The notes under the pieces: model-generated
Seen by the model: only the letters and a program-made list of their open reading frames with translations
The model's database searches: none
Told to the model about the DNA's origin: nothing
Assembly: GCA_001820095.1 (NCBI GenBank)
Contig: MHOO01000004.1
Coordinates: 1,749 to 65,748, forward strand
Origin: Candidatus Staskawiczbacteria bacterium RIFCSPHIGHO2_01_FULL_39_25
GTDB taxonomy: Bacteria; Patescibacteriota; Minisyncoccia; Minisyncoccales; Staskawiczbacteraceae
DNA: 64,000 bases
Direction of reading: 5' to 3'
Shown: piece after piece, positions 1 through 64,000 of the stretch
How positions within the stretch are numbered: position 1 is the stretch's first letter
How the letters are laid out: the number at the start of each line of letters is the position of its first letter
Translations under genes and position numbers: made by a program

Positions 1-1277
1 TATGTCCAAACTGTAAAAAAGCATTCAAAATTGACGAGGCGGGTTTTGCTGACATTGTTAAGCAGGTACGCGATCATGAGTTTGAAGAAGAGTTAAGTAA
101 GCGAGATGCGCTACTGAAGGCAGATAAAGAAAGCGCTATCAAACTTGCCGAGGAACGAACCAAGAATGCATTGAAAGATGACCTGACCAAAAAAGAAACT
201 GAAATCGCTAAACTCAAGGTAGAGAAAGAAAGTGCACTAGCTGTGCTCAAATCTCAAAAAGATGCTGAATTAGCTGAGTTAAAGGCTAAGGTTCAATCTG
301 CCGAAACTGAAAAAACGCTTGCTGTTACTGAGGCTGTGACGAAAGTTGAGAAAGAACGCACTAAACTTGCAACCGAAATAATAATTAAGGATAGTGAAAA
401 ACAGCAACTTGAATCGTCCTTGAAAGAAAAGTATGCCAATGAACTAAAGATAAAAGACGGCGAGATAAAAGCAAAAGACGAAATAATCGAGCGTTTCAAA
501 GACATGAAGGCCAGGCTTTCTACTAAAATGCTTGGTGAAACTTTGGAGCAACATTGTGAAATCGAGTTTAATAAAATTCGTGCTACTGGTTTTCAGAATG
601 CGTATTTTGAAAAGGATACTGATGTTAAGGCCGGTAGTAAGGGCGACTACATTTATCGAGAAACCAATACTTCTGGCAACGAAATTATATCAATCATGTT
701 CGAGATGAAAAATGAACAGGACGAAACTGCCACCAAGAAAAAAAATGAGGACTTTCTAAAAGAGCTCGATAAAGATCGGACTGAGAAAAAATGTGAGTAT
801 GCTGTTCTTGTATCGCTATTAGAAGCTGATAATGAGCTCTATAATAATGGCATTATTGACGTATCACACCGCTTCCCTAAGATGTATGTTATTCGCCCCC
901 AATTCTTCATCCCGATAATAACGTTATTACGGAATGCTGCTATGAAGTCCTTGGAATACAAAGCAGAACTCGCTATTATAAAAAGTCAAAACATTGATGT
1001 TACTAAATTTGAGGATCATTTAAACGATTTTCGCGAAGGATTTCGCCGTAACTTCAATCTTGCATCTGAAAAGTTTAAAACTGCCATAGAAAATATAGAT
1101 AAATCTATTGCACAACTTCAAAAAACTAAAGATGCCTTACTATTTTCCGAGAATAATTTACGTTTAGCTAATGATAAAGCCGAGGATTTAACCATTAAGA
1201 AGTTGACGCGGGGGAATCCGACAATGACAGCAAAATTTACTGAACTGAAAATTGATGAAAATAAATCAAAAACTTGA
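1..1277 (+). CDS. DUF2130-like protein, N-terminus off-window (CxxC zinc ribbon, long coiled coil, globular C-terminal domain)
   Basis: The frame of ORF 171..1277 stays open back to base 3 ([19 protein letters not shown]...). It has an E/K-rich coil and a C-terminal [15 protein letters not shown] block. The family call is from memory. Confidence 0.6.
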
Positions 1278-1379
1278 TATTGCATTAACTTTCTTTAGTA
1301 GAGGAATCGTGCTTGCTGATTGAGCCACAGAGATATTTTCCCAGAACCACGTTTGGATCACATCCCACTTCTCGCGCAT
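1266..1379 (-). CDS. short ORF family 1, copy A (37 aa, [23 protein letters not shown]...)
   Basis: The paralogous copy at 8839..9090 differs mainly at synonymous third positions. The ATG (1379..1377) lies exactly at the junction with element M. No clear promoter or SD of its own. Confidence 0.35.
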
Positions 1380-1517
1380 ATGGAAAAAGACTGTCTTGTA
1401 GACAGTCTTTTTCCATATATTCGATTGGGATTTGAAGGGCGCCGAGTTTCCTTGTTGACTTTGTGTGAGGCGCCTAGGCCGCGAGTCGGAGCGAGCGGAA
1501 ATCCCTTCGCTCGCGCA
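1379..1517. mobile_element. 139-nt hairpin-rich insertion element M, copy 1, bounded by TCGCGCA (1372..1378 and 1511..1517)
   Basis: Close paralog of identical length at 11640..11778. The uninterrupted junction TCGCGCA|TTCTTTC is seen at 11078..11091. It has three internal hairpins, including a 19-bp-arm palindrome at 1378..1418. Confidence 0.6.
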
Positions 1518-1523
1518 TTCTTT

Positions 1524-1576
1524 CAAAATCACCTTTTTAAGGTGATTTTGGTTATTTTGAAATTCTGTGTTATAAT
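1524..1576 (+). promoter_or_regulatory. module R1 copy 1: 12-bp-stem hairpin (1524..1550) plus extended -10 promoter TGtTATAAT (1568..1576)
   Basis: CAAAATCACCTT-ttt-AAGGTGATTTTG is a perfect palindrome. The TGn+TATAAT follows. The same module recurs at 11091..11155. Confidence 0.45.
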
Positions 1577-1582
1577 AAAACT

Positions 1583-1710
1583 GCAAAGGAAAATCCTCTG
1601 GCATATGATTTATCGGTAAAAATAAGGCGATTAAACAAAAAAAGCGATTGGGAGATTTCACCCGCCAAGAGGAACAATCCTTTGAGGTGCAAATCCCAGT
1701 CGCTTTTTGT
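1583..1710 (+). ncRNA. candidate short transcript or 5' leader ending in a terminator-like hairpin
   Basis: It lies downstream of the R1 -10 box. A 12-bp stem (1642..1653 / 1694..1705) encloses about 40 nt and is followed by a T-run. No credible ORF. It sits 50 nt upstream of the kinase gene. Confidence 0.3.
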
Positions 1711-1760
1711 TTGAAAGGTTGAAGTTGCCTTCATAATTATTCATTTAAGTTACAAAAATT

Positions 1761-2648
1761 ATGGAAGAAAAAGTAGGCAATAAAGAAGGCGACCAACCTA
1801 AGGTTTTGAATTTTACTGGAGAGGAATATTTGGAAGTCGGAGAGATTGCCAAACCATTTTGGGAAAAAGGAGTTTCCGAAAATTTGCCAAAGTTTGTTAT
1901 TTATATGGGAGGGGTCGGTTCTGGAAAAACAACTATGCGGAGGCATCATCAGTCAAGCGGCTATGTGCATTTTGATTTTGGAGAAATTTGCATAGCAATG
2001 GAAAAAGGATTTGGTAAAGATAATCCAAAGTTACCGAATTATGAACTCTTGGCTGGCTCTATGATTTTACAAGAAAGCGTAGAAGCCAAAAAGAACATCG
2101 TGATTGAAATTATTGGTGACGATGAAAAACTATTCATTCCTGTCATAAAAAAAATGAAGGAGATTGGGTATGAAACCTCTCTCCAATTTATTGCGTGTAA
2201 ACCCGAAGACGCATATGGGCGTCACTTAAAGGCTGTAGAAGAAGATAAAGATTATATCTCTTCTTTTTATACGCAAGAAGCTACCTTATCGTTCTTTTAC
2301 GAACAACTTCAATTAGGGAAAATGCCCGAAGCCGTAGAAAAGGATAAAAAATACTTAGTAAAAGTTGATGATAACTTTCACCCTATGGATACAGGTGAAG
2401 CATATGACGACAAGACCTATTCATCATTGGAAGAAGCAGTTAAGAGATGTAAAGAAATAACCATTGACAGCCTTATGCATTCCTATAAGAAGGGGATAAA
2501 TGCAAGTGAACTGTTAGAACAATGGATGGCATTCGGAGATGACCCGTTTGTTTATACTGGAGAAGGAGATTTGCCATTCTCTGCAAGAGATTTTGTTACA
2601 GAAGAATTATGCCTCTACATCATCAAAGAAATGGAAAATATAGAATAA
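1761..2648 (+). CDS. P-loop kinase-like protein (zeta-toxin/AAA-type N-domain) with an unknown C-terminal domain
   Basis: Walker A GGVGSGKTT near residue 50, and a hhhhD-type Walker B (IVIEIIGDD). AAATTATG start context. C-terminal 100 aa unassigned. Confidence 0.5.
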   Translation: MEEKVGNKEGDQPKVLNFTGEEYLEVGEIAKPFWEKGVSENLPKFVIYMGGVGSGKTTMRRHHQSSGYVHFDFGEICIAMEKGFGKDNPKLPNYELLAGSMILQESVEAKKNIVIEIIGDDEKLFIPVIKKMKEIGYETSLQFIACKPEDAYGRHLKAVEEDKDYISSFYTQEATLSFFYEQLQLGKMPEAVEKDKKYLVKVDDNFHPMDTGEAYDDKTYSSLEEAVKRCKEITIDSLMHSYKKGINASELLEQWMAFGDDPFVYTGEGDLPFSARDFVTEELCLYIIKEMENIE

Positions 2649-2650
2649 TT

Positions 2651-2873
2651 TGCTATACTCTACTTGGAATAGCCAGAGTTGATATTTTTGGGCATTCGGC
2701 TCAAAACATTGCTGTGTAATAAGTCCGTCATCCGCCTTTGTGCGGTGGATTTGCAAAGTTTGCAAAAGGTGCGGTTAAAAGTGGCGGTGGCTTACGGGTC
2801 TATCAAGAGTGCTACTCCAAAAAAGATTTTATTTTAGAAAAATATTAAAGGCCTTCCATTGGCCTTTTTTTGT
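2651..2873 (+). ncRNA. candidate ORF-less transcript: extended -10 TGcTATACT (2651..2659) to terminator (2848..2873)
   Basis: I found no ATG between about 2666 and 2850. There are internal CCGC..GCGG and TTTGCAAA palindromes. The terminator is AAAGGCC-ttccatt-GGCCTTT plus a T-run. Confidence 0.3.
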
Positions 2874-3051
2874 TTGGAATATGCGAAAATGCGTCTCGGG
2901 CGCGAGAGCGCAACGGAGATACCGCGGAAGGCCAAGGAAATGTATTTGGAAATAGAAATTACAATGAGATAAATAGGTTGAAATTTATGTCAAAAAGGAG
3001 TAAATTAAAGTAATTTCCCATCAAAATCTCCGCTAAAAGTAGGGAATAGTG

Positions 3052-3077
3052 AATACGCAAGACGCCTTGCGTATTCA
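3052..3077. repeat. 26-nt hairpin repeat AATACGCAAGACGCCTTGCGTATTCA, left copy
   Basis: Identical copy at 8816..8841. 10-bp stem with a 4-nt loop. The two copies bracket the R-M gene block. Confidence 0.8.
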
Positions 3078-3147
3078 AAGAGATGAATGGGGGGGTTGGG
3101 TGGTGCGTGGTCGGAGTAAAATCGTCAAAAAATGGTAAAATAGGAAT

Positions 3148-4905
3148 ATGAAAATAAAAGATTTGCCAAAAATTGATCGGCCAAGGGAAAAATTCCTTGA
3201 GAAGGGTTCAGATGCATTGACCAATAGCGAACTTTTGGCTATTTTGCTTGGCAGTGGAATAAAAGGAACGAATGTAAAAGTATTGTCCCAAAAGATCATC
3301 AAGAAATTTGGAGATAACCTGGTAAATGTTTCGGTTGAGGATTTAATGAAAATCTCAGGAATTGGAGAAGCCAAAGCTTTGCAAATCGCGTCCACTATGG
3401 CTTTAGCTAAAAGAATTTTTGATAAACAAAACTCGTTAGATAATTTAATTTTATCCGCGCAGGATGCGATAGATCTTGTATCGGATTTAAGAGATAAAAA
3501 GCAGGAACACCTAATTTGCCTTTATTTAAATGCTCGTAACGCTTTAATAAAAAAAGAGATCATTTCAGTTGGCATATTAGATAAAAGTATTTTTCATCCT
3601 AGGGAAGTTTTTGCTCCAGGACTAGAAATGCGCGCCGCAGGCGTTATCCTTGTTCATAATCATCCTTCTGGCGATCCAAATCCAAGCCAGCAAGACAAAG
3701 AGGTGGCTAAAAGAACCGTTGAGGCTGGAAAATTAATGGGCATCAATGTTATTGATTTTCTCATCATCGCAAAAAATGGCTCGCACAGCTTGCTTGGTGA
3801 TATTAAAAATATCCAATTAATAGATACTGGGTATGTCGCCGAAGGGTTCCAGGCCTCTTTGTTTGATTTGCTTACGGATGCGGACAACTCTCCTTCTGGC
3901 GTGAAAAATTTAGACAAAAATAAAAAGAGCGTGAGCACTTTGCGATTTATGGATTTTTGTGCGGGGATTGGCGGTGGTCGTCTCGGTCTTGAGAATTTAG
4001 GCTTAGAATGTGTCGGATTTTCAGAGATAGATAAGCATTCTGAAAGAACTTATAGAGAATTCTTTGGAGATAGAGAAAAAAATTATGGAGATTTGATGAA
4101 AATCAATCCAGGTGATTTACCCAATTTTGAAGTGATGATCGCCGGCTTTCCGTGCCAAACTTTTTCTGTTATGGGTCAGAGGAAGGGCATGAAGGATGAT
4201 AGGGGGCAGGTTATTTATGGTTTAATTAAAATAATGAAAGGTAAAGATCTGCCCTACTTTATATTAGAAAATGTAAAAGGATTAGTGAATCATAATAATG
4301 GCAACTCATTTAGAGTGATTTTAGATGAGCTAGATAAAGCCGGATATAAAGTTTATCCCAAGGTTTTGAGTAGTTTGAATCATGGCGTGCCGCAAATGAG
4401 AGAAAGAATTTATTTTGTGGGTGTCAGAAAAGACCTTGTTAAAAAAGGCAGAGAATTCAGGTGGCCAGATCCCGTCAAAACTCCTAAGGTGGCAGAGTAT
4501 TTAATTGATACCAGCAAGCTAGAATTTAACGAAAGAAAAAGATCATACGAAACATTTATAAAATTTATAGATAATAAATATAACAAAGGATTATTTAAGG
4601 TGGATGATTTACTAAAGCAAGAATATTTAATACTAGATACTAGGCAGTCAGACTTAAGATTATACAACGATAAAGTGCCAACACTTAGAACGGGCCGACA
4701 TGGTATTTTGTATGTTAAAAATGGTAAATTTAGGAGTTTATCAGGTTTTGAGGCGTTGCTTTTGCAGGGCTTTCCTAAGAGATTAGCAGAGAAGACGAAA
4801 AATAAAATTAATGATATTTATTTATTAAGCCAGGCTGGAAACGCCATGACAGTTAGTACGATTGAGTCTATAGGAAAAAACTTGCTAAATTATATACAAA
4901 GCTAA
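3148..4905 (+). CDS. fusion protein: N-terminal RadC/JAB (JAMM) domain + C-terminal C5-cytosine DNA methyltransferase
   Basis: RadC-like N-terminus with HNHPSGDPNPSQQD. This is followed by the m5C motifs FCAGIGG (I), FPCQTFS (IV), ENVKGL (VI), QMRERIYFVG (VIII) and GNAMTV (X), all in one uninterrupted ORF. Confidence 0.85.
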   Translation: MKIKDLPKIDRPREKFLEKGSDALTNSELLAILLGSGIKGTNVKVLSQKIIKKFGDNLVNVSVEDLMKISGIGEAKALQIASTMALAKRIFDKQNSLDNLILSAQDAIDLVSDLRDKKQEHLICLYLNARNALIKKEIISVGILDKSIFHPREVFAPGLEMRAAGVILVHNHPSGDPNPSQQDKEVAKRTVEAGKLMGINVIDFLIIAKNGSHSLLGDIKNIQLIDTGYVAEGFQASLFDLLTDADNSPSGVKNLDKNKKSVSTLRFMDFCAGIGGGRLGLENLGLECVGFSEIDKHSERTYREFFGDREKNYGDLMKINPGDLPNFEVMIAGFPCQTFSVMGQRKGMKDDRGQVIYGLIKIMKGKDLPYFILENVKGLVNHNNGNSFRVILDELDKAGYKVYPKVLSSLNHGVPQMRERIYFVGVRKDLVKKGREFRWPDPVKTPKVAEYLIDTSKLEFNERKRSYETFIKFIDNKYNKGLFKVDDLLKQEYLILDTRQSDLRLYNDKVPTLRTGRHGILYVKNGKFRSLSGFEALLLQGFPKRLAEKTKNKINDIYLLSQAGNAMTVSTIESIGKNLLNYIQS

Positions 4906-4906
4906 T

Positions 4907-5686
4907 ATGAAACAAATGAAAAAGAAAAATATTCTCGAAATGATTGCTCGCGGTTCTAAAACCGCGAAAGGTGGATTTAAGAATGAAAAGGATGTTATTA
5001 AAAAGTTTAATAATTGGGAAAAAGACGCTATCGCACAAAAATGGCTTGAAATGATGAACTATGATTTAAAGGATATTGAATATGTAAAAGCAACTAAGAT
5101 ACGCGGCCACTATAAGGCTGATATTCAAGTTAGGATTCAAATAGTAATTAAATTAAAATCTCAGTCAGATATACAAAATCTACAAGTAAAATTAGTTAGC
5201 AACCCTCAGGGATTTAATCAGATAGATAAAAGATGGGTTGATAAATACGCAGAAATGTGGAGCATCCCCGTAGATATAGTGAAACTGCTAAAACTTTTTA
5301 CTGGGGAGGCAAAACCAATAAGCAGTAAAATAAAAGATTCAAGAAGAATGCTTTTAACTGAACTTAAAATAGTAGATCAGCAAAAGGTTATTGATTTCTT
5401 CGACCATAATAAAATTCTGGTTATTTCAGATTTATTAAAAGGAAGGGGTGAATTTTCCGCTGATTGGGTTTTAGTGATCTTGAAATTGAAAAAGGAAAGT
5501 AGGTGGGTTTTAAGATCAATTAATGAAGCGATGAATGTTTTTGGAGGTGGCGACGTCAGAATAACGTCGCAGGGAGGTTTGAAAATCGGTAAGATTGGAA
5601 TGCAAAGAAAGGGTGGAGATAATGGGAGAGACAGCGCTAAAATGCTTCAATTTAAAATTAATCCAATTGAGCTCTTCAAGAATTAA
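4907..5686 (+). CDS. putative type II restriction endonuclease partnered with the adjacent m5C methyltransferase
   Basis: It starts 2 nt after the MTase stop and is followed by vsr. K-A-D-I-Q-V block. The C-terminal tail ..AKMLQFK resembles my recollection of the MspI-type tail, which is weak evidence. Confidence 0.5.
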   Translation: MKQMKKKNILEMIARGSKTAKGGFKNEKDVIKKFNNWEKDAIAQKWLEMMNYDLKDIEYVKATKIRGHYKADIQVRIQIVIKLKSQSDIQNLQVKLVSNPQGFNQIDKRWVDKYAEMWSIPVDIVKLLKLFTGEAKPISSKIKDSRRMLLTELKIVDQQKVIDFFDHNKILVISDLLKGRGEFSADWVLVILKLKKESRWVLRSINEAMNVFGGGDVRITSQGGLKIGKIGMQRKGGDNGRDSAKMLQFKINPIELFKN

Positions 5687-5691
5687 GTTTC

Positions 5692-6102
5692 ATGACCGAC
5701 ACTGTTTCCAAAAAGAAACGCAGTGAAATAATGTCCCGCGTTAAAAACAGAGACAGTAAAATAGAGATTCTTTTGAGAAAAAGATTATGGAAAGAGGGCA
5801 TAAGGTATAGAAAGAATGCAAATAAATATTTTGGTAAACCCGATATTGTCCTAAAAAGATATAAGGCAGTTATTTTTGTGGATTCTTGTTTTTGGCATGG
5901 ATGTAAAAAGCATTGTCGCATTCCTTCTATTCGTAAAAAGTATTGGGTAAACAAGATTTCTAGGAATAAAATTAGAGATAAAGAAGTGGGTAAATACTAC
6001 AAAAAAGTCGATTGGAGAATTTTAAGAGTATGGGAGCATGATATTGAGAAAAGTTTTGAAAAATCATTTTTTGAAGTGTTGGAGTTTCTAAAAGGAAAGT
6101 AG
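5692..6102 (+). CDS. vsr: very short patch repair endonuclease
   Basis: RSEIMSRVKNRDSKIE, GKPDIVL, FVDSCFWHGC and N..RD motifs typical of Vsr. It sits in an m5C MTase context. Confidence 0.9.
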   Translation: MTDTVSKKKRSEIMSRVKNRDSKIEILLRKRLWKEGIRYRKNANKYFGKPDIVLKRYKAVIFVDSCFWHGCKKHCRIPSIRKKYWVNKISRNKIRDKEVGKYYKKVDWRILRVWEHDIEKSFEKSFFEVLEFLKGK

Positions 6103-6106
6103 ATTT

Positions 6107-8263
6107 ATGAAAAAGCTGAAAGTAAAGCTAGAGAATTGCTATGGGATTAAAAAGCTAGGGCACAGCTTTGATTTTTCCAAACACAAAACATATTCAATTT
6201 ACGCTTCCAATGGCGTGATGAAAACATCTTTTACAAAGACCTTCTTGAGGCTAAGCGAAGGTAAAATGCCAGAAGAGTTAATTCATGGCTATCCGTCTGA
6301 ATATGAAGTAAAAATCGATGGGCAAACCATAGAGAAAGAGGCAATATTTGTAATTAAATCCTATATCAAAAGTTATCAATCGGGGAATATACATACCTTG
6401 CTAGTTGACGGGAAAAGTCAAAAAGAATACTACGATATCTACTCTGCCATATTGGAAGAAAAGAATAAATTACTGCCTAGGATAAATAAATTATCGGGCG
6501 TCAAGAAGGACGAAATAGAGCCGAAAGTTATTAGAGATTTTCAGAAAGAAAACTTTTTTGATATTTTAAAGGGATTAGAGGTAGATTCTATTAAGGAAGA
6601 TTTTTCAGGTATAAAATACGATGTCATTTTTAATGATGATAGTATTAAATTTCTTGAAAGTCCGGAAGTTTTAAAAAATATAAAAGAATACATAAAGATA
6701 TCTGACAAAATAATAAGCAATTCTAAGTTTTTTAAAAAAGGCACTTTTACTTCAATGAATGCTGACAATGTTGCAACCGCATTAAAAAAGGAAAACTTTT
6801 TTTCGGCAAAGCATGCTGTGAAGATAGATGGTCAGGCTGAGCTAATAGAAAGCGATAAAGATCTTGCTGCAAGGATAGCGACTGAAAGAAAGGAGATATT
6901 AACAAGCCCAGAATTGAAGAAGATAGAGGATGCTATTACCGCGAAGGCGGCAAACAGGTCTTTCAAGATTTTCCTAGAAGAGAATCCTGGTATTTTAAGT
7001 TATCTTGAGGCAGATAGATTGGGAGAACTTAGAAAAAACTTATGGAAGTCTTATTTCAAAAAAGAAAAAGCTTTATATATGGAGTTGATGGATAAATACA
7101 CTAAAGGTAAAAAAAAGTTAAATGAAATAGAGGAAAAAGCAGTTCAGCAAATGTCTATCTGGGACGAGGTGGTTAAAAAGTTTAAAAAAAGATTTTTTGT
7201 TCCATTCAATATAAGTATTGAAAATAGGAGAAGTGCAATAATAGGGAGAGAGTTGCCGAATATTTCTTTTCACTTTGATGATGGGAACTCAAAGCCAAGA
7301 AGTCTTAAAAGAAATGAGTTAGATAGCCTTGAGGCTTTGAGTCACGGAGAAGAAAAAGCTTTATATATTCTAAATATAATTTTTGAAATAGAGTCTAGGA
7401 AACGGGCAGGGCAAAAAACATTACTTGTGATTGATGATATTGCAGACTCATTTGATTATAAAAATAAATACGCCATCGTTGAATACCTTAAAGAAAACTC
7501 AAAGGAAAAAGACTTTTTCCAGATAATTTTGACTCACAATTTTGACTTTTTTAGAACTCTCAGGAGTCGCATTGATGGAGAGTGGGAAAACTATTTAATA
7601 GCACACAAGACTAGTACGGGAATTCTTTTAGAAAGCATTGTGGGTAAAAATATTATAGATCCCTTTGCGGCATGGAAGCTAAAATTAAAAGGTAACGGCA
7701 AAGAATTTATCGCTTCGGTGCCCTTTATTAGGAATTTAATTGAATATCTAGGTGAAGGCAGTGGTGAAAATCGTTACGAAAAATTAACGTCTCTTCTGCA
7801 TATTAAGAAAGGTATACCTGATATTGAAGTACAGGAATTGCATGATATTTTTAACAACACCCTAAATCCCAAAGTACAATTTCAAAAGATAGGAAGACAG
7901 CCAGTAAAGAAGTTAATTTATGATTTAGCTGACAGCATAGAAAAAGATAATTCAGAAACAATAAACTTGGAAAACAAGATTATCTTATCTATTGCCATTA
8001 GATTAGTAGCAGAGGAATTCATGTGGGCCAAAGTAACTGATTCCACTCCAATTAATGGCTCTCAAACAGGCTTATTGTTCGATAGGTTTTTAAAAGATTT
8101 TGAAACCAAAAAAGAAGAGAAGGGTAATATAGAAGTTTTGAGTAAGGTTGTGTTGATTACGCCTGAAAATATACACCTCAACTCTTTTATGTACGAGCCA
8201 ATTTTGGACATGTCTGATTTTGAACTGAAACAGCTATATAGTGAAGTAAAAATTTTAAAATAA
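6107..8263 (+). CDS. ABC/SMC-type (AAA_13-like) ATPase with a degenerate Walker A and an unassigned C-terminal domain
   Basis: IYASNGVMKTSF occupies the place of GxNGSGKT. Signature-like LSHGEEKALYIL, Walker B LLVIDDIADSFD and a central coiled region. The architecture recalls PrrC/RloC-type proteins. Confidence 0.6.
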   Translation: MKKLKVKLENCYGIKKLGHSFDFSKHKTYSIYASNGVMKTSFTKTFLRLSEGKMPEELIHGYPSEYEVKIDGQTIEKEAIFVIKSYIKSYQSGNIHTLLVDGKSQKEYYDIYSAILEEKNKLLPRINKLSGVKKDEIEPKVIRDFQKENFFDILKGLEVDSIKEDFSGIKYDVIFNDDSIKFLESPEVLKNIKEYIKISDKIISNSKFFKKGTFTSMNADNVATALKKENFFSAKHAVKIDGQAELIESDKDLAARIATERKEILTSPELKKIEDAITAKAANRSFKIFLEENPGILSYLEADRLGELRKNLWKSYFKKEKALYMELMDKYTKGKKKLNEIEEKAVQQMSIWDEVVKKFKKRFFVPFNISIENRRSAIIGRELPNISFHFDDGNSKPRSLKRNELDSLEALSHGEEKALYILNIIFEIESRKRAGQKTLLVIDDIADSFDYKNKYAIVEYLKENSKEKDFFQIILTHNFDFFRTLRSRIDGEWENYLIAHKTSTGILLESIVGKNIIDPFAAWKLKLKGNGKEFIASVPFIRNLIEYLGEGSGENRYEKLTSLLHIKKGIPDIEVQELHDIFNNTLNPKVQFQKIGRQPVKKLIYDLADSIEKDNSETINLENKIILSIAIRLVAEEFMWAKVTDSTPINGSQTGLLFDRFLKDFETKKEEKGNIEVLSKVVLITPENIHLNSFMYEPILDMSDFELKQLYSEVKILK

Positions 8264-8270
8264 GAAAACT

Positions 8271-8393
8271 ATGATTCAGCTAATTCTAATTTTCATTATC
8301 GGAGCTATGGTTGGATTTTTGGTGGCGTCGTGGGTTTGGTTTATGAGAAAATGGGGACAGCCACCATTTATTCGGAATGGTAAAGAAAGTTAA
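8271..8393 (+). CDS. small membrane protein (40 aa)
   Basis: MIQLILIFIIGAMVGFLVASWVWFMRKWGQPPF.. forms one TM helix. AAACTATG start context like the core genes. Too short for the ORF track. Confidence 0.35.
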   Translation: MIQLILIFIIGAMVGFLVASWVWFMRKWGQPPFIRNGKES

Positions 8394-8416
8394 GCGCGTT
8401 ATTTGCAAAAAATAAA

Positions 8417-8476
8417 TTTATTAAACTACTTGTGGTGAGTTTATTAAACTACTTGTAGTGAGTTTATTGAACTATG
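8417..8476. repeat. 23-nt tandem direct repeat, about 2.6 copies (TTTATTAAACTACTTGTGGTGAG)
   Basis: Copies at 8417..8439 and 8440..8462 differ by 1 nt. A partial third copy (8463..8476) contains the ATG of the downstream gene. Confidence 0.8.
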
Positions 8477-8812
8477 ACCTATTTATTAATTTTAATCCTT
8501 GGCGTGGTGGTGGCGGTTGCGTTTCTTTTTTGGATTGCTAAAAGGGAATCTAAACAATACGGGACCGGTACTGGCGAAGAGCTGGTGGGTATTTGTGTTT
8601 CGGCCATTGAAACCGCTTCACAAAAAGAGGGGCGCAAGCAAAGGGTGCTGGTCATGCTTCAGGAAAAAAACGGGCTTTCCAATGCTTATATCCGGAAAGT
8701 GTTGGGCGTATCCAGCCGTTCCGTTGTAAACTATATGGACGAACTTGAAAAAGAGGGGAAAGTTGAGCAGATTGGAAAAGTTGGCCAATCCGTAACCTAT
8801 CGGGCAAAATAG
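8474..8812 (+). CDS. membrane-anchored winged-helix (MarR/ArsR-like) DNA-binding protein
   Basis: N-terminal TM helix (LLILILGVVVAVAFLFWI) followed by a wHTH-like segment, LSNAYIRKVLGVSSRSVVNYMDELEKEGKV. Confidence 0.5.
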   Translation: MTYLLILILGVVVAVAFLFWIAKRESKQYGTGTGEELVGICVSAIETASQKEGRKQRVLVMLQEKNGLSNAYIRKVLGVSSRSVVNYMDELEKEGKVEQIGKVGQSVTYRAK

Positions 8813-8815
8813 CCC

Positions 8816-8841
8816 AATACGCAAGACGCCTTGCGTATTCA
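8816..8841. repeat. 26-nt hairpin repeat, right copy
   Basis: Identical to 3052..3077. It starts 4 nt after the stop of the wHTH gene, and its last 3 nt form the minus-strand stop of short ORF family 1 copy B. Confidence 0.8.
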
Positions 8842-9090
8842 TAGGTAGGGGAATCCCGCGCTGGCTGATTGTGCGATTGAGATGTTTTCCCAGAACTATA
8901 GACCTCTTGCAAAATAAGTTTTGACTGCAAATTGTATATTTCGGCCACAAATTCGCTATAATTTTTTACCGTATCCAGAGGATACGCTAAAAAATTCTAT
9001 CAAATTTGCATCTCAAAATCTTCAATTTTCGTTACAAAACTTATTTTGCAAGATGTCTTATGTTTGGACTACATCCCACTTCTCGCGCAA
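8839..9090 (-). pseudogene. short ORF family 1, copy B, split by a MITE-like insertion and carrying TTG instead of ATG
   Basis: LREKWDVVQT | MITE | FWENISIAQSAS.. aligns codon for codon with copy A. Six changes are synonymous and three are conservative. Confidence 0.45.
8897..9060. mobile_element. MITE-like palindromic element, variant TIR (CTTGCAAAATAAGTTTTG), copy M1
   Basis: Absent from the paralogous sequence at 1346..1351. It shares the core AAATTCGCTATAATTTT-hairpin-AAAATTCTATCAAATTT with the copy at 46142..46317. Confidence 0.6.
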
Positions 9091-9185
9091 ACTATTTACA
9101 CTCTATCATAATTATGGTAGAGTGTTTTTAGTTCCCAGACAACTAATCCTCGTAGGCAGCTATGCCTTAAATAGCAGGAGAGAAA

Positions 9186-9650
9186 ATGAACATGAATATG
9201 TCCGATCTTTGTCTTGCGTTTGCTCGCGAGACGAATCAGGATCTCCCAGAAGCCACAGAACAACTTACTAAACTTGTCCAAAGGATCCTTTTCAGTGAGC
9301 CAGATGATGGCCAGCCTTATACAAGAGATGACCTGGAACTTGCAGAATCCTATCGTCGTCTCGTTGCCGTCAGTGAGGCTTTAACCAAGATGGCGACTGA
9401 AGAAGGCGTTAAGGGTGAAGCAAGTAAATTAGTTTTCGAACTTGGGGTGCCCCATGGTGATTGCAGCGTTTCTGGTCTCGCTCGCACCGCGATTAGTATG
9501 GGTAGCCGAATTATCATGGATAGTCCCTGGATTCGCCTAGGTCAAATTGCTGATGATCTAGAGATCGAGGAGCGTCTAGATGTTCCAGCTGAACTTGTCA
9601 AAAGATATTTTCGATCAGGAGAAAATCTTTCATCTAGGGAAACAAAGTAG
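9186..9650 (+). CDS. hypothetical protein (154 aa), higher-GC orphan
   Basis: SD AGGAGA lies 6 nt upstream. GC is visibly higher than in the core genes. A terminator follows. No recognisable motif. Confidence 0.6.
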   Translation: MNMNMSDLCLAFARETNQDLPEATEQLTKLVQRILFSEPDDGQPYTRDDLELAESYRRLVAVSEALTKMATEEGVKGEASKLVFELGVPHGDCSVSGLARTAISMGSRIIMDSPWIRLGQIADDLEIEERLDVPAELVKRYFRSGENLSSRETK

Positions 9651-9664
9651 GATTCTACTTATTC

Positions 9665-9697
9665 GCCAGTTGCGTCGAGCAGCTGGCTCTTTTTTTA
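9665..9697 (+). terminator. intrinsic terminator
   Basis: CCAGTTG-cgtcgag-CAGCTGG followed by a T-run. Confidence 0.6.
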
Positions 9698-9772
9698 TTT
9701 TTCTAAATCTGGAATATAAATATACTCTTTTTCTTCTTGAATTATGGTTCTAACGTTGTTCACGACGTCGCG
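9695..9772 (-). pseudogene. short ORF family 2, copy C1 (RDVVNNVRTIIQEEKEYIYIPDLEK), start codon replaced by TAG
   Basis: It aligns with copies at 10990..11085 and 11542..11640, with many synonymous differences. The codon preceding CGC is TAG. An internal GTG is a possible start. Confidence 0.4.
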
Positions 9773-9775
9773 CTA

Positions 9776-9803
9776 TTGACTTTTTTAGTAAATATAATAT
9801 AGT
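9776..9803 (+). promoter_or_regulatory. candidate promoter TTGACT-16-TATAGT (module R3)
   Basis: -35 at 9776..9781 and -10 at 9798..9803, immediately right of the TCGCGC core and upstream of 9863..10639. Confidence 0.35.
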
Positions 9804-9862
9804 ATAAGTTGAGTAGGCCCTTTGACAGTTAAATTCACTTTTACCAGAGAAAGGATGTGTGT

Positions 9863-10639
9863 ATGCCAGCACCAGAAAAGGTTTATTTCTTCAATTCAAG
9901 CGAACGAGGCTTGTTTGTTGAAATTTACTTTCCTAAAAGGGCGGCTTACTACGGAGCAATCTTTAATGCTCTACGCAAAGGACATGACGAAAATTTGGTC
10001 AAGGAATACTTGAGAACAAGGGTAAAAGACTTAATCAATGAATTTCAGGCTTTTCCCGATTTGTTCAAGCCAAGCCGCTACATTTCACCCAAGTTTAGCC
10101 GCACCCTGCCCTCCATGGACGAAGCTCTTGGAAGGATTGAAATGTATAAATCTCCTTTCACGGGTTGGTCAACCTACTCCGTTGACGGCGTATGGTTTGA
10201 CGAAAGTAAAACCCCAGTAGAACTCATAGAAGAAGCGACCCAAGTGGTTCGTGTGATGTTTCGCTTTGATAATTCGTTTGCCAAACAAGCAGTTGACGAA
10301 GATTGCTCTGATGTTTTGCGGGCTATTCTCTTCTGGATTATTTCTCAGCATGGTCGTCTCTATGACCATAAGGTATGGGGCAAAGAGGAGCAAGCCCAGT
10401 TTATGGCAAGGCACAAGCCTTGGCCGAAAAAGAAAGAACTCTTTGCTAAAAAACACTACGCTGACATTGCAGTTGAAACGGGCAAATGGTTAGACAATCG
10501 GGAAATATTCATCTTTTGCTACCTTGTCAGGAATTTCTGGAAAAGGGTAGTGAGAGAGGAGATGCGGGAAGATGAAATCTGGGTTACGAGCTTGTTCGAC
10601 TTGGTGTTGAACGTGGTCAAGCCCACCAAACCCGTTTAA
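9863..10639 (+). CDS. hypothetical protein (258 aa), higher-GC orphan
   Basis: SD AAAGGA lies 8 nt upstream of the ATG at 9863; the ORF track starts at 9857. Protein-like composition with no recognisable domain. Confidence 0.6.
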   Translation: MPAPEKVYFFNSSERGLFVEIYFPKRAAYYGAIFNALRKGHDENLVKEYLRTRVKDLINEFQAFPDLFKPSRYISPKFSRTLPSMDEALGRIEMYKSPFTGWSTYSVDGVWFDESKTPVELIEEATQVVRVMFRFDNSFAKQAVDEDCSDVLRAILFWIISQHGRLYDHKVWGKEEQAQFMARHKPWPKKKELFAKKHYADIAVETGKWLDNREIFIFCYLVRNFWKRVVREEMREDEIWVTSLFDLVLNVVKPTKPV

Positions 10640-10674
10640 TTGGGTTTCTAACCCTCTCTGAAAGGAGAAAAACT

Positions 10675-10899
10675 ATGCTTTCCAAAGCAACGACTCAACT
10701 AACTGAGGAAGTGTTTGGGTATTTTGGCGAGGAAGATAAGCAAAAGGCAAAAAAAGAACCTGAAGCTCTTCTAATTTCTCTGCTCTTGGTTCTCAAGAGA
10801 GAGTTGCCCGATGTCTCCTCCATGTTAAGTGATGTTGAAGAAGCTCTCTACGAAGATAATCTCAAAAAAGCACGAGAGAGGCTTGTGCAGAGCAAATAA
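10675..10899 (+). CDS. hypothetical small acidic protein (74 aa)
   Basis: SD AAAGGAG upstream. It follows 9863..10639 after 35 nt, and a terminator follows. Confidence 0.55.
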   Translation: MLSKATTQLTEEVFGYFGEEDKQKAKKEPEALLISLLLVLKRELPDVSSMLSDVEEALYEDNLKKARERLVQSK

Positions 10900-10927
10900 A
10901 AACCCTAAAAAGGGTAAAAAAACAACA

Positions 10928-10964
10928 GACCCCAGTCGTCCTTTGGACTTCTGGGGCTTTTTTA
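10928..10964 (+). terminator. intrinsic terminator
   Basis: CCCCAG-15 nt-CTGGGG followed by CTTTTTTATTT. Confidence 0.65.
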
Positions 10965-10989
10965 TTTGCAAGCGGGAAAATTAGATAAA

Positions 10990-11085
10990 TTATACATTTG
11001 TCTTTTCTGGTATCAAATCTGGGATATAAATATATTCATTTTGGCATTCAATTGCAGTTCTAACATTGTTCACGACGTCGCGCAT
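10990..11085 (-). CDS. short ORF family 2, copy C2 (31 aa, MRDVVNNVRTAIECQNEYIYIPDL...)
   Basis: ATG at 11085..11083 inside the TCGCGCAT core. An AAGGTGA SD-like sequence lies within the R1 hairpin 10 nt upstream. Synonymous pattern against C1 and C3. Confidence 0.4.
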   Translation of the reverse strand: MRDVVNNVRTAIECQNEYIYIPDLIPEKTNV

Positions 11086-11090
11086 TCTTT

Positions 11091-11155
11091 CAAAATCACC
11101 TTTTTAAGGTGGTTTTTGTCGGCCAATTGGCGGATTATTTTTAAAGGGGTATAAT
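11091..11155 (+). promoter_or_regulatory. module R1 copy 2: hairpin (11091..11117) plus TATAAT (11150..11155)
   Basis: Homologous to 1524..1576. It lies upstream of the cupin gene. Confidence 0.45.
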
Positions 11156-11210
11156 AAAAATGCAGATTAGAAAGTCGATAGTTAAAATTAAACTCAAAAA
11201 GTGAAAAATA

Positions 11211-11549
11211 ATGGCAAAATTAGAAAGTAAAAAATTTGATTCTCCAGATGAAACTGTGAACATAGGAAGAGGTAAGGTTGAGGTTATTAGTCTAGGCGGT
11301 TTTAAGGTGAGAAAACTTACTTTGCAACCTGGTTGGAGATGGTCGGAAGATGTAAAACCGATGGCTAAGACTGAAAGTTGCAAAATACCACATCTTAATA
11401 TTCACATTTCTGGTAAACTGGGTGTAAAAATGGATGATGGTACCGAACAAGAATTTGGCTCAGGGGACGTTGCATTATTACCACCAGGCCACGATGGGTG
11501 GGTTGTTGGGAATGAACCAGCGATAATAATAGAACAAACCCCTACATAA
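11211..11549 (+). CDS. cupin domain protein
   Basis: Small beta-barrel pattern with G..W..H and GDVALLPPGHDGWVVGNEP, typical of single-domain cupins. Confidence 0.7.
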   Translation: MAKLESKKFDSPDETVNIGRGKVEVISLGGFKVRKLTLQPGWRWSEDVKPMAKTESCKIPHLNIHISGKLGVKMDDGTEQEFGSGDVALLPPGHDGWVVGNEPAIIIEQTPT

Positions 11550-11640
11550 AATTCAAAATCCCGAAAGTTAAATCTGGCATATAAATACACTCATTCTGTT
11601 GGTGTATAATATTTCTAACGTTGTTGACGACGTCGCGCAT
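11542..11640 (-). CDS. short ORF family 2, copy C3 (32 aa, MRDVVNNVRNIIHQQNECIYMPDL...)
   Basis: ATG at 11640..11638 at the junction with element M copy 2. It overlaps the cupin 3' end by 8 nt. Confidence 0.35.
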   Translation of the reverse strand: MRDVVNNVRNIIHQQNECIYMPDLTFGILNFM

Positions 11641-11778
11641 ATGGAAAAAGACTGTCTACAAGACAGTCTTTTTTCATATATCTGATTGGGATTTGAAGGG
11701 CGCCGAGTTCCTTTGTTGACATTGTGTGAGGCGCCCAGGCCGCGAGTCGAAGCGAGCGGAAATCCCCTCGCTCGCGCA
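11640..11778. mobile_element. 139-nt element M, copy 2, bounded by TCGCGCA (11633..11639 and 11772..11778)
   Basis: Same length as 1379..1517. The central 5 nt of the first hairpin are reverse-complemented (TACAA here, TTGTA in copy 1). Confidence 0.6.
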
Positions 11779-11788
11779 CAATAGTACG

Positions 11789-11852
11789 AACAGATCCTTC
11801 GGGGTCTGTTTTGTTTTGTAAATCTGGCATTTTGCTCTGAATTTGCTATAAT
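11789..11852 (+). promoter_or_regulatory. module R2: terminator hairpin (11789..11815), 12-nt partial L2 repeat (11819..11830), extended -10 TGcTATAAT (11844..11852)
   Basis: CAGATCC-ttcg-GGGTCTG plus a T-run. TAAATCTGGCAT repeats 11569..11580. The TGn+TATAAT lies upstream of 11990..12550. Confidence 0.4.
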
Positions 11853-11989
11853 AAAGCCGACCGAACGGCCTTAGCTGGAAATTGCCCAAGATCCCCAAAT
11901 TTGTTCCTGAAATCTTGATCTGGACCGAAGAGGTGCGTTGGTTGCACTTTTTATCCTGAACTTTAACAAACTTTATGTGAGGGACGCCC

Positions 11990-12550
11990 ATGATTTATGC
12001 CTTAACCCATGGATTTCGCGCTTCTGGCTATAATCCATCCCATACGAACGACGGGTTCGCGCAAATTTCCTACCTGCAAGACATTATTTTTACCCTTGAT
12101 GCTTTTATGGAATCGGTAAATATCAGGATGATTGTAACCGGAGAGGCAGACAAATGCATGGAAATTTCTCATATGCTCAAACCCCGCTTTCGCCATGTCA
12201 GTATAGTGTGCGACCCATTATTGGGGCCGATAGAATCAATTAGTTCCGAAGATGGAAAAGGAGTAGTAGTGACAAGGACAGGACAATTGCTTCCTCGCAG
12301 TCACTACAAAACGCTGTCTGAACATAAGGGGGCGCAGCGTTTTGCCTGGCAGATCGTCAAACAGTACTATGGTGATGAACCAAGGGGCGATAAAATCTTC
12401 TGCACCGGCAAACAGTTTATGGTTGCCCTAGGGTTTAAAGCATTCAAAATGGCTTCTATTTATAAGTTGAATCCGTATGCAAAGACCATAGAAACTATCT
12501 TAGAGGCGCATGTATTGCTGGCCGTACCCAAGATCTACCATGCTAAATGA
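11990..12550 (+). CDS. hypothetical protein (186 aa), higher-GC orphan
   Basis: SD GAGGGA lies 7 nt upstream and a terminator follows. No confident domain; an N-terminal LTHG is only faintly reminiscent of histidine phosphatases. Confidence 0.55.
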   Translation: MIYALTHGFRASGYNPSHTNDGFAQISYLQDIIFTLDAFMESVNIRMIVTGEADKCMEISHMLKPRFRHVSIVCDPLLGPIESISSEDGKGVVVTRTGQLLPRSHYKTLSEHKGAQRFAWQIVKQYYGDEPRGDKIFCTGKQFMVALGFKAFKMASIYKLNPYAKTIETILEAHVLLAVPKIYHAK

Positions 12551-12578
12551 AGCTCGGCGATTCCACCGGGCTTTTTTA
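12551..12578 (+). terminator. intrinsic terminator
   Basis: GCTCGG-cgattcca-CCGGGC followed by TTTTTTATTTT. Confidence 0.6.
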
Positions 12579-12585
12579 TTTTCCC

Positions 12586-12870
12586 AGCACTCATCCCTGA
12601 GGACGAGAGCTCCTGCTTTGCAGGAAGCTCTTCGCGTCCCAACCGCTTGCGGCAGGGATGATTGCTGTCCGTAGCCCCGACTACGGTCGGGGCGAAGGAG
12701 AAAACATAAGTCCATCAATCTTGCGAAAGCTACGTTAAATCTTTCGCAAGATTGATACGGTACTCCGACGAAGTCGGAGTATCCCGCGGCTTTGCCGCGG
12801 GGACTTCTATTGTAAGTATTCTCTTTGCGCAACGTCCGAAATAACATCATGGAGTAGCTTTGTGTAAACT
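12586..12870. other. GC-rich hairpin-dense noncoding segment (candidate structured RNA or REP-like cluster)
   Basis: An 8-bp closing helix CATCCCTG/CAGGGATG is followed by four consecutive perfect hairpins with stems of 7, 16, 9 and 8 bp. Two of them share CCGAC..GTCGG. No credible ORF. Confidence 0.4.
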
Positions 12871-12902
12871 AAAAGCCGCTTTTCTTCGGAAAAGCGGCTT
12901 TT
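12871..12902. terminator. bidirectional terminator-like hairpin
   Basis: AAAAGCCGCTTTTC-ttcg-GAAAAGCGGCTTTT has A-runs and T-runs on both sides. Confidence 0.6.
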
Positions 12903-12943
12903 GAAAACCAGCTATCCATATGTCTATATATTACCGCAGGGTC

Positions 12944-12971
12944 TTGACAAGATTTTATGATATGCTATAAT
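12944..12971 (+). promoter_or_regulatory. near-consensus sigma70-type promoter TTGACA-16-TGcTATAAT
   Basis: -35 at 12944..12949 and -10 at 12966..12971 with a TG at -15/-14. It precedes a leader of about 240 nt before the ATG at 13213. Confidence 0.6.
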
Positions 12972-13212
12972 TAAGATATAGAGTTAAAAGTGGCAAAACA
13001 GAGCTAAATAGGCTCAAAAGTACCTTTCTTTCAAATCATTACCATGAGATTTAACCGATTTTCAGGATTACGATAGTATTCCAGATTCAAGATTCAAAAT
13101 TCTAAATTCATAGCATAGTGATTTGAAAGAAGGGTATGTTGCCCTTTCATTTTAACTCCGAGATTTTCGCGCTTGCCATGGCAGGAGATCTCAAGGAAAA
13201 AGGAGAAATAAC

Positions 13213-13458
13213 ATGGCTACGACAATGGTTCGGTCGAGTTGGACGGGCACCAGGGGCATTGTGGATCTCGCTTTGCCCGATGACTGGGACGAAGCCTTCA
13301 TGGAAGTCAAGGAGAAGTCCTTGGATTCCCACGAGGAATTCTCGTCTCGGTTCGTGGCGACCGTCTGGGACTGGGCGAAGGAGCCGGACAATCTTGGCAG
13401 TGATGCCAAGAAGATGAACATTGTCGAATTGGCCGAGTACTGGTATGAATTCGGCTAA
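13213..13458 (+). CDS. hypothetical acidic protein (81 aa), high-GC orphan
   Basis: SD AAGGAG upstream and protein-like sequence, chosen over the R/S/P-rich overlapping frames. Terminator at 13529..13558. Confidence 0.55.
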   Translation: MATTMVRSSWTGTRGIVDLALPDDWDEAFMEVKEKSLDSHEEFSSRFVATVWDWAKEPDNLGSDAKKMNIVELAEYWYEFG

Positions 13459-13528
13459 TCGGTAAGAAACAACGCAGTTCAAAAACTCATACTGCGCATC
13501 CTGCTTACGGGCAGGCAAAAAATGAGAT

Positions 13529-13558
13529 AAGGAGAGGTGTTGCAACCTCTCCTTTTTA
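13529..13558 (+). terminator. intrinsic terminator
   Basis: AAGGAGAGGT-gttgca-ACCTCTCCTT followed by TTTT. Confidence 0.7.
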
Positions 13559-13630
13559 CTTATACAATTTATACAATGTAAGTAATTTTTTTTGAGATCG
13601 TCTTAAATAATATGTAAAAAAACAAAAATT

Positions 13631-13930
13631 ATGCAAAAACCAAATATTTTAACTGAAGAGGAAATACTAGAAAAATTGGGGGAGCTTGACGGCTGGTCTT
13701 ATAAAGACAACAAGATATCCAAACAGTTCCAGTTTAGTGATTTTATGGATTCTTTGGATTTTATCAATAAATTGGCGCCGTACTGCGAATCAATTGACCA
13801 TCATCCCGATGCGCATATATTTTATAATAAAGTTTTGTTTGAACTGCAGCGTTTTGACGTAGGCGGGAAAGTAACGGATAAGGATTTTATGGTAGCCCAT
13901 GAAATAGAAAAGTTATATGCAGAACGGTAA
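13631..13930 (+). CDS. pterin-4-alpha-carbinolamine dehydratase (PCD/DCoH family)
   Basis: About 100 aa with GW....I.K.F.F.DF and the DHHPD..I.YN.V motifs of the family. Confidence 0.8.
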   Translation: MQKPNILTEEEILEKLGELDGWSYKDNKISKQFQFSDFMDSLDFINKLAPYCESIDHHPDAHIFYNKVLFELQRFDVGGKVTDKDFMVAHEIEKLYAER

Positions 13931-13989
13931 TGCTTTATTTGAATTTGAAAAAAATTGGGGTGTCACACATCCCAATTTTTTTCTAGGAA

Positions 13990-14097
13990 TCAGGTTACGG
14001 TGGGAGGCATTTGAATGATAAAAAGCAACTGGAGGCCTACTTCGGTAACGAACATCAATAAGCCTGCCGTAAATATTTTTTTAGCTAGTGTTTTCAT
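13990..14097 (-). CDS. candidate hydrophobic micro-protein (35 aa)
   Basis: MKTLAKKIFTAGLLMFVTEVGLQLLFIIQMPPTVT has a K-rich N-terminus plus one TM helix. No SD, as in the core genes. Speculative. Confidence 0.2.
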   Translation of the reverse strand: MKTLAKKIFTAGLLMFVTEVGLQLLFIIQMPPTVT

Positions 14098-14248
14098 GTT
14101 TCAATATATTAAGACGGGCAAGATATTTATTTCTTACTTCGCTTATGCAAAAGCCCTGCATATTAGAAGTCTGTAATAATTTACTTTTCGGAACGTCCTA
14201 AACATTACGGGTCGACAGCCATCAATTATTTAAATTAATTTAAATAAT

Positions 14249-14320
14249 TAGACCTGCTGATTAAAGATTTTCCTACTACTATTTAAATCTCATAACGGAA
14301 ACCTTTAATCAGCAGGTCTA
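14249..14320. repeat. 18-bp-stem hairpin TAGACCTGCTGATTAAAG / CTTTAATCAGCAGGTCTA with a 36-nt loop
   Basis: The arms at 14249..14266 and 14303..14320 are perfectly complementary. It is preceded by the AT palindrome ATTATTTAAATTAATTTAAATAAT. Confidence 0.7.
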
Positions 14321-14330
14321 GCCTAAAAAC

Positions 14331-14411
14331 ATGCCAAAAAGAATGTGTCCAGCATGCGGCCACGAGCATGAATCAGGAGAAAAATGCGCAAAGTGCGATT
14401 GCGCTGAATAG
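14331..14411 (+). CDS. candidate zinc-ribbon micro-protein (26 aa)
   Basis: MPKRMCPACGHEHESGEKCAKCDCAE contains two CxxC pairs. Very short and unsupported otherwise. Confidence 0.2.
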   Translation: MPKRMCPACGHEHESGEKCAKCDCAE

Positions 14412-14437
14412 TGTATACTAATAATTGATTGTGGCCA

Positions 14438-14711
14438 TAGGAGTGCGGGATTTGAACACAATCAAGTTTAGAAGCCAAAAAATGAAATAATTTCAAGGCT
14501 TGCCGAAGGAGGCGTAGCCCATGCGCTACGCCGAGGAGGTATAACGCAGAAATTATTCATTTTTTGGCTTCCCGTAGGGCGGGCGAATTAAGCCAAGTTT
14601 CTTCGTTGCTCGTCGAGAACGTACCGCAGAGGGTACGTTCTCTTCCTCACGCCTTGAATCTTGGCTTAATTCGCTCCGCTAAATTGATTGTATTCGAATC
14701 CCGCACTCCTA
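14438..14711. repeat. nested palindromic element: 28-bp outer stem enclosing three further long hairpins
   Basis: Outer arms 14438..14465 / 14684..14711. Inner stems 14472..14494 / 14549..14570, 14585..14597 / 14660..14672 and 14615..14625 / 14632..14642. Confidence 0.7.
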
Positions 14712-14765
14712 GGGGTGTGGGACGTGAACAGAATCAAGCTGGTTCGTGTTCGACCCCCACACCCC
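14712..14765. repeat. 54-nt 'empty' hairpin paralogous to the outer stem of 14438..14711
   Basis: GGGACGTGAACAGAATCAAG here matches GGGATTTGAACACAATCAAG (14446..14465). Closing helix GGGGTGTGGG / CCCACACCCC. Confidence 0.6.
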
Positions 14766-14823
14766 TTAACTTCGCCCATCGGCAAGAGGTCTAATAGTTT
14801 CGGTGGGTGAAGTTTATCGTACC

Positions 14824-15093
14824 ATGACTATTTTAGAAGCATCACAAATCATTTTTAACCTTACCGTTTCGTTTGCGGTAATTTTTGCAGGCATTTTACT
14901 GGGCGTATTGGCATTAGAAATGATTATCATTATCAAGGCCATGAGAATTCTTTTGAAAGAAGCAAGAATTCTTTTGAACGATTTTAAAAAAGAATCAACC
15001 CAATTATACGAAAAGTTACAGCATTTTCTAGAAAGCGTATCGTTATTGCCATTGATTAAAAAAGTTTTTAAAAGTAAAAAGAAAAATCAATAA
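14824..15093 (+). CDS. small membrane protein
   Basis: One or two TM helices (IIFNLTVSFAVIFAGILLGVLALEMIIII) and a charged C-terminus. I prefer the ATG at 14824 to the GTG at 14803. Confidence 0.5.
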   Translation: MTILEASQIIFNLTVSFAVIFAGILLGVLALEMIIIIKAMRILLKEARILLNDFKKESTQLYEKLQHFLESVSLLPLIKKVFKSKKKNQ

Positions 15094-15097
15094 TATT

Positions 15098-15406
15098 ATG
15101 CCAAAAGGCGATACATTAAAATTTTTGGAAGGGGCAGTTGCTGGTTTGGCGCTTGGCATTGCAGCCAGCATGTTTTTATCTTCAAAAACCGGCAAGGCGT
15201 TAAAGAAAGAGGTGAAAGATACTGCCGCGGATTTTTATGAATATATCGCACCCAAGTTAAAGAAGATAAAAAAAATGAGCGAGGCCGAGTATAAGGAATT
15301 CATGAGAATTTCAGCTCAAAAATACGGGGAACTGAAAAAACTTTCAGAAGATAAAATCAGTGAATTGGTACAAGAAGCCCAAAAATCGTGGCACCACTTT
15401 TTTTAG
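15098..15406 (+). CDS. YtxH-like general stress protein
   Basis: N-terminal G/A-rich TM segment (GAVAGLALGIAASMFL) followed by a K/E-rich helical tail, as in YtxH-domain proteins. Confidence 0.6.
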   Translation: MPKGDTLKFLEGAVAGLALGIAASMFLSSKTGKALKKEVKDTAADFYEYIAPKLKKIKKMSEAEYKEFMRISAQKYGELKKLSEDKISELVQEAQKSWHHFF

Positions 15407-15547
15407 AAATTTTTGTATAATACGTGCTTCTTATAGAGAAGTTGTTTTTTGTTTATGCTATAATAAGGCAATTATTACTATATAACTATCTAAGCAAAGG
15501 TATGTACTTGTTACCTGCTTTGCAGAAGTAATTATATTTTCAATAGC

Positions 15548-15979
15548 ATGGCATCAGTAGATGTAAATTACATGGCCGTAGTAGTTTCCGCTCTAGCTAA
15601 TATGGGCTTGGGTTCTTTATGGTATGGCCCGCTTTTTGGAAAACAGTGGATGGCATTGATGGGCATTACCCATGAAAGCATTAATGCCCAGAAGGTCAAA
15701 AACGAGATGTGGAAAGCATATGCCCTTGCCTTTGTAGGGTCGTTAGCTATGGCCTATGTATTGCATCATGTCATGGTATTGGCAAGTTCTTACTTTGGCA
15801 CTAACGGTATTCAAACGGGGCTCTCGTCTGCTTTCTGGAGCTGGCTTGGTTTTGTAGCTCCGGTAACCCTGGGGTCAGTTCTCTGGGAAGGCAAGCCATG
15901 GAAATTATGGTGGTTAATGAATAGTTATTATTTGCTGGCCCTTCTTATTATGGGAAGCATCATAGGGGCATGGATGTAG
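15548..15979 (+). CDS. DUF1761-like integral membrane protein
   Basis: Four TM helices and an N-terminal NMGLGSLWYGPLFGKQWM motif typical of that family, recalled from memory. Confidence 0.55.
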   Translation: MASVDVNYMAVVVSALANMGLGSLWYGPLFGKQWMALMGITHESINAQKVKNEMWKAYALAFVGSLAMAYVLHHVMVLASSYFGTNGIQTGLSSAFWSWLGFVAPVTLGSVLWEGKPWKLWWLMNSYYLLALLIMGSIIGAWM

Positions 15980-16004
15980 TTTAAAAAAACATTCAGCATT
16001 TTTG

Positions 16005-16031
16005 ACCCGAGGTTATCCCTCGGGTTTTTTG
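16005..16031 (+). terminator. intrinsic terminator
   Basis: ACCCGAGG-ttat-CCCTCGGGT followed by TTTTTT. Confidence 0.7.
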
Positions 16032-16065
16032 TTGACTTGCCTCGCAGAATTTATTAATCTTTAAT

Positions 16066-16240
16066 TACCTTGAATTACGAAATGCACTATTAAAAAACAG
16101 TTTTCGGGTCTTTTTCCCAAATTCGGGTCGAAAATCCGCAATAATTCCAAAACGTAGCTTGCTACGTTTTGGAATTCTATCACATTTTCGCCTTCCAAAT
16201 TTAGAAAAAATACCGCGAAAGCATTTCGTAATCCAAGGTA
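16066..16240. mobile_element. MITE-like palindromic element, copy M2 (175 bp)
   Basis: 20-bp TIRs TACCTTGAATTACGAAATGC / GCATTTCGTAATCCAAGGTA. The internal second-order palindrome carries the central hairpin CCAAAACGTAGC..GCTACGTTTTGG. Confidence 0.7.
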
Positions 16241-16279
16241 AATAGTTCCTTTTTGTACCTTAACAAATGGAGTTGTAGT

Positions 16280-16969
16280 ATGAATGAAACGGATATTTTA
16301 GTCATATCGGACATCCATTTGGGGTCTGACATCTGCAATGCAAAGATGTTATTAGAAACTCTGCAGAGCTACGAGTACCGGAAACTAATTATTGTGGGGG
16401 ATTTATTCCAAGACGGAGGGGTTCTGAACGATGAGCATTTTGAGGTAATTAAGTATCTGCGCGCCTATCGGGAAAAGATAAAATGCATTGACGGGAACCA
16501 CGATCCGGTGGAAGAAAGCTTGGTGAATGGAGTTATTGGCATCCACGTGGTTAAAAAATACCATTGGGAAATGAATGGCAAAAAACTCTGCGCCATGCAC
16601 GGCCACCAATTTGACAAATGGTGCTTTATTTTCAGCGAGCCTTTCATAGATCGTTTTTTCCTGAATTTTATGTGGCTTTTGAAAATGGTAACTATTAAGG
16701 GCTGGAGCTTGGCAAGCTGGTTTGAAAGCTTCCACAACGAATTTTCCCGGCGCCTTGCCGACCGGGCGATAAAATATGCCCGGAAAAAGAACATAGATAT
16801 GATAATCTGCGGCCACACCCATCAGCCGGTGCATGTGAAGTTTCGCGGCAAGAAATCAGAGGTTGATTACTTTAATTGCGGCGCTTGGGTGGAAAACATG
16901 TGTTCGTTTATTACCATAGATAAGGATTGCAATATCCAACTTCATTTAGTCAGCTGCTCCGCATCTTAA
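16280..16969 (+). CDS. calcineurin-like metallophosphoesterase (LpxH-like fold)
   Basis: SDIHLG, GDLFQD, GNHD, HGHQFD and GHTH motifs occur in the canonical order. ATG at 16280 preferred. Confidence 0.75.
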   Translation: MNETDILVISDIHLGSDICNAKMLLETLQSYEYRKLIIVGDLFQDGGVLNDEHFEVIKYLRAYREKIKCIDGNHDPVEESLVNGVIGIHVVKKYHWEMNGKKLCAMHGHQFDKWCFIFSEPFIDRFFLNFMWLLKMVTIKGWSLASWFESFHNEFSRRLADRAIKYARKKNIDMIICGHTHQPVHVKFRGKKSEVDYFNCGAWVENMCSFITIDKDCNIQLHLVSCSAS

Positions 16970-17119
16970 TCCACTAATGGTAACGAATCAAAAACGAATG
17001 GCAACGAAAATATTCGTTGGTATTTGTAGGATAAGAGTCTGCAACTTCGGTTACAGACTTTTTTGTTTTATCTAGGAAAGCATGTATAATGATGTAACTT
17101 ATATGATGATCTAATTTAT

Positions 17120-18985
17120 ATGCAAAAAAATATTATATACCCAAAAGTAACTATTTTTGATGTATTCAAGGCTTTTTGGAAAGGGATGAGGCCCCAAGCT
17201 GGATGGGTGTATTTTTTAATATTTTCTATTATTGCCGCTAATGTCGCTTCGGTCATTGTGCCCATTTTTTATAAGCGGTTTTTTGATGTTATCGTCCAAA
17301 GCGGCAGCAAAGATCTCGTTGCGCGGCAGTTACTGCTTATTATTTTCTCCATTGCTTTTTTCAATTTCCTCAACTGGCTTTTTTACCGTTTTGCTACGCT
17401 GGCAAATATCAAGTACCAGATGAGCACCATTGCCAGGCTCAAGCAGCAGGCCTATGAATACGTCCTGGGGCATTCATATTCTTTTTTTACGAATAATTTT
17501 GTTGGTTCTTTGGTCCAGAAGGTAAACCGTTTCGCAAGGGCATTTGAAAGGTTATCTGATAACGTAGTCTGGAACGTGCTTCCTTTAGCGGTCAAGCTCA
17601 CTACCATATTTATCGTGGTATGGTTCATTAACGCTGCCATGGCCATGGTTATTATGGTATGGGCATGCGTATTTCTAATTTTCAATATAGTATTCTCAAA
17701 CTGGAAATTAAAGTACGATATCCGGGTTGCCCGCGTAGACTCAAAAGCAACGGGGTATTTGGCTGATACGCTTACCAATCAAAACACCATTTCACTATTT
17801 AATAAATCATCGTACGAATCAGAGGGCTTTAAGAGCGTTACCAACGAACAGGCTAAATTGACGAGGTTTACCTGGGGCTTGGATGCCTTCATAGAAGGAG
17901 GGCAGCATTTTCTGGGGGCAGCCATAGAGCTCGCGCTGTTTTTATTTGCCTTAAGCTATTGGCAAAAGGGCGTCATATCGGTGGGTGTTTTCGTTTTGCT
18001 TTCAGCGTATATCGTAGACTTAATCCACCAGCTGTGGGGCTTTACCAGAATGGTGCGGGATACCTATCAAAGCTATGCTGATGCCAAAGAAATGGTGGAA
18101 ATAATGAAATTGCCCCATGAAATTGTTGACGTTCCCAATGCAGGTGAACTTAAGGTAGGCAAGGGCGAAATTGAATTTAGGGAATTGCATTTTAGTTTTA
18201 ACGAAACCAGAAAAGTATTGGAAAATGTGCAGGTAGCCATCAAACCGGGGGAACGGGTGGCGCTCATTGGCCCTTCCGGGGCAGGTAAAACCACGTTTGT
18301 CCGGCTTCTCTTAAGATTGTATGCGCCCACATCCGGCAAAATTTTAATTGACGGCCAGGATATTGCCAAAGTAACCCAGAGCAGTTTGCGCAATAATATT
18401 TCCATGGTGCCCCAAGACCCCGTTTTATTCCACCGCACCTTGGCCCAGAATATTGCGTATGGCAAACCTCGGGCATCAAAAAGTGAAATTGAAAAAGCCG
18501 CAAAGCTCGCCCACTGCGATGAGTTTATTAAAACACTTCCTTATGGGCTGGAAACTTTGGTAGGCGAGCGGGGCATTAAGCTTTCAGGAGGAGAACGTCA
18601 GCGGGTTGCCATTGCCCGGGCAATTTTAAAAAACGCGCCGATTTTAGTGCTAGATGAAGCAACGAGCAGTTTGGACTCTCACTCTGAAATGTTAATTCAG
18701 GATGCTTTAAATACCTTAATGGCTGGAAAAACTACGCTGGTTATTGCTCATCGGCTGTCCACTATCCAGAAAATGGATAGGATTATCGTTATAGATAACG
18801 GCAAGATCGTTGAAGAAGGTAGCCATAGCGCCTTACTGCAAAAAGAAAATAGCTTGTATCGCAAGCTTTGGACCTTGCAGGCAGGCGGGTTTTTGGCTAA
18901 TGACGAAGTTAGCCAAGAAGCAATTGAAGATACTGGAGAGGAATTGCCGGGCGAGAATAATGCAACGCCAAAAGAAATGGAATGA
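17120..18985 (+). CDS. ABC exporter, fused permease/ATPase (MsbA/ABCB-type)
   Basis: Six-TM N-domain, Walker A GPSGAGKTT, signature LSGGERQR and Walker B ILVLDEATSSLD. Confidence 0.9.
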   Translation: MQKNIIYPKVTIFDVFKAFWKGMRPQAGWVYFLIFSIIAANVASVIVPIFYKRFFDVIVQSGSKDLVARQLLLIIFSIAFFNFLNWLFYRFATLANIKYQMSTIARLKQQAYEYVLGHSYSFFTNNFVGSLVQKVNRFARAFERLSDNVVWNVLPLAVKLTTIFIVVWFINAAMAMVIMVWACVFLIFNIVFSNWKLKYDIRVARVDSKATGYLADTLTNQNTISLFNKSSYESEGFKSVTNEQAKLTRFTWGLDAFIEGGQHFLGAAIELALFLFALSYWQKGVISVGVFVLLSAYIVDLIHQLWGFTRMVRDTYQSYADAKEMVEIMKLPHEIVDVPNAGELKVGKGEIEFRELHFSFNETRKVLENVQVAIKPGERVALIGPSGAGKTTFVRLLLRLYAPTSGKILIDGQDIAKVTQSSLRNNISMVPQDPVLFHRTLAQNIAYGKPRASKSEIEKAAKLAHCDEFIKTLPYGLETLVGERGIKLSGGERQRVAIARAILKNAPILVLDEATSSLDSHSEMLIQDALNTLMAGKTTLVIAHRLSTIQKMDRIIVIDNGKIVEEGSHSALLQKENSLYRKLWTLQAGGFLANDEVSQEAIEDTGEELPGENNATPKEME

Positions 18986-19095
18986 AACGATGTAACTGCC
19001 GGAACGTTTTGACGTCATCTATAGTATATAGGATAGAAATATGAAAGGTTTAAAAGGTCGTTTTAATGTTAATTAATATTTAATGAAATAAAACT

Positions 19096-19785
19096 ATGAC
19101 TACAAATTTAAAAAGATATATCATTAGCGCGGGCGTCGTTGTATCTCTGGCAAGCGGAACATTGTTCTTGGGATTAGCCCAGGCAAATGATCAGCAAAAT
19201 CAAAATAACCAACCAAGCAATACACACCCAAAGCCCATGATTGTACAAATTGGCCCGGAAGGCAAAACACTATTGCGAGGAACGGTTAGCGCGGTTGCGG
19301 CTAGTTCCATTATCGTAAAAACGTGGGGCGGAGACTGGACGGTGAATATTGGATCTTCCACCCAATTAACGCCGGGAGGCTCAATGTCTCAGTTTAAGGT
19401 TGGGGACTTTGTAGGGGTCCAGGGTATGGCAAGCACAAGCGGTACCTTCCTTATTGATGCTACTCTCGTAAGAAATTGGACGGCTAAAGAAACCGAACAG
19501 AACAACAAGCAGGAAATAAATAAATTGATGAAAGAAGTAAGCCCAAGGAACTGGGAAGGAACGGCAAGCAATACGAATGCGGCTGGCACATCGTTTACGT
19601 TGACCATCGACGGAGTTGCCTATACGATTAATGTGGCTGCCAATGCAAAAGTGGTCAACAGAAGCTATTTTACCATTGGATTGGGAGATATTAAGAACGG
19701 GGACACCGTCAGGGTATGGGGGCCTTCTTCCAACAATACGATAACGGCGTATGTGGTCAGAGATGTATCAATTGCTCCTCAATAG
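19096..19785 (+). CDS. secreted protein with two repeated beta-rich modules (DUF5666-like)
   Basis: Signal/TM (IISAGVVVSLASGTLFLGLAQA), a Q/N-rich linker, and twice the pattern G.V.......I.V......V.....T. The family call is tentative. Confidence 0.45.
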   Translation: MTTNLKRYIISAGVVVSLASGTLFLGLAQANDQQNQNNQPSNTHPKPMIVQIGPEGKTLLRGTVSAVAASSIIVKTWGGDWTVNIGSSTQLTPGGSMSQFKVGDFVGVQGMASTSGTFLIDATLVRNWTAKETEQNNKQEINKLMKEVSPRNWEGTASNTNAAGTSFTLTIDGVAYTINVAANAKVVNRSYFTIGLGDIKNGDTVRVWGPSSNNTITAYVVRDVSIAPQ

Positions 19786-19801
19786 AGCAGATACCAGATA
19801 T

Positions 19802-19838
19802 AGCAAAAAAACAGGGGTTTGTCCCTGTTTTTTTTGCT
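19802..19838. terminator. bidirectional terminator hairpin
   Basis: AGCAAAAAAACAGGGG-tttg-TCCCTGTTTTTTTGCT. Confidence 0.7.
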
Positions 19839-19883
19839 ATATGGCAGGTTGATTTTATAGGTAAATTACGGTAAAATAGAAGA

Positions 19884-23281
<3,398 letters not shown>

Positions 23282-23299
23282 AAATCCATTCTATGGCCG

Positions 23300-23328
23300 T
23301 TGACAGATCGGTTGCCTTCAGCTATTAT
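23300..23328 (+). promoter_or_regulatory. candidate promoter TTGACA-17-TATTAT upstream of secE
   Basis: -35 at 23300..23305 and -10 at 23323..23328. The hairpin AAACGGCC-gaaa-GGCCGTTT (23343..23362) lies between it and the ATG. Confidence 0.45.
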
Positions 23329-23377
23329 ACAGATAGATACATAAACGGCCGAAAGGCCGTTTTAAAAAACTTAAATT

Positions 23378-23572
23378 ATGTTAACCATAGGAAAAGTAAA
23401 TATATTTTTTAAAGAGGTTTATGTGGAACTGAAAAAAACAAGCTGGCTTTCCCGCAATGAGGTTTTACGGTATACGTTGATTGTATTAGCGGCCACCTTG
23501 ATTGTGGCAGCAGTTTTAGGAGGATTAGACTTTTTATTCTCTGAAGCGTTAAGGTCATTTATCTTAAAGTGA
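23378..23572 (+). CDS. secE: preprotein translocase subunit SecE
   Basis: 64 aa with a single C-terminal TM helix. KEVYVELKKTSW motif. It sits immediately upstream of nusG. Confidence 0.85.
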   Translation: MLTIGKVNIFFKEVYVELKKTSWLSRNEVLRYTLIVLAATLIVAAVLGGLDFLFSEALRSFILK

Positions 23573-23671
23573 ACTAACGAATTCCCACGAATTGACAACG
23601 AATCCCCGCGAATCACGAATTCGCGATTCGTGAAAATTCGTTGAGGTATTCGTGGTAATTCGTCACATAAA
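23573..23671. repeat. word-type spacer: five CGAAT then five ATTCG, an imperfect inverted array
   Basis: CGAAT at 23578, 23588, 23599, 23609 and 23616. ATTCG at 23619, 23626, 23636, 23648 and 23658. The outer spacings are 10-12 nt. Confidence 0.75.
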
Positions 23672-24217
23672 ATGCCAAAACAAGTCATAGAACAAGAAAA
23701 AAATTGGTACGTAATCCATACCTATTCAGGCTATGAAGACGCTGTTGCAAAAAACCTTAAGCAGAGAATTGAGAGCTTGGGCATGGAAGGCAAGATTTTC
23801 AACGTGATCGTTCCAAAGGAGAAGAAAATCAAGATTAAAAATGGAAAAAGAAAAACTGTAGAGGAAAAGATTTATCCAGGATATGTGCTGGTGGAAATGA
23901 TCGTAGATGACGAATCGTGGTATGTGGTAAGAAATACTCCGCGGGTAACAGGATTCTTAGGGGCGGGAACTACGCCAATTCCGGTTTCGCAGAAAGATAT
24001 GGAGGATTTAATGAAAAGGATGGAAATGGGCGAGCCCGAATTCCAGATTGATTTTGAGATCGGTTCAGCGGTAAAAATAACCGATGGCCCATTTAAGGGT
24101 TTTGAGGGCAAAGTTTCTGAAGTTGATAAAGAACGGGGAAAAATCAAAGTGCTGGTCAATATGTTTGGCAGGGACACTCCCGTGGAATTGGATTCATTGC
24201 AAATTAAGAAAGTGTAA
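23672..24217 (+). CDS. nusG: transcription termination/antitermination factor NusG
   Basis: NGN start NWYVIHTYSGYE and a C-terminal KOW, ITDGPFKGFEGKVSEVD. Confidence 0.95.
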   Translation: MPKQVIEQEKNWYVIHTYSGYEDAVAKNLKQRIESLGMEGKIFNVIVPKEKKIKIKNGKRKTVEEKIYPGYVLVEMIVDDESWYVVRNTPRVTGFLGAGTTPIPVSQKDMEDLMKRMEMGEPEFQIDFEIGSAVKITDGPFKGFEGKVSEVDKERGKIKVLVNMFGRDTPVELDSLQIKKV

Positions 24218-24370
24218 TTTAAAAACCCAAATTCAAAATTTCAAATTAGAATCTAGAATCTGGTATCTTGAATCTAGAATAGAATAAAAGAATATTGAAT
24301 GCAAAACTTCACATTCTAAACTCAACATTCAATTCAAGCTACTAGATACTAAATTCAAAATTCATCGTTT
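24218..24370. repeat. word-type spacer built from AAATTCAAAAT / GAATCTAGAAT words
   Basis: Low-complexity, roughly inverted arrangement. Similar word sets occur at 13081..13120 and 31059..31200. Confidence 0.6.
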
Positions 24371-24796
24371 ATGGCTAAAGAAATAAAAGCAGTGGTAAAA
24401 ATTCAAATTCAGGCAGGCAAAGCAAATCCGGCGCCTCCCGTAGGGCCGGCGTTGGCCCAGCATGGCTTGAATATTGCCGAATTCTGCCAAAAATTCAACG
24501 AGGCGACCAAGGATAAAATCGGCTTTGTTATTCCGGCAGAGGTGACTATTTATAAAGATAGAAGTTACACATTCAAACTAAAAACTCCGTTGGCTTCAGA
24601 ATTATTGAAAAAAGCCGCGGGCATTGAAAAGGGTTCAGGCGAGCCGAATAAAAAAACCGTAGGAAAAGTTACCAAAACCCAGTTAAAAGAAATTGCAGAA
24701 AAGAAAATGGCGGATTTAAATACGACGGATGTTGAACAAGCCATGAAAATCATCGCCGGAACAGCAAAAAATATGGGCATCGAAGTAAAAAACTAG
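24371..24796 (+). CDS. rplK: 50S ribosomal protein L11
   Basis: [35 protein letters not shown] is canonical L11. Confidence 0.97.
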
Positions 24797-24814
24797 GTTT
24801 AAGCCTAGTTTTTT
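24787..24814 (+). terminator. terminator overlapping the rplK stop
   Basis: AAAAACTAGG-tttaag-CCTAGTTTTT followed by T. Confidence 0.6.
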
Positions 24815-24829
24815 ATTATGCCCATATTT

Positions 24830-25006
24830 TTTACAAAGGGGGTCGGGGAAATTGGGTATTTCCCCGTGAAGGAAACTACGAGCGAAGCGAGCATCAGAAA
24901 CCGTGGGTTTCTGAGGAGCGAAGCGACAAAAATTTCGGGGATAGAAATAAAAAACTAATATCAAGAAAGCCGCCAGGCACAATACTGCGCCTGGCGGCTT
25001 TTGTTT
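24830..25006 (+). ncRNA. candidate small structured transcript between two terminators
   Basis: Hairpins CGGGGAAAT-tgggt-ATTTCCCCG and TCAGAAACC-gtg-GGTTTCTGA, the second flanked by the direct repeat GAGCGAAGCGA. It ends in the strong terminator 24966..25006. Confidence 0.3.
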
Positions 25007-25055
25007 GCAATTTATTTTTAAACAAGTAAAATAGATGAATTAAATAGAAAAAAAT

Positions 25056-25664
25056 ATGTCAAAAGATGATGAAAAAGTACTGGTAGTTTCTGCAGATATT
25101 ATTTTTAAAGAAGGAAGATGGCAGGGACTGAAACAGGATAATTTAGATCATTATTTAGATCTTATACAAAATAATTATCAATTTAAAAGAAGGGGAGATG
25201 TTGAACAAGACCCCTCCTGGCAGCAGATCATTCCTTATATTGTTTTTAATTACCAAGATAAATACTTTCTTTATAAATACCTGCCAAAAGCAGGCGAACA
25301 GCGGTTGGTGGATACCTATCAGATTGGGGTAGGTGGTCATATTAATGAGATTGATACGAATGGTGCAAGCAATGTGTTGGAAGAAGGAATGATGCGCGAA
25401 TGGTCTGAAGAAGTTGAATATAAAGGGAATGTTTTAGAAAAAAAATTCATTGGCTTGTTGAATGACGATTCACGGCCAGTGGAAGCAGTACACTTGGGGT
25501 TAGTGTATAATTTTGTTGGCGACAGCCCAGAAATCTCCATAAAAGAAACGGAAAAAATGCAAGGCGAGCTAGTACTATTACAGGATATTGGTGAAAAAAT
25601 TAAAAAGAATGATGGAATTTGGATTAAATTAGTGCATAGAGACTATTTAAGCCGATTAAAATGA
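25056..25664 (+). CDS. hypothetical protein with a degenerate Nudix-box-like motif, first gene of the dTMP operon
   Basis: GGHI..(17)..REWSEEVEY resembles REUxEE. A 4-nt ATGA overlap joins it to tmk. Confidence 0.35.
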   Translation: MSKDDEKVLVVSADIIFKEGRWQGLKQDNLDHYLDLIQNNYQFKRRGDVEQDPSWQQIIPYIVFNYQDKYFLYKYLPKAGEQRLVDTYQIGVGGHINEIDTNGASNVLEEGMMREWSEEVEYKGNVLEKKFIGLLNDDSRPVEAVHLGLVYNFVGDSPEISIKETEKMQGELVLLQDIGEKIKKNDGIWIKLVHRDYLSRLK

Positions 25665-26272
25665 TCAAGAATGAATACCCGGGAAAATTTATCGTGGTTG
25701 AAGGATTAGACGGCTCGGGAAAGAGCTCGCAGGTTGATTTATTAGTAAATTTTTTAAAAGACAACGGAAAAGACGTAATTTTAACTAAAGAGCCGACCAC
25801 AGATTCCGATGCAGGCAGAACAATAAAGCAAGCGTTAAAAGGGGAAATAAAAATTGATCCATTAGAACTTCAAAAATTATATGTCCAGGATAGAAAAGAA
25901 CATTTAGATAATAAAGTTCTTCCGGCGTTACAACAGGGAAAGTTTGTAGTTTCCAGCCGGTATGCTTTTTCAACGTTTGCGTATGGATCTGCAGATGGAT
26001 TAGATATTAATGAATTGATAAAAATGAACGAAGATTTTTTATTGCCAGATGCAACCATCATCGTTGATGTATTGCCCGAGCACTGTATACAACGGATTGA
26101 AAGTAGGGGAGAACCAAAAGAATTATTTGAACAGGAGCAGAAACTTGCAAAAGTTAGCGAGGTTTATAAAAGACTTCCAGAAATGTTTAAGAATGTTTCA
26201 ATAGTAAACGGCGAAAAATCCATACCAGAAGTTTTTGAAGAAATTAAAAAATTAATTGAAAAAATAAAATGA
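25661..26272 (+). CDS. tmk: thymidylate kinase
   Basis: FIVVEGLDGSGKSSQ P-loop, a DRY-like SRYAFS segment and a typical length. Confidence 0.9.
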   Translation: MIKNEYPGKFIVVEGLDGSGKSSQVDLLVNFLKDNGKDVILTKEPTTDSDAGRTIKQALKGEIKIDPLELQKLYVQDRKEHLDNKVLPALQQGKFVVSSRYAFSTFAYGSADGLDINELIKMNEDFLLPDATIIVDVLPEHCIQRIESRGEPKELFEQEQKLAKVSEVYKRLPEMFKNVSIVNGEKSIPEVFEEIKKLIEKIK

Positions 26273-27093
26273 AGCAATATTTAGACGTATTAAAGAAAAT
26301 TATGGATGAGGGAACTGACCGGCCGGATAGAACTGGTGTCGGTTCTCGCGCGGTATTCGGTGTTCCTATGCGTTTTAAAATGTCTGGCGGCTTTCCGGCC
26401 ATGACCACCAAAAAACTTGCTTTTGAAGCAGTGAAAGCTGAATTGCTTTGGTTTTTATCGGGTTCAAGCGATGTTAAGGAGCTGCAAAAATTGGGATGTA
26501 AAATTTGGGATGGAAATGCGTATTCAGATTATTGGAAGCCAAAAGCAAAATTTGAGGGGGATTTAGGCAGGGTATATGGCGTACAATGGAGAAGTTGGAA
26601 GTCACCTTATAACGATACTCCTATTGATCAAATTACCAATGTGATTAAAAAATTAAAAGAGAATCCGCATGATAGGAGAATTATTGTTTCAGCGTGGAAT
26701 CCGGCGGAAATAGACATGATGGCGCTTCCGCCGTGCCATTTGCTGTTTCAATTTTTCTGCGTCAACAACAAATTATCTTTGATGATGTATCAAAGATCCT
26801 GCGATACCTTTTTAGGGGTGCCCTTTAATATTGCTTCCTATTCATTGCTATTGCACATGGTGGCGCAGGTGACAGGATTAGAAGCTAATGAATGCATTAT
26901 TATTTTGGCTGATGCACATATTTACTTAAACCATTTTGACCAGGTAAAAGAGCAAATGGCGCGAGAGCCATTTGGCTTGCCAAAGTTATGGCTGAACCCT
27001 GAAATAACCGATATCAACAACTTTAAAATGGAAGATATAAAACTGATTGATTATAAGTATCATCCTTCTATTAAGGCCCCAATGGCAGTATGA
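26269..27093 (+). CDS. thyA: thymidylate synthase (ThyA type)
   Basis: DRTGVGSRAVFG, LPPCHLLFQFF (catalytic Cys) and YQRSCDTFLGVPFNIASY. Confidence 0.97.
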   Translation: MKQYLDVLKKIMDEGTDRPDRTGVGSRAVFGVPMRFKMSGGFPAMTTKKLAFEAVKAELLWFLSGSSDVKELQKLGCKIWDGNAYSDYWKPKAKFEGDLGRVYGVQWRSWKSPYNDTPIDQITNVIKKLKENPHDRRIIVSAWNPAEIDMMALPPCHLLFQFFCVNNKLSLMMYQRSCDTFLGVPFNIASYSLLLHMVAQVTGLEANECIIILADAHIYLNHFDQVKEQMAREPFGLPKLWLNPEITDINNFKMEDIKLIDYKYHPSIKAPMAV

Positions 27094-27581
27094 TAATCTC
27101 CATGATATCTGCGATAGCAGAAAATAGGGTTATTGGAAATAAGAACAGCTTACCATGGCATTTGCCTGCGGATTTTAAGTATTTCAAAGCGCAAACATTA
27201 AATAAGCCAATTGTAATGGGCTTAAAAACTTTTGAATCTATCGGAAGCAAACCATTGCCGAATCGGAAAAATATTATTTTGAATAATAATCCAAATTATA
27301 AAATTCCAGAAAATTGTTTTTTAGCAAGGTCAATTGAAGAGGCATTAGAAATGACAAAAAATGAAGATGAAGTTATGATTTGCGGCGGGGCTTCTGTATA
27401 TAGGCAATTCTTGCCATTAGCAGATAGGTTATATTTAACTTACATCCACCAGAATTTTGAGGGTGATACTTTATTCCCAGAATTTAATATCAATGAATGG
27501 AAAGAAATAAGCAGGGAAGACCACGAACCAGACGAAAAAAATAAATATTCCTATTCATTTGTAGTGCTTGAAAGGAAGTAA
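27090..27581 (+). CDS. folA: dihydrofolate reductase
   Basis: IGNKNSLPWHLPADFKYFK, LPNR.NI.L and GGASVY motifs. Confidence 0.93.
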   Translation: MIISMISAIAENRVIGNKNSLPWHLPADFKYFKAQTLNKPIVMGLKTFESIGSKPLPNRKNIILNNNPNYKIPENCFLARSIEEALEMTKNEDEVMICGGASVYRQFLPLADRLYLTYIHQNFEGDTLFPEFNINEWKEISREDHEPDEKNKYSYSFVVLERK

Positions 27582-27583
27582 CA

Positions 27584-27612
27584 AAACTGGTAAAGTAAAG
27601 CCAGTTTTTTTT
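27584..27612 (+). terminator. intrinsic terminator after folA
   Basis: AAAACTGG-taaagtaaag-CCAGTTTT followed by TTTT. Confidence 0.7.
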
Positions 27613-27643
27613 CGCCTGCACCTTAACAACAAGGAGATAACCT

Positions 27644-28633
27644 ATGGCCGAAGATTTTTTCCTAATGCAATATGAGGAAATTCCTTGCTGGTATGAACTT
27701 TCGTTTGATACGAATATTCCTGCGGTAGTGGTAAAAATCCACCAAGCTTACTTGAAATGCTTACCCGAGCGGTGGAAAGAAGGCCATTTGATTGCTAAAT
27801 TCCTAAAAGAATTCAAATTTTCCGAATTCAAAGGCAATTTGGAGGCAGGTGATTTTGGTTTTGATGCATCGTTTAAGCGGATGGGAGAAGAGGGTGATTT
27901 CTTATTTTTTTCTGTGCCAATGCCGGTACTAGAACACGTGCGAAAAAAGCCATGCGACTACTGCCAGGGAAACAAACAAGATGTTTTATTTGGCGGGGAT
28001 TGCGTGCTGTGCGGCGGCACTGGCATTCAAGATAAAATGATAGTATGCAACTTTTGCGACGGCGCAAAGAACGATTATTGGGGCGATGAATGCCGCCATT
28101 GCAAGGGGAAGGGCCAAGTGCTGGATTCATATATGGACTGGCAGCCTTTCTACGCTATTTCTGCCACATTTACCATATTCTGCGATCTCATGTACTGGGG
28201 AACTTCTAAAGAAAAGCTTACTTCTTGCAAGTTTCCCCAATTATTGACTGTCCAAACATCCATTGCTAAAGGCATGTCCGGAGCGCCTCTAGACGGAGTT
28301 TATGGCATTTCTTTAGCCAATTGGCTGGCGCGCATTCCGGCAGAGACGCATGTGCCTGCCATAGAAAACGCCATGATGCGCACATGGCAAAAAATCCATG
28401 GGGAATTAAACAGTATTGATAAGATGAATACCTTTGCTACCGTGGGCAGCCAGGGGAATATTTACATTAGTTGTCCGGGCGATAGGACAGCTTTGCACCG
28501 GAGCTCGGGTTACTCAAGAGTCGAGAAAGGGTATGAGTTTACATGCCATAATGTAGATACGCCCGCCCAGCAACTAACACTATTAGCAGGCCTTGGCGCA
28601 TTGTGCGACAGGGCAAGAAAAGAAATAAAATAA
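27644..28633 (+). CDS. hypothetical protein with a DnaJ-type CxxCxGxG zinc-finger cluster, higher-GC orphan
   Basis: SD AAGGAG. CDYCQGN..CVLCGGTG..CNFCDGA..CRHCKGKG. It is bracketed by terminators at 27584..27612 and 28639..28667. Confidence 0.6.
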   Translation: MAEDFFLMQYEEIPCWYELSFDTNIPAVVVKIHQAYLKCLPERWKEGHLIAKFLKEFKFSEFKGNLEAGDFGFDASFKRMGEEGDFLFFSVPMPVLEHVRKKPCDYCQGNKQDVLFGGDCVLCGGTGIQDKMIVCNFCDGAKNDYWGDECRHCKGKGQVLDSYMDWQPFYAISATFTIFCDLMYWGTSKEKLTSCKFPQLLTVQTSIAKGMSGAPLDGVYGISLANWLARIPAETHVPAIENAMMRTWQKIHGELNSIDKMNTFATVGSQGNIYISCPGDRTALHRSSGYSRVEKGYEFTCHNVDTPAQQLTLLAGLGALCDRARKEIK

Positions 28634-28638
28634 TGAAG

Positions 28639-28667
28639 TACCAGCGCCCAAAACGCTGGTTTTTTTT
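28639..28667 (+). terminator. intrinsic terminator
   Basis: ACCAGCG-cccaaaa-CGCTGGT followed by TTTTTTT. Confidence 0.75.
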
Positions 28668-28686
28668 GCCATTTTTGATATAATTT

Positions 28687-30141
28687 TTGAATATGCCATA
28701 TCAACCAACTATTGGGCTGGAAATCCATGCTGAATTAAATACAGCAAGCAAAATGTTTTGTTCATGCAAAAATGATCCGGATGAGAAACGTCCTAATTAC
28801 CTTATTTGTCCAACTTGCGCGGGACACCCAGGAACCTTGCCCGTTGCTAATGAAGAGGCGATAAAAAAAGTCATCAAAACCGGTTTGGCTTTGAATTGCA
28901 AAATTGCAGAAGATTCAAAGTTTGACCGAAAGAATTATTTTTATCCGGACTTGCCCAAAGGGTATCAGATTTCACAGTACGACCAGCCATTGTGTGAAAA
29001 AGGCTATTTAGAAATAGATGGAAGAAAAATTGGCATCACTCGCATTCATCTTGAAGAAGATACTGGCAGCCTTTTACATCCCGAGGGGGCTGATTATTCT
29101 TTAGTAAATTTAAACCGGGCCGGGGTTCCCTTAATGGAACTAGTTACCGAACCTGATATTACTTCGGGAAGTGAAGCAAAAAAATTTGCCGAACAATTGC
29201 AGTTGATATTTAGGTATTTAGGGGTTTCTGACGCCGATATGGAAAAAGGTCTTATGCGGGTTGAGGTAAATATTAGCGTAAGCCGAGGGAAAACGCTGGG
29301 CACTAAAGTTGAAATTAAAAATCTTAATTCATTCCGTGTAGTGCAAAAAGCTATTGATTTTGAAATTTCCCGCCAAACGGAGTTGTTAGAAAATGGGGGA
29401 AAAGTGGTACAAGAAACCCGTGGCTGGCATGATAAAAAAGAAATTACCTTTAGCCAACGGGAAAAAGAATCAGCGCATGATTATCGATATTTTCCCGAAC
29501 CTGATTTGCCCGCACTGCACTTTACCAAAGAATTTATTAAAGCGGTAAAAGCAGAAATTCCAGAATTACCGGAAGAAAAAAGCAGAAGGTTTTCCAAAGA
29601 GTATGGGCTAGATGAGACGTCAATTACGGTTTTTATTATGCAAAAGGATTTAAGCGAGTATTTTGAAAAAGTTGTTTCTGAATTTGATGAGTGGCTAAGT
29701 GTTGAACGGGCTCAACACAACAAGCAGCTATACAGGTTAGTTGCAAACTACCTTATTTCAGATGTGAATGGCCTTTTGGCTGGCAAAGAGTTTATTGAAA
29801 AAGATTTTAAGATTACTCCGGAAAATTTCGCTGAATTTATAAAAATGATTTATAAGCAAGAGATTTCCAGCAAGGTAGCAAAAATGGTGCTGGCTGAAAT
29901 GTACAATACCGGAGTTGACCCTTCAAGTATTGTTGATGAAAATAAATGGGGGCAGATGTCAGACAGCGGAGAACTGGAAAAAATCATCCAAGAAGTCATT
30001 GTAAAAAACCAAAAAGCGGTGGCAGATTATAAATCAGGCAACAAGAATGCCATCCAGTTTTTGTCAGGCCAAGTGATGGCAGCCACCCGTGGAACCGCTA
30101 ATCCCCAAAGTGTACAAGAGGTATTAAAGAAATTACTTTAA
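28687..30141 (+). CDS. gatB: Asp-tRNA(Asn)/Glu-tRNA(Gln) amidotransferase subunit B
   Basis: IGLEIHAELNT.SKMFC, RIHLEEDTG, NRAGVPLMELVTEPD and a C-terminal YqeY-like tail. Confidence 0.95.
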   Translation: MNMPYQPTIGLEIHAELNTASKMFCSCKNDPDEKRPNYLICPTCAGHPGTLPVANEEAIKKVIKTGLALNCKIAEDSKFDRKNYFYPDLPKGYQISQYDQPLCEKGYLEIDGRKIGITRIHLEEDTGSLLHPEGADYSLVNLNRAGVPLMELVTEPDITSGSEAKKFAEQLQLIFRYLGVSDADMEKGLMRVEVNISVSRGKTLGTKVEIKNLNSFRVVQKAIDFEISRQTELLENGGKVVQETRGWHDKKEITFSQREKESAHDYRYFPEPDLPALHFTKEFIKAVKAEIPELPEEKSRRFSKEYGLDETSITVFIMQKDLSEYFEKVVSEFDEWLSVERAQHNKQLYRLVANYLISDVNGLLAGKEFIEKDFKITPENFAEFIKMIYKQEISSKVAKMVLAEMYNTGVDPSSIVDENKWGQMSDSGELEKIIQEVIVKNQKAVADYKSGNKNAIQFLSGQVMAATRGTANPQSVQEVLKKLL

Positions 30142-31029
30142 GAATTTCTTGATTAATTTTTCTGCCTCACTTTTATTTCTAACCCAGTGAATTCTCTTAT
30201 CTCGCTTAAACCAGGTCATCTGGCGCCTGGCAAACTGTTCTATTTCTTTTTGTAACCTATCAATCATTTCTTGATAAGTTATTTTATCTTGCAGGTATTG
30301 CGCGACAAAACGGTATTCTAAACCCAGTTCTTCTAATCGTTTCCATGATAATCCGTTTTGATGGAGCTTTTTAACTTCGATAATCATTCCTTTTAGTCTT
30401 TTTTGTAATCTTTGATGGATCAACTTTTTTAGTTCTTCTGGTGATTTTTTTATACCTATTTGCAATATATTAAAATCGGGCAACGTCGGACGTTGCCCGA
30501 TTTTTGGAACGGGTTTATTAGTTGATAGTACAATTTCGATGGCTCTGATTAACCGGTGTGGATTTTTAGGGTCAATATTTTTAGCCCGTCTTGGATCTAG
30601 TTTTTTAAGCATTAAAAATAGTTCTTTAACGCTTTTCTTATCTAACTTTTTTCTTAGTTTCCAATTGGGCTTCACTTCAGGAATGGCAATGCCATCAACA
30701 ACAGATTGAATATAAAAACCAGTCCCTCCCACCAAAAAAGGAATTTTACCTTTATTTTGGATTTCTTGTATTTTTTTTAATGCCAGCGTTTGAAATTGAG
30801 CTACGGTAAATTTCCGTTTTGGATTTGCTACATCCAGAAGGTGATGGGGGATGCCCTTCATTTCTTTTTTTGTAATTTTCCCAGAACCGATATTCAACCC
30901 CTTATAGACTTGGCGTGAATCAGTCGAAATAATTTCTCCGTTAAACCTTTTGGCTAATGTAATAGATAGAGCAGTTTTCCCCGAAGCCGTAGGGCCAAGT
31001 ATGACTATAATTTTATTATTCTTTCTCAT
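30133..31029 (-). CDS. miaA: tRNA dimethylallyltransferase
   Basis: ILGPTASGKT P-loop, ISTDSRQVYKGLNIGSGK and VGGTGFY. Confidence 0.93.
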   Translation of the reverse strand: MRKNNKIIVILGPTASGKTALSITLAKRFNGEIISTDSRQVYKGLNIGSGKITKKEMKGIPHHLLDVANPKRKFTVAQFQTLALKKIQEIQNKGKIPFLVGGTGFYIQSVVDGIAIPEVKPNWKLRKKLDKKSVKELFLMLKKLDPRRAKNIDPKNPHRLIRAIEIVLSTNKPVPKIGQRPTLPDFNILQIGIKKSPEELKKLIHQRLQKRLKGMIIEVKKLHQNGLSWKRLEELGLEYRFVAQYLQDKITYQEMIDRLQKEIEQFARRQMTWFKRDKRIHWVRNKSEAEKLIKKFLK

Positions 31030-31201
31030 ATGTTTTATAAAAAAATCATCTAGGCTTATCAGATGATTATGAATCTTGTATCTTGAAGCTTGAATCTTGA
31101 ATTGAATGGTGCCTCGCCCGTAGGGTTACGGCTGAGGGAATTTGGAATTCTGGATTCCGTATTATATTCCAGATTCAAGATACGAGATTCTAGATTCTCG
31201 T
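31030..31201. repeat. word-type spacer: GAATCTTG / CAAGATTC arms around a GC-rich centre
   Basis: 5' arm GAATCTTGTATCTTGAAGCTTGAATCTTGAAT against 3' arm ATTCCAGATTCAAGATACGAGATTCTAGATTC. The centre is GGTGCCTCGCCCGTAGGG. Confidence 0.6.
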
Positions 31202-32818
31202 TTATCGTAGCTCTTCTTTCTTCTCCTTTATAAAATACCTCCACCGTTCCAGGAATTCTATAAACGAGGAAAATGGCATATCAATCAAGGCGTTAAAGAA
31301 TGCCGTAATGGCATTATATTGCTTCCAGGTATTAGAAAGCCAGCGGCCGGCTCCCGCAATTGGCAATACCAATATATCGGATATAAATCCAAAAAACCCG
31401 CCTTTTTCTTCTTCTATGGTAAGTTCTTGGGATCTCGTTCTTACGGCCATTCCGGTAAATAAAATTAATGCTATAAAAATAAGGTTAATGATAATTGAGG
31501 TTACCGGGAAAGCAAAATAAACAAAGACCCAAATGATAAATCCGAATGAAATGCCAGCTCCTATTAAGTAAATAAGCGATAGTATTAACCTTGTCATTAA
31601 ACTTCTCTTTCTGGCAATTTTTATTTCGTAGGTATCTTTTTTCTCTTTTTTATATACTATTTTTATTGTTTCCATTACTACCAGGCTTAAGTTCTTCTTT
31701 GAAGGAGGCTTTATGGTTATTACCAGAAAAGACATTAACAAGGTAGGTATTGCGACATCTGCAAATAACAAAAGGGTATTTAAATAGCCGCTGAATATTT
31801 TAGCCAAAATAATTTCTAATACTACTAATGATAGTATCTTGGTGATAAAAATTGAAGCGGTAGAATATATTGCTGCTCTGGCAATTTTTGTTTTTAAATC
31901 TGCGAGCCTTTTAAGGTATACGTTCCGGGTATATTCTTCTAAAAGGGCAGGTTCTTGAATTTCTGTTGCTATCTTTTCTATGTTGCCCTTAGATAATATA
32001 TCTCCTAATAGCAAGTATGGGGTATCGTATTTTTCGCAGATGGCATAAAATTTTTTGCCAAGCGGGTGCGCTATATTATATTCAATACCATTCAGCATCT
32101 TATACATATTTTGGGAAATATGAGAAAGCTCTTGGTCTGAAGGATTATCCCATTCAGGATGCTTATACTTTATAAGGTTATAACTTATAATCGGCACATC
32201 AAGCTTAAAAAGCGCTTGTTGCACGGCGATATAAATTTGAATATCTTTTTCTTCTTTTTTTAATACGCCTCTCGTATACACATTTTCATTAACTTTAATG
32301 CGTTCTTGCATTTGCAAAAACATGTAATCAATAAGGGCCATTTCTTTTATGGAAGGGGCTAAGGTTTCTTCAATTTCACAGGCAGCAATTTCCAAAAGAC
32401 GGTTGTAAAAGTTTAATCCGGCTTTGCCGCTTATATTTTCCGGGCTGTTTTTTAATATAACAATGTACTTAGAAAGTATTTTTTGGACATCGGTGATTTT
32501 TGACTCTTCTATTTTATCATTGGGGAAATACCCTCCCCGGATACACTCTAAAACCAACGGTTCAGCCATATTTTCTATTGAAACATTATTGATCTCTAAA
32601 TCTAAGAATCTTCTTTTCAGTTTTCGTATAATTGCCGCTCTGCGCATTAAGTGCTCTTCTTTCCAGTCAATGATGGTTCTTATTTGTTCATAAAAAGCCG
32701 CAACTTTTGAAGCGACTTCATCTACGTGTATCGTTGATACACCTTCTTGTAGCTTTAGAGAATCTTGCCACAGGTTAAATTTTGATATTAAGTTTTTTGT
32801 TTCCTGTGATAATTCCAT
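31202..32818 (-). CDS. hypothetical membrane protein (soluble N-domain of about 300 aa plus 5-6 C-terminal TM helices)
   Basis: Long intact ORF with hydrophobic helices from about residue 310. No recognisable motif. Confidence 0.6.
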   Translation of the reverse strand: MELSQETKNLISKFNLWQDSLKLQEGVSTIHVDEVASKVAAFYEQIRTIIDWKEEHLMRRAAIIRKLKRRFLDLEINNVSIENMAEPLVLECIRGGYFPNDKIEESKITDVQKILSKYIVILKNSPENISGKAGLNFYNRLLEIAACEIEETLAPSIKEMALIDYMFLQMQERIKVNENVYTRGVLKKEEKDIQIYIAVQQALFKLDVPIISYNLIKYKHPEWDNPSDQELSHISQNMYKMLNGIEYNIAHPLGKKFYAICEKYDTPYLLLGDILSKGNIEKIATEIQEPALLEEYTRNVYLKRLADLKTKIARAAIYSTASIFITKILSLVVLEIILAKIFSGYLNTLLLFADVAIPTLLMSFLVITIKPPSKKNLSLVVMETIKIVYKKEKKDTYEIKIARKRSLMTRLILSLIYLIGAGISFGFIIWVFVYFAFPVTSIIINLIFIALILFTGMAVRTRSQELTIEEEKGGFFGFISDILVLPIAGAGRWLSNTWKQYNAITAFFNALIDMPFSSFIEFLERWRYFIKEKKEELR

Positions 32819-32820
32819 AG

Positions 32821-34557
32821 CTATGATTTTGACTGGATTTCTTTTTTAACTTTTTCCAAAAAATTAGATAATGGCATTTGGCCCAGGTCTCCCTTTCCTC
32901 GCTGCCTTACACTTACGGCATTGGCCGCAATTTCTTTGTCACCCATAATTAACAGATAGGGTATTTTTTGCATTTCGGCCTCCCTGATTTTCTTACTCAG
33001 TGTTTCATTCTGATCATACATCATAAATCTTACATCATAAATATGAAATTGCTTTGCAATTTCATTTGCATATTCTAAATGCTTTTCTGAAATGGGAATT
33101 ACGGCAACCTGGATAGGGGACAGCCATACTGGAAAGTTTCCCGCATATTTTTCGATTAAAAATGCCATGATTCTTTCTATGGCCCCAATTGATGAGCGAT
33201 GTATTACAACGGCTTCTTCTTTTTCTCCTTTACTATTTGTAAAATGTAACTCAAATCTTTTTGGGCCGACAAAATCATATTGTACCGTAAAAGCAGTGTC
33301 TTCTTTTCCGGAAAAATTTTTCATTTGTATATCAATTTTTGGCCCATAAAATGCCGCTTCTTTTTCTGCCTCGTAAAATGAAGCTTTTCTTTCTTTGAGG
33401 ACTTTTCTTAAGATGTTTTCTGCATAATTCCATGCTTTATCATCTTTGTAGTATTTTTTTGAATCTTTTCTGTTTCCCAAAGATAATCTATATCGGTAAT
33501 CCGTATTTTGTTTTAGCCCAAAAATATTTGCCATATATTCAATCAAATCTAACACTTTATTTATTTCACTTTCTACGTTTTCTTTTTGACAAATAATATG
33601 TGAATCAGCTAGACAAAAGCTTCTTACCCGTATAAGGCCAGTTAACTCGCCTGATTTTTCATAGCGGAACTGTTTTGCTAATTCGGCAATTCTAAATGGC
33701 AATTCTTTGTATGACCTTGGTCGTGATAAATAAAGTTGGTAGTGATGAGGACAGGTCATCGGCCTTAAAATTAGTTCCTCTTCATCAATTTTCATTACCG
33801 GATACATGGATTCTTTATAATATGGATAGTGGCCGGATTTTTTATATAAATCCACCTTTGCCAATTCCGGAGTGTATACGTGCTTATATCCTCGTTTTAT
33901 TTCTTCATCAACTACTAGTCTTTCTAAAATTCTTCGTATGGTGGATCCTTTCTCGGTGAATAGTGGCAATCCTTTTCCTACCAAGTCCGAAAAGACAAAT
34001 AAATCTAGTTTTTCGCCTAATAGCCGATGGTCTCGTTTTTCAGCTTCCTGTTGCATGGTTAGATAATCTTGCAGTTCTTTGGCGGTTTCAAAAGCCACGC
34101 CATAAATACGGGTCAGCATCTTATTTTTTTCACTGCCTTTCCAGTAAGCTCCCGCGATTTTGGTGAGTTTGAAAGAATTAGGGTCAATTTCGCTGGTGTT
34201 GCCTACATGGCCTCCTTTGCACAAATCCAAAAACTTGCCGTTTTGGTAGGTTCCTACCGTTTTGCCCGGCAGATCTTTAATAAGTTCCAATTTATAGGGT
34301 TGGCTCTTAAATAATTTTTTAGCGGTAATTTTTGACGCTTTTTTGCCTACAAATTTCTGGTTTTCTTTGATGAGTTCTTTCATCCTGCCTTCAATTTTTT
34401 GCAAGTCTTCCGGTTTTAAGTCCTTTAATTCAATGTCGTAATAAAACCCATTTTCAATAGCGGGGCCAATCCCCAGTTTTGCCTTCGGCCAAAATTCCAT
34501 CACGGCTGAGGCCAGCAAATGGGCGAGCGAATGTCGTATTTTCTCAATATTTTCCAT
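32821..34557 (-). CDS. thrS: threonine--tRNA ligase (starts at the editing domain; no TGS domain)
   Basis: RHSLAHLLA (editing HxxxH), class II motifs (FRYEKSGELTGLIRVR; GPKID) and an anticodon-binding C-terminus. Confidence 0.93.
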   Translation of the reverse strand: MENIEKIRHSLAHLLASAVMEFWPKAKLGIGPAIENGFYYDIELKDLKPEDLQKIEGRMKELIKENQKFVGKKASKITAKKLFKSQPYKLELIKDLPGKTVGTYQNGKFLDLCKGGHVGNTSEIDPNSFKLTKIAGAYWKGSEKNKMLTRIYGVAFETAKELQDYLTMQQEAEKRDHRLLGEKLDLFVFSDLVGKGLPLFTEKGSTIRRILERLVVDEEIKRGYKHVYTPELAKVDLYKKSGHYPYYKESMYPVMKIDEEELILRPMTCPHHYQLYLSRPRSYKELPFRIAELAKQFRYEKSGELTGLIRVRSFCLADSHIICQKENVESEINKVLDLIEYMANIFGLKQNTDYRYRLSLGNRKDSKKYYKDDKAWNYAENILRKVLKERKASFYEAEKEAAFYGPKIDIQMKNFSGKEDTAFTVQYDFVGPKRFELHFTNSKGEKEEAVVIHRSSIGAIERIMAFLIEKYAGNFPVWLSPIQVAVIPISEKHLEYANEIAKQFHIYDVRFMMYDQNETLSKKIREAEMQKIPYLLIMGDKEIAANAVSVRQRGKGDLGQMPLSNFLEKVKKEIQSKS

Positions 34558-34710
34558 GTAAATTTGAGTTTAATTTGTATTAAAATAGCTTACCATTTTG
34601 ATAAGCCAGCGTAAACTATTGACAAAGTATAAATATCAATGCTTTTTTATTGACTTGATTTTATTCGTGATTAGTGGAAATTCGTTTAGCAATTCGTGAA
34701 AATTCGTTTT
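34558..34710. repeat. word-type spacer with ATTCGT words
   Basis: TTATTCGTGATTAGTGGAAATTCGTTTAGCAATTCGTGAAAATTCGTTTTT. Same vocabulary as 23573..23671 and 37893..37945. Confidence 0.6.
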
Positions 34711-37700
34711 TCATGACTCCTGCACCATAATCTCCTGCACATCATCGGCAATTATTTTAATTTCTCCATTCCTATCATCAACACGGCCGGCAACAAATAC
34801 AATTTTATTTTCCTGCAAGGCATTGGGGTTGCGTTCCAACAGGTTGGGGAATACCACGACTTCTGTTTTTGAGGTTAGGTCTTCTAATTTCATAAATATC
34901 ATGGGTTTTCCCGTTTTGGTAATAATTTTTTTGACGTTATTAATAAGCCCTCCCAGAATGACTTTTTTATTCACCCAGGCTTTATCAATTTTAATAATTG
35001 CGGTGGTTTTTGTTTCAAAAAGTTTTTTGAAGCTGTTTAACGGGTGGCTACTTACATATAACCCAAGCAGCTCTTTTTCCCAAGTTAGTTTTTCAAGGAG
35101 TTTGGCGGCAATGGCCGGCTCCATTTTTATTTCAGCGGTTTTGAAGGCCGCCGGAGCCGCGGCAAACAGCCCAATTTGATTATTATTTTTATTTTTCTGG
35201 TTTTCGCGGGCGATTTCCAAAAGCTTTTCCAAATTCTGCAGAAGCTGGTTTCGTTCGGCAAAAGCGTCAAACGCTCCGGCTTTTATCAATGCTTCCATTG
35301 ATTTTTTATTCAAATCTTTTGAGTGGATGCGGCCGATAAAGTCGCTAATGGATGCAAAAGGCCCTGCGGTTTTTCTTTCTTCCACTACGGCGTCAATAAT
35401 ATTGGTTCCCACGTTTTTAATTGCCAATAATCCAAACCTAATTTTTTGCTGGCCGGGCACCACCGTAAAGTTTTTCAAGCTTTCATTAATATTGGGCGGC
35501 AGTACCTCAATTTCCATTTTCTTGCACTCTTCTATTAATAAGGCAATCCTTTCTACGTCTGCTTTTTCAGACGTTAATACTGACGCCATAAACTCCACCG
35601 GGTAGTGGGCTTTTAAATAAGCAGTTTGGTAGGCAATGGTGCCGTAAGCCACCGAGTGTGATTTATTAAATCCATAAGCGGCAAAGGGCAAGATCCACTG
35701 CCACAGTTCTTCAGCAATTTTTTTGCTGATGCCATTTTTTACCGCGCCATTGATGAATTTTGTTTCTTGCTCTTCCAGTAGTTTTTTAATTTTCTTGCCA
35801 ACTGCTTTTCTTAATACATCGGCTTCTCCCAAGGTAAAACCGGCAAGTTCTTGGGCAACTTTCATCAACTGCTCTTGGTAAATCATAATGCCCTGGGTAT
35901 TTTGCAAAATGGGCTCAAGCTTTGGGTGGATATAGGTAATTTCTTGTTTGCCATGCTTTCGTTCAATATAATCAGGAATAAATTGCATGGGGCCTGGCCG
36001 GTAAAGCGCCACCATGGCAACAATGTCTTCAAACTCGGTGGATTTTAAATCTTTTAAATAGCGTTTCATACCATCACTTTCAAGTTGAAAGATTGATGTT
36101 GTCAGGGCATCCCGTAGAAGCTTGTATGTTTTTTTGTCATCAAACGGGATAGTGTCTATATCAATTTTTTCATTCCGTATCACAAAAATTCGTGCCAGGG
36201 TGTCTTCAATAATAGTTAAGTTTTTCAACCCCAAAAAGTCCATTTTCAAAAGCCCTAAGTCTTCAATGGCGTGCATTTCATACTGGGTTACAATAGTTTC
36301 TTCTTCCTGGGAAGGCTTTTGCAATGGTACGGAATCGGTGAGCGGTTTTGCAGAAATAACTACGCCGCATGCGTGGGTTGAAGCATGCCGGGCAACGCCT
36401 TCCAGTTTCCGCGCTAGGTCAATAAGTTTTTTGGCCTGGGGGTCGTTTTTATACAACTCTTTAAATTCACTTACCTTTTCAAAGGTTTCACTCAAGTCCA
36501 TGCCAAAGGGGATCATTTTTGCCATGGTGTCGCAATAGCTGTAAGCGTACTGAAGCGCCCGGCCTACATCCCGCACCACAGCTCGCGCAGCCATTGTTCC
36601 AAACGTGATGATCTGGGCAACGTGGTCGTGGCCGTATTTTTCTGCAACGTACTTGATGACTTCGTCTCTTCTGCGGTCGGTAAAATCCATATCAATATCG
36701 GGCATGGATATTCTTTCGGGGTTTAAAAATCTTTCAAAAAGCAGGTCGTGTTGTAAGGGATCCACATTAGTAATATTGGTTATGTAACATACTAAAGAGC
36801 CTCCGGCAGAGCCTCTGCCCGGTCCTACCACAATTCGGTTGTTCTTCGCCCAGTTTACAAAGTCTTGGACGATTAATATATATGAAGCAAACCCGGTTTT
36901 GTTAATAACAGATAATTCATAATCCATCCGCTTTTTCATTTCCGGAGTAATATTTTTTCCAAATCTTTTTTCCAGGCCGATTTCGCAAAGCTCTGTTAAA
37001 TAGGCTTCGGGCGTTTTACCGCCGGGAACCTCAAAATGGGGAAGCTGGACTTTTCCCAGTTCAAACTCAAAACTGCAGGACTCGGCAATTTTTTGGGTAT
37101 TTTCAATGGCTTCTGGCGTGTCTTTAAATATTTCAGCCATTTTTTCGGGAGCAATCATGGAAAAGTCATCGGTATTCAAGCTTAGGCGCTCTGGATCATT
37201 GGGGTCGGCTCCGGTATTTATCAGCATGAGAATGTCTTGGGCTTCGGCATCTTCGGGTTTTAAGTAGTGGATATCGTTGGTGGCTACCAAGGGAATGCCG
37301 GTTTTCTTTGAAAGGTCAATGAGTTTTTTATTTAACGTCTGCTGTTCAGGCAGATTTTTATGGTACTGCAATTCCAAATAAAAATTCCCCTTGCCAAACC
37401 AGCTTTCATACTTTTTTACCAAAGCTTCCGCTTCATCCAGTTTGTTTGATAAGAGCATTTTGGGGATTTTTCCATTCAAACAGGCGGAGGTTCCAATTAA
37501 ACCTTCAGCGTGTTTCTCCAGCAGTTCCTCGTCAATTCTTGGCTTGTAGTAGTATCCTTCCAAGTGCGCGGAAGTAACCAGTTTGACCAAATTTTGGTAG
37601 CCCTGCATGTTTCTTGCCAGCAGAATCATGTGGTACATTTTATTATCAATGTTGGGGCGCTTATCCAGCCTGCTTTCAAATGCAACATACACCTCGCATC

Positions 37701-37890
37701 CAATAATCGGCTTTATTCCTCTGGCTTTTGCTTCTTTATAGAATTCAACGGCGCCGTACATGACACCGTGATCAGTTAAAGCAACGGAATCCATGCCCAA
37801 TTCTTTCACGCAATCTAAAAGCTCCGGAATTTTTGGCAAACCATCCAATAAAGAATAATGGCTATGGGTATGTAAATGAGTAAACTTCAT
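34711..37890 (-). CDS. dnaE: DNA polymerase III alpha subunit
   Basis: PHP domain start FTHLHTHSHYSLLDG, catalytic GPGRGSAGGSLV and PDIDMDF, and a C-terminal OB fold. Confidence 0.97.
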   Translation of the reverse strand: MKFTHLHTHSHYSLLDGLPKIPELLDCVKELGMDSVALTDHGVMYGAVEFYKEAKARGIKPIIGCEVYVAFESRLDKRPNIDNKMYHMILLARNMQGYQNLVKLVTSAHLEGYYYKPRIDEELLEKHAEGLIGTSACLNGKIPKMLLSNKLDEAEALVKKYESWFGKGNFYLELQYHKNLPEQQTLNKKLIDLSKKTGIPLVATNDIHYLKPEDAEAQDILMLINTGADPNDPERLSLNTDDFSMIAPEKMAEIFKDTPEAIENTQKIAESCSFEFELGKVQLPHFEVPGGKTPEAYLTELCEIGLEKRFGKNITPEMKKRMDYELSVINKTGFASYILIVQDFVNWAKNNRIVVGPGRGSAGGSLVCYITNITNVDPLQHDLLFERFLNPERISMPDIDMDFTDRRRDEVIKYVAEKYGHDHVAQIITFGTMAARAVVRDVGRALQYAYSYCDTMAKMIPFGMDLSETFEKVSEFKELYKNDPQAKKLIDLARKLEGVARHASTHACGVVISAKPLTDSVPLQKPSQEEETIVTQYEMHAIEDLGLLKMDFLGLKNLTIIEDTLARIFVIRNEKIDIDTIPFDDKKTYKLLRDALTTSIFQLESDGMKRYLKDLKSTEFEDIVAMVALYRPGPMQFIPDYIERKHGKQEITYIHPKLEPILQNTQGIMIYQEQLMKVAQELAGFTLGEADVLRKAVGKKIKKLLEEQETKFINGAVKNGISKKIAEELWQWILPFAAYGFNKSHSVAYGTIAYQTAYLKAHYPVEFMASVLTSEKADVERIALLIEECKKMEIEVLPPNINESLKNFTVVPGQQKIRFGLLAIKNVGTNIIDAVVEERKTAGPFASISDFIGRIHSKDLNKKSMEALIKAGAFDAFAERNQLLQNLEKLLEIARENQKNKNNNQIGLFAAAPAAFKTAEIKMEPAIAAKLLEKLTWEKELLGLYVSSHPLNSFKKLFETKTTAIIKIDKAWVNKKVILGGLINNVKKIITKTGKPMIFMKLEDLTSKTEVVVFPNLLERNPNALQENKIVFVAGRVDDRNGEIKIIADDVQEIMVQES

Positions 37891-38017
37891 AAATTATCCT
37901 ATGAATTACGAATCTTAGCGAATTACGAATACGTTTTAAAATTTTGTACTTTCATTTTATAGGTTAATGAAAATCAAAACAAGTGTTGCTAAAATTTGTG
38001 AGTATGATATTGTTTAG

Positions 38018-38097
38018 TTACCTTGAATTACGAAATGCTTTCATGGGAAAAGACCCGAAACTCGTTTTTTCAAGGTGCATTTCGTAATTCAAAGTAA
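38018..38097. mobile_element. MITE-like element, short copy M3 (80 bp)
   Basis: TIRs TTACCTTGAATTACGAAATGC / GCATTTCGTAATTCAAAGTAA. Internal GAAAAGACCCGAAA is the reverse complement of TTTCGGGTCTTTTC in the long copies. Flanks are TTTAG|..|TTAG. Confidence 0.7.
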
Positions 38098-38120
38098 TTA
38101 GTTCTTTTAGGAGGCAAGCT

Positions 38121-38360
38121 ATGTTCTTGTATGTTGCACTTGCTATCGTTGGAGTGATGATACTTTTTTCTGTTGTTTTGCCACTTCTATTTTTCGTTTT
38201 ACAAGAAGAATTTACAAAAAGAGAAAATGAAAGGGCTCGCGAATCTCAAAAGCGACACGAAGAGTGGAGAGAGGAAATGGATATAGCCGAGAAGGAGAGG
38301 GGTAAAAGAGTTTACCGCGAATACCAAGAATGGAAAGAAGCAAGAAATGGACAAAAATAA
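38121..38360 (+). CDS. small membrane protein with a charged E/R/K tail
   Basis: SD-like AGGAGG upstream, one TM helix, and a terminator at 38366..38402. Confidence 0.5.
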   Translation: MFLYVALAIVGVMILFSVVLPLLFFVLQEEFTKRENERARESQKRHEEWREEMDIAEKERGKRVYREYQEWKEARNGQK

Positions 38361-38430
38361 TCTTCATCATCAAAGTCTCGCTATCAATGCGAGCTTTTTT
38401 ATTGCAAAAATTTTATGTTAGAATAATGGA

Positions 38431-39132
38431 ATGAATTACCCGAATTTTAGTGAAGAAAAAAAATTATGGCGCAAGGGATATGAGTTTGTTATTGGGCTTG
38501 ATGAAGCGGGGCGTGGGCCTTTAGCTGGTCCCGTGGTTGCCGCAGGAGTTATTGTTTCACAATTTCAAATTTCTAATTTCAAATTTCAAATTAATGACTC
38601 GAAAAAATTAAATGCCAGAAAACGTGAGGAAACATACGATCTTCTTACTAATCACCCTAACATTCAATATGGGGTTGGTGTGGTTTCTGAAAAAATCATT
38701 GACCAGATAAATATTCTAGAAGCCACGAAATTAGCCATGCAAAAGGCTATTAGCAACTTGTCTTACAAATCTCACGGTCGTGAGATTTGTAAGACTGTAG
38801 ATTTTTTGCTGATTGACGGGAATTTTAGCATCCAAATAGCGCAAAGTTTGCCTTCGGCAAACATTATCCGAATGCGCCCATCCGAATTTGAAAATATTCC
38901 TTATAAATCCATCGTTAAGGGCGACCAAAAAGTATTTTCCATTTCAGCAGCCAGCATTATTGCCAAGGTAACAAGGGATAGGATTATGAAACAAATGCAT
39001 GAGACATACCCGAAGTATGGTTTTAACCAGCATAAGGGATATGCTACCCGCATGCACGTAGAAAATTTAAAAAATTTTGGGCCCTGCAAAATCCACCGAA
39101 AAACCTTTTTCCTTGTGAGTGTATATAAATGA
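38431..39132 (+). CDS. rnhB: ribonuclease HII
   Basis: GLDEAGRGPLAGPVVAA, DSKKL, LLIDG and SAASIIAKVTRD. It contains a low-complexity coding stretch, QFQISNFKFQIN. Confidence 0.92.
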   Translation: MNYPNFSEEKKLWRKGYEFVIGLDEAGRGPLAGPVVAAGVIVSQFQISNFKFQINDSKKLNARKREETYDLLTNHPNIQYGVGVVSEKIIDQINILEATKLAMQKAISNLSYKSHGREICKTVDFLLIDGNFSIQIAQSLPSANIIRMRPSEFENIPYKSIVKGDQKVFSISAASIIAKVTRDRIMKQMHETYPKYGFNQHKGYATRMHVENLKNFGPCKIHRKTFFLVSVYK

Positions 39133-39201
39133 TAATTTCATCAAAAGTTATTCACATAATATATTGTTTTTTTTGAAAGTTAAAAATGTTAAAATAAAGG
39201 A

Positions 39202-42200
39202 ATGCTAAACTCTCCGTTTAAAAAATTCCTTTTCGTAAGCATTATAAGCGTACTGGCATTTTTTAATGCTGATTTAGCGTATGCGGCTTGTACAGCGGTG
39301 CCGACCATCACCAGTATTTCTCCATCGTCTAAAAATGCCGGAGATGCAACCTTTACCTTAACGGTCAACGGCACTAATTTTCTCAATAGCTCAAAAGTAA
39401 GGTTCAACGGCTCTGACAAGACCACTACCTATGTGTCTGCCACCCAACTGACTGCCGCTATTCCTTCATCAGATGTTTCCAGCGGGGGATCATATTCTGT
39501 TTCGGTGTTTAATCAGCCATCTTGTCGGGTTGTTACCGACAAGGAACCGTGGTCAATTATCATCTCACAAGACAGCAATTATCTTTATGTAGTTAATAAT
39601 GGCGATAATACCCTGCAAAAATTTAATACGTCTGATCTAAACCAAACAGTACCCCATGTTACTACAGATAACTATCCTCAATCGGTAGCTGTTTCGCATG
39701 ACGGTAAATATATCTATATAGTTAATGAAACCAATGAAACTCTTCAGAAATTTGATGCTGCCAATTTAAATTTATTGGCAAGCGCCACAACAGGTAAAAG
39801 TCCTCGATCTGTCGCTATTGCTCCTGATGGCAATTATGTATATGTTGCCAATTATACCAATAAAAAGGTCCAACAATTTTATACCCCGAATCTTAGCCTT
39901 TCAGAAAGTATTAATGCCGACGGCAATCCTACCGCGATAACTATTTCTCCCGACGGCAATTATTTATATATTGCTAGTTCTAATAAAAATAATATCCAAA
40001 AATTCAGTATTCCTAATTTGAATTTATTGCAGACTACGGCGCTTCTTGATGACTATGTACGGTCTCTTGTAGTTGCCCCCGACGGAAATTATGTATATGC
40101 GGTTGATTATTTCAACTTGAAAAAATTCAATGCCACAAACCTTAGTTTAGTAAAGAGTTCTAGCGGGGGAAGCCAATCGGATCCCGGCTATTCCATATCA
40201 GTATCTCCCGACGGCAATTATCTATATACTATTAACCCTATTACACCATCTATCAACAAATTTAGCGTTTCTGATTTAGGCTTAATTCTTAGTAATAATT
40301 TAGCCAGTCCTTATATATCGCCTCATTCAATTGCTATTTCTGCTGACGGAAATTTTATTTACGTTCTTTTTCTTAGCAAGGGAGTTACTAATAATCATCT
40401 TTTAATAAAAATTGATACTTCTACGTTAGCTTTTGAATCTGATGGAGGGAGTTCTAATGCCCAAACATTCACGGTTAATAATCCTCTCCCAACTACCACC
40501 TCAATCTCTCCAACCTCAAAAACTGCCGGAGAGCCGGATTTTACTCTCACCTTAAACGGCACTAATTTTATTTCAACATCAGTTATTTACCTTGGCAGCC
40601 TTGGATTAACGACTACGTATGTATCTGCCACCCAGCTAACTGCATCACTGCCAGTGCCTCAAGAAGGAACATATTCCATTACGGTGGTTAATCCAACCCC
40701 CGGCGGAGGCACCTCAAATGGACAAACGTTTACGGTAAATGCAGCTGACAATCCTGCGCCAACCACTACGAGCATTTCACCTGTGTCAAAGAACGTCGGA
40801 GACACGGCATTTACCCTCACCGTCAATGGCACTAATTTTATAGATGCCTCTGTAATAAAATTCAACGATTCAAACAGAACTACCACCTATATTAATTCTA
40901 CCAAAATAAGAACTACCATACCTGTCTCCGACCTTGCCACCGCAGGAACCTTTACTATCACGGTATTCAACCCAACCCCCGGCGGGGGAACCTCCAATGG
41001 GCAGACGCTTACGGTTAATAACCCGGTTCCTACTACCACAAGCATTTCACCATCATCAAAAATTATAGGGGATCCAGGATTTACTTTAACCGTAAATGGC
41101 ACTAAATTTGTTTCAACGTCCACTATTTATTTTGATAGCCTAGGGCTGGCTACTACGTATGTCTCTGCGACGCAATTAACTGCTGATATATCAACCCTGC
41201 CAGCTTTGGGAACCTATTCTATTACCGTGGTAAATCCCGCGCCGGGAGGAGGCACTTCAAATGCCCAAACATTCACGGTCAACAACCCTTTGCCGACTAC
41301 CACCTCAATCTCGCCTACATCAAAAAATGCAGGCGACACAAGCTTTACCCTCACCGTCAATGGCACTAATTTTATTTCAACATCTAAAGTAAGGTTTAGC
41401 GGCTCTGATAGAACTACTACCTATGTGTCTGCCACCCAGCTTACCGCTACCATTCCTGCTTCAGACCTTGCGACCGGTGGCACATTCAATATCACCGTTT
41501 TTAACCCCACTCCCGGCGGGGGAACCTCCAATGGGCAGACGTTTACGGTTAATAACCCAGTTCCAACTACTACAAGTATTTCACCGAATTCGGCAACGCA
41601 AAACGACCCCAGTTTTACCCTCACCGTCAATGGCACTAATTTTGTTGCTGCATCTAAGGTAAGGTTCAACGGTTCTGACCGAACTACTACCTATATCTCT
41701 GCAACCCAGCTTACCGCTACCATTCCTGCTTCAGATCTTACGAGCGCAGGAACTTTCACCATCACGGTATTCAACTTAACCCCCGGGGGAGGGACTTCCA
41801 ATGGACAGACATTCACGGTTGTTGAAGCAAACCCAACGGCGCCAACTACTACCAGTATTTCTCCGACATCAAAAACAACCGGAAGCCCGGCTTTCACGCT
41901 TACCGTCAATGGTACTGGTTTTATCCCTTCATCCAAAGTTCAGTTTAATCTTTCAGATAGAACAACAACGTTTGTTTCCCCGGTTCAATTGACAGCCGCT
42001 ATACCTGCATCAGATTTGACGACGGGAGGAATATATAGGATTACCGTGGATAATGGAATCGGAGGATTATCAAACGCCCAGTCATTCTTTGTTAATAATC
42101 CGGTGCCGGTAACTATAAATATTTTGCCAAGTTCGGCGTTTGTAAACGGTCCAAGTTTTGTCTTAACGGTCAACGGTTCTAATTTTGTATCTTCTTCCAA

Positions 42201-43359
42201 GGTCAGGTTTAACGAATCAGATAGGACTACCACATTTGTCTCTGCCAGCCAGCTTACTGCTTCTATTCCGTCATCCGACCTTGAAACTGCAGGAACGTAT
42301 CCTATTACGGTATTTAATCCAACTCCTGCCGGAGGAATATCTAATTCCCAAAACTTCACGGTTGTTCCGGGGGCAAATCCGCTGCCCACTACCATCAGCA
42401 TTTCTCCAAATTCGGCAACCGTAGGCGATCCTGGTTTTACCCTTACGGTCAATGGCACTAATTTTATATCTACGTCTACCATTTACTTTGAAAGTCTAGG
42501 GCTGGCAACCACCTATATTTCTTCAACCCAGTTAACCACATTCATATCATCAACCCCCGGCGCGGGAACTTATTCTGTAACCGTGGTAAACCCCGCGCCC
42601 GGCGGAGGCACCTCTAATGCCCAAACATTTACCGTCAACGATGCTGATACCGAAGGCCCGACGATAAGCGATTTAGCGGTGTCCAGCGATTATTGCCCCA
42701 TTGTGCCCGCTACGGGAATTGCTTACATATCTTGGACGTATAATAATAGCAATGGCAGATACGAAAATCAATTCCAAATGCAAATAGATGATGATCCTGA
42801 TTTCAGTTCTCCTGAAGTCAATAGAACATTTTCTAATCTTTCCAATCCTCCGGGGAGCGTAAACCAGCAATCGGTTTTTATTGTTACGGGGTTTGAACCA
42901 GATTCCTTAGTTTATGGTTACACCTATTACGGGCGCGCAAAGGTATGGGAAACTGATCCTGATACCGGAGGCCCCGGCGCCGATTCTGGTTGGGTATATA
43001 ATACCGGATCTGCTCCGGGCTCGCCCTATGCTACGCCGCCGCATCCTGGCCCATATGCTTCATTTACTTTCTCTCCAAGCAATCCGGCTCCGGGCAATGC
43101 CGTATCATTTGATAATAATTCCACGTGCTATGATTTTAGCGATCCTGTTGATTGCCAATCATATCTTTGGGATTTTGGTGATGGCGGTTCAAGTACTCAA
43201 GAAAATCCTACTCACGTCTATAATACCAATGGATCGTTTAATGTGGATTTAACCGCTTCTGATGAATTGGGGAGCTGCCAAACCAATAAAACGGTTCCGG
43301 TAAGCGCTTCAAGCAATAAGAAATTGCCTCAATTCAAAGAAGTGTCTCCATTGGAATAG
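39202..43359 (+). CDS. giant secreted/surface protein: signal peptide, 9 IPT/TIG-like repeats, YVTN-type beta-propeller, C-terminal PKD-like domain
   Basis: FTLTVNGTNF...TTTYVSATQLTA...NPTPGGGTSN.QTFTV occurs nine times. (S/A)PDGNY(V/L)Y(V/I) blades span 39540..40440. WDFGDGGSS..HVY..G.F.V lies near the C-terminus. Confidence 0.85.
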   Translation: MLNSPFKKFLFVSIISVLAFFNADLAYAACTAVPTITSISPSSKNAGDATFTLTVNGTNFLNSSKVRFNGSDKTTTYVSATQLTAAIPSSDVSSGGSYSVSVFNQPSCRVVTDKEPWSIIISQDSNYLYVVNNGDNTLQKFNTSDLNQTVPHVTTDNYPQSVAVSHDGKYIYIVNETNETLQKFDAANLNLLASATTGKSPRSVAIAPDGNYVYVANYTNKKVQQFYTPNLSLSESINADGNPTAITISPDGNYLYIASSNKNNIQKFSIPNLNLLQTTALLDDYVRSLVVAPDGNYVYAVDYFNLKKFNATNLSLVKSSSGGSQSDPGYSISVSPDGNYLYTINPITPSINKFSVSDLGLILSNNLASPYISPHSIAISADGNFIYVLFLSKGVTNNHLLIKIDTSTLAFESDGGSSNAQTFTVNNPLPTTTSISPTSKTAGEPDFTLTLNGTNFISTSVIYLGSLGLTTTYVSATQLTASLPVPQEGTYSITVVNPTPGGGTSNGQTFTVNAADNPAPTTTSISPVSKNVGDTAFTLTVNGTNFIDASVIKFNDSNRTTTYINSTKIRTTIPVSDLATAGTFTITVFNPTPGGGTSNGQTLTVNNPVPTTTSISPSSKIIGDPGFTLTVNGTKFVSTSTIYFDSLGLATTYVSATQLTADISTLPALGTYSITVVNPAPGGGTSNAQTFTVNNPLPTTTSISPTSKNAGDTSFTLTVNGTNFISTSKVRFSGSDRTTTYVSATQLTATIPASDLATGGTFNITVFNPTPGGGTSNGQTFTVNNPVPTTTSISPNSATQNDPSFTLTVNGTNFVAASKVRFNGSDRTTTYISATQLTATIPASDLTSAGTFTITVFNLTPGGGTSNGQTFTVVEANPTAPTTTSISPTSKTTGSPAFTLTVNGTGFIPSSKVQFNLSDRTTTFVSPVQLTAAIPASDLTTGGIYRITVDNGIGGLSNAQSFFVNNPVPVTINILPSSAFVNGPSFVLTVNGSNFVSSSKVRFNESDRTTTFVSASQLTASIPSSDLETAGTYPITVFNPTPAGGISNSQNFTVVPGANPLPTTISISPNSATVGDPGFTLTVNGTNFISTSTIYFESLGLATTYISSTQLTTFISSTPGAGTYSVTVVNPAPGGGTSNAQTFTVNDADTEGPTISDLAVSSDYCPIVPATGIAYISWTYNNSNGRYENQFQMQIDDDPDFSSPEVNRTFSNLSNPPGSVNQQSVFIVTGFEPDSLVYGYTYYGRAKVWETDPDTGGPGADSGWVYNTGSAPGSPYATPPHPGPYASFTFSPSNPAPGNAVSFDNNSTCYDFSDPVDCQSYLWDFGDGGSSTQENPTHVYNTNGSFNVDLTASDELGSCQTNKTVPVSASSNKKLPQFKEVSPLE

Positions 43360-43472
43360 TTAAATAAAAAATCACCGATAAATCTCTGGAAGCGGTGATT
43401 TTTTGTGCTTTGCTTGTCAAATATGTATTTATCTGTTAAGCTTAAAAAGTATATTTGATACACTATGCGCAA

Positions 43473-43543
43473 CAATTGACCGTTGACTATTGACAATGGA
43501 TTTTTAAGTCAAATGTCAAATGTCGCATGTCAAATGTCAGATA
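43473..43543. repeat. word-type spacer: CAATTGAC words then the GTCAAAT heptamer tandem
   Basis: GTCAAAT GTCAAAT GTCGCAT GTCAAAT GTCAGAT at 43506..43540. Confidence 0.7.
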
Positions 43544-43828
43544 ATGGCAGTTCCAAGACATAAACACACAAGGTCAAGCGTAGGACAGCGCAGGATGCAT
43601 ATTTTTATCAAGCCGGCTTCTTTAACCGTCTGCAAAAAATGCAATAGGGCAGTCAGGCCTCACACGGTATGCCGCAACTGCGGATATTATAAAGGCCAGG
43701 AATTTATCAATGTGCTAGGCAAGCTTACAAAAAAGGAGAAAAAGCTAAGGGAAAAAGAGATGCAAAAGGCGGAAAAAGAGCAGAAAAAAACTGCGCCAGC
43801 AACCATGGAAGAACTCTCTAAAAAATAA
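43544..43828 (+). CDS. rpmF: 50S ribosomal protein L32 with a K/E-rich C-terminal extension
   Basis: MAVPRHKHTRSSVGQRR and C..C....PH..C..CG. ATG at 43544 preferred. Confidence 0.9.
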   Translation: MAVPRHKHTRSSVGQRRMHIFIKPASLTVCKKCNRAVRPHTVCRNCGYYKGQEFINVLGKLTKKEKKLREKEMQKAEKEQKKTAPATMEELSKK

Positions 43829-43909
43829 CAATTGACAATTAACCATTGACAATTGACAACGATATCGTTTTTTGTCAAATGTCAAATGTCAATGGTCAAA
43901 TGTTGAAGC
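43829..43909. repeat. word-type spacer forming an imperfect long hairpin with a terminator centre
   Basis: ATTGACA-type words, then AACGATATCGTT plus a T-run, then GTCAAAT heptamers. The same design recurs at 50337..50418. Confidence 0.7.
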
Positions 43910-44335
43910 ATGGCTTCACGGCACTTATCACGTTCAATCGTCATGCAATCGCTTTATGAGTGGGACTTTTACGGCAAGAAAGAAAACTCTTTACAGGCAA
44001 TTACTGAAAGGAATATTAGGGATTTCGGCCCTGGACTAGAGGATGTAAAATTTGTCTATGAACTAATTGAGGGCATTGTAAAGCATTTAAAAGAGATTGA
44101 TAATATCATTGAAAAGGCGGCTCCCGAATGGCCAATTTCCCAGATTCCCTTGATTGATAGAAATGTGTTGCGGATAGGCCTGTACGAACTTTTATATAGC
44201 AACAAAGAAGAAGTTCCGCCCAAGGTTGCCATCAATGAAGCAATTGAGTTGGCAAAAAATTTTTCAGGGCAAACTTCTGGAAAATTTGTGAATGGAGTGC
44301 TGGGAACCGTGTTTAAACAACTAGAAAACAAATAG
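43910..44335 (+). CDS. nusB: transcription antitermination factor NusB
   Basis: [29 protein letters not shown] and NEAIELAK. Confidence 0.9.
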
Positions 44336-44415
44336 CGACACTAATTACTAATCGCATACTAATGTACGAATATTCGTAAATTCGTGTGCCATTCGTAGAT
44401 TGGAGTCGCATTATA

Positions 44416-45108
44416 ATGAAGGATTTTGATCTATTTGAAAAAAAATTAGGCTTGCAATTTAAGAATAAAGATCTTTTAATCCAGGCATTTGTCCATCGGT
44501 CTTACTTAAATGAAAACCCGGAATTTGGCTTAGAGCAAAACGAGCGGTTGGAGTTTTTAGGAGATGCCGTATTAGAATTAATAATTACCGAGTATCTTTA
44601 CAAAGAACATCCCCAAAAAGCAGAAGGTGAATTAACTAATTGGAGGGCGGCATTAGTAAATGCCAAAATGTTGACTTCGGTTGCGGAAGAATTAGGCTTT
44701 AACGACTTTTTGCTATTGTCCCGCGGAGAAACAAAAGAACTAGGGAAGGCGCGCCAATATATTCTGGCAAATACTTTTGAAGCGTTCGTAGGTTCGCTGT
44801 ATCTTGATTCAGGATACCAGGCGGCAGATCAGTTTATTAAAAAATACGTACTGGTAAAACTTTCCGATATCATCCAGAATAAGCTGTATAAAGATGCTAA
44901 ATCCCATTTTCAAGAACAAGCCCAAGATAAAATGGGAATTACTCCGGCATATAACGTGATGAAAGAGTGGGGGCCGGACCATAAAAAAAAATTTACGGTA
45001 GGAGTGTTTTTGGATGAAGACCTTATTGCAGAAGGAGAAGGATATTCAAAGCAGGAAGCAGAGGAGGAGGCAGCAAAAAAAGCTCTTAGTGTAAAAGGAT
45101 GGAATTAA
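44416..45108 (+). CDS. rnc: ribonuclease III
   Basis: AFVHRSY..NERLEFLGDAVLELIITEYLY signature and a C-terminal dsRBD. ATG at 44416 preferred to GTG at 44386. Confidence 0.93.
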   Translation: MKDFDLFEKKLGLQFKNKDLLIQAFVHRSYLNENPEFGLEQNERLEFLGDAVLELIITEYLYKEHPQKAEGELTNWRAALVNAKMLTSVAEELGFNDFLLLSRGETKELGKARQYILANTFEAFVGSLYLDSGYQAADQFIKKYVLVKLSDIIQNKLYKDAKSHFQEQAQDKMGITPAYNVMKEWGPDHKKKFTVGVFLDEDLIAEGEGYSKQEAEEEAAKKALSVKGWN

Positions 45109-45234
45109 CCTAATTATACTAATTAACCTAATCAAATCCCAATGCTAAAATACCTAAATTTCAAAACGTTGCTTGAGGTTTGGACATTAGGTATTATTTA
45201 GAGTAATTAGAATAATTAGAATAATTTTTAAAAA

Positions 45235-45603
45235 ATGTTAACTATTAGGCTTACTCGCAAGGGCAAAAAAAACCAGCCATTTTTCAAAGTGGTGGTTATT
45301 GATAAAAAGAGATCTGCAAAAGGGGGAAGGGCAGTGGAAGTTTTAGGATATGTTGACCCTTTAACAAAAAGGAAATCTTTGAAAAAAGAACGGATTTTGC
45401 ATTGGATAAAAAATGGAGCACAGCCATCAGCCACGATTCATAATTTATTAATCAATGAAAAGATTATTGAGGGCAAAAAAATCCATGTAGCTAAGGCAAA
45501 GAAAAGCAAAGAAGTCCAACCTACATCCGCTGCATCAGCGCCCGCAGCTCAACCTGCTGAAAAACCAGCAGAAAAGGCAGTTGAGCCGCCGATTCTTCCT
45601 TAA
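45235..45603 (+). CDS. rpsP: 30S ribosomal protein S16 with an A/P-rich C-terminal extension
   Basis: MLTIRLTRKGKKNQPFFKVVV.D.....GR..E.LGY.DP. Confidence 0.93.
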   Translation: MLTIRLTRKGKKNQPFFKVVVIDKKRSAKGGRAVEVLGYVDPLTKRKSLKKERILHWIKNGAQPSATIHNLLINEKIIEGKKIHVAKAKKSKEVQPTSAASAPAAQPAEKPAEKAVEPPILP

Positions 45604-45634
45604 CAAGAACTGCTTAGAGGTAAATTTTTGCATA

Positions 45635-45664
45635 TTGACAAAGGCTATGCTTTTTTGATAAGAT
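45635..45664 (+). promoter_or_regulatory. promoter TTGACA-18-TGaTAAGAT
   Basis: -35 at 45635..45640, and an extended -10 with TG at 45656..45657 and TAAGAT at 45659..45664. Confidence 0.5.
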
Positions 45665-45670
45665 ACGGTT

Positions 45671-46090
45671 AGATAGCTCATTTAATTAAGAGACAGAAAA
45701 AAGTAGCTCTGTTAATTGATCTCCAGAAAATTGTTCATCTCTAAGGTGGACAGTTTTCTGGAGACAGTTAATAGAGTACCTTGGCGCGGCATATGACCTC
45801 GTGCCAGGGTGCGCAAGATACTCTCTTGTGCTGTATAGGGGACGTTCCTCCTCTTTGACGGAAGGATCGTCTTAAAGAGAAGCGCGCGCTTAAGGTGTCC
45901 TCTCCTGTGAGGAGCTTTAGAGGCAAGCTAGCTTCTAAGGATTCGGATATCCTTCAAAGCCGCCTTGGCGACTCTTGTCGCATCCCCCTAAAATCTCTAT
46001 TACTGTCTCCTTTGTTCTTCTTCATTTCTCCGCTCCGGCGGGCTTTATTCATAGGCTGCAACTACTCTGTTGTGGCCTATATTTTTATAT
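45671..46090 (+). ncRNA. candidate structured ncRNA of about 420 nt, family unknown
   Basis: It runs from the promoter to the terminator (GGCTGCAAC-tactct-GTTGTGGCC plus TATATTTTT, 46054..46090). At least 8 hairpins. Visibly GC-richer than the flanks. Only junk-like ORFs. Confidence 0.5.
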
Positions 46091-46141
46091 TAAGGACATG
46101 CAAACAGATCTATTGATTATGCATAATTTGTGTTATATAAT

Positions 46142-46317
46142 ATCTTTGAATTACGAAATGCCCATTTAAAACGTTTTTTCGGGTCTTTTCCCAGAATTTG
46201 GGCTATAAATTCGCTATAATTTTCAGGCGGACGCGTTGCGTAAGCCTGAAAATTCTATCAAATTTCTATCTCCAAATTCTGGAAAAATACCGCGAAAGCA
46301 TTTCGTAAATCAAAGAT
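46142..46317. mobile_element. MITE-like palindromic element, copy M4 (176 bp)
   Basis: TIRs ATCTTTGAATTACGAAATGC / GCATTTCGTAAATCAAAGAT. Core AAATTCGCTATAATTTT-CAGGCGGACGCGTTGCGTAAGCCTG-AAAATTCTATCAAATTT. Confidence 0.7.
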
Positions 46318-46421
46318 ATTTATTTGATTTTAAGAACAAGTGAATTGGGCCCCCACACCATAAATTCAAAAAATTTTGGTGTAGGGGTGAAGTAGAACGC
46401 TGGAGTGTACATAACTTTGGT

Positions 46422-46632
46422 GGGCTCATAGTTCAGTGGTAGAACGCTGTCTTGCACAGCTTTTATGGGGGGCCCGTAGTTCAGTGGTAGAACGCTGTCC
46501 TGATAAGACAGAGGTCAAAGGTCCGATTCCTTTCGGGCCCACCATAAAAGCTGGAAAATTAACATTTAGAAAAATAAACAGAAAATTTTCCTAAGACAGA
46601 GGTCGAAGGTCCGATTCCTTCTGAGCCCACCA
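46422..46632 (+). tRNA. interrupted tRNA: 5' half 46422..46456 and 3' half 46593..46629 plus CCA, with a 136-nt intervening sequence in the anticodon loop (anticodon GCA/Cys most parsimonious, ambiguous)
   Basis: Acceptor GGGCTCA/TGAGCCC is 7/7 paired. The D arm and anticodon stem CTGTC/GACAG match the inner tRNA. T arm GAAGG-TCCGATT-CCTTC. The leader/trailer helix CATAACTTTGGT/ACCAAAGTTATG is 12 bp. Confidence 0.55.
46470..46544 (+). tRNA. tRNA-Ile(GAU)-like, 72 nt plus encoded CCA, nested inside the interrupted tRNA
   Basis: GGGCCCG-TA-GTTC-AGTGGTA-GAAC-G-CTGTC-CTGATAA-GACAG-AGGTC-AAAGG-TCCGATT-CCTTT-CGGGCCC-A-CCA. The T loop is atypical (C at position 55). Confidence 0.7.
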
Positions 46633-46670
46633 AAGTTATGAGCTTTATATAAAAGTAAATTTTAAAAAAT

Positions 46671-47030
46671 ATGTTTGCAAAAATTAATAAAAGAGTATTA
46701 ATTATTGGCGCAATATCCTTAGTCGCGTTCTTAGCTATTGGATTAGCTTTTTATCTGTATTTATTTTCAGCAAAACCAGAAGCGGAAGATACTAATATCG
46801 GTCACGTAGAAATCCCATCAGAAGATGAAGATTCAAATGCATCGCCTTCAGAAAGCGGGATAGAAATTATTGAAAAAGAGGGTTCTCCCAAGGGAGGTTT
46901 AACTATTTGCGCTGATAAGTGCGGAAATGGAATCTGTGAAAATAAAGAAGAGGATTTAAAATGCAAGGACGGCAGCCCAAATTGCGTATGTCCTGAAAGC
47001 CTTCAAGTGTGTCCGCAAGACTGTAAATAG
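46671..47030 (+). CDS. membrane-anchored Cys-rich small protein
   Basis: N-terminal TM (VLIIGAISLVAFLAIGLAFYLYLF), an acidic linker and a C-terminal cluster of 10 Cys. Terminator at 47045..47085. Confidence 0.55.
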   Translation: MFAKINKRVLIIGAISLVAFLAIGLAFYLYLFSAKPEAEDTNIGHVEIPSEDEDSNASPSESGIEIIEKEGSPKGGLTICADKCGNGICENKEEDLKCKDGSPNCVCPESLQVCPQDCK

Positions 47031-47110
47031 GATCTTTGGATGTCTTAATACAAAACCACTAATAATTATTAATGGTTTTTTTTGCATAAATTTTGATGTA
47101 TAATGATTAA

Positions 47111-48235
47111 ATGGCAGAGAATTTTTTTAAACATTACATTTATCCTATTGCTACATTGTCGGGCAATATTATTGGAGTTGGATTTTTAGCGTTACCCTAT
47201 ATTGCATTGCAGGTTGGTATTTGGCCAATGCTTTTTTATTTTATTGCATTGACTTCTTTGGTGATATTTGTGCATGTCATTTTTGGAAGAATTTGCTTGA
47301 AAACTCCGGATTTTAAGCGTTGGCCGGGCTTTGTCGGCTTTTATTTAGGCAGATGGACTAAGATGCTCGTGTTGCCCTTAATGATTTCAGGATCTGTAGG
47401 CATTTTATTGGTTTACTTGATTATCGGAGGCCAATTTTTATCGGAACTGCTGCTCCCCATTTTTGGAGGAGTTCAAATTAATTATGTGCTGCTTTATTTT
47501 GCGGCGGCAAGTATCTTTGTCTATTTTGGAGTAACGCTAATTTCTAAAATTGATGTACTTGCCTTGCTCGTCCTTTGCGCTATTTTGCTGATTATATTTT
47601 TCAAAGGTTCTCCTTATATACATTTAGACAATATTTTTACTTCAAGTTCCAACTTTCAGTTTTCACGTTTTTTCCTGCCGTATGGAGCTATTCTATTTTC
47701 ACTATGGGGAACCGGCTTAATCCCGGAAGTGGAAGAAATGCTTAGGGGTAATAAAAAATCATTGAGCAAAGTTATTATTGCCTCCATTTTAATTCCGGCA
47801 TTGATATATTTTGTATTTATCTTTTTAATACTGGGAATTACAGGGCCTGCGACAACCAGTTCGGCATTATTGGGTCTTAAGAATGTATTAGGCGATGGCA
47901 TAGTATCAGTAGCTCTTTTCATGGGCGTTATTACCACCTTCATCGCTTTTATCGCCCAAGGATTGCTTTTAAAAAAGGTATTTATGTATGATGTTGGAGT
48001 AAAAGAATTTCCTGCATGGATTTTTGCCTGCTTTACTCCCCTCATATTATTTTTATTAGGGCTTAATTCATTTATTAACCTGATTTCTTTTGTGGGCGGC
48101 TTCTTGCTTGGCATTGAAGGCATATTAATCATGTTGATTTACAAAAAAATCGGCGGCAAACCAATTGTTGTATATCCCCTGATGCTGGTATTTATTCTAG
48201 GAATTGTATATTCGTTAGTATATTTTATAAGTTAG
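47111..48235 (+). CDS. amino-acid-permease-like transporter (about 11 TM)
   Basis: N-terminal GNIIGVGFLALPY motif typical of amino acid/aromatic amino acid permease families. Polytopic throughout. Confidence 0.55.
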   Translation: MAENFFKHYIYPIATLSGNIIGVGFLALPYIALQVGIWPMLFYFIALTSLVIFVHVIFGRICLKTPDFKRWPGFVGFYLGRWTKMLVLPLMISGSVGILLVYLIIGGQFLSELLLPIFGGVQINYVLLYFAAASIFVYFGVTLISKIDVLALLVLCAILLIIFFKGSPYIHLDNIFTSSSNFQFSRFFLPYGAILFSLWGTGLIPEVEEMLRGNKKSLSKVIIASILIPALIYFVFIFLILGITGPATTSSALLGLKNVLGDGIVSVALFMGVITTFIAFIAQGLLLKKVFMYDVGVKEFPAWIFACFTPLILFLLGLNSFINLISFVGGFLLGIEGILIMLIYKKIGGKPIVVYPLMLVFILGIVYSLVYFIS

Positions 48236-48339
48236 GTCATAAATTTCTAATGTATCAATTTCTAAACCCGACGGATTTGAAAATTAACTTATTTGATAAT
48301 TTATTGAAAATTGATAATTGATAATTGAAAATTCGCAAT
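48236..48339. repeat. word-type spacer (TTGATAATT / TTGAAAATT words)
   Basis: TTATTTGATAATTTATTGAAAATTGATAATTGATAATTGAAAATT. Confidence 0.6.
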
Positions 48340-49311
48340 ATGTCCTGGTATAGTATTGCATTCTTATTTATATTTTTCTGTTTTCTCTTATCTTGGTTAA
48401 GCTCTCATCTTATTAAGTCATTGGTTCAAATAACCAAGTATTTGCGCTGGAGAGAATTTATCATTGCTTTTTTCGTCATTGCGTTTGCCGGGTCTCTGCC
48501 AAACTTATTTGTTGATCTGAATGCTGCTTTGCAGAATAAGCCCCAGCTCGCCTTGGGGGATATTATCGGGGGAAACTTAGTTGATTTAACGTTTGTTTTG
48601 GCAATAGCGGTATTTTTCAGCAAAAAGGGCCTTTCTGCTGAAAGTGAAATGGTGCAAAAAAGTGCCCTCTTTACTGCAATTATTGCAATAGTACCCCTCT
48701 TTTTATTATTAGATGGCAGGCTAGACAGGTTGGACGGACTTGTTTTAATTTCAGGGTTTATTTTTTATTCCAGCTGGCTTTTTTTAAAGAAAGAAAGGTT
48801 TAAAAAAATATATAAGAGCAATGGGGAAAATCCCATCGGAGATTTCAAAAGTTTCTTAATGAATTTAGCAAAAGTAGTTATCCTTTTGCTGCTGCTCCTG
48901 GCAGTTTCCCAAGCAGTTATTTTTTCTGCCCAATTCTTTTCTCAAAAACTTTCTATTTCTCTTTCGTTGGTGGGAATACTGATTATTGGATTAGGCAACT
49001 CATTCCCTGAAATTTATTTTTCTATCATTTCTGCAAGAAAAGAAGAGAATTGGATGGTCTTAGGGAACCTCATGGGGTCGGTGATTATTTGCTCTACGCT
49101 GGTGTTGGGTGCAATAGCCCTTATTGCGCCATTTGAAGTTAAGGATTTTTCACCCTTTTTAATTGCCAGGATATTCTTAATAGTGGCAGCGTTGCTCTCA
49201 ATCATATTTATTAGGACTGGCAGAAAAATTACTAAAAAAGAAGGGTTTATCATGCTTTTTGTGTATATTCTTTTCCTTTTAGTTGAAATTTTTACCCAAC
49301 AGTTATTATGA
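48340..49311 (+). CDS. Na+/Ca2+ exchanger family (CaCA, YrbG-like) membrane protein
   Basis: Two alpha-repeat motifs, GDIIGGNLVDLTFVLAI and GNSFPEIYFSI...GNLMGSVIICSTLVLG. ATG at 48340 preferred. Confidence 0.75.
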   Translation: MSWYSIAFLFIFFCFLLSWLSSHLIKSLVQITKYLRWREFIIAFFVIAFAGSLPNLFVDLNAALQNKPQLALGDIIGGNLVDLTFVLAIAVFFSKKGLSAESEMVQKSALFTAIIAIVPLFLLLDGRLDRLDGLVLISGFIFYSSWLFLKKERFKKIYKSNGENPIGDFKSFLMNLAKVVILLLLLLAVSQAVIFSAQFFSQKLSISLSLVGILIIGLGNSFPEIYFSIISARKEENWMVLGNLMGSVIICSTLVLGAIALIAPFEVKDFSPFLIARIFLIVAALLSIIFIRTGRKITKKEGFIMLFVYILFLLVEIFTQQLL

Positions 49312-49316
49312 AGGTA

Positions 49317-49399
49317 GCAAAGCCAACGCCATTTCCCCGCAAAAGAGCAAGGGGTTCGCTAGGGAAATGCACTTTTGGAGGAAACGGCGTTGGCTTTGC
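49317..49399. repeat. 20-bp-stem GC-rich hairpin directly after the exchanger gene
   Basis: GCAAAGCCAACGCCATTTCC / GGAAACGGCGTTGGCTTTGC with one G-U pair and a 43-nt loop. No T-run follows. Confidence 0.7.
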
Positions 49400-49502
49400 G
49401 AACAGTGTCAATGATTGTTTACATAACGTAAGAATAACGATAGAATGAGGTATAAAAATTAACGGATTGTTGATATACCACAGGATATTAGCGGGCATTA
49501 AG

Positions 49503-50336
49503 ATGAATATTTATACAAAAAAACAAAATTTTTTGCTGCTCAAAACCATAATAGTAATTATTGTTTTTTTGACTCTTGCGGGATCCTTCCATCTATTTGA
49601 AGACCAAATTAAAAATTACTCGTATCGTGCAACTTCTCCGATCGCTAAAGTATTTTGGAGGGCCGGTGATAGTCTTTCAATGCTTTCAAAATCTTTTGCC
49701 GGGGGAAGGTGGATAACGGAAGAAAATAATAACCTAAAAGAGGAAAATCAGAAGCTGTTGTCAGAAATTTCTTCTTTGAAGGAAAAATTACAAGAAAACC
49801 AAGCCATAGGGGAATTTTTGCAAAATACCCAAAACGATCATTTTGAGACTCTGTTGGCAAGCGTAGTGGGTGTAGATTATGCCAATGATGTAATCTTGAT
49901 TGACAAGGGTTCAGATGATGGCATTGAAGAGAATATGCCAGTTATTTCCAGCCAAAAAGTAATCTACGGAAAAGTTCTTAAGGTATATAAGAATTTTTCT
50001 AATGTCATGATGGTTTCAAATAAAAATAGCGTGCTTGATGTGAAAATCCAAGACGGCGACGTTACCAAGCCCCCAATCTACGGGGCAATAAAGGGCAATG
50101 GAAATTTATCTTTTTACTTGGATCTGGTTTCCTTGGATGCCCAAATAAAAGAAGGGGATACCTTGGTAAGCTCGGCGCTTGAAGGCATTTTCCCAAAAGA
50201 CTTATTAGTAGGAAAGGTGCTTTCCATTAATAAGGATGATTTAAAACCCTTTCAAACAGCCCGCGTCCAGCCATTTTTTGACATCAAAAATATAGATAGT
50301 CTGTTTGTGATAACCGACTATAAAAAAGAGAAGTGA
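49503..50336 (+). CDS. mreC: rod shape-determining protein MreC
   Basis: N-terminal TM, a coiled coil (ENNNLKEENQKLLSEISSLKEKLQENQ) and beta-rich C-domains. It is followed by mreD and mrdA. Confidence 0.8.
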   Translation: MNIYTKKQNFLLLKTIIVIIVFLTLAGSFHLFEDQIKNYSYRATSPIAKVFWRAGDSLSMLSKSFAGGRWITEENNNLKEENQKLLSEISSLKEKLQENQAIGEFLQNTQNDHFETLLASVVGVDYANDVILIDKGSDDGIEENMPVISSQKVIYGKVLKVYKNFSNVMMVSNKNSVLDVKIQDGDVTKPPIYGAIKGNGNLSFYLDLVSLDAQIKEGDTLVSSALEGIFPKDLLVGKVLSINKDDLKPFQTARVQPFFDIKNIDSLFVITDYKKEK

Positions 50337-50418
50337 CATTTTACAATTAACAATTGACAATTAACCGTACGTCAAATAGGTCAAATGTTAAAGGTCAAAT
50401 GTCAAATGTTGCATAGTT
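50337..50418. repeat. word-type spacer: CAATTGACAATT words then GTCAAAT heptamers
   Basis: TTACAATTAACAATTGACAATTAACC ... GTCAAATAGGTCAAATGTTAAAGGTCAAATGTCAAATG. Confidence 0.7.
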
Positions 50419-50976
50419 ATGTGGTTAAGGTATATTATTATAACTTTACTTTTTTTTATTGCGGCGCTTATGCAAGCAAGCTTCGTGCCTTACTTTGGCA
50501 TTAAGGGGATAATGCCAAATGTTGTCTTTGCCCTCTTTTTTCTTTTGATTTTTTTGAAGAAACCATATGCATATTATTATCAGCAGAGTAATTATTTGCT
50601 CTATAATAGCCTGCTAAGCTATGAGGGGCTTTTCATAGTCATAGTAGCCGGATTTTTTTTAGATATTTTCTCCTCTTCTTACTTTGGGTTATCGTTGCTT
50701 TCATTATTAATGGTATATTTTATCGTCAAAACACTAGTATATTTTCTAAGAGAGCAGCAAAACCGGTATATGGTTTTCTATTTTCTACTGATATTTCCAT
50801 GCGCTTTTTTTGTCCATACTATTTTTTTGCAATCGTTTTCCGGTCCGATTACCTTCAACAGTATTCTTTTGTTTGAATTTTTGTACACCCTCGTAGTTGC
50901 CTGCACAGTTTTTTATGGGTATAAAGGGTACATTGAGTTAATCAAACAAGATAGGCAGCTTAGACTATTTGATTAA
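50419..50976 (+). CDS. mreD: MreD-like polytopic membrane protein
   Basis: Five TM helices, positioned between mreC and the PBP2 gene. Sequence itself uninformative. Confidence 0.55.
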   Translation: MWLRYIIITLLFFIAALMQASFVPYFGIKGIMPNVVFALFFLLIFLKKPYAYYYQQSNYLLYNSLLSYEGLFIVIVAGFFLDIFSSSYFGLSLLSLLMVYFIVKTLVYFLREQQNRYMVFYFLLIFPCAFFVHTIFLQSFSGPITFNSILLFEFLYTLVVACTVFYGYKGYIELIKQDRQLRLFD

Positions 50977-50986
50977 TATTCACTAT

Positions 50987-52921
50987 ATGGTATTTCGTAA
51001 AAAATATAATATTAAGGAATCATTGGGTAATATTGAGACCCACGAGGTTTTTTTGGATACTTTAGCCCGGGCCAAAGAAGAGGAATTAGGCATTTCAGAA
51101 AAAAAGTTTGAAGTTGAAATTAAAGAAAAAATAATTTATTTCATTTTTGGATTATTTTTTCTGTTGGCTCTTACTCTTTTTTTTAAAACTTTTTACTGGC
51201 AGGTTATTGAAGGTAAAAGACTCTATACGCTTAGCCAGAACAATAAAGGAAAAATTAATCTGATAACCCCTGAACGGGGAATCATCTATGATAAAAATCT
51301 AAAAAAACTAGTATTGAATTCTGCGGCCTATGACCTCGTATGCGATAAGCGCAATTTTTCTGAATCAAACCCTGAATCGGTTAAGGAAATTACCCAAATT
51401 GCCCAAGTCTTAGGAAAAAATGTATTTGAGCTGGAAGATATTATAGGAAAGTCAGAAGAATCAGAAGTATTAATTGCTGAAAACGTCAATCAGGAAACGT
51501 TATTGGTATTGGAAGCCAGGATGAATGAATTTCCTGATTGCCAGATAGAAAAAAGCACGTTAAGGAATTATGTATTAGGGCCGATTTTTTCGCATGTCTT
51601 GGGGTATACCAGTAAAATAGGCAGAGAAGAGCTGAAAAATACTGGAAACTATACTGCCAGTGATTATATTGGAAAAGTTGGCTTGGAAAAATCTTACGAA
51701 AGCTTTCTGCGGGGTATTCCTGGAAGGGTTGAAATTATAAAAAATGCGGTTGGTGTGGCAAAGGGCGATAAAATCTTGTCTTCGCCGACCTCAGGCTATA
51801 ACTTGGTTTTAAATATTGACGCTGGTTTGCAAAAAAAGGTATATGACGCATTAGAAAAAAGCATTAAAAATATCGGGTCTAAAAAAGGAGCGGCCGTGGC
51901 ATTAGATCCAAGAACGGGAGCCGTACTGGCGCTGGTATCATATCCTGCCTATGATGATAATATCTTTGCTAAAGGAATTTCCCAGCAGGATTTTGACAAG
52001 CTGCAAAATGATCCTTCGCAGCCATTTTTCAACCGGGCTATTGCGGCTCAGTATCCGACGGGTTCTACGATAAAACCCTTTCTGGCATCTGCGGCGTTAC
52101 AGGAACATCTTATTTCTCCTGATAAAATTATCAATGACCCAGGATATATTGTAGTCCATAGCCAGTATGACCCCAGTGTAACTTATAAGTTTGCCGGCGT
52201 GGTTCCTCATGGGCTGGTTGATATGCGGGAAGCCATTGCCGTTTCTTCAAACATTTATTTTTATACGGTGGGCGGGGGATACGGAGACCAGAAAGGATTA
52301 GGGCCCTCAAGAATCAAGCAGTACCTTGGCCTTTTCGGCTGGGATCAAAAAACCGGCATTGATATTCCTGGAGAATATAAAGGGTTTGTGCCAAGCCCGG
52401 AATGGAAAAAACAGGTAAAAAAAGAAGACTGGTGGGATGGCGATACCTACAACCTTTCCATTGGTCAATCTGATTTGCAGGTTACCCCTTTGCAGGTGGC
52501 GGTGGCCTATTCAGCTATTGCCAATGGGGGAACATTATATAAACCGCAGATTGTGCAGAAAATAACCGATTCTTCCGGCGGGTCGTCAAGAATTATCCAG
52601 GAGTTCAAACCAGAAATGGTAAGCCAAAACTTCATCAATCCAGAATATCTGCAAATTGTGCGCGAGGGCATGCGCGATGGCGTTAGAAAACCCTACGGCT
52701 CTTCATTTATGTTGAATAATTTGCCGGTGGCGGTGGCAGGAAAAACGGGAACGGCTGAAATCGGCAGGGCGGGGGTATATAACACATGGTCATCAAATTT
52801 TGCGCCTTATGAAAATCCTGAAATCGTATTTGTGGCAACTATTGAAGGTGTAGAAGGTTTGCGATCTGCCACGCTGCCGGTGGCGCATGAAGTACTCCAA
52901 TACTACTTCTCTAAGAAGTAG
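50987..52921 (+). CDS. mrdA: penicillin-binding protein 2 (elongasome transpeptidase)
   Basis: TM anchor, a dimerisation domain, and the transpeptidase motifs STIKP, SSN and KTGTA. Confidence 0.9.
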   Translation: MVFRKKYNIKESLGNIETHEVFLDTLARAKEEELGISEKKFEVEIKEKIIYFIFGLFFLLALTLFFKTFYWQVIEGKRLYTLSQNNKGKINLITPERGIIYDKNLKKLVLNSAAYDLVCDKRNFSESNPESVKEITQIAQVLGKNVFELEDIIGKSEESEVLIAENVNQETLLVLEARMNEFPDCQIEKSTLRNYVLGPIFSHVLGYTSKIGREELKNTGNYTASDYIGKVGLEKSYESFLRGIPGRVEIIKNAVGVAKGDKILSSPTSGYNLVLNIDAGLQKKVYDALEKSIKNIGSKKGAAVALDPRTGAVLALVSYPAYDDNIFAKGISQQDFDKLQNDPSQPFFNRAIAAQYPTGSTIKPFLASAALQEHLISPDKIINDPGYIVVHSQYDPSVTYKFAGVVPHGLVDMREAIAVSSNIYFYTVGGGYGDQKGLGPSRIKQYLGLFGWDQKTGIDIPGEYKGFVPSPEWKKQVKKEDWWDGDTYNLSIGQSDLQVTPLQVAVAYSAIANGGTLYKPQIVQKITDSSGGSSRIIQEFKPEMVSQNFINPEYLQIVREGMRDGVRKPYGSSFMLNNLPVAVAGKTGTAEIGRAGVYNTWSSNFAPYENPEIVFVATIEGVEGLRSATLPVAHEVLQYYFSKK

Positions 52922-52990
52922 TATTAAATTTTCAATTTTCAATTTACAATTTTCAATCAATTTCTAAATATCTAAATTTTCAAATAAAAA
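52922..52990. repeat. word-type spacer (TTTTCAATTT words)
   Basis: AAATTTTCAATTTTCAATTTACAATTTTCAATCAATTTCTAAATATCTAAATTTTCAAAT. Confidence 0.6.
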
Positions 52991-53035
52991 AAGAGAGCGG
53001 ATGGGTCTCCGCTCTTATTGGGATTTTACGCTCGG

Positions 53036-53245
53036 TTAGTCCTGCATTTGCAGGTAGTTGTTAAAGAACTTGTTTTTCTTCAAGGAATTCCTTCTGCATC
53101 GCTTGAACCTCTTGAGGTGCAAGTTTTCGGTAGGCAGACCGTAATACTCTAGAAACCATTTGGCTTTCATGCGTGCTTGCCGGACATCTCTGCCCTGCGA
53201 AAGAAAAGGCACTCCGCTTCCTTCAATGTAGCATTCAAACAGCAT
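53036..53245 (-). CDS. hypothetical small protein (69 aa), higher-GC orphan
   Basis: Strong SD AAAGGAGG 7 nt upstream of ATG 53245. A minus-strand terminator lies at about 52990..53025. Candidate promoter TTGACA-17-TGaTATCCT upstream. Confidence 0.5.
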   Translation of the reverse strand: MLFECYIEGSGVPFLSQGRDVRQARMKAKWFLEYYGLPTENLHLKRFKRCRRNSLKKNKFFNNYLQMQD

Positions 53246-53360
53246 GGTAGTCCTCCTTTTGAAAATGTCGTGAAACACTAAGTAGAGGATATCACTTATT
53301 TTAGGTTATGTCAATGATTGTGAGATTAGGCTAATTTTGATATTATTACGCAATACTCGT

Positions 53361-54821
53361 ATGAGCAGTATTGAAGAAATAAAAAAAGTAAGAATGGAGA
53401 AATTAAAATCCCTGCAGGATGCAGGGCTTTTGGCGTACCCAGCGAAAACAAAAAGGACACATTCTATTATAGAGGCGTTGAAGAGTTTCAATAAATTGGC
53501 GAAGTCAGGCGCAGAATTGTGTCTGGCTGGCAGGATTATGGCACTACGCGGGCATGGAGGCGCTACGTTTTTAGATGTTGATGATGGTTCAGGAAAAATA
53601 CAAGGCCTTATCAAAGAGGACAAAGTGGGGGAAAAGGGCTACCAGTTTTTTATAAATCATTTTGATATCGGTGATTTTATTGAAATTAAAGGAGTGTTGC
53701 TAAAAACCAAACGGGGAGAGCAGACGGTTGAAGCAACCGATTATGCTATGCTTGCAAAATCATTACTACCGTTGCCAGAAAAATGGCACGGCCTTCAAGA
53801 TGAAGAAGAAAAGTTACGCAAGCGCTACTTGGATATTTTGTTTAACCCGGAAGTAAAAGAAACCATAAAAAAGAGGGCGGTTTTTTGGAACAGCATGCGC
53901 GAGTTTTTAATAGAAAGGGGATTCTTGGAGGTGGAAACTCCGGTATTGGAAGTGACTACCGGCGGGGCTGATGCCAGGCCGTTCATTACCCATCACAATG
54001 CTCTGGATTTGGATGTGTACTTGAGAATTTCTATTGGAGAGTTGTGGCAGAAAAGGCTCATGGTTGCCGGCTTTGAAAAAACGTTTGAAATAGGCCGGGT
54101 TTTTAGGAATGAAGGCATGGATGCCGAACACCTGCAAGATTACACTGCCATGGAATTTTACTGGGCTTATGCTGATTATGAAAAGGGTATGGAATTTGTG
54201 GAAGAAATGTATAAATATGTCATTAAGAAAACCTTTGGAACCTTAAAATTCAAAATAAAAGGCTTTGATGTTGATTTTGGCAAAAAATGGGAAAAGTATG
54301 ATTATTGCTCAACGATCAGCAAATATACTAAAGTAAATATTCTTGAAGCCAGCCTGCCTGAAATGGAAAAAGTGCTAAATAAACTGGGTGTTATCTATGA
54401 CAAAAAGGGGTTTAATATCACCCGCGCCATTGATAATCTCTGGAAGTATTGCAGGAAAAATATTGGAGGCCCCGGATTTTTAATTAATGTACCCGTATTT
54501 ATGGAACCATTGGCAAAACGCATGGAAAAGAATCCAAAACTGGTGCAGCGTTTTCAGGTGATTATCGGCGGATCTGAAAATGGCAAAGGATTTAGCGAAC
54601 TTAATGATCCCATTGACCAGGCTGAACGGTTTGCCGAACAGCAGAAACTGCGGGAAACAGGGGACCAGGAAGCCCAGATGTTTGACCACGATTTTGTGGA
54701 AGCTTTAGAATACGGCATGCCGCCAACCTGCGGTTTTGGCGTTTCAGAAAGGTTATTCAGCTTTCTCATGGATAAACCGGCTCGGGAGACCCAGATTTTT
54801 CCACTGATGAAACCGAAGTAA
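53361..54821 (+). CDS. lysS: lysine--tRNA ligase (class II)
   Basis: OB-fold N-domain and class II motifs (FLEVETPVL; FEIGRVFRNEG; GFGVSERL). Confidence 0.95.
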   Translation: MSSIEEIKKVRMEKLKSLQDAGLLAYPAKTKRTHSIIEALKSFNKLAKSGAELCLAGRIMALRGHGGATFLDVDDGSGKIQGLIKEDKVGEKGYQFFINHFDIGDFIEIKGVLLKTKRGEQTVEATDYAMLAKSLLPLPEKWHGLQDEEEKLRKRYLDILFNPEVKETIKKRAVFWNSMREFLIERGFLEVETPVLEVTTGGADARPFITHHNALDLDVYLRISIGELWQKRLMVAGFEKTFEIGRVFRNEGMDAEHLQDYTAMEFYWAYADYEKGMEFVEEMYKYVIKKTFGTLKFKIKGFDVDFGKKWEKYDYCSTISKYTKVNILEASLPEMEKVLNKLGVIYDKKGFNITRAIDNLWKYCRKNIGGPGFLINVPVFMEPLAKRMEKNPKLVQRFQVIIGGSENGKGFSELNDPIDQAERFAEQQKLRETGDQEAQMFDHDFVEALEYGMPPTCGFGVSERLFSFLMDKPARETQIFPLMKPK

Positions 54822-55047
54822 TCCACGAATGTCAACAAATTTTAAAACGAATGGCAACGAATCCGTCGAAAGGCGGATTTTTACTTTAATAAAAATGTAG
54901 TATCATTTTAAAAGCTTTTAAAAAGACGCTATATAATATTTTAGTAAATTTTATCACTGACGGATTTTTTGATTGCTCTGAGTTTGCTGAAGAGTAAAAG
55001 AAAAGCCCCTTGATATAATCTCAGGGCGACCCATCGAGAACTAACTC

Positions 55048-55485
55048 TCAATGGCCATGGTTTAGCGGCAGGGTGAATTCAACGCTAACGAGCGCTTGAG
55101 CAATCTCCTCGATTTTCTCGGGAGAAGTCCAATACATCCTGGAGTTTTTTCTCCCAAACTCCACCACCTGGGAGATGCCGAAGCTCCTTCGCACACACTC
55201 ACGAACGAAGTCTAGGGATCGAACTCCCTTGTTGAGACATGTCTGTTCTCGCTCAAAGAGTTCACAGAACTTTTGAGCGGTACAAAGACGCTCATCGGCC
55301 ATCTCCGATTCTTGCATGGCCCAGTTGAAAATGGAAACTGCAGCAAACCTTCGATGGTCGTTTGCAGCCCACCCTCTTACCGATGCCTTTGCCTGAAGTT
55401 GGCTAAGATAATCTCCGTAGTCATCCCGAAACTCTTCGGGAATAACCGACGGATCAAAGAATTGGCTGATTTGGTTCTCATTCAT
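55048..55485 (-). CDS. hypothetical protein (145 aa), high-GC orphan
   Basis: SD AAGGAGG upstream, a consensus promoter at 55593..55621, and a terminator after the stop. No recognisable domain. Confidence 0.6.
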   Translation of the reverse strand: MNENQISQFFDPSVIPEEFRDDYGDYLSQLQAKASVRGWAANDHRRFAAVSIFNWAMQESEMADERLCTAQKFCELFEREQTCLNKGVRSLDFVRECVRRSFGISQVVEFGRKNSRMYWTSPEKIEEIAQALVSVEFTLPLNHGH

Positions 55486-55592
55486 GGGAACCTCCTTTTA
55501 TCGGAATTACGGCTTCCGAGTGGCCGCTAGGGAAATCCTTAAGTGAAAAGTGCTGTTTGGGGTAAGACCCGTTGTTTTACCCCTATTTCTTA

Positions 55593-55621
55593 ATTATACA
55601 CCTATCATGACTTCTTGTCAA
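55593..55621 (-). promoter_or_regulatory. perfect consensus sigma70-type promoter TTGACA-17-TATAAT (minus strand)
   Basis: The reverse complement reads TTGACAAGAAGTCATGATAGGTGTATAAT. It drives 55048..55485. Confidence 0.65.
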
Positions 55622-55662
55622 TAGTTGTTGAATTTTGTCAAGTTTGGTACAATTATTAAATT

Positions 55663-56121
55663 ATGCAAAAGAATCCCACTTCGCCAAGGCTTCGCGGGAC
55701 AAGAGTATTAGTTTTCGGTACATTTGACGGCTTGCATGAAGGGCATTTGAACTTCTTTAAGCAAGCTAAAGAACACGGAGATTATTTGATTGTCGTAGTG
55801 GGAAGGGATTCTACGGTAGAAAAACTAAAGGGCAACCCCCCAAAATTTTATGAACAAGAGCGCTTGAAGGCTGTACAAGACTCTGGATTAGTGGATGAGG
55901 CAAGATTAGGAAATCAAGCTCCAGCAGGCCAAAAATTAGACCCTTATAAGGTGGTAGAAGAAGTTCATCCTGATGTTATTTGTTTAGGATATGACCAAAC
56001 TTTTTTTGCCGATAAATTAGCAGAGGAATTACCAAAAAGGGGATTAAGCCATATCAAAATTGAAAGATTAAACGCTTTTGAGCCGGAAAAATATCATTCT
56101 TCAATCATTAACAATAAATAG
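55663..56121 (+). CDS. cytidylyltransferase-like nucleotidyltransferase (RibL/TagD-type HxGH family)
   Basis: VLVFGTFDGLHEGH motif followed by YLIVVVGRD. Confidence 0.7.
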   Translation: MQKNPTSPRLRGTRVLVFGTFDGLHEGHLNFFKQAKEHGDYLIVVVGRDSTVEKLKGNPPKFYEQERLKAVQDSGLVDEARLGNQAPAGQKLDPYKVVEEVHPDVICLGYDQTFFADKLAEELPKRGLSHIKIERLNAFEPEKYHSSIINNK

Positions 56122-56137
56122 GTATATTAATTGGCTA

Positions 56138-56158
56138 ATTCGCGCGAATAGGTAAATA
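56138..56158. promoter_or_regulatory. operator-like site 1: ATTCGCGCGAATAGGTAAATA upstream of the ArsR-family gene
   Basis: Palindromic core ATTCGCGCGAAT. The right half is identical to the 28-bp palindrome at 56451..56478. Confidence 0.45.
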
Positions 56159-56167
56159 AAAATAACT

Positions 56168-56434
56168 ATGAGTATAGAAAGAGAGAAGCTGGTTAAAATT
56201 TTTAAGGCGCTAGGAAACGAAAGGAGATTTTTAATTATCAAGCATCTTTCCGGTAAAAAAGAATTAACCGTTAATCAAATCAGTGAATTGATCCACCTGT
56301 CATTTAAAAGTGTTTCAAAGCATCTGCTTATCTTGAAAAATGCAGGACTGGTAGACTACAAGGCATCAAACTTAAATAAAATTTACTTCCTTAGGAAAAA
56401 AGATGCGGCAAAAGAATTTGTAAGATTTTTTTAA
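56168..56434 (+). CDS. ArsR/SmtB-family HTH transcriptional regulator
   Basis: FKALGNERRFLIIKHL...LTVNQISELIHLSFKSVSKHLLILKNAGLV. Confidence 0.85.
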   Translation: MSIEREKLVKIFKALGNERRFLIIKHLSGKKELTVNQISELIHLSFKSVSKHLLILKNAGLVDYKASNLNKIYFLRKKDAAKEFVRFF

Positions 56435-56450
56435 AATTAATAAGATATCT

Positions 56451-56478
56451 ATTTACCTATTCGCGCGAATAGGTAAAT
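56451..56478. promoter_or_regulatory. operator-like site 2: perfect 28-bp palindrome ATTTACCTATTCGCGCGAATAGGTAAAT
   Basis: It lies between the arsR-like stop and the serS ATG, 13 nt upstream of the ATG. No T-run, so it is unlikely to be a simple terminator. Confidence 0.45.
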
Positions 56479-56490
56479 ATAAATAAAATT

Positions 56491-57741
56491 ATGTTGGATA
56501 TCAATCAGATTCGGAATCATAAAGAAGAAGTTAAAAAATCTCTCTTGAAAAGGTTAAAAGAGGATGATTTTAATTTGGATGAAATTATTGCTTTAGACGA
56601 TAAAAGAAAAAATCTTTTAACACAGGTTGAACAATTAAAGGCAGAAAGAAATAAAAATTCTAAGACAAAGCCAACGCCGGAAATTATTGAGCAAATGAAG
56701 AAGGTAGGGGAGAAAATAAAGGAACTTGATTTTATTGTGCGACAGACTGAAGAGCAGTTGAAAGAAAAACTGTCAGAATTACCCAACATAGTAGCTGACG
56801 ATGTGGTAGCAGGCGGAAAAGAAAATAATAAGATACTGCGGCAATTTGGCAAAAAACCGAGTTTTAAGTTCCAGCCAAAAGACCATGTCCAGCTGGCGAC
56901 TGAATTAGAATTAATTGATTATGAGCGGGGGGCAAAAATGTCGGGATCCGGTTTTTGGGTGTATAAGGGCGATGGAGCAGTATTAGAATGGGCTCTGCTG
57001 AATTATTTTATTGATTTTCATAGAAAAAATAAATATACATTTTTACTGCCTCCATTTTTGCTTACCGAAGCGTCAGCCTATACTTCAGGCCATTTGCCTA
57101 AATTCAGAGATGACCTGTATTGGACACAAGACAAATTATGCCTGAATGCAACTTCCGAAATGATGGTGGGAAATTACCACCGGGACGAAGTATTAAACGA
57201 AAAAGACCTGCCACTAAAATATTTTTCTTATTCAGCCTGTTTCAGACGCGAGGCGGGAAGCTATAGAACCGAAGAGCGGGGAATGGTGCGCGGGCATCAA
57301 TTCAATAAAGTTGAGATGTTCCAGTTTACCTTGCCCTCAAAGTCCTGGGATGCGTTTGAGGAAATGCTGGGAAACGCCGAAAAATTAACCAAGGGACTGG
57401 GTTTGCATTTCCAATCATCATTATTGGCAGCGGGAGACGCAAGCGCGGCGATGGCAAAAACAGTTGATATTGAGGTTTGGATTCCCAGTATGAATATTTA
57501 CAAAGAAGTGAGCAGCGCCTCAAATGGGTTAGATTATCAGGCCAGGCGCGGGAGTATAAAATACCGCGATGGTAAAAATAAGAAAAATGAATTTGTTCAC
57601 ATGTTGAATGCTTCGGGATTGGCAACGAGCCGGTTAATTCCGGCAATACTGGAACAATTCCAGCAGAAAGATGGCAGTGTAAAAATTCCAAAAGTTTTGC
57701 AGAAATATGCAGGATTTAAAGTCATTAAGGCAAAAAGATAA
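56491..57741 (+). CDS. serS: serine--tRNA ligase
   Basis: N-terminal coiled-coil arm and class II motifs (FRREAGS; GHQFNKVEMF; NASGLATSR). Confidence 0.95.
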   Translation: MLDINQIRNHKEEVKKSLLKRLKEDDFNLDEIIALDDKRKNLLTQVEQLKAERNKNSKTKPTPEIIEQMKKVGEKIKELDFIVRQTEEQLKEKLSELPNIVADDVVAGGKENNKILRQFGKKPSFKFQPKDHVQLATELELIDYERGAKMSGSGFWVYKGDGAVLEWALLNYFIDFHRKNKYTFLLPPFLLTEASAYTSGHLPKFRDDLYWTQDKLCLNATSEMMVGNYHRDEVLNEKDLPLKYFSYSACFRREAGSYRTEERGMVRGHQFNKVEMFQFTLPSKSWDAFEEMLGNAEKLTKGLGLHFQSSLLAAGDASAAMAKTVDIEVWIPSMNIYKEVSSASNGLDYQARRGSIKYRDGKNKKNEFVHMLNASGLATSRLIPAILEQFQQKDGSVKIPKVLQKYAGFKVIKAKR

Positions 57742-58502
57742 TGGAAGAAAAGAAAGTCCTTATAAAAAATCTTCAAGCAAATTATAAAGTATTTGGCGAA
57801 GGCAGGCCAGTTTTAATTTTGCATGGCTGGCCTTCAAGTTCCGAACCGTGGATTAACACATCAGAATTGCTGGCAGAGAAGGGAATGCAGGTGATTATCC
57901 CTGACCTGCCGGGATTTGGTAAAAGCCAAGAACCCCAAAAGTCATGGAGTTTAGATGATTATGTGGAATGGGTAAAAGAATTTTCAGAAAAAATACCGGG
58001 GCTTGATGTGCCATTTTGCGTTGTGGGGCATTCTTTCGGCGGGGCATTAGCGGCAAAATTTTCTATAAAATATGTCCAGAACGTGAAAAAGTTATTTTTA
58101 GTCGCTGCTGCCTGTGTAAGGAAAAGGACATGGTATAAAAAAATGTTATACCGGCTTTCACAAATTATTAAAGTATTCAGTTTTTTGCCCTACTATGCGG
58201 TATTCAGGAAAGCCTTTTATAAATTTGTCATTAGGAAAAGCGACTACCCTTATGCTTCGGGCGTCATGAAAGAAACCCTTTTGAAAATAATTTCTGATGA
58301 CCTTTCCCATAAAGTGGGATTCTTAAAGATTCCCACGGTTCTTATTTGGGGGGATAAAGATACCTCAACTCCTATGGAACAAGGTGAATTTATACATAAA
58401 AAAATTCCCTATTCAAAATTAATAACAATATCCGGGGCAAATCATGCGTTAGAAATAGAGGTGCCGGCAATACTAGCTCAAAAAATATTAGAGAATATTT
58501 AG
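57741..58502 (+). CDS. alpha/beta hydrolase
   Basis: HGWPSS and the nucleophile elbow GHSFGG. C-terminal His region GANHALEIE. Confidence 0.8.
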   Translation: MEEKKVLIKNLQANYKVFGEGRPVLILHGWPSSSEPWINTSELLAEKGMQVIIPDLPGFGKSQEPQKSWSLDDYVEWVKEFSEKIPGLDVPFCVVGHSFGGALAAKFSIKYVQNVKKLFLVAAACVRKRTWYKKMLYRLSQIIKVFSFLPYYAVFRKAFYKFVIRKSDYPYASGVMKETLLKIISDDLSHKVGFLKIPTVLIWGDKDTSTPMEQGEFIHKKIPYSKLITISGANHALEIEVPAILAQKILENI

Positions 58503-58516
58503 AAAATATATAGACC

Positions 58517-60133
58517 ATGCTTTCTATCATAAGCTTTATCAGTTTTTTTTGGTTCATACGAACCGTAAAAGCAGTATTCTTCTGGATTTATCTTTGGCAA
58601 CTTAAGGAATATCATGTAGGCCGGTTTTTGGATCATTTTAGGACTTACAAGGGCAAAAAGCTGATTTTCAACGCATTATTGGCAGCTAAACTAGTTTTAC
58701 TGGGTCTTCTATTGTTAAGCAACGGGCTACTATTGTTAGTTTCAGATATATTATTATTGCTGTATGGCGCAGAAGCCTTTATTTTTATTGCAGCATTTTT
58801 AAGAGGAAAGTTTAAAAAACCGGTAGCAACATTTAAAACTATTTTTTTAACCATAGTATCTTTTTTGGGGGTAATGGGATATTTGTCTTTGGCGGACAAG
58901 CATAGGCCATCAGATGCTTGGTTTATTTTTGCCATATTACTTTTTGATATTGGCGCTCCCATATTGATTTCTTTAGCAGTATTATTATTCCAACCGTTGT
59001 TTGTCATCGGCCGCAACGGTATTTTAAAAAAAGCCAAAAGTAAAATAGCAAAATATCCCAACTTAATTATCATTGGCATTACAGGTTCTTATGGCAAGAC
59101 TTCCACCAAGGAATTTTTAGCTACGATACTTTCTAAAAAATACCAGGTGCTGAAAACTCCAGCCCACCAAAATTCAGAAATAGGCATAGCCACCTGTATT
59201 TTAAAAGAATTGAATGAAAAACATCAGGTGTTTATTGTGGAAATGGGCTCGTACAAAAAGGGCGGCATTAGTTTATTATGCGACATGGTAAAACCTAAGA
59301 TTGGGTTGGTAGCCGGCGTCAATGACCAGCACTTGGCGCTTTTCGGCTCTTTAGATAACTTGCTTTCAGCTGAAGGCGGAAGGGAATTGCTAAACCATTT
59401 GCCAGCAGATGGGACGTTAGTGGTAAACGGAGATAATAAATACTGTGTGGATTTGTATAAAAAGACCCAGATCAAGAAAAAAATTTATACCATTACCAAT
59501 GACAAAATAGATTCTGATATTTGGACAGAAGATATTACCCTACAAGAAGATTCCATATCTTTTATTGTAAAATCCAGAGAGAAAGAAATGGTGCCGTTTA
59601 CGGTAAATGTATTGGGCAAGCAAAATGTGCAGAATCTATTAGGTGCCAGCCTGGTAGCGCGAGAGCTAGGCATGAGTCTGGAAGAAATATCATTAGTTTG
59701 CAAGGATATTGTACAAGCGCAAGCAAGCATTACGTTGCATAAAAATAAATATGGCATTACGGTGATAGATTCTTCCTATTCTTCTAACCCAAACGGCGTG
59801 ATAGCGGACCTAGATTACCTAAATATATTTTCTGGAAAAAAAGTTATTATCATGCCTTGCTTGATTGAGTTGGGGGACCGGTCAGGGGAAATTCACCGCC
59901 AGATAGGGAAAAAGATAGCCCAGGTCTGCGATACGGCTATTATTACCACTAAAGACCAATTTGACCAGATAAAAGCGGGAGCCATGGAAAATGGCATGCC
60001 TTCTGCCAATATTATGTTTTCTGAAAATCCAGAGAGTATTTTTAATACTATAACCACGTTATGCAAGTCAGGAGACGCGGTGTTTCTAGAAGGAAGGGTT
60101 CCAGAAGCTCTTATAAGGGCATTAATGCAATGA
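58517..60133 (+). CDS. murF: Mur ligase (MurF-like) with an N-terminal multi-TM extension of about 170 aa
   Basis: ITGSYGKTSTKEF P-loop and Mur ligase middle and C-domains. The first 170 residues form 4-5 hydrophobic helices. Confidence 0.75.
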   Translation: MLSIISFISFFWFIRTVKAVFFWIYLWQLKEYHVGRFLDHFRTYKGKKLIFNALLAAKLVLLGLLLLSNGLLLLVSDILLLLYGAEAFIFIAAFLRGKFKKPVATFKTIFLTIVSFLGVMGYLSLADKHRPSDAWFIFAILLFDIGAPILISLAVLLFQPLFVIGRNGILKKAKSKIAKYPNLIIIGITGSYGKTSTKEFLATILSKKYQVLKTPAHQNSEIGIATCILKELNEKHQVFIVEMGSYKKGGISLLCDMVKPKIGLVAGVNDQHLALFGSLDNLLSAEGGRELLNHLPADGTLVVNGDNKYCVDLYKKTQIKKKIYTITNDKIDSDIWTEDITLQEDSISFIVKSREKEMVPFTVNVLGKQNVQNLLGASLVARELGMSLEEISLVCKDIVQAQASITLHKNKYGITVIDSSYSSNPNGVIADLDYLNIFSGKKVIIMPCLIELGDRSGEIHRQIGKKIAQVCDTAIITTKDQFDQIKAGAMENGMPSANIMFSENPESIFNTITTLCKSGDAVFLEGRVPEALIRALMQ

Positions 60134-61371
60134 ATACATTTAAGCCAATTTCTATTTCTTTGTCTCCTAATGTCCAGAAAGATGATGTATTTTTAGCATT
60201 AAGACTGCTGTTTCAACCTTGGAAATGGAAGCGCGGCTTGGCGGTTAAAAACTTAGAGGATGAATTTAAGCAATACCTAGGCGTGAAATACGCCTTCTCT
60301 TTTAATAGCGGGAGATCAAGTCTTTTTGCCATTTTGAAATCGCTGAATTTACCTGAACAGAGCAAGGTTTTACTGCAGGCGTTTACTTGCAATGCGGTGC
60401 CAAATCCTATTTTGTGGGCAAACATGAATCCGACCTATGTTGATTGTAGCAATGATTTCAATATTAATGTTGGGGATTTGCAAAAAAAGATTGCTGCCGA
60501 TACAAAAATTTTAGTGCTTCAGCATACGTTCGGCTTGCCGGCAAATATAGACGAGGTAAATCTTATTATGCGACAGAATGGCGGGATAGTAGTTGAAGAT
60601 TGCGCCCATGCATTGGGGGCAGAGTACAAAGGCCATAAGCTAGGGACCTATGGCGCAGCCGGATTTTTCAGCTTTTCAAGAGATAAGGTTATATCTTCGG
60701 TATATGGCGGAATGGCAGTTACCAATGATGATCTGCTGGGCAAAAAACTGGAAAAACTGCAGAAAGAATTTGGCTGCCCATCATATTTTTGGATATTCCA
60801 GCAGATATTACACCCAGTATTTTTGCATTTTTTTATTTTACCGCTTTATAATTTTCTTGATTTGGGAAAATTATTTTTAATCCTTTCTCAATGGGCGCAT
60901 CTTCTATCTAAAGCAGTAAGCTGGAAAGAAAAAAGGGGATTAAAGCCAGATTATTTTCCAAAAGTTTTTCCAAACGCTTTGGCTATGATGGCTCAGAACC
61001 AATTTAAGAAGTTAGAGAAGTTTAATGAGCACCGCAAAGAAATAGCAGAATTTTATTATCAAGAATTAAAAGATACGCAATTTATTTTGCCGAAGAGAGA
61101 AAATAACATTTTTTTGCGGTTTGCCATACGGCATCCAAAAGCCCATGACATTATCTATGATGCCTGGCATAAGGAAAATATATTGCTAGGGGACTGGTAC
61201 ACAACGCCCATTGCGCCCGACGACACCAAGTTACCAGAAATGAAATATACGCCAGGGAGCTGCAAAAACGCGGAATTGTTAACAAAAGAAACATTAAATC
61301 TGCCAACGCATATTAATATTTCATTAGAAGACGCAAAAAGAATTGTTGATTTTTTAAAAAGATGGAAGTAA
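60130..61371 (+). CDS. DegT/DnrJ/EryC1/StrS-family aminotransferase-like protein
   Basis: FNSGRSSLFAIL, DCAHALGAEYKG and FSFSRDKVIS (Lys region). ATG at 60130 overlaps the murF stop. Confidence 0.7.
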   Translation: MNTFKPISISLSPNVQKDDVFLALRLLFQPWKWKRGLAVKNLEDEFKQYLGVKYAFSFNSGRSSLFAILKSLNLPEQSKVLLQAFTCNAVPNPILWANMNPTYVDCSNDFNINVGDLQKKIAADTKILVLQHTFGLPANIDEVNLIMRQNGGIVVEDCAHALGAEYKGHKLGTYGAAGFFSFSRDKVISSVYGGMAVTNDDLLGKKLEKLQKEFGCPSYFWIFQQILHPVFLHFFILPLYNFLDLGKLFLILSQWAHLLSKAVSWKEKRGLKPDYFPKVFPNALAMMAQNQFKKLEKFNEHRKEIAEFYYQELKDTQFILPKRENNIFLRFAIRHPKAHDIIYDAWHKENILLGDWYTTPIAPDDTKLPEMKYTPGSCKNAELLTKETLNLPTHINISLEDAKRIVDFLKRWK

Positions 61372-62393
61372 GAGAAATTGGCGATAAAAAAATATGGGAG
61401 GATTTTCTTTTGCCGTGCACGCAGAAAACATTTCTCCAATCCTGGAATTGGGGCAATTTTCATATTTCACTGGGAAACAAGATATGGAGGTTGGGAATTT
61501 ATGAAAATAACTCTTTGATTGCGGTGGCGCTGGTGATCAAAATTTTTGCCAAAAGGGGATCTTTTTTGCTGGTTCCGCATGGCCCGGTTGTCATGGAACA
61601 TGGAATATGGAACATGGAACAAATCCTAAAGACCTTGCTAAATTCATTACAAGAATTAGCGAAACAAGAAAAAGTGGATTTTATAAGGATAAGCCCTATT
61701 TGGGAAAGAACTCCAGAAAACATCGTTTGTTTTAAACGACTGGGGTTTAGGACAGCTCCCTTGCACTACCATCCCGAGTCCAGCTGGAAGCTGAATATTG
61801 GAGCTGAAGAAAATGTGCTGTTTGACCAAATGAGAAAAACTACCAGATATTTGCTGCGGCAAGCCCAAAAAGATGCAAATGTTGAGATAGTTAAAAGCAC
61901 GAGCATAGAAGACATGAAAATTTTCTATGATATACACCAAGAGGTGGTAAAGGTGCAAAAGTTTGTGCCATTTTCATTAGACTACCTAACTAAAGAATTA
62001 TTAGCTTTTTTGCCTGATGCCCAAATTGCTATTTTCTTTGCCAAATATAATGGAGAAATTATTGCGGGAGCCTACGAAATTTTTTGGTCAGGTATCGGAT
62101 TTTACCACCATGCCGCTCTTTTGCCCAAGTATAAAAAAATTCCCGTGTCGTATTTGTTGCAGTGGGAGGCTATAAAAGAAGCTAAAAAAAGAGGGTGCAT
62201 CCTGTATGACTTTTGGGGGTACGCCGATCCGGTTAAAAACCCAACGCATCCATACGCCGGGCCGACGTTATTTAAAATGGGGTTTGGGGGCTATAAGGCA
62301 GAATACGTGAAAACCCAGGATTTGGTGATTTCTCAAAAATATTGGATAAATTATACTATAGAAACAATCAGGAAAATTAAAAGGGGCTTGTAA
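61362..62393 (+). CDS. FemAB-family peptidyltransferase (peptidoglycan interpeptide bridge formation)
   Basis: FLQSWNWGNF N-terminus and a GNAT-like duplicated fold, with a length and motifs typical of FemX/FemAB. Confidence 0.75.
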   Translation: MEVREIGDKKIWEDFLLPCTQKTFLQSWNWGNFHISLGNKIWRLGIYENNSLIAVALVIKIFAKRGSFLLVPHGPVVMEHGIWNMEQILKTLLNSLQELAKQEKVDFIRISPIWERTPENIVCFKRLGFRTAPLHYHPESSWKLNIGAEENVLFDQMRKTTRYLLRQAQKDANVEIVKSTSIEDMKIFYDIHQEVVKVQKFVPFSLDYLTKELLAFLPDAQIAIFFAKYNGEIIAGAYEIFWSGIGFYHHAALLPKYKKIPVSYLLQWEAIKEAKKRGCILYDFWGYADPVKNPTHPYAGPTLFKMGFGGYKAEYVKTQDLVISQKYWINYTIETIRKIKRGL

Positions 62394-62452
62394 ACTTTGA
62401 ATTACAAAATGCTTTCATGGTATTTTTATTGGGCATTTCGTAATTCAAAGTT
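62393..62452. mobile_element. MITE-like element, minimal copy M5 (60 bp)
   Basis: TIRs AACTTTGAATTACAAAATGC / GCATTTCGTAATTCAAAGTT. Flanks are GTAA|..|GTAA. Confidence 0.65.
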
Positions 62453-62484
62453 GTAAGATCTTATTGCAAGCCTTGTCATATACT

Positions 62485-63303
62485 ATGTCATATCGGAGCC
62501 GGCATATAAAGCCAAAAATTAAAGGCTTATTCCGAAAAAAGTTTTTTCAAAGAAAGCTATTTTGGGTGTTTCTGCTAGCTTTCATGCTTATTGCCGCGAC
62601 TGCTTATTTTATATTATTTTTTTCAAAAATCCAGGTGGAAAATATTGAAGTTTCAGGCAGTGAAAAAATTGCAAGCAGTGAAATTGAAAGCATCGCATGG
62701 CATAGGGTAAATAGAAGACTATTTAATACGGGAATAGTCAATATTTTATCTAAGAGTATCTTTTTAGTTAACAAAGAAGATGTCATGCAGGATATTTTAA
62801 AGAGGTTTCCAGCAATAAAAGCTGTTGCCGTGGAGAAAAAGTTTCCAAATGGCATGGTGGTTAAAGTAACCGAAAGGAAGCCATTTGCCGTTTTTTGCCG
62901 GGGGACTGAATTTGGTGAGTGTTACGTTATAGATGATAGCGGGGTTATTTTTGAAGCCATGAAAGGTCCTATAGAAGATGCGATGATAATAAGGGAATTA
63001 GCGCATGATAAGGAAATTTTTGTGGGGGAAGATATTATTGATGCAAATATTATGGACATGATTGCCAAGGTTGAAAAGAGTTTAAAAAATAATTTTCAAA
63101 TAGAAGTGAAGGAGGCATTTGTTTCTAATCCATTAATATTTAGAACTTCAGAACAGTGGAAAATTTACTTTGATTTAGAGTCCGACATTGATATGCAAAT
63201 TATAAAAATGAATGCCATCTTACGAGATGAAATTCCTGCAAGCACCAGAAAGAACCTCCAATATATTTACTTGCAGTATAAAGACCGGGCGTATTATAAG
63301 TAA
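62485..63303 (+). CDS. ftsQ: cell division protein FtsQ/DivIB-like (POTRA)
   Basis: Basic N-terminus, one TM helix, a POTRA-like segment (IENIEVSGSEKIASSEI) and a cell-wall gene context. Confidence 0.65.
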   Translation: MSYRSRHIKPKIKGLFRKKFFQRKLFWVFLLAFMLIAATAYFILFFSKIQVENIEVSGSEKIASSEIESIAWHRVNRRLFNTGIVNILSKSIFLVNKEDVMQDILKRFPAIKAVAVEKKFPNGMVVKVTERKPFAVFCRGTEFGECYVIDDSGVIFEAMKGPIEDAMIIRELAHDKEIFVGEDIIDANIMDMIAKVEKSLKNNFQIEVKEAFVSNPLIFRTSEQWKIYFDLESDIDMQIIKMNAILRDEIPASTRKNLQYIYLQYKDRAYYK

Positions 63304-63368
63304 GGGTAAACTTCTGACAAGGGTTATGAGTGCTTGACAAATTATGTAATTAATGTATAATGAACCCT

Positions 63369-64000
63369 ATGAATAAAAAGCAGAAAGAATTTACCCAAAT
63401 ATTCACATTTCTCTTTCTGGCAAGTTTTGTGATTATCAACTGGAATGATGTTTCCTGGCTTTTTAATTATAGGGCAATTTCAGGATTAACGTACGATTTT
63501 TTTAACCCTTACCAAAATAAGGGTATCTTAGCAAATGCAAGCAATGAACCAACGCTACCTTCGGTAAATCCCAAGACAGAAATTAAAAATTTTTATGCTT
63601 ATTCTGATAAGCAAAATTCGTTGGAAATACCGAGCATTGGCATTGCGACTCCTTTAGTTATCGGAACGAGCACTGACCAAGGAATTCTAGGAAAAGATTT
63701 AAATAATGGGGCAGTATATTATCCGGGTTCGGTAACGCCAGGCGAGAAAGGACAAGGGGTGATTTTAGGGCATTCGGCTCCTCCAAATTGGCCTCGCATA
63801 AAGTATGATTGGATTTTCACGAATATTAATAATTTAAACTATAACGATAAAGTAATACTTTACTTCAATAATAGGGAATATATTTATAGGGTTAGGGGAA
63901 AAGATATTATTGAGGCAGGACAAGAGGTTGGTGCGAATGATTTAGTGGCAAAGAATAATGTATTGACGCTTATCAGTTGCTGGCCGCCAGGGAAAGATTA
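63369..64000 (+). CDS. sortase family transpeptidase (3' end off-window)
   Basis: Not in the ORF track because there is no stop in the window. TM anchor, GHSAPP (catalytic His region) and LTLISCWP (TLxTC Cys motif). Confidence 0.8.
   Translation, partial: MNKKQKEFTQIFTFLFLASFVIINWNDVSWLFNYRAISGLTYDFFNPYQNKGILANASNEPTLPSVNPKTEIKNFYAYSDKQNSLEIPSIGIATPLVIGTSTDQGILGKDLNNGAVYYPGSVTPGEKGQGVILGHSAPPNWPRIKYDWIFTNINNLNYNDKVILYFNNREYIYRVRGKDIIEAGQEVGANDLVAKNNVLTLISCWPPGKD

Follow-up and report, generated by a model that had tools for sequence, protein, structure and literature searches.

Short repeat modules closing gene units in a Candidatus Staskawiczbacteria array: possible tails detached from large serine recombinase genes

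The window analysed here is a 64-kb stretch of DNA from Candidatus Staskawiczbacteria, an uncultured groundwater bacterium of the CPR. Between positions 1290 and 11778, it carries seven short modules, hereafter called L modules (two copies of L1, three of L2 and two of L3), which all have the same orientation and form an array of about 10.5 kb (Table 1). Each module belongs to a promoter–gene unit closed at a short core, TCGCGCA (TGCGCGA on the minus strand). The core occurs 16 times in the window, as compared to 5.0 expected, and 7 of the 16 fall within 1372-12063. Terminator-like hairpins lie directly after the cores, followed by promoter-like sites. The single tRNA gene of the window is located at 46470 (ARAGORN and Rfam). 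A tblastn search found no recombinase gene or remnant in the 64 kb, and the enzyme for this array is therefore not seen in the window.

Table 1. Modules, cores and genes of the L-module array
Feature	Position	Strand	Description
L1 copy A (L1A)	1266..1379	-	conserved part 1290-1379, 30 codons; nhmmer 93 bits
Core TCGCGCA	1372..1378		L1A/M junction
Element M	1379..1517		139 bp, gene-less unit; second core at 1511-1517
Module R1	1518..1585	+	terminator-like hairpin 1523-1551, then TATAAT 1571-1576
Zeta-toxin-like P-loop kinase gene	1761..2648	+	weak Pfam match, 27 bits
Conserved non-coding RNA-like element	2651..2824	+	ORF-less; 80% identical to 8057-8230 of locus L087
Restriction-modification block	3148..8263	+	four genes, RadC-Dcm to SMC-like ATPase
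RadC-Dcm fusion (methylase)	3148-4905	+	restriction-modification block
R.HinP1I family endonuclease	4907-5686	+	restriction-modification block
Vsr	5692-6102	+	restriction-modification block
SMC-like ATPase	6107-8263	+	restriction-modification block
Winged-helix HTH gene	8474..8812	+	last gene ahead of L1B
L1 copy B (L1B), decayed	8842..9090	-	two parts, 8842-8899 and 9059-9090, MITE between
MITE inside L1B	8900..9058		159 bp; 24-nt terminal inverted repeats, 1 mismatch
Core TCGCGCA	9083..9089		L1B right end; terminator-like hairpin 9098-9125 after core
L2 copy a	9704..9775	-	(TAG)RDVVNNVRTIIQEEKEYIYIPDL; degenerate core TCGCGCT; promoter-like site 9776-9803 next
L2 copy b	11012..11085	-	MRDVVNNVRTAIECQNEYIYIPDL...; core 11078-11084, then R1
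L2 copy c	11567..11640	-	MRDVVNNVRNIIHQQNECIYMPDL...; core 11633-11639, then M'
Element M' (second M copy)	11640..11778		ends in core 11772-11778

The two L1 copies form a genuine direct repeat, as an earlier note on this DNA had proposed. Over 1290-1378 and 8842-8896 plus 9061-9089, about 80% of the aligned columns are identical and both copies end at TCGCGCA; an exact 18-nt block, CATCCCACTTCTCGCGCA, occurs at 1361-1378 and 9072-9089 only, against a chance expectation of 0 matches. The six synonymous differences and the replacements M/L, I/V and V/I counted before on the minus strand were recovered. The frame of copy A stops at 1266-1268, overlapping the 3′ end of a DUF2130 gene. Copy B is indeed split by a MITE, but the extent of 8897..9060 given for it does not hold: the element proper is flanked by a TAT target duplication (8897-8899 and 9059-9061), and all population contigs spanning this position contain it. 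When the MITE and one TAT are removed, TAG stands at the position of the Trp-11 codon of copy A. Together with a 2-nt insertion past codon 23 and the already reported TTG in place of the ATG at codon 1, this identifies L1B as a decayed copy.

The genes between the two copies are those claimed earlier (the Zeta_toxin-like kinase, the RadC-Dcm methylase, R.HinP1I, Vsr, the SMC-like ATPase and the HTH protein), and the restriction-modification block has a G+C content of 0.32-0.34, as compared to about 0.39 elsewhere. The L1 pair does not, however, specifically bracket one mobile block, as these are just two of the seven modules in the array, and the block 1379-9089 is best read as one or two cassettes. 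A comparison for the presence or absence of the enclosed block revealed no variation: the 47 population contigs carrying the zeta or HTH gene contain no alternative junctions, and each of them aligns collinearly to the window with an identity of 99.3-100%.

Element M (folding z = -7.2) starts with a 41-nt perfect hairpin (1379-1419) and also contains a G+C-rich structured part. Its minus strand holds a short L3 tail-like frame, MRERRDFRSLRLAA, which ends in the core at 1511-1517. A copy of M, 92% identical, lies at 11633-11778 with a terminator-like hairpin (11788-11811) and a promoter-like site (11824-11852) downstream of its core, and the first 42 nt of R1 are found again at 11078-11119. The modules have thus been recombined at the core, as the note had suggested: M adjoins both L1A and L2c, and R1 adjoins both M and L2b. 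The proposed placement of R1 directly upstream of copy A is incorrect, since copy A adjoins M and R1 comes after M.

This organization resembles a cassette array. If the L modules were attC-type sites, folded as single strands and recombined by a tyrosine recombinase at the 7-nt core, then the co-oriented units, each closed by a 70-90-nt family repeat and the core, the gene-less unit M with a core at both sides, and the shuffling of L and R modules would all be expected, and an identical 7-nt core is typical of tyrosine recombinases. However, neither strand of L1 or L2 folds more stably than shuffled sequence (z between -0.82 and +2.19), the L modules lack covariation and carry a codon signature, described below, and the core differs from GTTRRRY. 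Moreover, the units appear to have promoter-like and terminator-like sites of their own, and no integrase gene was noted in the examined strain flanks or in the window, where the family search covered some of the ORFs. We therefore regard an integron-like system as highly improbable.

True L1 copies are present at at least 10 further loci in CPR metagenomes. Every copy lies antisense, 3-25 nt (once 384 nt) beyond the stop codon of a convergent gene, and these genes are unrelated (DUF2130, HTH, TauE, ROK, C39 peptidase, ABC ATPase and unknowns). The conservation spans the core to the stop codon, and not beyond. The codon-like pattern of the minus strand, first noticed in the two window copies, holds across nine ungapped copies from several genomes, with 273 synonymous versus 161 non-synonymous codon differences and 0 stops; the best rival frame has 171 versus 223, with 2 stops. 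By codon site, 20 of the 30 third positions are variable, as compared to 10 first and 7 second positions.

Is this frame a gene of its own, as its earlier description as a short-ORF family implied? L1 and L2 would then be free-standing genes for proteins of 25-37 aa, for example regulatory peptides or peptides resembling type I toxins, maintained in antisense orientation at the 3′ ends of neighbouring genes whose transcripts would serve as antisense RNA. The clear protein-level substitution pattern agrees with this idea, as does the ATG at 12 of the 18 tabulated junction codons (L1, L2 and L3 pooled); in several copies, the 3′ arm of the hairpin even provides a Shine-Dalgarno-like GGTGA or GGCGA 6-10 nt ahead of the ATG. 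However, this terminator hairpin, usually 2-10 nt upstream of L1, and its T run leave no space for a promoter, and the Shine-Dalgarno-like sequence is absent in several copies (M hairpin-L1A, L100 and L104). For most L1 copies, neither a promoter nor a Shine-Dalgarno sequence was seen upstream by eye. The “start” codon is replaced by AAG, TAG, TTG or GTG in some copies, including AAG or TAG in otherwise intact ones, and among 1.84 billion representative proteins, L1 matches only within spurious read-through ORFs. Finally, the frame is continuous with recombinase remnants at many loci. A small gene is accordingly quite unlikely.

Where does the frame lead? At other loci, the L1, L2 and related frames are continued upstream by in-frame sequence that corresponds to decayed C-terminal regions of large serine recombinases (LSRs). 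The L2 peptide is the C-terminal end of ORFs with the upstream part ...IFESSEP.EKRA.LNFLLQN....GKKL.F.L..PF..VLELA.CP.(W/G)LR. A profile of this upstream region matches 267 proteins, nearly all from CPR; a Resolvase domain is present in one of them and a Zn_ribbon_recom domain in one. Counted by motif, the tails of the retrieved proteins include 41 of L2 type and 19 of an antisense-tRNA type. The tails of many diverged remnants have an in-register motif in common, LR..D.(V/F)RT, with weak statistics, and the homology of L1 to other tail families is not significant alone (hhalign E = 0.14). Among the matches listed, the L-tailed proteins have 225 aa or fewer, and no intact recombinase with an L-type tail was found.

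An intact relative is present at locus L113, an island at tRNA-Asn with a methylase and a ResIII helicase as cargo. Its 507-aa ORF has Resolvase, Recombinase and Zn_ribbon_recom domains, and its last 14 codons are antisense tRNA-Asn. The ORF departs from its L2-tailed relatives just past the common Trp-Leu-Arg codons, about 2 codons beyond the tRNA 3′ end; an intact LSR thus reads into a tRNA at the codons where the relatives read into L2.

For L1, the frame at locus L087 extends upstream by 83 codons, which match the LSR C-terminal profile in register (hhalign E = 2e-4), and at locus L133 this arm is joined to an L2 tail instead. The tails have therefore been swapped exactly at the core. Homology between two related genomes breaks at the same place, 1 nt before the L1 “ATG”: at locus L098, an identity of 85.6% over the L1 tail plus ROK gene begins 1 nt before the core, next to an unrelated left flank, which points to mobility.

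These features suggest that the recombinase cuts a site within its own gene. L1 is most likely the last ~30 codons and the stop codon of an LSR gene, left at cassette junctions, rather than a small gene; the same kind of detached tail is the best explanation for L2, and probably also accounts for L3 inside element M. On balance, we lean toward the view that the L modules in general originated as the tails of recombinases and were cut loose when recombination took place at a crossover site inside the recombinase ORF; the system would be a serine-recombinase counterpart of the archaeal “suicidal” integrases.

In the CPR recombinase family concerned, the crossover site would be a core inside the recombinase ORF, which in this organism would read ...TGCGCG(A), at Leu/Met/Val-Arg codons ~30 codons ahead of the stop. 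Recombination at the core would split the recombinase gene into body and tail. The tail would remain with the convergent cargo gene ending right beside it, and its new neighbour would be the sequence next to the target, in most cases a terminator hairpin. The body would now read into the target, either the 3′ end of a tRNA or an earlier-arrived unit's tail. Repeated integration and exchange at the cores would produce an array of terminator–promoter–gene(s)–tail–core units. The window array, with its seven tails and no recombinase body, may have arisen in this manner: L1A would be the closing tail of the DUF2130 unit, and 1379-9089 would consist of two core-to-core units, the 139-bp element M and a 7.5-kb zeta/restriction-modification/HTH unit closed by L1B. 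The decayed whole element at L087 has the structure that tail detachment predicts, in the order hairpin, core, L1 tail, convergent ROK and GH15 genes, recombinase remnant, core and next L1 tail.

Several observations argue against detached tails, among them the lack of a recombinase in the window, of an intact L-tailed recombinase and of alternative junctions in the population contigs, as well as the non-significant homology of L1 to the other tail families. Conservation over a core of 7-8 nt is a more typical trait of tyrosine recombinases, whereas serine recombinases need only 2 identical bases; the assignment of the crossover to an LSR is our inference. Furthermore, in all window units the sequence that begins precisely at the core is a hairpin or a promoter, and not a recombinase 3′ end. 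Detached tails therefore require that the units were mobilised in trans, or underwent events that the present data do not allow us to reconstruct; we propose that a recombinase supplied in trans moved the recombinase-less units.

Which side of the site do the tails represent? Remnants of the recombinase are often still joined to an L tail in chromosomes (L109, L133 and L135), and the tails could therefore equally be the target-side arm. The L modules would in that case be landing pads downstream of host genes, like tRNA 3′ ends; recombinase ORFs would read into them merely because the recombinase gene sits at the edge of the integrated element, and the array would be a succession of target sites, either used or empty. 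The L113 recombinase, which reads into a host tRNA, fits such an arrangement. A DNA target, however, needs neither conservation exactly from core to stop nor variation mainly at third positions of the recombinase frame, and the constant placement of L beside the convergent stops of unrelated genes would be left unexplained. The in-register LR..D.(V/F)RT motif, for which the statistics are weak, likewise behaves like a protein segment. We thus consider landing pads unlikely and the tails to be, presumably, the element-side arm.

If the L modules were dispersed, non-autonomous repeats like REP, BIME or MITE elements, transposed to gene 3′ ends and terminators and linked to recombinase fragments only incidentally, the short, scattered, terminator-associated copies would be accounted for, and the mosaic L/R combinations do recall BIMEs. 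L modules nevertheless lack terminal inverted repeats and secondary structure, and apart from the core they show no target duplication. Their codon-periodic constraint also makes this origin very unlikely, and so do about 20 retrieved ORFs (22 by motif count) in which a recombinase C-terminus runs on in frame into such a tail.

Detached recombinase tails bear comparison with several known systems. As in tRNA genomic islands, accessory and defence cargo lies between direct repeats, and a recombinase gene at the edge can read toward the target, as at L113; in contrast, the window repeats are not tRNA-derived, have no adjacent tRNA or recombinase, and are just ~80% identical between the two L1 copies. 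Integron arrays (attC, 7-nt core GTTRRRY) also consist of co-oriented units bounded by a short core, include ORF-less cassettes, and have family-like 60-140-nt modules at the 3′ ends of units, but the L modules lack hairpin symmetry, have a different core and are coding remnants, and the units here appear to have their own promoter-like and terminator-like sites, with no IntI-type integrase found.

In staphylococcal SCC, the large serine recombinases CcrAB and CcrC act at direct repeats at the rlmH 3′ end, and recombinase-less pseudo-SCC units are mobilised in trans. The SCC arrays resemble ours in the enzyme class, in the tandem cargo units between short crossover-holding direct repeats, and in the many recombinase-less units. 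Unlike the L modules, their repeats come from the target gene rlmH and leave the recombinase ORF unsplit, and SCC uses one fixed chromosomal site, whereas the L modules occupy many sites downstream of different genes.

A mechanistic parallel would be offered by archaeal viruses and plasmids with “suicidal” integrases of the SSV type. These enzymes recombine at a site within their own ORF, so that integration splits the integrase gene and its fragments border the integrated element (Badel et al. 2020, PMC7253208). Hybrid genes arise when fragments of differing origin are joined again, the targets include tRNA genes, and leftover integrase fragments build up in chromosomes (PMC7253208). Likewise, one recombinase arm here bears either an L1 or an L2 tail. 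In the literature searched, we found no description of a serine-recombinase or CPR equivalent. The present system differs in its enzyme, a large serine recombinase (Resolvase, Recombinase and Zn ribbon) instead of a tyrosine recombinase, and in its host, a CPR bacterium instead of an archaeon; the window has tails only, in an array of seven. Moreover, only the last ~30 codons are detached, and the recombinase body may therefore stay active.

The two L1 copies are direct repeats, as the earlier note had proposed: once the insert in copy B is taken out, they are ~80% identical across ~90 nt. An exact 18-mer with TCGCGCA at its end is found in these two copies only, with 0 occurrences expected by chance. 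The codon differences between copies A and B on the minus strand, namely six synonymous changes and three conservative replacements, match the previous count. The insert in copy B is indeed a MITE, being small and free of ORFs, with terminal inverted repeats and a target-site duplication; its extent, previously drawn at 8897..9060, is corrected to 8900-9058. Copy B is decayed: even with the MITE removed, codon 1 is TTG, the Trp-11 codon reads TAG and 2 nt are inserted after codon 23. Copy A had been given R1, a module with a hairpin and a promoter-like site, as its upstream module. It adjoins the gene-less element M, and R1 comes after M.

Several other repeats occur in the window. A further family with the motif TTGAATTACGAAATGC, present in both orientations (16055-16236, 38008-38115, 46131-46313 and 62420-62471), is probably another MITE family. 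The 24-nt hairpin AATACGCAAG(A/G)CGCCTTGCGTATT is located at 3053-3078, upstream of the RadC-Dcm gene, and at 8816-8839, between the HTH gene and L1B. The 1385-aa ORF at 39202-43359 (+) contains at least seven tandem repeats of ~270 nt (~90 aa), which are 63-82% identical. Finally, tRNA-Ile(GAT) at 46470-46544 lies between a second 5′ tRNA half (46418-46454, 89%) and a second 3′ half (46592-46632, 90%), and the region 46418-46632 looks as if one tRNA gene had been split in the anticodon loop by an insert carrying another.

How are the L1 copies arranged in the window? Seven modules lie within 1290-11778, all in the same orientation, and the plus-strand end of each is TCGCGC(A/T). From the positions of the terminator-like hairpins and promoter-like sites after the cores, the core-to-core unit on the plus strand therefore consists of a terminator, a promoter, the gene(s), the L module and the core. 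Element M is a 139-bp core-to-core unit without a gene, and is strongly structured (z = -7.2). The L1 copies had been regarded as a dedicated pair of island ends, but both are members of the seven-module array. The sequence between them does hold the accessory genes, although as two core-to-core units, M and one 7.5-kb unit, rather than as a single bracketed block. The restriction-modification genes have a G+C content of 0.32-0.34, as compared to ~0.39 in the remaining window.

Modules, signals and elements of the array, and fragments at the related locus L087
Feature	Position	Description
L1A	ends 1378	
L3	ends 1517	inside M
L1B	ends 9089	
L2a	ends 9773	
L2b	ends 11084	
L2c	ends 11639	
L3′	ends 11778	inside M′
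Terminator-like hairpins	1523-1551, 9098-9125, 11788-11811	directly after cores
Promoter-like sites	9776-9803, 11127-11155, 11824-11852	after cores
MITE in L1B	8900-9058	159 bp; 24-nt terminal inverted repeats (1 mismatch), TAT duplication
7.5-kb unit		zeta-like protein, RNA-like element, RadC-Dcm, R.HinP1I, Vsr, SMC-like ATPase, HTH protein
L087 element fragments	L1 tail at 424; recombinase remnant at 3305-3553	ROK and GH15 cargo between

A second M-type gene-less unit follows an L1 core in another genome (locus L104, 7320 to about 7150, minus strand), where it comprises a hairpin and a ~100-nt module ending in CCCGCGCAT; such units are therefore not peculiar to the window. The TCGCGCA cores (1372, 1511, 9083, 11078, 11633 and 11772) include GCGC, which is the recognition site of R.HinP1I, and the block carries a gene for an R.HinP1I-family endonuclease (4907-5686), adjoined by a Dcm-type methylase and Vsr. 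This overlap is probably a coincidence, because genomes without this restriction-modification system have similar cores. The segment 2651-2824 (+), 174 nt without an ORF, has a promoter-like site upstream (2632-2659), and its 5′ and 3′ ends, judged by eye, look complementary. Another CPR genome has a segment with 80% identity to it (L087, 8057-8230, minus strand), located ~280 nt in front of a gene for a reverse transcriptase-trypsin fusion. Rfam gives no match for 2651-2824, possibly a non-coding RNA of the retron or DRT type, here without its reverse transcriptase.

Further true L1 copies were found by a metagenome scan and by a degenerate-pattern scan of species genomes, in which 76 of the 77 matches are chance hits in unrelated phyla and one, L031, is real. 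Together, these searches place L1 at the loci L031, L087/L088 (three copies), L097/L103, L098, L100, L104, L105 and L106. In every copy, L1 is antisense and lies 3-25 nt past the stop codon of a convergent gene (384 nt in L100). These convergent neighbours are unrelated to one another (DUF2130, HTH, TauE, ROK, C39 peptidase, ABC ATPase and unknowns). On the opposite side of L1, CGCGCAT is followed in most copies by a hairpin with A and T runs. Among the nine ungapped copies, 20 of the 30 third codon positions are variable, as compared to 10 first and 7 second positions. The peptide frame contains 273 synonymous and 161 non-synonymous codon differences and no stops, while the best alternative, the plus-strand frame sharing the wobble positions, contains 171 and 223, respectively, with two stops. 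The conservation ends at the L1 stop codon. Some copies are broken, by a 2-nt insertion in L105, a 1-nt insertion at position 316 of L088, or AAG as the first codon in L106. At the orthologous loci L097 and L105, L1 is conserved about equally to the flanking genes, and the hairpin pairing is kept via compensatory changes.

Is L1 a small gene, as the earlier note had read it? The codon differences indicate purifying selection on the peptide, which would suit such a gene; a recombinase tail explains it equally well. A gap of 2-10 nt separates the module from an upstream hairpin with a T run, a Shine-Dalgarno-like sequence is present in only some copies and often absent, and the first codon is ATG in most copies, but GTG, TTG, AAG and TAG also occur at this position. 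Across the copies, neither promoter and ribosome-binding site nor start codon is conserved. In an exhaustive search of 1.84 billion representative proteins, which asked whether L1 closes a longer conserved protein, the peptide turned up solely within spurious read-through ORFs. A short gene of its own is unlikely on these grounds. The ORF reading through R1, M and L1A (1266-1601, minus strand) is identical to the 112-aa NCBI “hypothetical protein” A3A98_03205 of Candidatus Staskawiczbacteria, which belongs to the CPR (Parcubacteria); it is a read-through of these three modules and almost certainly not a gene. Many of the short CPR “hypotheticals” retrieved are of the same kind.

The L modules were also considered as tRNA-like or other RNA genes, for which ARAGORN and Rfam gave no match and neither a superior fold nor covariation was found; a by-eye likeness to an antisense tRNA T-arm was dropped as unsupported. 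The single-stranded DNA folds of L1 and L2, on both strands, are not better than those of shuffled sequences (z -0.82 to +2.19), which speaks against attC-like imperfect hairpins (R′′-L′′/L′-R′). Because there is neither an excess of folding nor covariation, L1 and L2 are neither attC-like hairpins nor structured RNAs. As for an IntI integrase with its GTTRRRY core, the core here is TCGCGCA, and no integrase was noted in the scanned subset of window ORFs or in the strain-flank gene tables.

What, then, do the modules encode? The L2 peptides form the C-terminal end of ORFs with a conserved upstream protein sequence. A profile of this upstream region retrieves 267 proteins at E <= 1e-3, nearly all of 80-225 aa and from CPR bins; among them, one carries a Resolvase domain and one a recombinase zinc ribbon (remnants P0037 and P0083; PF00239 and PF13408). 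Their tails diverge after a conserved ...LELA.CP.(W/G)L(R/P). According to a motif count of the retrieved proteins, 41 tails are of the L2 type and 19 correspond to a tRNA 3′ end translated in antisense (GQDSNLRP), with further tails following an LD.FRT.DW... pattern. A Kaiserbacteria contig (L113) contains an intact relative, a 507-aa ORF (7155-8678) with Resolvase (PF00239, 78 bits), Recombinase (PF07508, 53 bits) and Zn_ribbon_recom (PF13408, 35 bits) domains, whose final 14 codons read antisense into tRNA-Asn, at the codons corresponding to the L tails. Among the genes carried with it are a DNA methylase and a ResIII helicase; a search over 8 kb for the other end of this island finds neither a tail nor a tRNA 3′-end direct repeat. 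The domain architecture of a large serine recombinase (resolvase, recombinase and zinc ribbon) is a property of these related loci, not of the window.

L1 itself is continuous with such remnants. At L087, a further 83 codons precede L1 in the same frame, and they align in register with the profile of the recombinase C-terminus (E = 2e-4). L031 retains a weaker trace of the same type of arm, and at a further locus, L133, an L087-type arm carries an L2 tail. Given this in-frame continuation, the L1 “ATG” lies inside a recombinase ORF at those loci, as one of its Met/Val/Leu codons. The most likely reading of L1 is that of a recombinase tail that has become detached, not that of a small gene. Profile comparisons between the tail families align in register without reaching significance (L1 versus L4-like, E = 0.14; L1 versus L2, 0.28; L2 versus L4-like, 0.003), and the short frame of M (MRERRDFRSL...) is similar to the LRGWRDDFRTFEWEKV tail of another L133 remnant, by resemblance only. 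The weak points are that tblastn searches of the window with eight recombinase fragments match the L1 and L2 tails only, and that none of the intact recombinases seen carries an L-type tail; searches of viral contigs by protein and by DNA pattern found no intact elements. A candidate remnant upstream of L2a (9774-9895) was rejected, as its tblastn extension has stops and is unconvincing.

The earlier proposal that L and R modules have been exchanged at the core is borne out, as M is joined to both L1A and L2c, and R1 to both M and L2b. Between the loci L087 and L098, a stretch of 1064 nt is 85.6% identical; it extends from 1 nt before the first codon of L1 through the tail and the ROK gene, and the sequences on the other side, beyond the core, are unrelated. 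Furthermore, the same recombinase arm is followed by L1, by L2 or by a tRNA, depending on the locus, with the switch at corresponding codons, and the homology breakpoints fall there. Recombination at the core is real, and the crossover may lie within the recombinase coding sequence. At L087, the order from core to core is hairpin, core, L1 tail, convergent ROK and GH15 genes, recombinase remnant, core and next L1 tail, which is what an integrated element with its crossover inside the recombinase ORF would look like. Gene fragments bordering an element are present in L087, whereas the window has seven tails and no body fragment.

A comparison of strains for the presence or absence of the block 1379..8841 had been suggested as a check. 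No variation at the L1 junctions was found in 47 population contigs, none of which has an alternative L1-core junction. The contigs carrying the read-through ORF (n = 20), the zeta-like gene (n = 24) or the HTH gene (n = 23), from many samples and two NCBI bins, are all 99.3-100% identical to the window and collinear with it, and every contig that covers the MITE site has the insert. Population contigs break at the M and L repeats: several from NCBI, ENA and JGI stop at window 11556-11604, in or just before L2c and beside the repeated M′. One contig, L127 (ERZ28563557 scaffold_4914), follows the window precisely as far as the outer L2a border (9703/9704), beyond which it runs into unrelated, A+T-rich, repeat-like sequence (5231-5379, …TTACGAAATACGAATG…); it represents either a variant with an insertion or two sequences joined in assembly. 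In another population contig (L085/L122), 34 nt replace the 78 nt at window 1074-1152, in the 3′ part of the DUF2130 gene.

From these observations, we propose that the recombinase would cut at the core inside its own ORF, and that integration would thereby detach the tail. The tail would move together with the adjoining convergent cargo gene, and units lacking a recombinase, as all those of the window do, would be either mobilised in trans or fossils. Chromosomal remnants often remain joined to a tail, which is a further weak point of this mechanism, and the L tail could accordingly be the target arm of the site. An identical core of 7-8 nt is also unusual for serine recombinases. We put forward only tentatively, as a possibility somewhat more doubtful than probable, a family of large serine recombinases in Parcubacteria and related CPR lineages that carries the att site in its own ORF, loses a ~30-codon tail with each integration, and gives rise to exchangeable cassettes, integron-like arrays and bodies re-completed by tails.

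If the tails are detached in this manner, the tails and the recombinase-less cargo units that they close would be the exchangeable cassettes, from which integron-like arrays of defence and accessory genes would be built up, and a recombinase body landing beside a tail would be completed again by it. CPR bacteria have tiny genomes, and to our knowledge, the ways in which accessory genes enter and leave these genomes are poorly understood. The modules would be footprints of site-specific recombination, showing directly in a metagenome assembly where mobile units begin and end. As regards annotation, CPR bins contain hundreds of short “hypothetical proteins” that are decayed recombinase C-termini or spurious read-throughs of modules.

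Archaeal SSV-type “suicidal” tyrosine integrases carry the att site within their ORF, which is split upon integration, and hybrids re-form (PMC7253208). They are the closest parallel in function, although both the enzyme class (Resolvase, Recombinase and Zn_ribbon_recom here) and the host domain differ, and the arrangement is an analogy to the SSV tyrosine recombinase family, not a member of it. The staphylococcal SCC arrays resemble the L modules in their enzyme class, that of large serine recombinases, and in containing units without a recombinase, but their recombinase gene is not split. Integrons are alike in the logic of the array, whereas the L modules fail the structural tests. The literature searched describes no serine-recombinase or CPR equivalent. 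Archaeal viruses divide their own recombinase gene when they integrate; if the proposal is true, this principle recurs with another enzyme class in another domain of life, and the L modules would represent both a cassette system and a bacterial serine-recombinase counterpart of the suicidal integrases of archaea.

What the first reader, a model, noticed from the sequence alone, without database searches (positions are those of the whole stretch)
1372..1517. A 139-nt hairpin-rich element M is inserted exactly at the TCGCGCA core/start codon, with a 7-bp duplication and a flipped hairpin loop between copies
- **Two copies:** 1379..1517 and 11640..11778 have the same length and are closely similar.
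- **Flanking duplication:** each is flanked by TCGCGCA. The empty site TCGCGCA|TTCTTTC is preserved at 11078..11091, so M behaves as an insertion with a 7-bp target duplication.
- **Different hosts:** M sits behind an L1 module in one case and an L2 module in the other.
- **Content:** a 19-bp-arm palindrome flanked by A-runs and T-runs (bidirectional-terminator-like), a GGGCGCC..GGCGCC(C/T) hairpin containing TTGAC, and a GCGAGCGGAA..TTCGCTCGC hairpin.
- **Loop flip:** the central 5 nt of the first palindrome are TTGTA in one copy and TACAA in the other, the exact reverse complement. The palindrome has therefore been inverted in place.
- **Effect on the short ORFs:** insertion separates them from their R1 5' region while regenerating an ATG.
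Basis: seen in the sequence. Interest (0 to 1): 0.65.

Follow-up and report, generated by a model that had tools for sequence, protein, structure and literature searches.

The report
tRNA-Asp-tail module, not a transposon
The repeated 139-base block is real, but its flanking 7-base "duplication" is the last seven bases of a copied tRNA-Asp 3' end, which points to site-specific recombination at a tRNA-derived site in a defence island rather than to a jumping element.

Summary
**Observation confirmed.** Two 139-nt copies of M (1379-1517 and 11640-11778) are 92% identical. Each is bounded by TCGCGCA, and the 3-nt loop of the first palindrome is reverse-complemented between the copies.

**Interpretation only partly holds.** Homologues of M occur in three other candidate-phyla-radiation (CPR) lineages. 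In each, M lies directly 3' of tRNA-Asp(GTC).
- The order there is tRNA, then a terminator-like hairpin, then a conserved ~80-nt three-way junction, then a copy of the tRNA 3' end.
- That copy is an 18-24-nt perfect direct repeat in two of the lineages.
- TCGCGCA is the end of that repeat. In locus L052 it is literally the last seven bases of tRNA-Asp.

**In the window.** The 7-mer marks six module junctions in one orientation over 10.4 kb of a defence island; a seventh junction keeps 6/7. The window holds no tRNA-Asp and no recombinase gene. About 20 population contigs show no presence/absence variation.

**Best reading (about 0.5).** M is the cargo-less unit of an array built by site-specific recombination at tRNA-Asp 3'-end cores. 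It is not a transposon with a target duplication.

**Open question.** The junction has compensatory base changes and matches no Rfam family. Its function, as a structured RNA or a folded recombination site, is unknown.

The parts
1298..1371 (+). L1 module. Its last ~26 nt, together with the following core (GTTTGGATCACATCCCACTTC|TCGCGCA), resemble a tRNA-Asp T-arm plus acceptor 3' strand.
   Evidence: Related copy at 8845-8896 plus 9062-9089. Aligned with tRNA-Asp genes. Weak BLAST match to the L052 tRNA-Asp 3' end. Unstructured. No tRNA called by ARAGORN or Rfam.
1372..1378 (+). Core TCGCGCA to the left of M copy 1.
   Evidence: Identical to the last 7 nt of tRNA-Asp in L052.
1378..1418 (.). 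T1 copy 1: palindrome with 19-bp arms and loop TGT, with A5 and T5 tracts inside the arms. It looks like a bidirectional terminator.
   Evidence: (I2). Relatives carry a non-homologous hairpin at the same position.
1427..1505 (+). M body copy 1, a conserved three-way junction. P1 is 1427-1433 with 1499-1505, P2 is 1437-1443 with 1469-1475, and P3 is 1479-1482 with 1495-1498.
   Evidence: RNAalifold consensus. Pair counts on 5 sequences: 92.7% of cells paired, and all four outer P3 pairs show compensatory changes. Covariance-model hits at 1e-31 to 1e-39 in relatives.
1499..1517 (+). Tail of copy 1, AAATCCCTTCGCTCGCGCA. It copies a tRNA-Asp 3' end from mid T-loop through the T-stem 3' strand, acceptor 3' strand and discriminator G to CA. 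It ends in the core at 1511-1517.
   Evidence: 17 of 19 identical to the L052 tRNA-Asp 3' end. The homologous tails in L026 and L031 are perfect repeats of their own tRNA-Asp ends.
1518..1552 (+). R1: terminator-like hairpin (1523-1551). A promoter-like TATAAT box follows.
   Evidence: (D17). Same module at 11085-11119.
8845..9089 (+). L1' ending in core 9083-9089. It is interrupted at 8900-9058 by a foldback element with terminal inverted repeats. The R3 terminator hairpin follows at 9098-9125.
9704..9773 (+). L2 copy C, ending in a partial core (TCGCGC then T). A promoter-like site follows directly at 9776-9803.
   Evidence: (D8).
11014..11119 (+). L2 copy D, core 11078-11084 and R1 joined directly.
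   Evidence: D8, D17.
11569..11639 (+). L2 copy E plus core 11633-11639, to the left of M copy 2.
   Evidence: D8.
11639..11679 (.). T1 copy 2: the same palindrome with loop ACA (flipped) and one G.T mismatch in the arms.
   Evidence: (I2).
11688..11778 (+). M body copy 2 (three-way junction, 11688-11766) plus the tRNA-Asp-like tail 11760-11778, which ends in core 11772-11778.
11779..11815 (+). R2: terminator hairpin at 11788-11811. GTACGAA lies 5 nt after the core, at the same offset as in the flank after M in L026.
   Evidence: Sequences read.

Best explanation
**What M is.** M is a three-part module:
- T1, a terminator-like palindrome;
- an ~80-nt conserved three-way junction (P1, P2, P3);
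- a 19-nt copy of the 3' end of tRNA-Asp.

**Where it normally sits.** In related CPR bacteria M lies immediately downstream of tRNA-Asp(GTC). [quoted passage not shown] This is the classical attL/attR footprint of site-specific integration into a tRNA gene.

**What the 7-mer is.** The window's 'TCGCGCA duplication' is the last 7 nt of that repeat: four acceptor-stem bases, the discriminator G, and CA.

**What happened in this genome.**
- The 7-mer marks the junctions between modules of a defence island, all in one orientation.
- I read the region from about 1 to 11.8 kb as a tandem array of cassettes accreted by a site-specific recombinase acting at tRNA-Asp-3'-end cores. That recombinase is not encoded in the window.
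- Cassette sizes range from 139 nt to 7.6 kb. Most have a terminator or promoter at the left end and an L module at the right end.
- M is the cargo-less unit of this array.
- Copy 2 with R2 is probably the ancestral boundary distal to the tRNA.
- Copy 1 is a paralogue whose tail now carries the restriction-modification island. Either it was moved by recombination between cores, or it is a decayed duplicate of a tRNA-Asp-plus-M locus.

**The loop flip.** It is an ordinary inversion of a hairpin loop between perfect inverted arms.

**Shown versus inferred.**
- Shown: the anatomy, the tRNA-Asp linkage, the repeats and the structural covariation.
- Inferred: the recombination mechanism, the direction of events, and any function of the junction.
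For: **Linkage to tRNA-Asp**
- M homologues lie directly 3' of tRNA-Asp(GTC) in L025/L026, L031 (a Giovannonibacteria genome) and L052.
- The tail is identical to the tRNA 3' end for 18 nt in L026 and for at least 22 nt in L031.
- In L026 the identity starts at AAAT of the T-loop.
- The L052 tRNA-Asp ends in ...CGCTCGCGCA, so its terminal 7-mer is TCGCGCA.

**Evidence of repeated events at that site**
- A second, decayed M-like unit with a decayed tail follows in tandem in L031.

**Evidence from the window**
- Copy homology ends exactly at the cores on both sides.
- L1, L2, R1, R2, R3 and M are joined in different combinations, always at the core.
- There are six exact cores plus one 6/7 core on the + strand within 1372-11778. 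The whole 64 kb has 16 on both strands against 5 expected.
- The gene content fits a defence island: HinP1I-like restriction-modification, Vsr, PDC-S46, a zeta-like toxin.
- Promoter-like and terminator-like sites flank each small unit.

**Signs of horizontal history or unusual constraint**
- M bodies of L026 and L052 are 93% identical. Their tRNA-Asp genes are only about 76% identical (my count on the alignment).
- L026 and L031 show the reverse: tRNA about 88%, M 79%.

**Known precedent**
- Tandem islands bounded by a 20-bp repeat of the tmRNA gene's 3' end, with insertion in the T-loop and some islands lacking an integrase, are described in Dehalococcoides (PMC3146451).
- Cis-mobilizable elements and accretion are reviewed in PMC5704250.
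Against: - No integrase or recombinase gene lies in the window or in the 2.5-3.8 kb available upstream.
- No tRNA-Asp lies in the window or in the held flanks.
- All ~20 population contigs are collinear. There is no empty or occupied variant and no circular junction.
- A ~140-bp segment is very short for excision as double-stranded DNA.
- M sits at the same locus in all three other lineages, which also fits plain vertical inheritance.
- The compensatory changes in P3 and the invariant unpaired blocks suggest a folded RNA or single-stranded DNA under selection. A simple protein-bound att arm does not need that.
- L2 shares only 7-8 nt with the tRNA end.
- In L052 the repeat is imperfect and M's right edge is not TCGCGCA.
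- Only four lineages are known, because the public scans were exhausted.
Confidence: 0.5

Rival explanations
1. The M body is a vertically inherited, functional structured RNA encoded just after tRNA-Asp in a group of CPR bacteria. Its tail mimics the tRNA-Asp 3' end and its 5' strand is antisense to the T-loop. The two window copies would be by-products of duplication of the tRNA-Asp neighbourhood. This can coexist with the recombination model.
For: - The three-way junction has 92.7% of cells paired, against 36-60% when partners are slid.
- All four outer P3 pairs change compensatorily.
- Blocks of 22 and 14 nt are invariant in five sequences, while the neighbouring hairpins T1 and T2 are not homologous.
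- G.U pairs fit only the tRNA-sense strand.
- The position after tRNA-Asp is fixed in three lineages.
Against: - There is no room for a promoter between T1 and P1, and no conserved -10 box (sequences).
- A strong terminator-like hairpin separates M from the tRNA.
- No Rfam family matches.
- The window copies are not next to any tRNA, and their edges coincide exactly with the cores.
- The M tree and the tRNA tree disagree.
Confidence: 0.25
2. One reading: M is a MITE-like non-autonomous transposable element that inserts at TCGCGCA and duplicates those 7 bp.
For: - Identical 7-mers flank both copies.
- The neighbours differ on both sides.
- An L2-core-R1 junction without M exists.
Against: - M has no terminal inverted repeats.
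- The right-hand 7-mer is part of a 19-nt tRNA-derived tail inside M.
- In the other genomes there is one copy, always after tRNA-Asp, with 18 to at least 22-nt or imperfect repeats.
- The same 7-mer also joins modules that lack M (9083, 11078).
- The window holds two copies only, with no polymorphism.
- No copies occur in the phage, plasmid or IMG/VR collections.
- The 'empty site' is a mosaic of two different loci.
Confidence: 0.06
3. M is an ordinary segmental duplication. A piece of the tRNA-Asp downstream region was copied once by illegitimate or microhomology-mediated recombination, with no dedicated recombinase and no function.
For: - The genome holds only two copies, 8% diverged.
- The population is clonal at both sites.
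- No recombinase was seen.
Against: - Both edges of the duplicated block fall exactly on the same 7-mer.
- That 7-mer also bounds at least four other module junctions in the same orientation.
- L and R modules are shuffled at it.
- The M body is conserved across lineages more strongly than its flanks.
Confidence: 0.12

Closest known systems
Tandem genomic islands integrated at tRNA or tmRNA genes, such as the Dehalococcoides ssrA islands (PMC3146451)
   Same: - Several segments lie in one orientation, each bounded by a direct repeat of the 3' end of a tRNA-like gene.
- The repeat begins in the T-loop.
- A conserved element-specific sequence lies just upstream of each repeat.
- Some units lack integration genes.
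- The cargo is accessory or defence genes.
   Different: - No tRNA-Asp and no integrase are seen in the window.
- The repeat is reduced to 7 nt at most junctions.
- Units are tiny (139 nt to 1.3 kb, one of 7.6 kb).
- One unit type (M) is cargo-less and carries a conserved three-way junction.
Cis-mobilizable elements (CIMEs) and accretion of integrative elements (reviewed in PMC5704250)
   Same: These are non-autonomous segments flanked by att sites. They can be moved only by a recombinase supplied in trans, and they accumulate in tandem next to the primary site.
   Different: - CIMEs are kilobases long and derive from known integrative conjugative or mobilizable elements (ICEs/IMEs).
- M is 139 nt, and no parent element is known.
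Integron gene cassettes and attC sites (my own knowledge)
   Same: - Arrays of short, mostly single-gene units are separated by a repeated 7-bp core.
- ORF-less cassettes exist.
- Recombination sites can act as folded single strands, some with branched tips.
   Different: - There is no IntI gene.
- The core is not GTTRRRY and has no inverse core.
- L1 and L2 are unstructured.
- The units carry their own promoter-like and terminator-like sites.
- The core derives from a tRNA.
MITEs and the palindrome-associated elements of the IS200/IS605 family (my own knowledge)
   Same: These are small, hairpin-rich, non-coding repeats with a sequence-specific insertion point.
   Different: - M has no terminal inverted repeats.
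- The left hairpin is not conserved between lineages.
- There is one copy per genome at a fixed locus elsewhere.
- The flanking repeat is tRNA sequence.
- A genuine foldback element with terminal inverted repeats does occur in this window (8900-9058), and it looks quite different.
Small hairpin-loop inversions between inverted repeats, well known in plastid non-coding DNA (my own knowledge)
   Same: The loop is exactly reverse-complemented between otherwise identical arms.
   Different: Here only 3 nt are flipped, and it happened between two paralogous copies in a bacterial genome.

Membership tests
MITE / transposon with target-site duplication | Terminal inverted repeats at the two ends of the element | tested here: not met
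   The left end is TATGGAAAAAG and the right end is CGCTCGCGCA. The only long inverted repeat is the internal T1 palindrome.
MITE / transposon with target-site duplication | The duplication is generated from the target, so flanks are host sequence rather than part of the element | tested here: not met
   The right 7-mer is the end of a 19-nt tRNA-Asp-like tail conserved within M in all lineages. Repeats in relatives are 18 to at least 22 nt, or imperfect.
MITE / transposon with target-site duplication | Many dispersed copies, with presence/absence variation | tested here: not met
   There are two copies in 64 kb and one per locus in relatives. There is no variation in about 20 population contigs. 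The rest of the genome could not be read.
tRNA-gene-targeted integrative element (attL/attR footprint) | Direct repeat identical to the 3' part of a tRNA gene, one copy inside the intact tRNA | tested here: met
   L026 has 18 nt and L031 at least 22 nt, both perfect. L052 is imperfect. In the window itself only the tails and the 7-mers are present, with no tRNA-Asp.
tRNA-gene-targeted integrative element (attL/attR footprint) | A site-specific recombinase gene in or next to the element | tested here: not met
   Pfam scans of the window's ORFs and the gene tables of the flanking loci show none.
tRNA-gene-targeted integrative element (attL/attR footprint) | Excision or integration products: circular junction, empty site | not testable with these tools
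   This needs raw reads or an experiment. The assembled contigs are all collinear.
Integron cassette array | IntI integrase with attI, and attC hairpins bearing RYYYAAC/GTTRRRY | tested here: not met
   No integrase is present. L1 and L2 fold no better than shuffles, with z-scores of about 0 to +1. The core is TCGCGCA.
Known RNA family (Rfam 15) | Covariance-model match at or near the gathering score | tested here: not met
   Only tRNAs match. Nothing matches over M in the window, L026 or L031.
Structured RNA or folded single-strand element (generic) | Base pairs kept through compensatory changes | tested here: met
   The four outer P3 pairs change on both sides with no breakage. P1 and P2 never vary, so they are uninformative. 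Only 5 sequences from 4 lineages were available.

The most novel reading that the evidence does not exclude
The three-way junction plus tRNA-Asp tail is a folded recombination site, a portable attB or attC-like site. It would belong to a previously undescribed, integron-like cassette system of CPR bacteria. That system would use the 3' end of tRNA-Asp as its primary site and stack very small, self-promoted defence or accessory cassettes behind it.
Probability: 0.15. Interest if true: 0.8.

Novelty: new variant of a known kind. Interest (0 to 1): 0.45.

Why it matters
- **CPR genome plasticity.** If the array was built by recombination at tRNA-Asp-end cores, it gives a concrete handle on how the very small CPR genomes gain and shuffle defence genes. 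It also predicts a recombinase and a primary site that can be looked for.
- **A new conserved element.** The ~80-nt junction is more conserved than the tRNA next to it in one lineage pair, and it matches no known RNA family. It is therefore a candidate new structured RNA or folded recombination site.
- **For the scan itself.** A short "target-site duplication" next to a hairpin-rich repeat can be the tail of a tRNA-derived att repeat.

Tried and rejected
**Searches that failed or returned only chance hits**
- The 22-mer TTGGGATTTGAAGGGCGCCGAG found nothing in genome or metagenome contigs. It misses relatives by one base. The window's own population contigs also did not come up, although L006 holds the 22-mer, so those collections appear not to hold or to mask them.
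- Two protein searches used concatenated six-frame translations of M. Both gave 8000 candidates and no hits, so they were wasted.
- A mixed pattern and a 19-mer worked. The 22 hits in GC-rich genomes and the 2 viral hits are chance coding matches to the peptide DLKGAE.
- The antisense ORF through M found one extra lineage.
- M, L1 and L2 patterns found nothing in the phage, plasmid or IMG/VR collections.

**Hypotheses considered and dropped**
- *Known RNA:* Rfam matched only tRNAs.
- *Diversity-generating retroelement:* the differences between copies are not adenine-specific.
- *L2 peptide as a HEPN or other domain:* no Pfam hit.
- *L1 as a whole tRNA pseudogene:* only the 3' ~26 nt resemble tRNA-Asp.
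- *attC-like folding of L1 and L2:* none.
- *dif/Xer site:* only a GCGCATAA resemblance, with no XerD arm.
- *Promoter inside M:* the TTGAC is not conserved in relatives.

**Contig extensions**
- Extending past the window's 3' end found only housekeeping genes and no tRNA or M.
- Extending upstream was blocked by contig ends.

Full report
**1.
- The segments 1372-1517 and 11633-11778 are equal in length and 91.8% identical.
- Each consists of TCGCGCA, 132 nt, and TCGCGCA again. Similarity between the copies stops exactly at the outer edges of the 7-mers.
- To the left lie unrelated modules: L1 (1298-1371) and L2 (11569-11632).
- To the right lie unrelated terminator-like hairpins: R1 (1518-1552) and R2 (11779-11815).
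- L2-TCGCGCA-R1 occurs without M at 11014-11119.
- TCGCGCA occurs 16 times against 5.0 expected. Six exact copies and one 6/7 copy (9768) sit at module junctions on the + strand between 1372 and 11778.
- The first palindrome has 19-bp arms. Its 3-nt loop is TGT in copy 1 and ACA in copy 2. The two palindromes are 98% reverse-complementary but about 90% directly identical (I2). Three independent substitutions giving the exact complement is far less likely than a flip, so the loop inversion is real.
- The window holds only these two copies.

**2. Source and population.**
- The window is 100% identical to contig MHPB01000020.1 of GCA_001820275.1, from position 2539. This is a genome assembled from Rifle aquifer metagenomes.
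- That it is a candidate-phyla-radiation (CPR) bacterium is inferred from the source and from its relatives. I did not verify it.
- About 20 contigs of the same population, from several samples, are 99.5-100% identical and collinear over both M sites. There is no occupied-versus-empty polymorphism.

**3. Relatives change the picture.**
- Degenerate pattern scans and an antisense-ORF search found M in three other lineages:
  - L025/L026, two metagenome contigs;
  - L031, Candidatus Giovannonibacteria RIFCSPHIGHO2_02_FULL_44_11;
  - L052.
- In all three, M lies immediately 3' of tRNA-Asp(GTC) on the same strand.
- The order is always the same: tRNA-Asp, then a palindromic A-tract/T-tract hairpin (T1, not homologous between lineages), then a conserved body, then a copy of the tRNA's 3' end, then a second terminator-like hairpin.
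- In L026 the tail AAATCCCATCGCCCGCGC repeats the tRNA end for 18 nt.
- In L031 the identity runs at least 22 nt, ending ...ATCGGCCGCGCATAAAA.
- In L052 the tRNA ends in ...AAATCCCGCCGCTCGCGCA, so TCGCGCA is literally its last seven bases. There M's tail (AAATCCCCTTGCTCGC|CGCC) is an imperfect repeat that resembles the window's tails more than its own tRNA.
- The window's tails (AAATCCC[T/C]TCGCTCGCGCA, at 1499-1517 and 11760-11778) are therefore tRNA-Asp 3'-end copies.
- The "7-bp duplication" is the terminal part of that copy: four acceptor bases, discriminator G, and CA.

**4. Anatomy of the conserved body.**
- Five sequences from four lineages align with invariant blocks of 22 nt (GGGATTTGAAGGGCGCCGAGTT) and 14 nt (TGTGTGAGGCGCC).
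- They fold into a three-way junction:
  - P1 is GGGATTT with AAATCCC. The 3' strand is the T-loop/T-stem part of the tail, and the 5' strand is antisense to the T-loop.
  - P2 is GGGCGCC with GGCGCCY and has a 25-nt loop.
  - P3 is the third hairpin.
- 92.7% of cells are paired, against 36-60% when partners are slid.
- The four outer P3 pairs all change compensatorily: CCGC/GCGG, TTGC/GCAA, CTTT/AAAG. P1 and P2 never vary.
- G.U pairs fit only the tRNA-sense strand.
- No Rfam family matches.
- L031 carries a second, decayed M-like unit with a decayed tRNA-like tail in tandem.

**5. The window's array.**
- L1's last ~26 nt plus the core (GTTTGGATCACATCCCACTTCTCGCGCA) resemble a tRNA-Asp T-arm plus acceptor strand. 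L2 shares only 7-8 nt with it.
- Neither L1 nor L2 is structured.
- Reading from core to core gives these segments:

| Segment | Length | Content |
|---|---|---|
| 1379-1517 | 139 nt | M |
| 1518-9089 | 7.6 kb | R1, zeta-like toxin, RadC-methylase, HinP1I-like endonuclease, Vsr, PDC-S46, HTH protein, L1' |
| 9090-9773 | 0.68 kb | — |
| 9776-11084 | 1.3 kb | — |
| 11085-11639 | 0.55 kb | R1, promoter-like site, cupin gene, L2 |
| 11640-11778 | 139 nt | M |

- R2 follows the last segment.
- Left ends (R1 twice) and right ends (L2 three times, L1 twice) recur in different combinations. That is what site-specific recombination at a shared core produces.
- R2 shares GTACGAA, at the same offset after the core, with the native flank in L026. 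Copy 2 plus R2 therefore looks like the ancestral tRNA-distal boundary rather than an insertion into L2-R2.

**6. Best explanation and its limits.**
- I favour, at about 0.5, a tandem array accreted by a site-specific recombinase acting on tRNA-Asp-3'-end cores, with M as the cargo-less unit.
- This resembles the tandem tmRNA-gene islands of Dehalococcoides. Those have a 20-bp repeat, insertion in the T-loop, and some units without integration genes (PMC3146451). It also resembles cis-mobilizable elements and accretion (PMC5704250).
- Some history beyond vertical descent is supported. The M bodies of L026 and L052 are 93% identical, while their tRNA-Asp genes are about 76% identical. L026 and L031 show the reverse. 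These are short sequences, so this is weak evidence.
- Against the model:
  - there is no recombinase and no tRNA-Asp in the window or its reachable flanks;
  - there is no polymorphism;
  - a 140-bp unit is awkward for double-stranded excision;
  - the covariation points to a folded RNA or single strand that a plain att arm does not require.
- A vertically inherited RNA of unknown function (about 0.25) is not excluded and can coexist with the recombination model.
- Transposition with a target duplication is unlikely (about 0.06).
- Plain duplication does not explain edges that fall on a core shared by other junctions (about 0.12).

**7. The short ORFs.**
- The L1 ORF is the antisense translation of the tRNA-like end.
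- The three L2 copies differ most often at third codon positions, 25 of 46 differences in non-independent pairwise comparisons. L2 may therefore be, or have been, coding. It has no Pfam match, and copy C lacks the ATG.
- "Regeneration" of a start codon needs only that the base after the core is not G.

**8. Novelty.**
- tRNA-end repeats and island accretion are well known.
- What I found no description of is the 139-nt cargo-less unit with a conserved, covarying junction fixed behind tRNA-Asp in CPR genomes, together with the very small self-promoted cassettes.
- I rate this a new variant of a known kind, with moderate interest.

Noticed in passing
window 46421-46632: A nested tRNA. An outer tRNA-like gene has its 5' half at 46421-46455 and its 3' half at 46592-46632. 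Its acceptor strands GGGCTCA/TGAGCCC match each other. It is split in the anticodon loop by about 135 nt that contain a complete tRNA-Ile(GAT) at 46470-46544. That inner tRNA is flanked by a 12-bp extended stem, CAGCTTTTATGG / CCATAAAAGCTG. ARAGORN reports only the inner gene.
   Followed up: partly
window 8900-9058, also 16055-16244 and 46131-46313: Foldback elements of about 160-190 nt with terminal inverted repeats, resembling MITEs. The one at 8900-9058 is 78% self-complementary and interrupts L1'. Its centre (AAATTCGCTATAAT, a hairpin, then AAAATTCTATCAAATTT) is related to the copy at 46196-46277. Related terminal motifs (TTGAATTACGAAATGC) recur at 38008-38115 and 62394-62471.
   Followed up: partly
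window 12575-12900: A GC-rich non-coding stretch of about 330 nt, packed with hairpins, lies between the terminator of the 186-aa gene and the strongest promoter-like site in the region (12944-12971). It has no Rfam match.
   Followed up: no
window 3148-6102: A RadC-JAB domain is fused to a C5 cytosine methylase. R.HinP1I-like and Vsr genes follow. The presumed recognition site GCGC lies inside the TCGCGCA core, which is probably coincidence.
   Followed up: no
window 11811-11822: Directly after the R2 terminator, TAAATCTGGCAT repeats the first 12 nt of L2 copy E (11569-11580). The left edge of L2 (TAAATCTGG) may therefore be a second junction motif.
   Followed up: no
L031 2240-2870 (- strand): A free-standing LAGLIDADG-type homing endonuclease ORF, with GFLAADG and GYFDGDGS motifs, lies between tRNA-Met and tRNA-Asp, just upstream of the M locus. 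This is read from the sequence only. The record has a run of N inside it.
   Followed up: no
L026 4270-4460: About 100 nt downstream of M and its terminator lies a ~190-nt non-coding stretch. Its closing stem, GGAGTAG...GGTTACTCC, is followed by a terminator. It has no convincing Rfam match and may be another small RNA.
   Followed up: no
window 39202-43359: A 1385-aa ORF contains about seven tandem ~270-nt repeats of 63-86% identity, probably Ig-like surface domains.
   Followed up: no

Follow-up and report, generated by a model that had tools for sequence, protein, structure and literature searches.

The window, by which we mean the whole 64-kb stretch of DNA analysed here, is 100% identical to Candidatus Staskawiczbacteria RIFCSPLOWO2_01 contigs (GCA_001822005.1) and also matches JGI and ENA contigs. 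It carries five palindromic repeats of 58–174 bp with terminal inverted repeats of 19–24 nt (0–1 mismatch), and none of the five contains an ORF. The repeats fall into two families, and the features that concern us are the following:

1266..1379, minus strand: intact paralogue of a small ORF, 37 aa, serving as the uninterrupted reference site
8839..9090, minus strand: small ORF split by the family 2 element, reading (L)REKWDVVQT, a stop within the element, then FWENISIAQSASAGFPYL and its stop
8900..9058, plus strand: family 2 element, likely MITE, 159 bp, ends AGACCTCTTGCAAAATAAG and CTTATTTTGCAAGATGTCT
16032..16060, plus strand: promoter-like TTGACT-N17-TAATCT, read by eye and sub-threshold in the promoter scan
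16067..16239, plus strand: full-length family 1 element, likely MITE, 173 bp, ends ACCTTGAATTACGAAATGC and GCATTTCGTAATCCAAGGT
38020..38095, minus strand: family 1 internal-deletion element, likely MITE, 76 bp, left arm (~1–52) plus right end
46143..46316, plus strand: full-length family 1 element, likely MITE, 174 bp, termini TCT...AGA
62394..62451, minus strand: family 1 internal-deletion element, likely MITE, 58 bp, flanked by a TGTAA duplication

Family 1 comprises the four copies sharing the ends AC(C/T)TTGAATTACGAAATGC. Allowing at most one mismatch, the window has eight matches to TTGAATTACGAAATGC, which form the inverted pairs 16070/16236, 38023/38092, 46146/46313 and 62397/62448, and 0 of 100 shuffles reached this number; the near-perfect inverted ends that a first-pass annotation had reported on four copies are thus borne out. 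Copy boundaries were refined from 15 aligned full-length copies and lie within 1–3 nt of those first proposed.

The full-length copy at 16067–16239 is predicted to form a rod-shaped hairpin (−60.4 kcal/mol, z −9.2) and is flanked by TAATT and AAATA, without a clean target duplication. It is located 6 nt downstream of the TTGACT-17-TAATCT site and 41 nt upstream of the ATG of a metallophosphoesterase gene (Pfam Metallophos), between the promoter-like site and the ribosome-binding site, and the position of the promoter-like site is conserved in the orthologous loci L253, L255 and L256. The second full-length copy (46143–46316; −69.4 kcal/mol, z −9.8) lies directly 3' of a promoter-like TTGATT-17-TATAAT (46113–46141), with a tRNA cluster downstream. 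The short copies correspond to model positions ~1–52 plus 150–173 (38020–38095) and ~1–29 plus 146–173 (62394–62451), in agreement with their initial description as internal deletions. The 76-bp copy, which is 86% complementary to 16062–16117, had also been described as having its interior inverted; we find it to be a reverse-orientation internal-deletion derivative that differs in orientation only, and a similar 76-bp form is present at locus L018. The 58-bp copy sits directly 3' of the stop codon of a FemAB-family gene and is bordered on either side by the 5-bp duplication TGTAA (62389–62393 and 62452–62456).

The remaining copy, at 8900–9058, has its own 24-nt inverted ends (8900–8923 and 9035–9058), is bordered by a 3-bp TAT duplication (8897–8899 and 9059–9061) and has a predicted DNA fold of −35.3 kcal/mol (z −9.6). 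It has only its central ~84 nt in common with family 1, the middle 82 nt being 73% identical to 46196–46277. The first-pass annotation had counted five copies of one family and treated this one as a variant with a shared core and different ends; the shared core and the different ends hold, but the copy represents a separate family, with its own ends, a 3-bp duplication and another parent. That it is an insertion, as also proposed there, is upheld by the paralogous small ORF, in which the site at 1341–1360 is uninterrupted and reads CCCAGAAC-CAC-GTTTGGA, compared with CCCAGAAC-TAT(element)TAT-GTTTGGA at the filled site. Differences between the split and intact ORFs are mostly synonymous.

Clean target duplications flank two of the five window copies (62394–62451, TGTAA; 8900–9058, TAT). 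Those of the other three copies are imperfect, and the TTAG proposed in the first-pass annotation requires ends displaced by 2 nt. In the window, then, only one family 1 copy out of four is cleanly flanked, which counts against our reading of the repeats as MITEs.

A tblastn search found no transposase in the 64-kb window, as the first-pass annotation had stated. It had also proposed looking for an autonomous element with matching ends, and such an element was found for each family, of the IS982 family for family 1 and of the DDE_Tnp_4 type for family 2. The family 1 parent (locus L075, 409–1405) contains one ORF, which passes the NCBIfam IS982-family model NF033520 marginally (133.4 bits, cut-off 130) and matches Pfam DDE_Tnp_1_3 (9.5e-31). 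A relative with 78% identity (P0005) is encoded as a single 268-aa ORF within elements of 1003–1004 bp that have the ends ACCTTGAATTACGAAATGC...GCATTTCGTAATTCAAGGT and occur on eight contigs (L124–L131), some of them from the ENA sample series of the window's own contigs. Some of the scaffolds with these elements are labelled ANAN16-1. Compared with the IS982-family inverted-repeat logo AC(N)6T(N)5TT (PMC7335449), the ends of these elements have the AC and T9, with AA instead of TT at positions 15–16.

The family 2 parent (locus L157, 21–1119) is a 1099-bp element with an ATA duplication, and its 319-aa product has DDE_Tnp_4 and HTH_Tnp_4 domains; loci L183 and L169 hold relatives. Its transposase scores below the cut-offs of the IS5 models (NF033581, 76.9 bits against 140; NF033580, 41.8 against 110), and we therefore label it IS5-like/DDE_Tnp_4 only, a divergent lineage. 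Sequence common to the MITEs and their parents is limited to the ~19-nt ends, an observation that weighs against our reading and implies that the MITE interiors are not deletion derivatives of these parents. The flanks of the parent-element contigs had no match in the window, and neither parent could be placed in the same genome, which, like the lack of a transposase in the window, is a point against our reading. Viral contigs yielded 35 single exact matches to family 1 ends and neither MITE pairs nor a transposase; two distant end pairs in these contigs look like chance.

Evidence for mobility comes from target duplications, empty sites and nesting. In our end-sequence scan of Patescibacteria genomes, which covers the matches listed, perfect 5-bp duplications flank 18 of 61 paired family 1 elements from Patescibacteria MAGs versus 3 of 305 offset controls, and 13 further pairs have 4-bp duplications by eye. 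For family 2, perfect 3-bp duplications are present in 32 of 53 pairs. In front of metallophosphoesterase (Pfam Metallophos) orthologues, the promoter is occupied by a MITE in the window and at L253 and is free of one at L255 and L256. At L011 a copy lies within the final codons of a gene whose counterpart in the window is intact, and the window is empty at the sites where L011 and L057 carry copies. These are gene-level and promoter-level empty sites; a nucleotide-exact one was not found for family 1, as the flanking protein of the nearest relative is only 61% identical, and a comparison upstream of dnaE with L189 gave no clean alignment. Nested and chimeric copies occur at L099 and L181. The first-pass annotation had reasoned that copies held always at orthologous positions in distant relatives would point to a structured RNA, and that inconsistent flanks without empty sites would speak against mobility; we observe that most copies occupy non-orthologous positions, that some are nested, that duplications are far above chance and that empty sites exist. 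One observation runs the other way: in a relative whose protein is 61% identical, a MITE lies at exactly the same nucleotide of the metallophosphoesterase promoter. Both copies within window positions 7120–28985 are present on all four other overlapping contigs compared, and this segment thus gives no sign of recent movement.

Collectively, our data confirm the repeats and support their interpretation as MITEs: we consider it very probable that they represent two MITE families in the genome of a groundwater CPR bacterium of the Staskawiczbacteria. Elements of this kind are already known; the literature searched yielded no description of MITEs in CPR/Patescibacteria. According to the model we favour, family 1, whose 19-nt terminal inverted repeats are those of an IS982-family element, would be moved, or have been moved, in trans by the DDE transposase of that element, generating 4–5-bp target duplications in AT-rich intergenic DNA; its two short copies arose from the ~173-bp form by internal deletion. 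Family 2 has the ends of the 1.1-kb IS5-like DDE_Tnp_4 element and makes 3-bp TAT/ATA duplications. Mobilisation in trans is what we infer here, and any current activity, or any effect on neighbouring genes, would be of the same standing. Each element is a long imperfect palindrome. Because a number of copies are placed downstream of a promoter and ahead of the gene that follows, transcription probably turns them into rod-like hairpins within 5' leaders.

A ~90-nt core is common to three families that have different ends and different transposases. It contains two −10-like boxes, GCTATAAT and, on the opposite strand, TGATAGAAT, which face a CGTAGC-type hairpin. Across 15 copies, GC-ATAATT and AATTCTATC are invariant and three mismatches within the rod are conserved, while the other rod pairs covary, with compensatory changes in 32 of 61 pairs. 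The core varies as little as the ends do, and many double changes preserve pairing in the rod, a hint that more than selfish spread alone may constrain these sequences. A candidate IHF site within the core (ATCAA) was rejected because its CAA part is not invariant; to our knowledge, the presence of IHF in these bacteria is itself doubtful.

The sharing of the core and its conservation count in favour of an alternative explanation, in which elements that began as MITEs have since been retained because they serve the host, with the core as a portable promoter or as a module for RNA stability or processing, or with the rod as a 5'-leader hairpin. It is compatible with the MITE interpretation, and we regard it as unlikely. 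Also in its favour, the window copies lie 0–6 nt downstream of promoter-like −10 boxes, and promoter-like sites are enriched 0–11 nt outside family 1 ends (a match in 19 of 36 flanks), although a preference for AT-rich targets could mimic such an enrichment. Half a family 2 element ending in GCTATAATTTTGCAGCTT also lies directly 5' of the ATG of an ftsQ orthologue (L202), and whole intergenic spaces are filled by MITEs at L025, L072 and L116; the L025 ORF at 354–1295 was considered as an ftsQ orthologue and rejected. However, the core boxes have no −35 element, a sigma-70 scan of the cores yielded no complete promoter, and both orientations of the core with respect to flanking genes are about equally represented, without bias (13 copies co-oriented, 9 anti-oriented). 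Many MITEs with family 1 ends have no core at all, and the core-less short copies have target duplications too. The L099 and L181 chimeras indicate that nesting and recombination can spread a core without selection, and the rod changes, nearly all strictly Watson–Crick with few G-U intermediates, argue for palindromy at the DNA level rather than for selection on RNA. Promoter seeding by the copies, which the first-pass annotation had raised, is a candidate role that the scan does not support. Somewhat more doubtful still is the broader proposal that CPR bacteria harbour a modular MITE population in which the ~90-nt core is a functional cargo of at least three families, landing preferentially at transcription starts; if true, portable promoters or 5'-leader hairpins would be rewiring expression in tiny CPR genomes, which are assumed to encode few regulators.

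We find it highly improbable that the repeats are not mobile DNA but genes for conserved, structured non-coding RNAs, or cis-regulatory RNAs, held at fixed positions. The strength of the predicted rods (z of roughly −9 to −14), their compensatory changes and the occupied site upstream of the metallophosphoesterase in a distant relative would all be expected of such RNAs, but the element at that shared site (L253) belongs to a different subfamily and has the opposite orientation, and the genomic contexts of the copies are unrelated, with both orientations represented. Mobility is also indicated by target duplications, empty sites, nesting and autonomous elements whose ends match. No Rfam match comes near the gathering score: tRNA is the sole Rfam 15 model passing it in the window, and permissive searches with two copies gave nothing beyond weak matches to generic hairpin (miRNA) models, which fall well short of the threshold.

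Least probable of all, and by our estimate close to negligible, are REP/BIME-type palindromes that owe their dispersal to a RAYT-like (IS200/IS605-related) enzyme or to recombination and resemble insertion-sequence ends by chance: the repeats are indeed palindromic, intergenic and multi-copy, but their 19-nt ends are exactly identical to both ends of a DDE element on at least 8 independent contigs, their target duplications have the fixed lengths typical of DDE transposition and, as an incidental observation, no RAYT-type gene adjoins the loci of parent-transposase homologues.

The genomes of CPR/Patescibacteria are small, and the general view is that they contain little mobile DNA. Among the matches listed, ACCTTGAATTACGAAATGC ends mark MITEs in many Parcubacteria-type lineages, in Staskawiczbacteria, Nealsonbacteria and Campbellbacteria and also in Kerfeldbacteria, Kuenenbacteria and Vogelbacteria. 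These MITEs are often found at contig ends and may therefore help to explain the fragmented assemblies of Parcubacteria-type genomes. The MITE ends and the two parents provide markers for strain tracking, and the parent transposases are candidates for genetic tools in the CPR, a group that is hard to manipulate genetically. Should the core prove functional, minimal genomes would offer a case of regulatory DNA that is mobile.

Among known systems, DDE_Tnp_4 elements of the IS5-family/PIF-Harbinger-like type have Tourist-like MITEs with 3-bp duplications. The family 2 parent resembles them in its DDE_Tnp_4 and HTH_Tnp_4 domains and its 3-bp duplications made of A/T only, and differs in being divergent (76.9 against 140 bits) and in residing in a bacterial (CPR) host. 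The Correia elements (CREE/NEMIS) of Neisseria, for which promoter-like boxes and a central protein-binding region have been reported, are likewise palindromic MITEs of ~100–160 bp that exist in long and internally deleted forms, lie in intergenic DNA and are co-transcribed as hairpins. They have other ends and a TA duplication, as opposed to 5 bp or 3 bp here, which places our elements outside that family, and we know of no active parent linked to them in the same way; the comparison is offered as a functional analogy only.

The parent of family 1 agrees with the IS982 family as reviewed (PMC7335449) in its size of ~1 kb, its single DDE transposase, its repeats starting with 5'-AC and its short direct repeats of variable length, whereas it fits the logo at AC and T9 only and scores barely above the NF033520 cut-off. 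That review makes no mention of MITEs. The closest counterparts are MITECca01/02 of the Cardinium endosymbiont, which derive from ISCca4 of the IS982 family (PMC9769881). Like family 1, they are short, non-coding and present in many copies, have inverted ends corresponding to those of an IS982-family element and are presumed to be mobilised in trans. Their host is a Bacteroidota endosymbiont rather than a CPR bacterium, their end sequence is another, and they keep sub-terminal parental sequence, whereas family 1 shares only the ~19-nt ends with its parent and, unlike MITECca01/02, has ends that, in other CPR genomes, enclose many interiors unrelated to one another.

The elements in the window are MITEs derived from IS982-type and IS5-like/DDE_Tnp_4 elements. 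Direct reading of the sequence bore out the five-element anatomy described in the first-pass annotation, and its MITE interpretation stands, although the single family proposed there divides into two, the copy at 8900-9058 having its own ends. Copy coordinates had been right within 1-3 nt, and alignment of 15 copies refined the boundaries as follows.

16067-16239: family 1, long copy
46143-46316: family 1, long copy
38020-38095: family 1, short copy, strand opposite to the model, matching model positions ~1-52 and 150-173
62394-62451: family 1, short copy, strand opposite to the model, matching model positions ~1-29 and 146-173
8900-9058: family 2, with 24-nt inverted ends at 8900-8923 and 9035-9058

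The matches of both short copies are confined to the outer parts of the model and run on the other strand; these copies are therefore internal-deletion derivatives in reverse orientation. Internal deletion had already been proposed for them, and the orientation explains what had been taken for an inverted interior.

The 16-mer TTGAATTACGAAATGC, with at most one mismatch, occurs eight times in the window as four inverted pairs (16070/16236, 38023/38092, 46146/46313 and 62397/62448), a count reached by none of 100 dinucleotide-preserving shuffles. The full family 1 ends, defined by aligning 15 copies of ~173 nt with their flanks, read AC(C/T)TTGAATTACGAAATGC ... GCATTTCGTAATTCAA(A/G)GT, and iterative nhmmer recovered 25 copies of full length along with many partial ones. 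When species-representative genomes were scanned with the 16-mer, at least 118 loci were obtained. Among the loci listed, single matches in non-CPR genomes lie near the estimated chance level, and paired inverted matches are concentrated in Patescibacteria (CPR) MAGs, labelled Staskawiczbacteria, Nealsonbacteria, Campbellbacteria, Kerfeldbacteria, Kuenenbacteria, Vogelbacteria, Paceibacteria and Parcubacteria GW2011, along with several 'Patescibacteria group' MAGs and MAGs labelled Saccharibacteria. Contig ends lie 33-52 nt away from many of these listed matches, as is typical of repeats that break assemblies.

Perfect 5-bp direct repeats lie directly outside the family 1 ends in 18 of 61 end pairs (at most two mismatches, <420 nt apart) versus 3 of 305 offset controls, and 13 further pairs show 4-bp repeats by eye; examples of the duplications are TGACA, AGACT, AACTT, AAGTT and ATATT. 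In the window, TGTAA borders the copy at 62394-62451, whereas the other three family 1 copies lack a clean target duplication and have only imperfect flanks. The TTAG, GTAA and AAT initially put forward as duplications give way to lengths of 5 bp for family 1 and 3 bp for family 2.

Autonomous elements with matching terminal repeats, envisaged in the first-pass annotation, were found for both families. On another contig (L075), family 1 ends 997 nt apart surround one 277-aa ORF, which scores 133.4 bits against the NCBIfam IS982 family model NF033520 (cut-off 130) and 9.5e-31 against Pfam DDE_Tnp_1_3. A protein search returned 2296 homologues, mostly on ~1 kb contigs. One transposase, P0005 (78% identical), is present on at least eight contigs; several of these belong to the ENA sample series that also yielded the window's own contigs, and others are scaffolds labelled ANAN16-1. 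Its host element measures 1004 bp (998 bp in one contig), has ends ACCTTGAATTACGAAATGC ... GCATTTCGTAATTCAAGGT and lies in different flanks from contig to contig; the 16-mer core is exact at both ends in seven of eight elements and has a single mismatch in the eighth. The ends around a 56%-identical homologue (P0086) have diverged (CCGAATTACGAAATGC). MITE and IS982-type parent have only ~19 nt in common.

Family 2 ends, AGACCTCT(T/C)GCAAAATAAG, were found at 81 loci in a metagenome scan, and 32 of 53 end pairs carry perfect 3-bp duplications, mostly TAT/ATA. The parent lies at locus L157 (21-1119), where a 1099-bp element between ATA flanks encodes a 319-aa protein matching DDE_Tnp_4 (1.1e-23) and HTH_Tnp_4 and falling under the NCBIfam IS5 cut-offs; further relatives are L183 (87% identical) and L169 (36% identical, with a TTA duplication). 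The window copy, which over its central 82 nt shares 73% identity with the middle of the 46-kb copy, is indeed an insertion, as had been argued from the uninterrupted paralogue at ~1341-1360: TAT borders it at both sides (8897-8899 and 9059-9061), and it separates CCCAGAAC from GTTTGGA where the paralogue is continuous, with CAC between. The paralogue is a minus-strand ORF of 37 aa, and the split ORF reads (L)REKWDVVQT, a stop, the element and then FWENISIAQSASAGFPYL with its stop. By our reading, most of the nucleotide changes separating paralogue and split copy are synonymous, which makes the small ORF look real. Once the element and one TAT are taken out, however, the split copy reads TAG at the place of a TGG in the paralogue, so it may already have been dead before insertion.

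Comparison with relatives also bears on mobility. Inconsistent flanks and a lack of empty sites had been named as evidence against a mobile element; we find duplications above controls, and sites that are empty. A family 1 copy flanked by an AAGTT duplication interrupts the final codons of a gene in L011, whose stop codon comes from the element end, and the window orthologue is unbroken. L057 has a copy in the secE-nusG interval, which is free of elements in the window. Upstream of the metallophosphoesterase (Pfam Metallophos) gene, four genomes have similar leaders and a promoter-like TTGAC(T/A)-N17-TA(A/C)T(C/G)T in common. Elements with family 1-type ends lie exactly 6 nt past the -10 box both in the window (16067-16239) and in L253 (2787-2959; protein 61% identical to the window's), and the two belong to different subfamilies in opposite orientations, the L253 element having variant ends ACCTCAAATTACGAAATGA. 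The same point lacks an element in L255 (56%) and L256 (54%), which are therefore empty sites. The site also suggests that insertions may favour the transcription start, and the co-occupancy in the window and L253 reflects either such a hot spot or replacement. Orientation relative to flanking genes is unbiased (13 copies co-oriented, 9 anti-oriented).

Both long family 1 copies are predicted to form RNA rods (-69.4 and -60.4 kcal/mol, z ~-9 to -10), and the family 2 copy, as DNA, a rod of -35.3 kcal/mol. Across the alignment of 15 copies, 96% of the cells are paired and 32 of 61 rod pairs have changed on both sides; the observed pairing score was reached by none of 500 shuffles, and slid registers collapse. 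Since the changes are nearly all strict Watson-Crick (94 double changes versus ~11 G-U cells), we interpret this pattern as palindromy kept at the DNA level in master-copy lineages and not as proof of RNA function.

Elsewhere among CPR MAGs, the family 1 ends surround numerous unrelated interiors, including 106-, 112- and 119-126-nt classes and 124-172-nt classes with TGTCATTCC...GGAATC modules. Family 1-end MITEs at L051, L052, L092, L070, L112 and other loci have interiors of TGTCATTCCCGCGCAGGCGGGAATC-type palindromes, and the ATTCCC-N8-GGGAAT interior pattern may resemble Neisseria dRS3 repeats. Elements are also nested: in L099, a family 3 element (ends AGATGGTTGCAAAAGTC) has a family 1 copy as its host and occupies that copy's central loop, and half a family 1 arm lies within a family 2 element in L181. 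Families 1, 2 and 3 all contain a ~90-nt core consisting of AAATT(C/T)GC(T/A)ATAATTTT, a CGTAGC-type hairpin and AAAATTCTATCAAATTT. Within the core, GC-ATAATT and AATTCTATC do not vary among the 15 family 1 copies, with three mismatches between the arms kept. Nesting and recombination explain the spread of the core, not its invariance, and a function of the core is possible but unproven.

Each core strand carries a -10-like box (TATAAT; TGaTAGAAT) pointing at the hairpin; a -35 element is absent, and a promoter scan detected no full promoter inside the cores. Some observations are nevertheless suggestive. The 0-11 nt next to family 1 ends, on the outside, are enriched in promoter-like -10 boxes, for which AT-rich target preference could be an alternative source. 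MITEs take up whole intergenic spaces in L025, L072 and L116. In L202, a family 2 MITE truncated to half an element (1369-1445; left end, arm and GCTATAAT box) fills the femAB-ftsQ space and stops immediately ahead of the ftsQ orthologue's ATG, which GCTATAAT precedes by 12 nt; the window has a short family 1 copy in that space.

The window holds further repeats. Its first 12 kb contain a second family, made up of the starts of paralogous small ORFs on the minus strand (MRDVVNNVRTIIQEEKEYIYIPDL...) and near-perfect 41-nt palindromes adjoining start codons, and many intergenic regions consist of imperfect ~6-8-nt tandem repeats (for example TTCAAGA, GTCAAAT, CGAATTC and ATTGACA) whose motifs come back at distant sites.

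9704-9773, 11014-11083, 11569-11638; 1378-1418 and 11639-11679; 1511-1552 and 11078-11119: second repeat family
13077-13109, 23620-23660, 24243-24365, 31069-31203, 34664-34708, 43502-43548, 43823-43914, 50345-50420: short tandem repeats

A 1385-aa ORF (39202-43359) is built of ~270-nt tandem repeats, 63-82% identical, and therefore encodes a repeat-domain protein. The ~30-nt palindrome TATTTACCTATTCGCGCGAATAGGTAAATA occurs at 56123-56163 and 56445-56485, on either side of a small HTH-like ORF (MSIEREKLVKIFKALGNERRFLIIKHL...); this pair is not a MITE, and we interpret the arrangement as a regulator flanked by operators. A tRNA-Ile(GAT) gene (46470-46544) sits in a 136-nt insert splitting a second, paralogous tRNA-like gene (5' part 46422-46451 and 3' part 46588-46632, within 46422-46632), whose parts, joined in silico, give a clean ARAGORN tRNA-Arg(CCT); the break falls after anticodon-stem position 31 and before position 32 of the loop. 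Inner and outer tRNA both have long complementary leader and trailer sequences. Inverted 34-nt arms like tRNA T-arm/acceptor 3' ends (GGATTCGAATCCCGCACTCC; 14435-14468 and 14681-14714) enclose a 212-nt GC-rich structured stretch, and ARAGORN detected no tRNA at 14435-14714.

Contigs of Candidatus Staskawiczbacteria bacterium RIFCSPLOWO2_01 (GCA_001822005.1, MHPD01) match the window at 100% identity, JGI and ENA groundwater assemblies also match it, and its genes show ~70-75% DNA identity to other Patescibacteria MAGs; the window therefore comes from a CPR bacterium and not, as its short tandem repeats might suggest, from a cyanobacterium. No description of MITEs in CPR bacteria was found in the literature searched, and the elements stand out mainly by their modular construction and by occurring in this host group. 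Cardinium offers a precedent for a MITE derived from IS982 (PMC9769881). IS982 family elements are ~1 kb long, with 5'-AC ends and variable direct repeats (PMC7335449); the family 1 parent agrees in length, single ORF and AC ends, and it fits their end logo AC(N)6T(N)5TT only partly.
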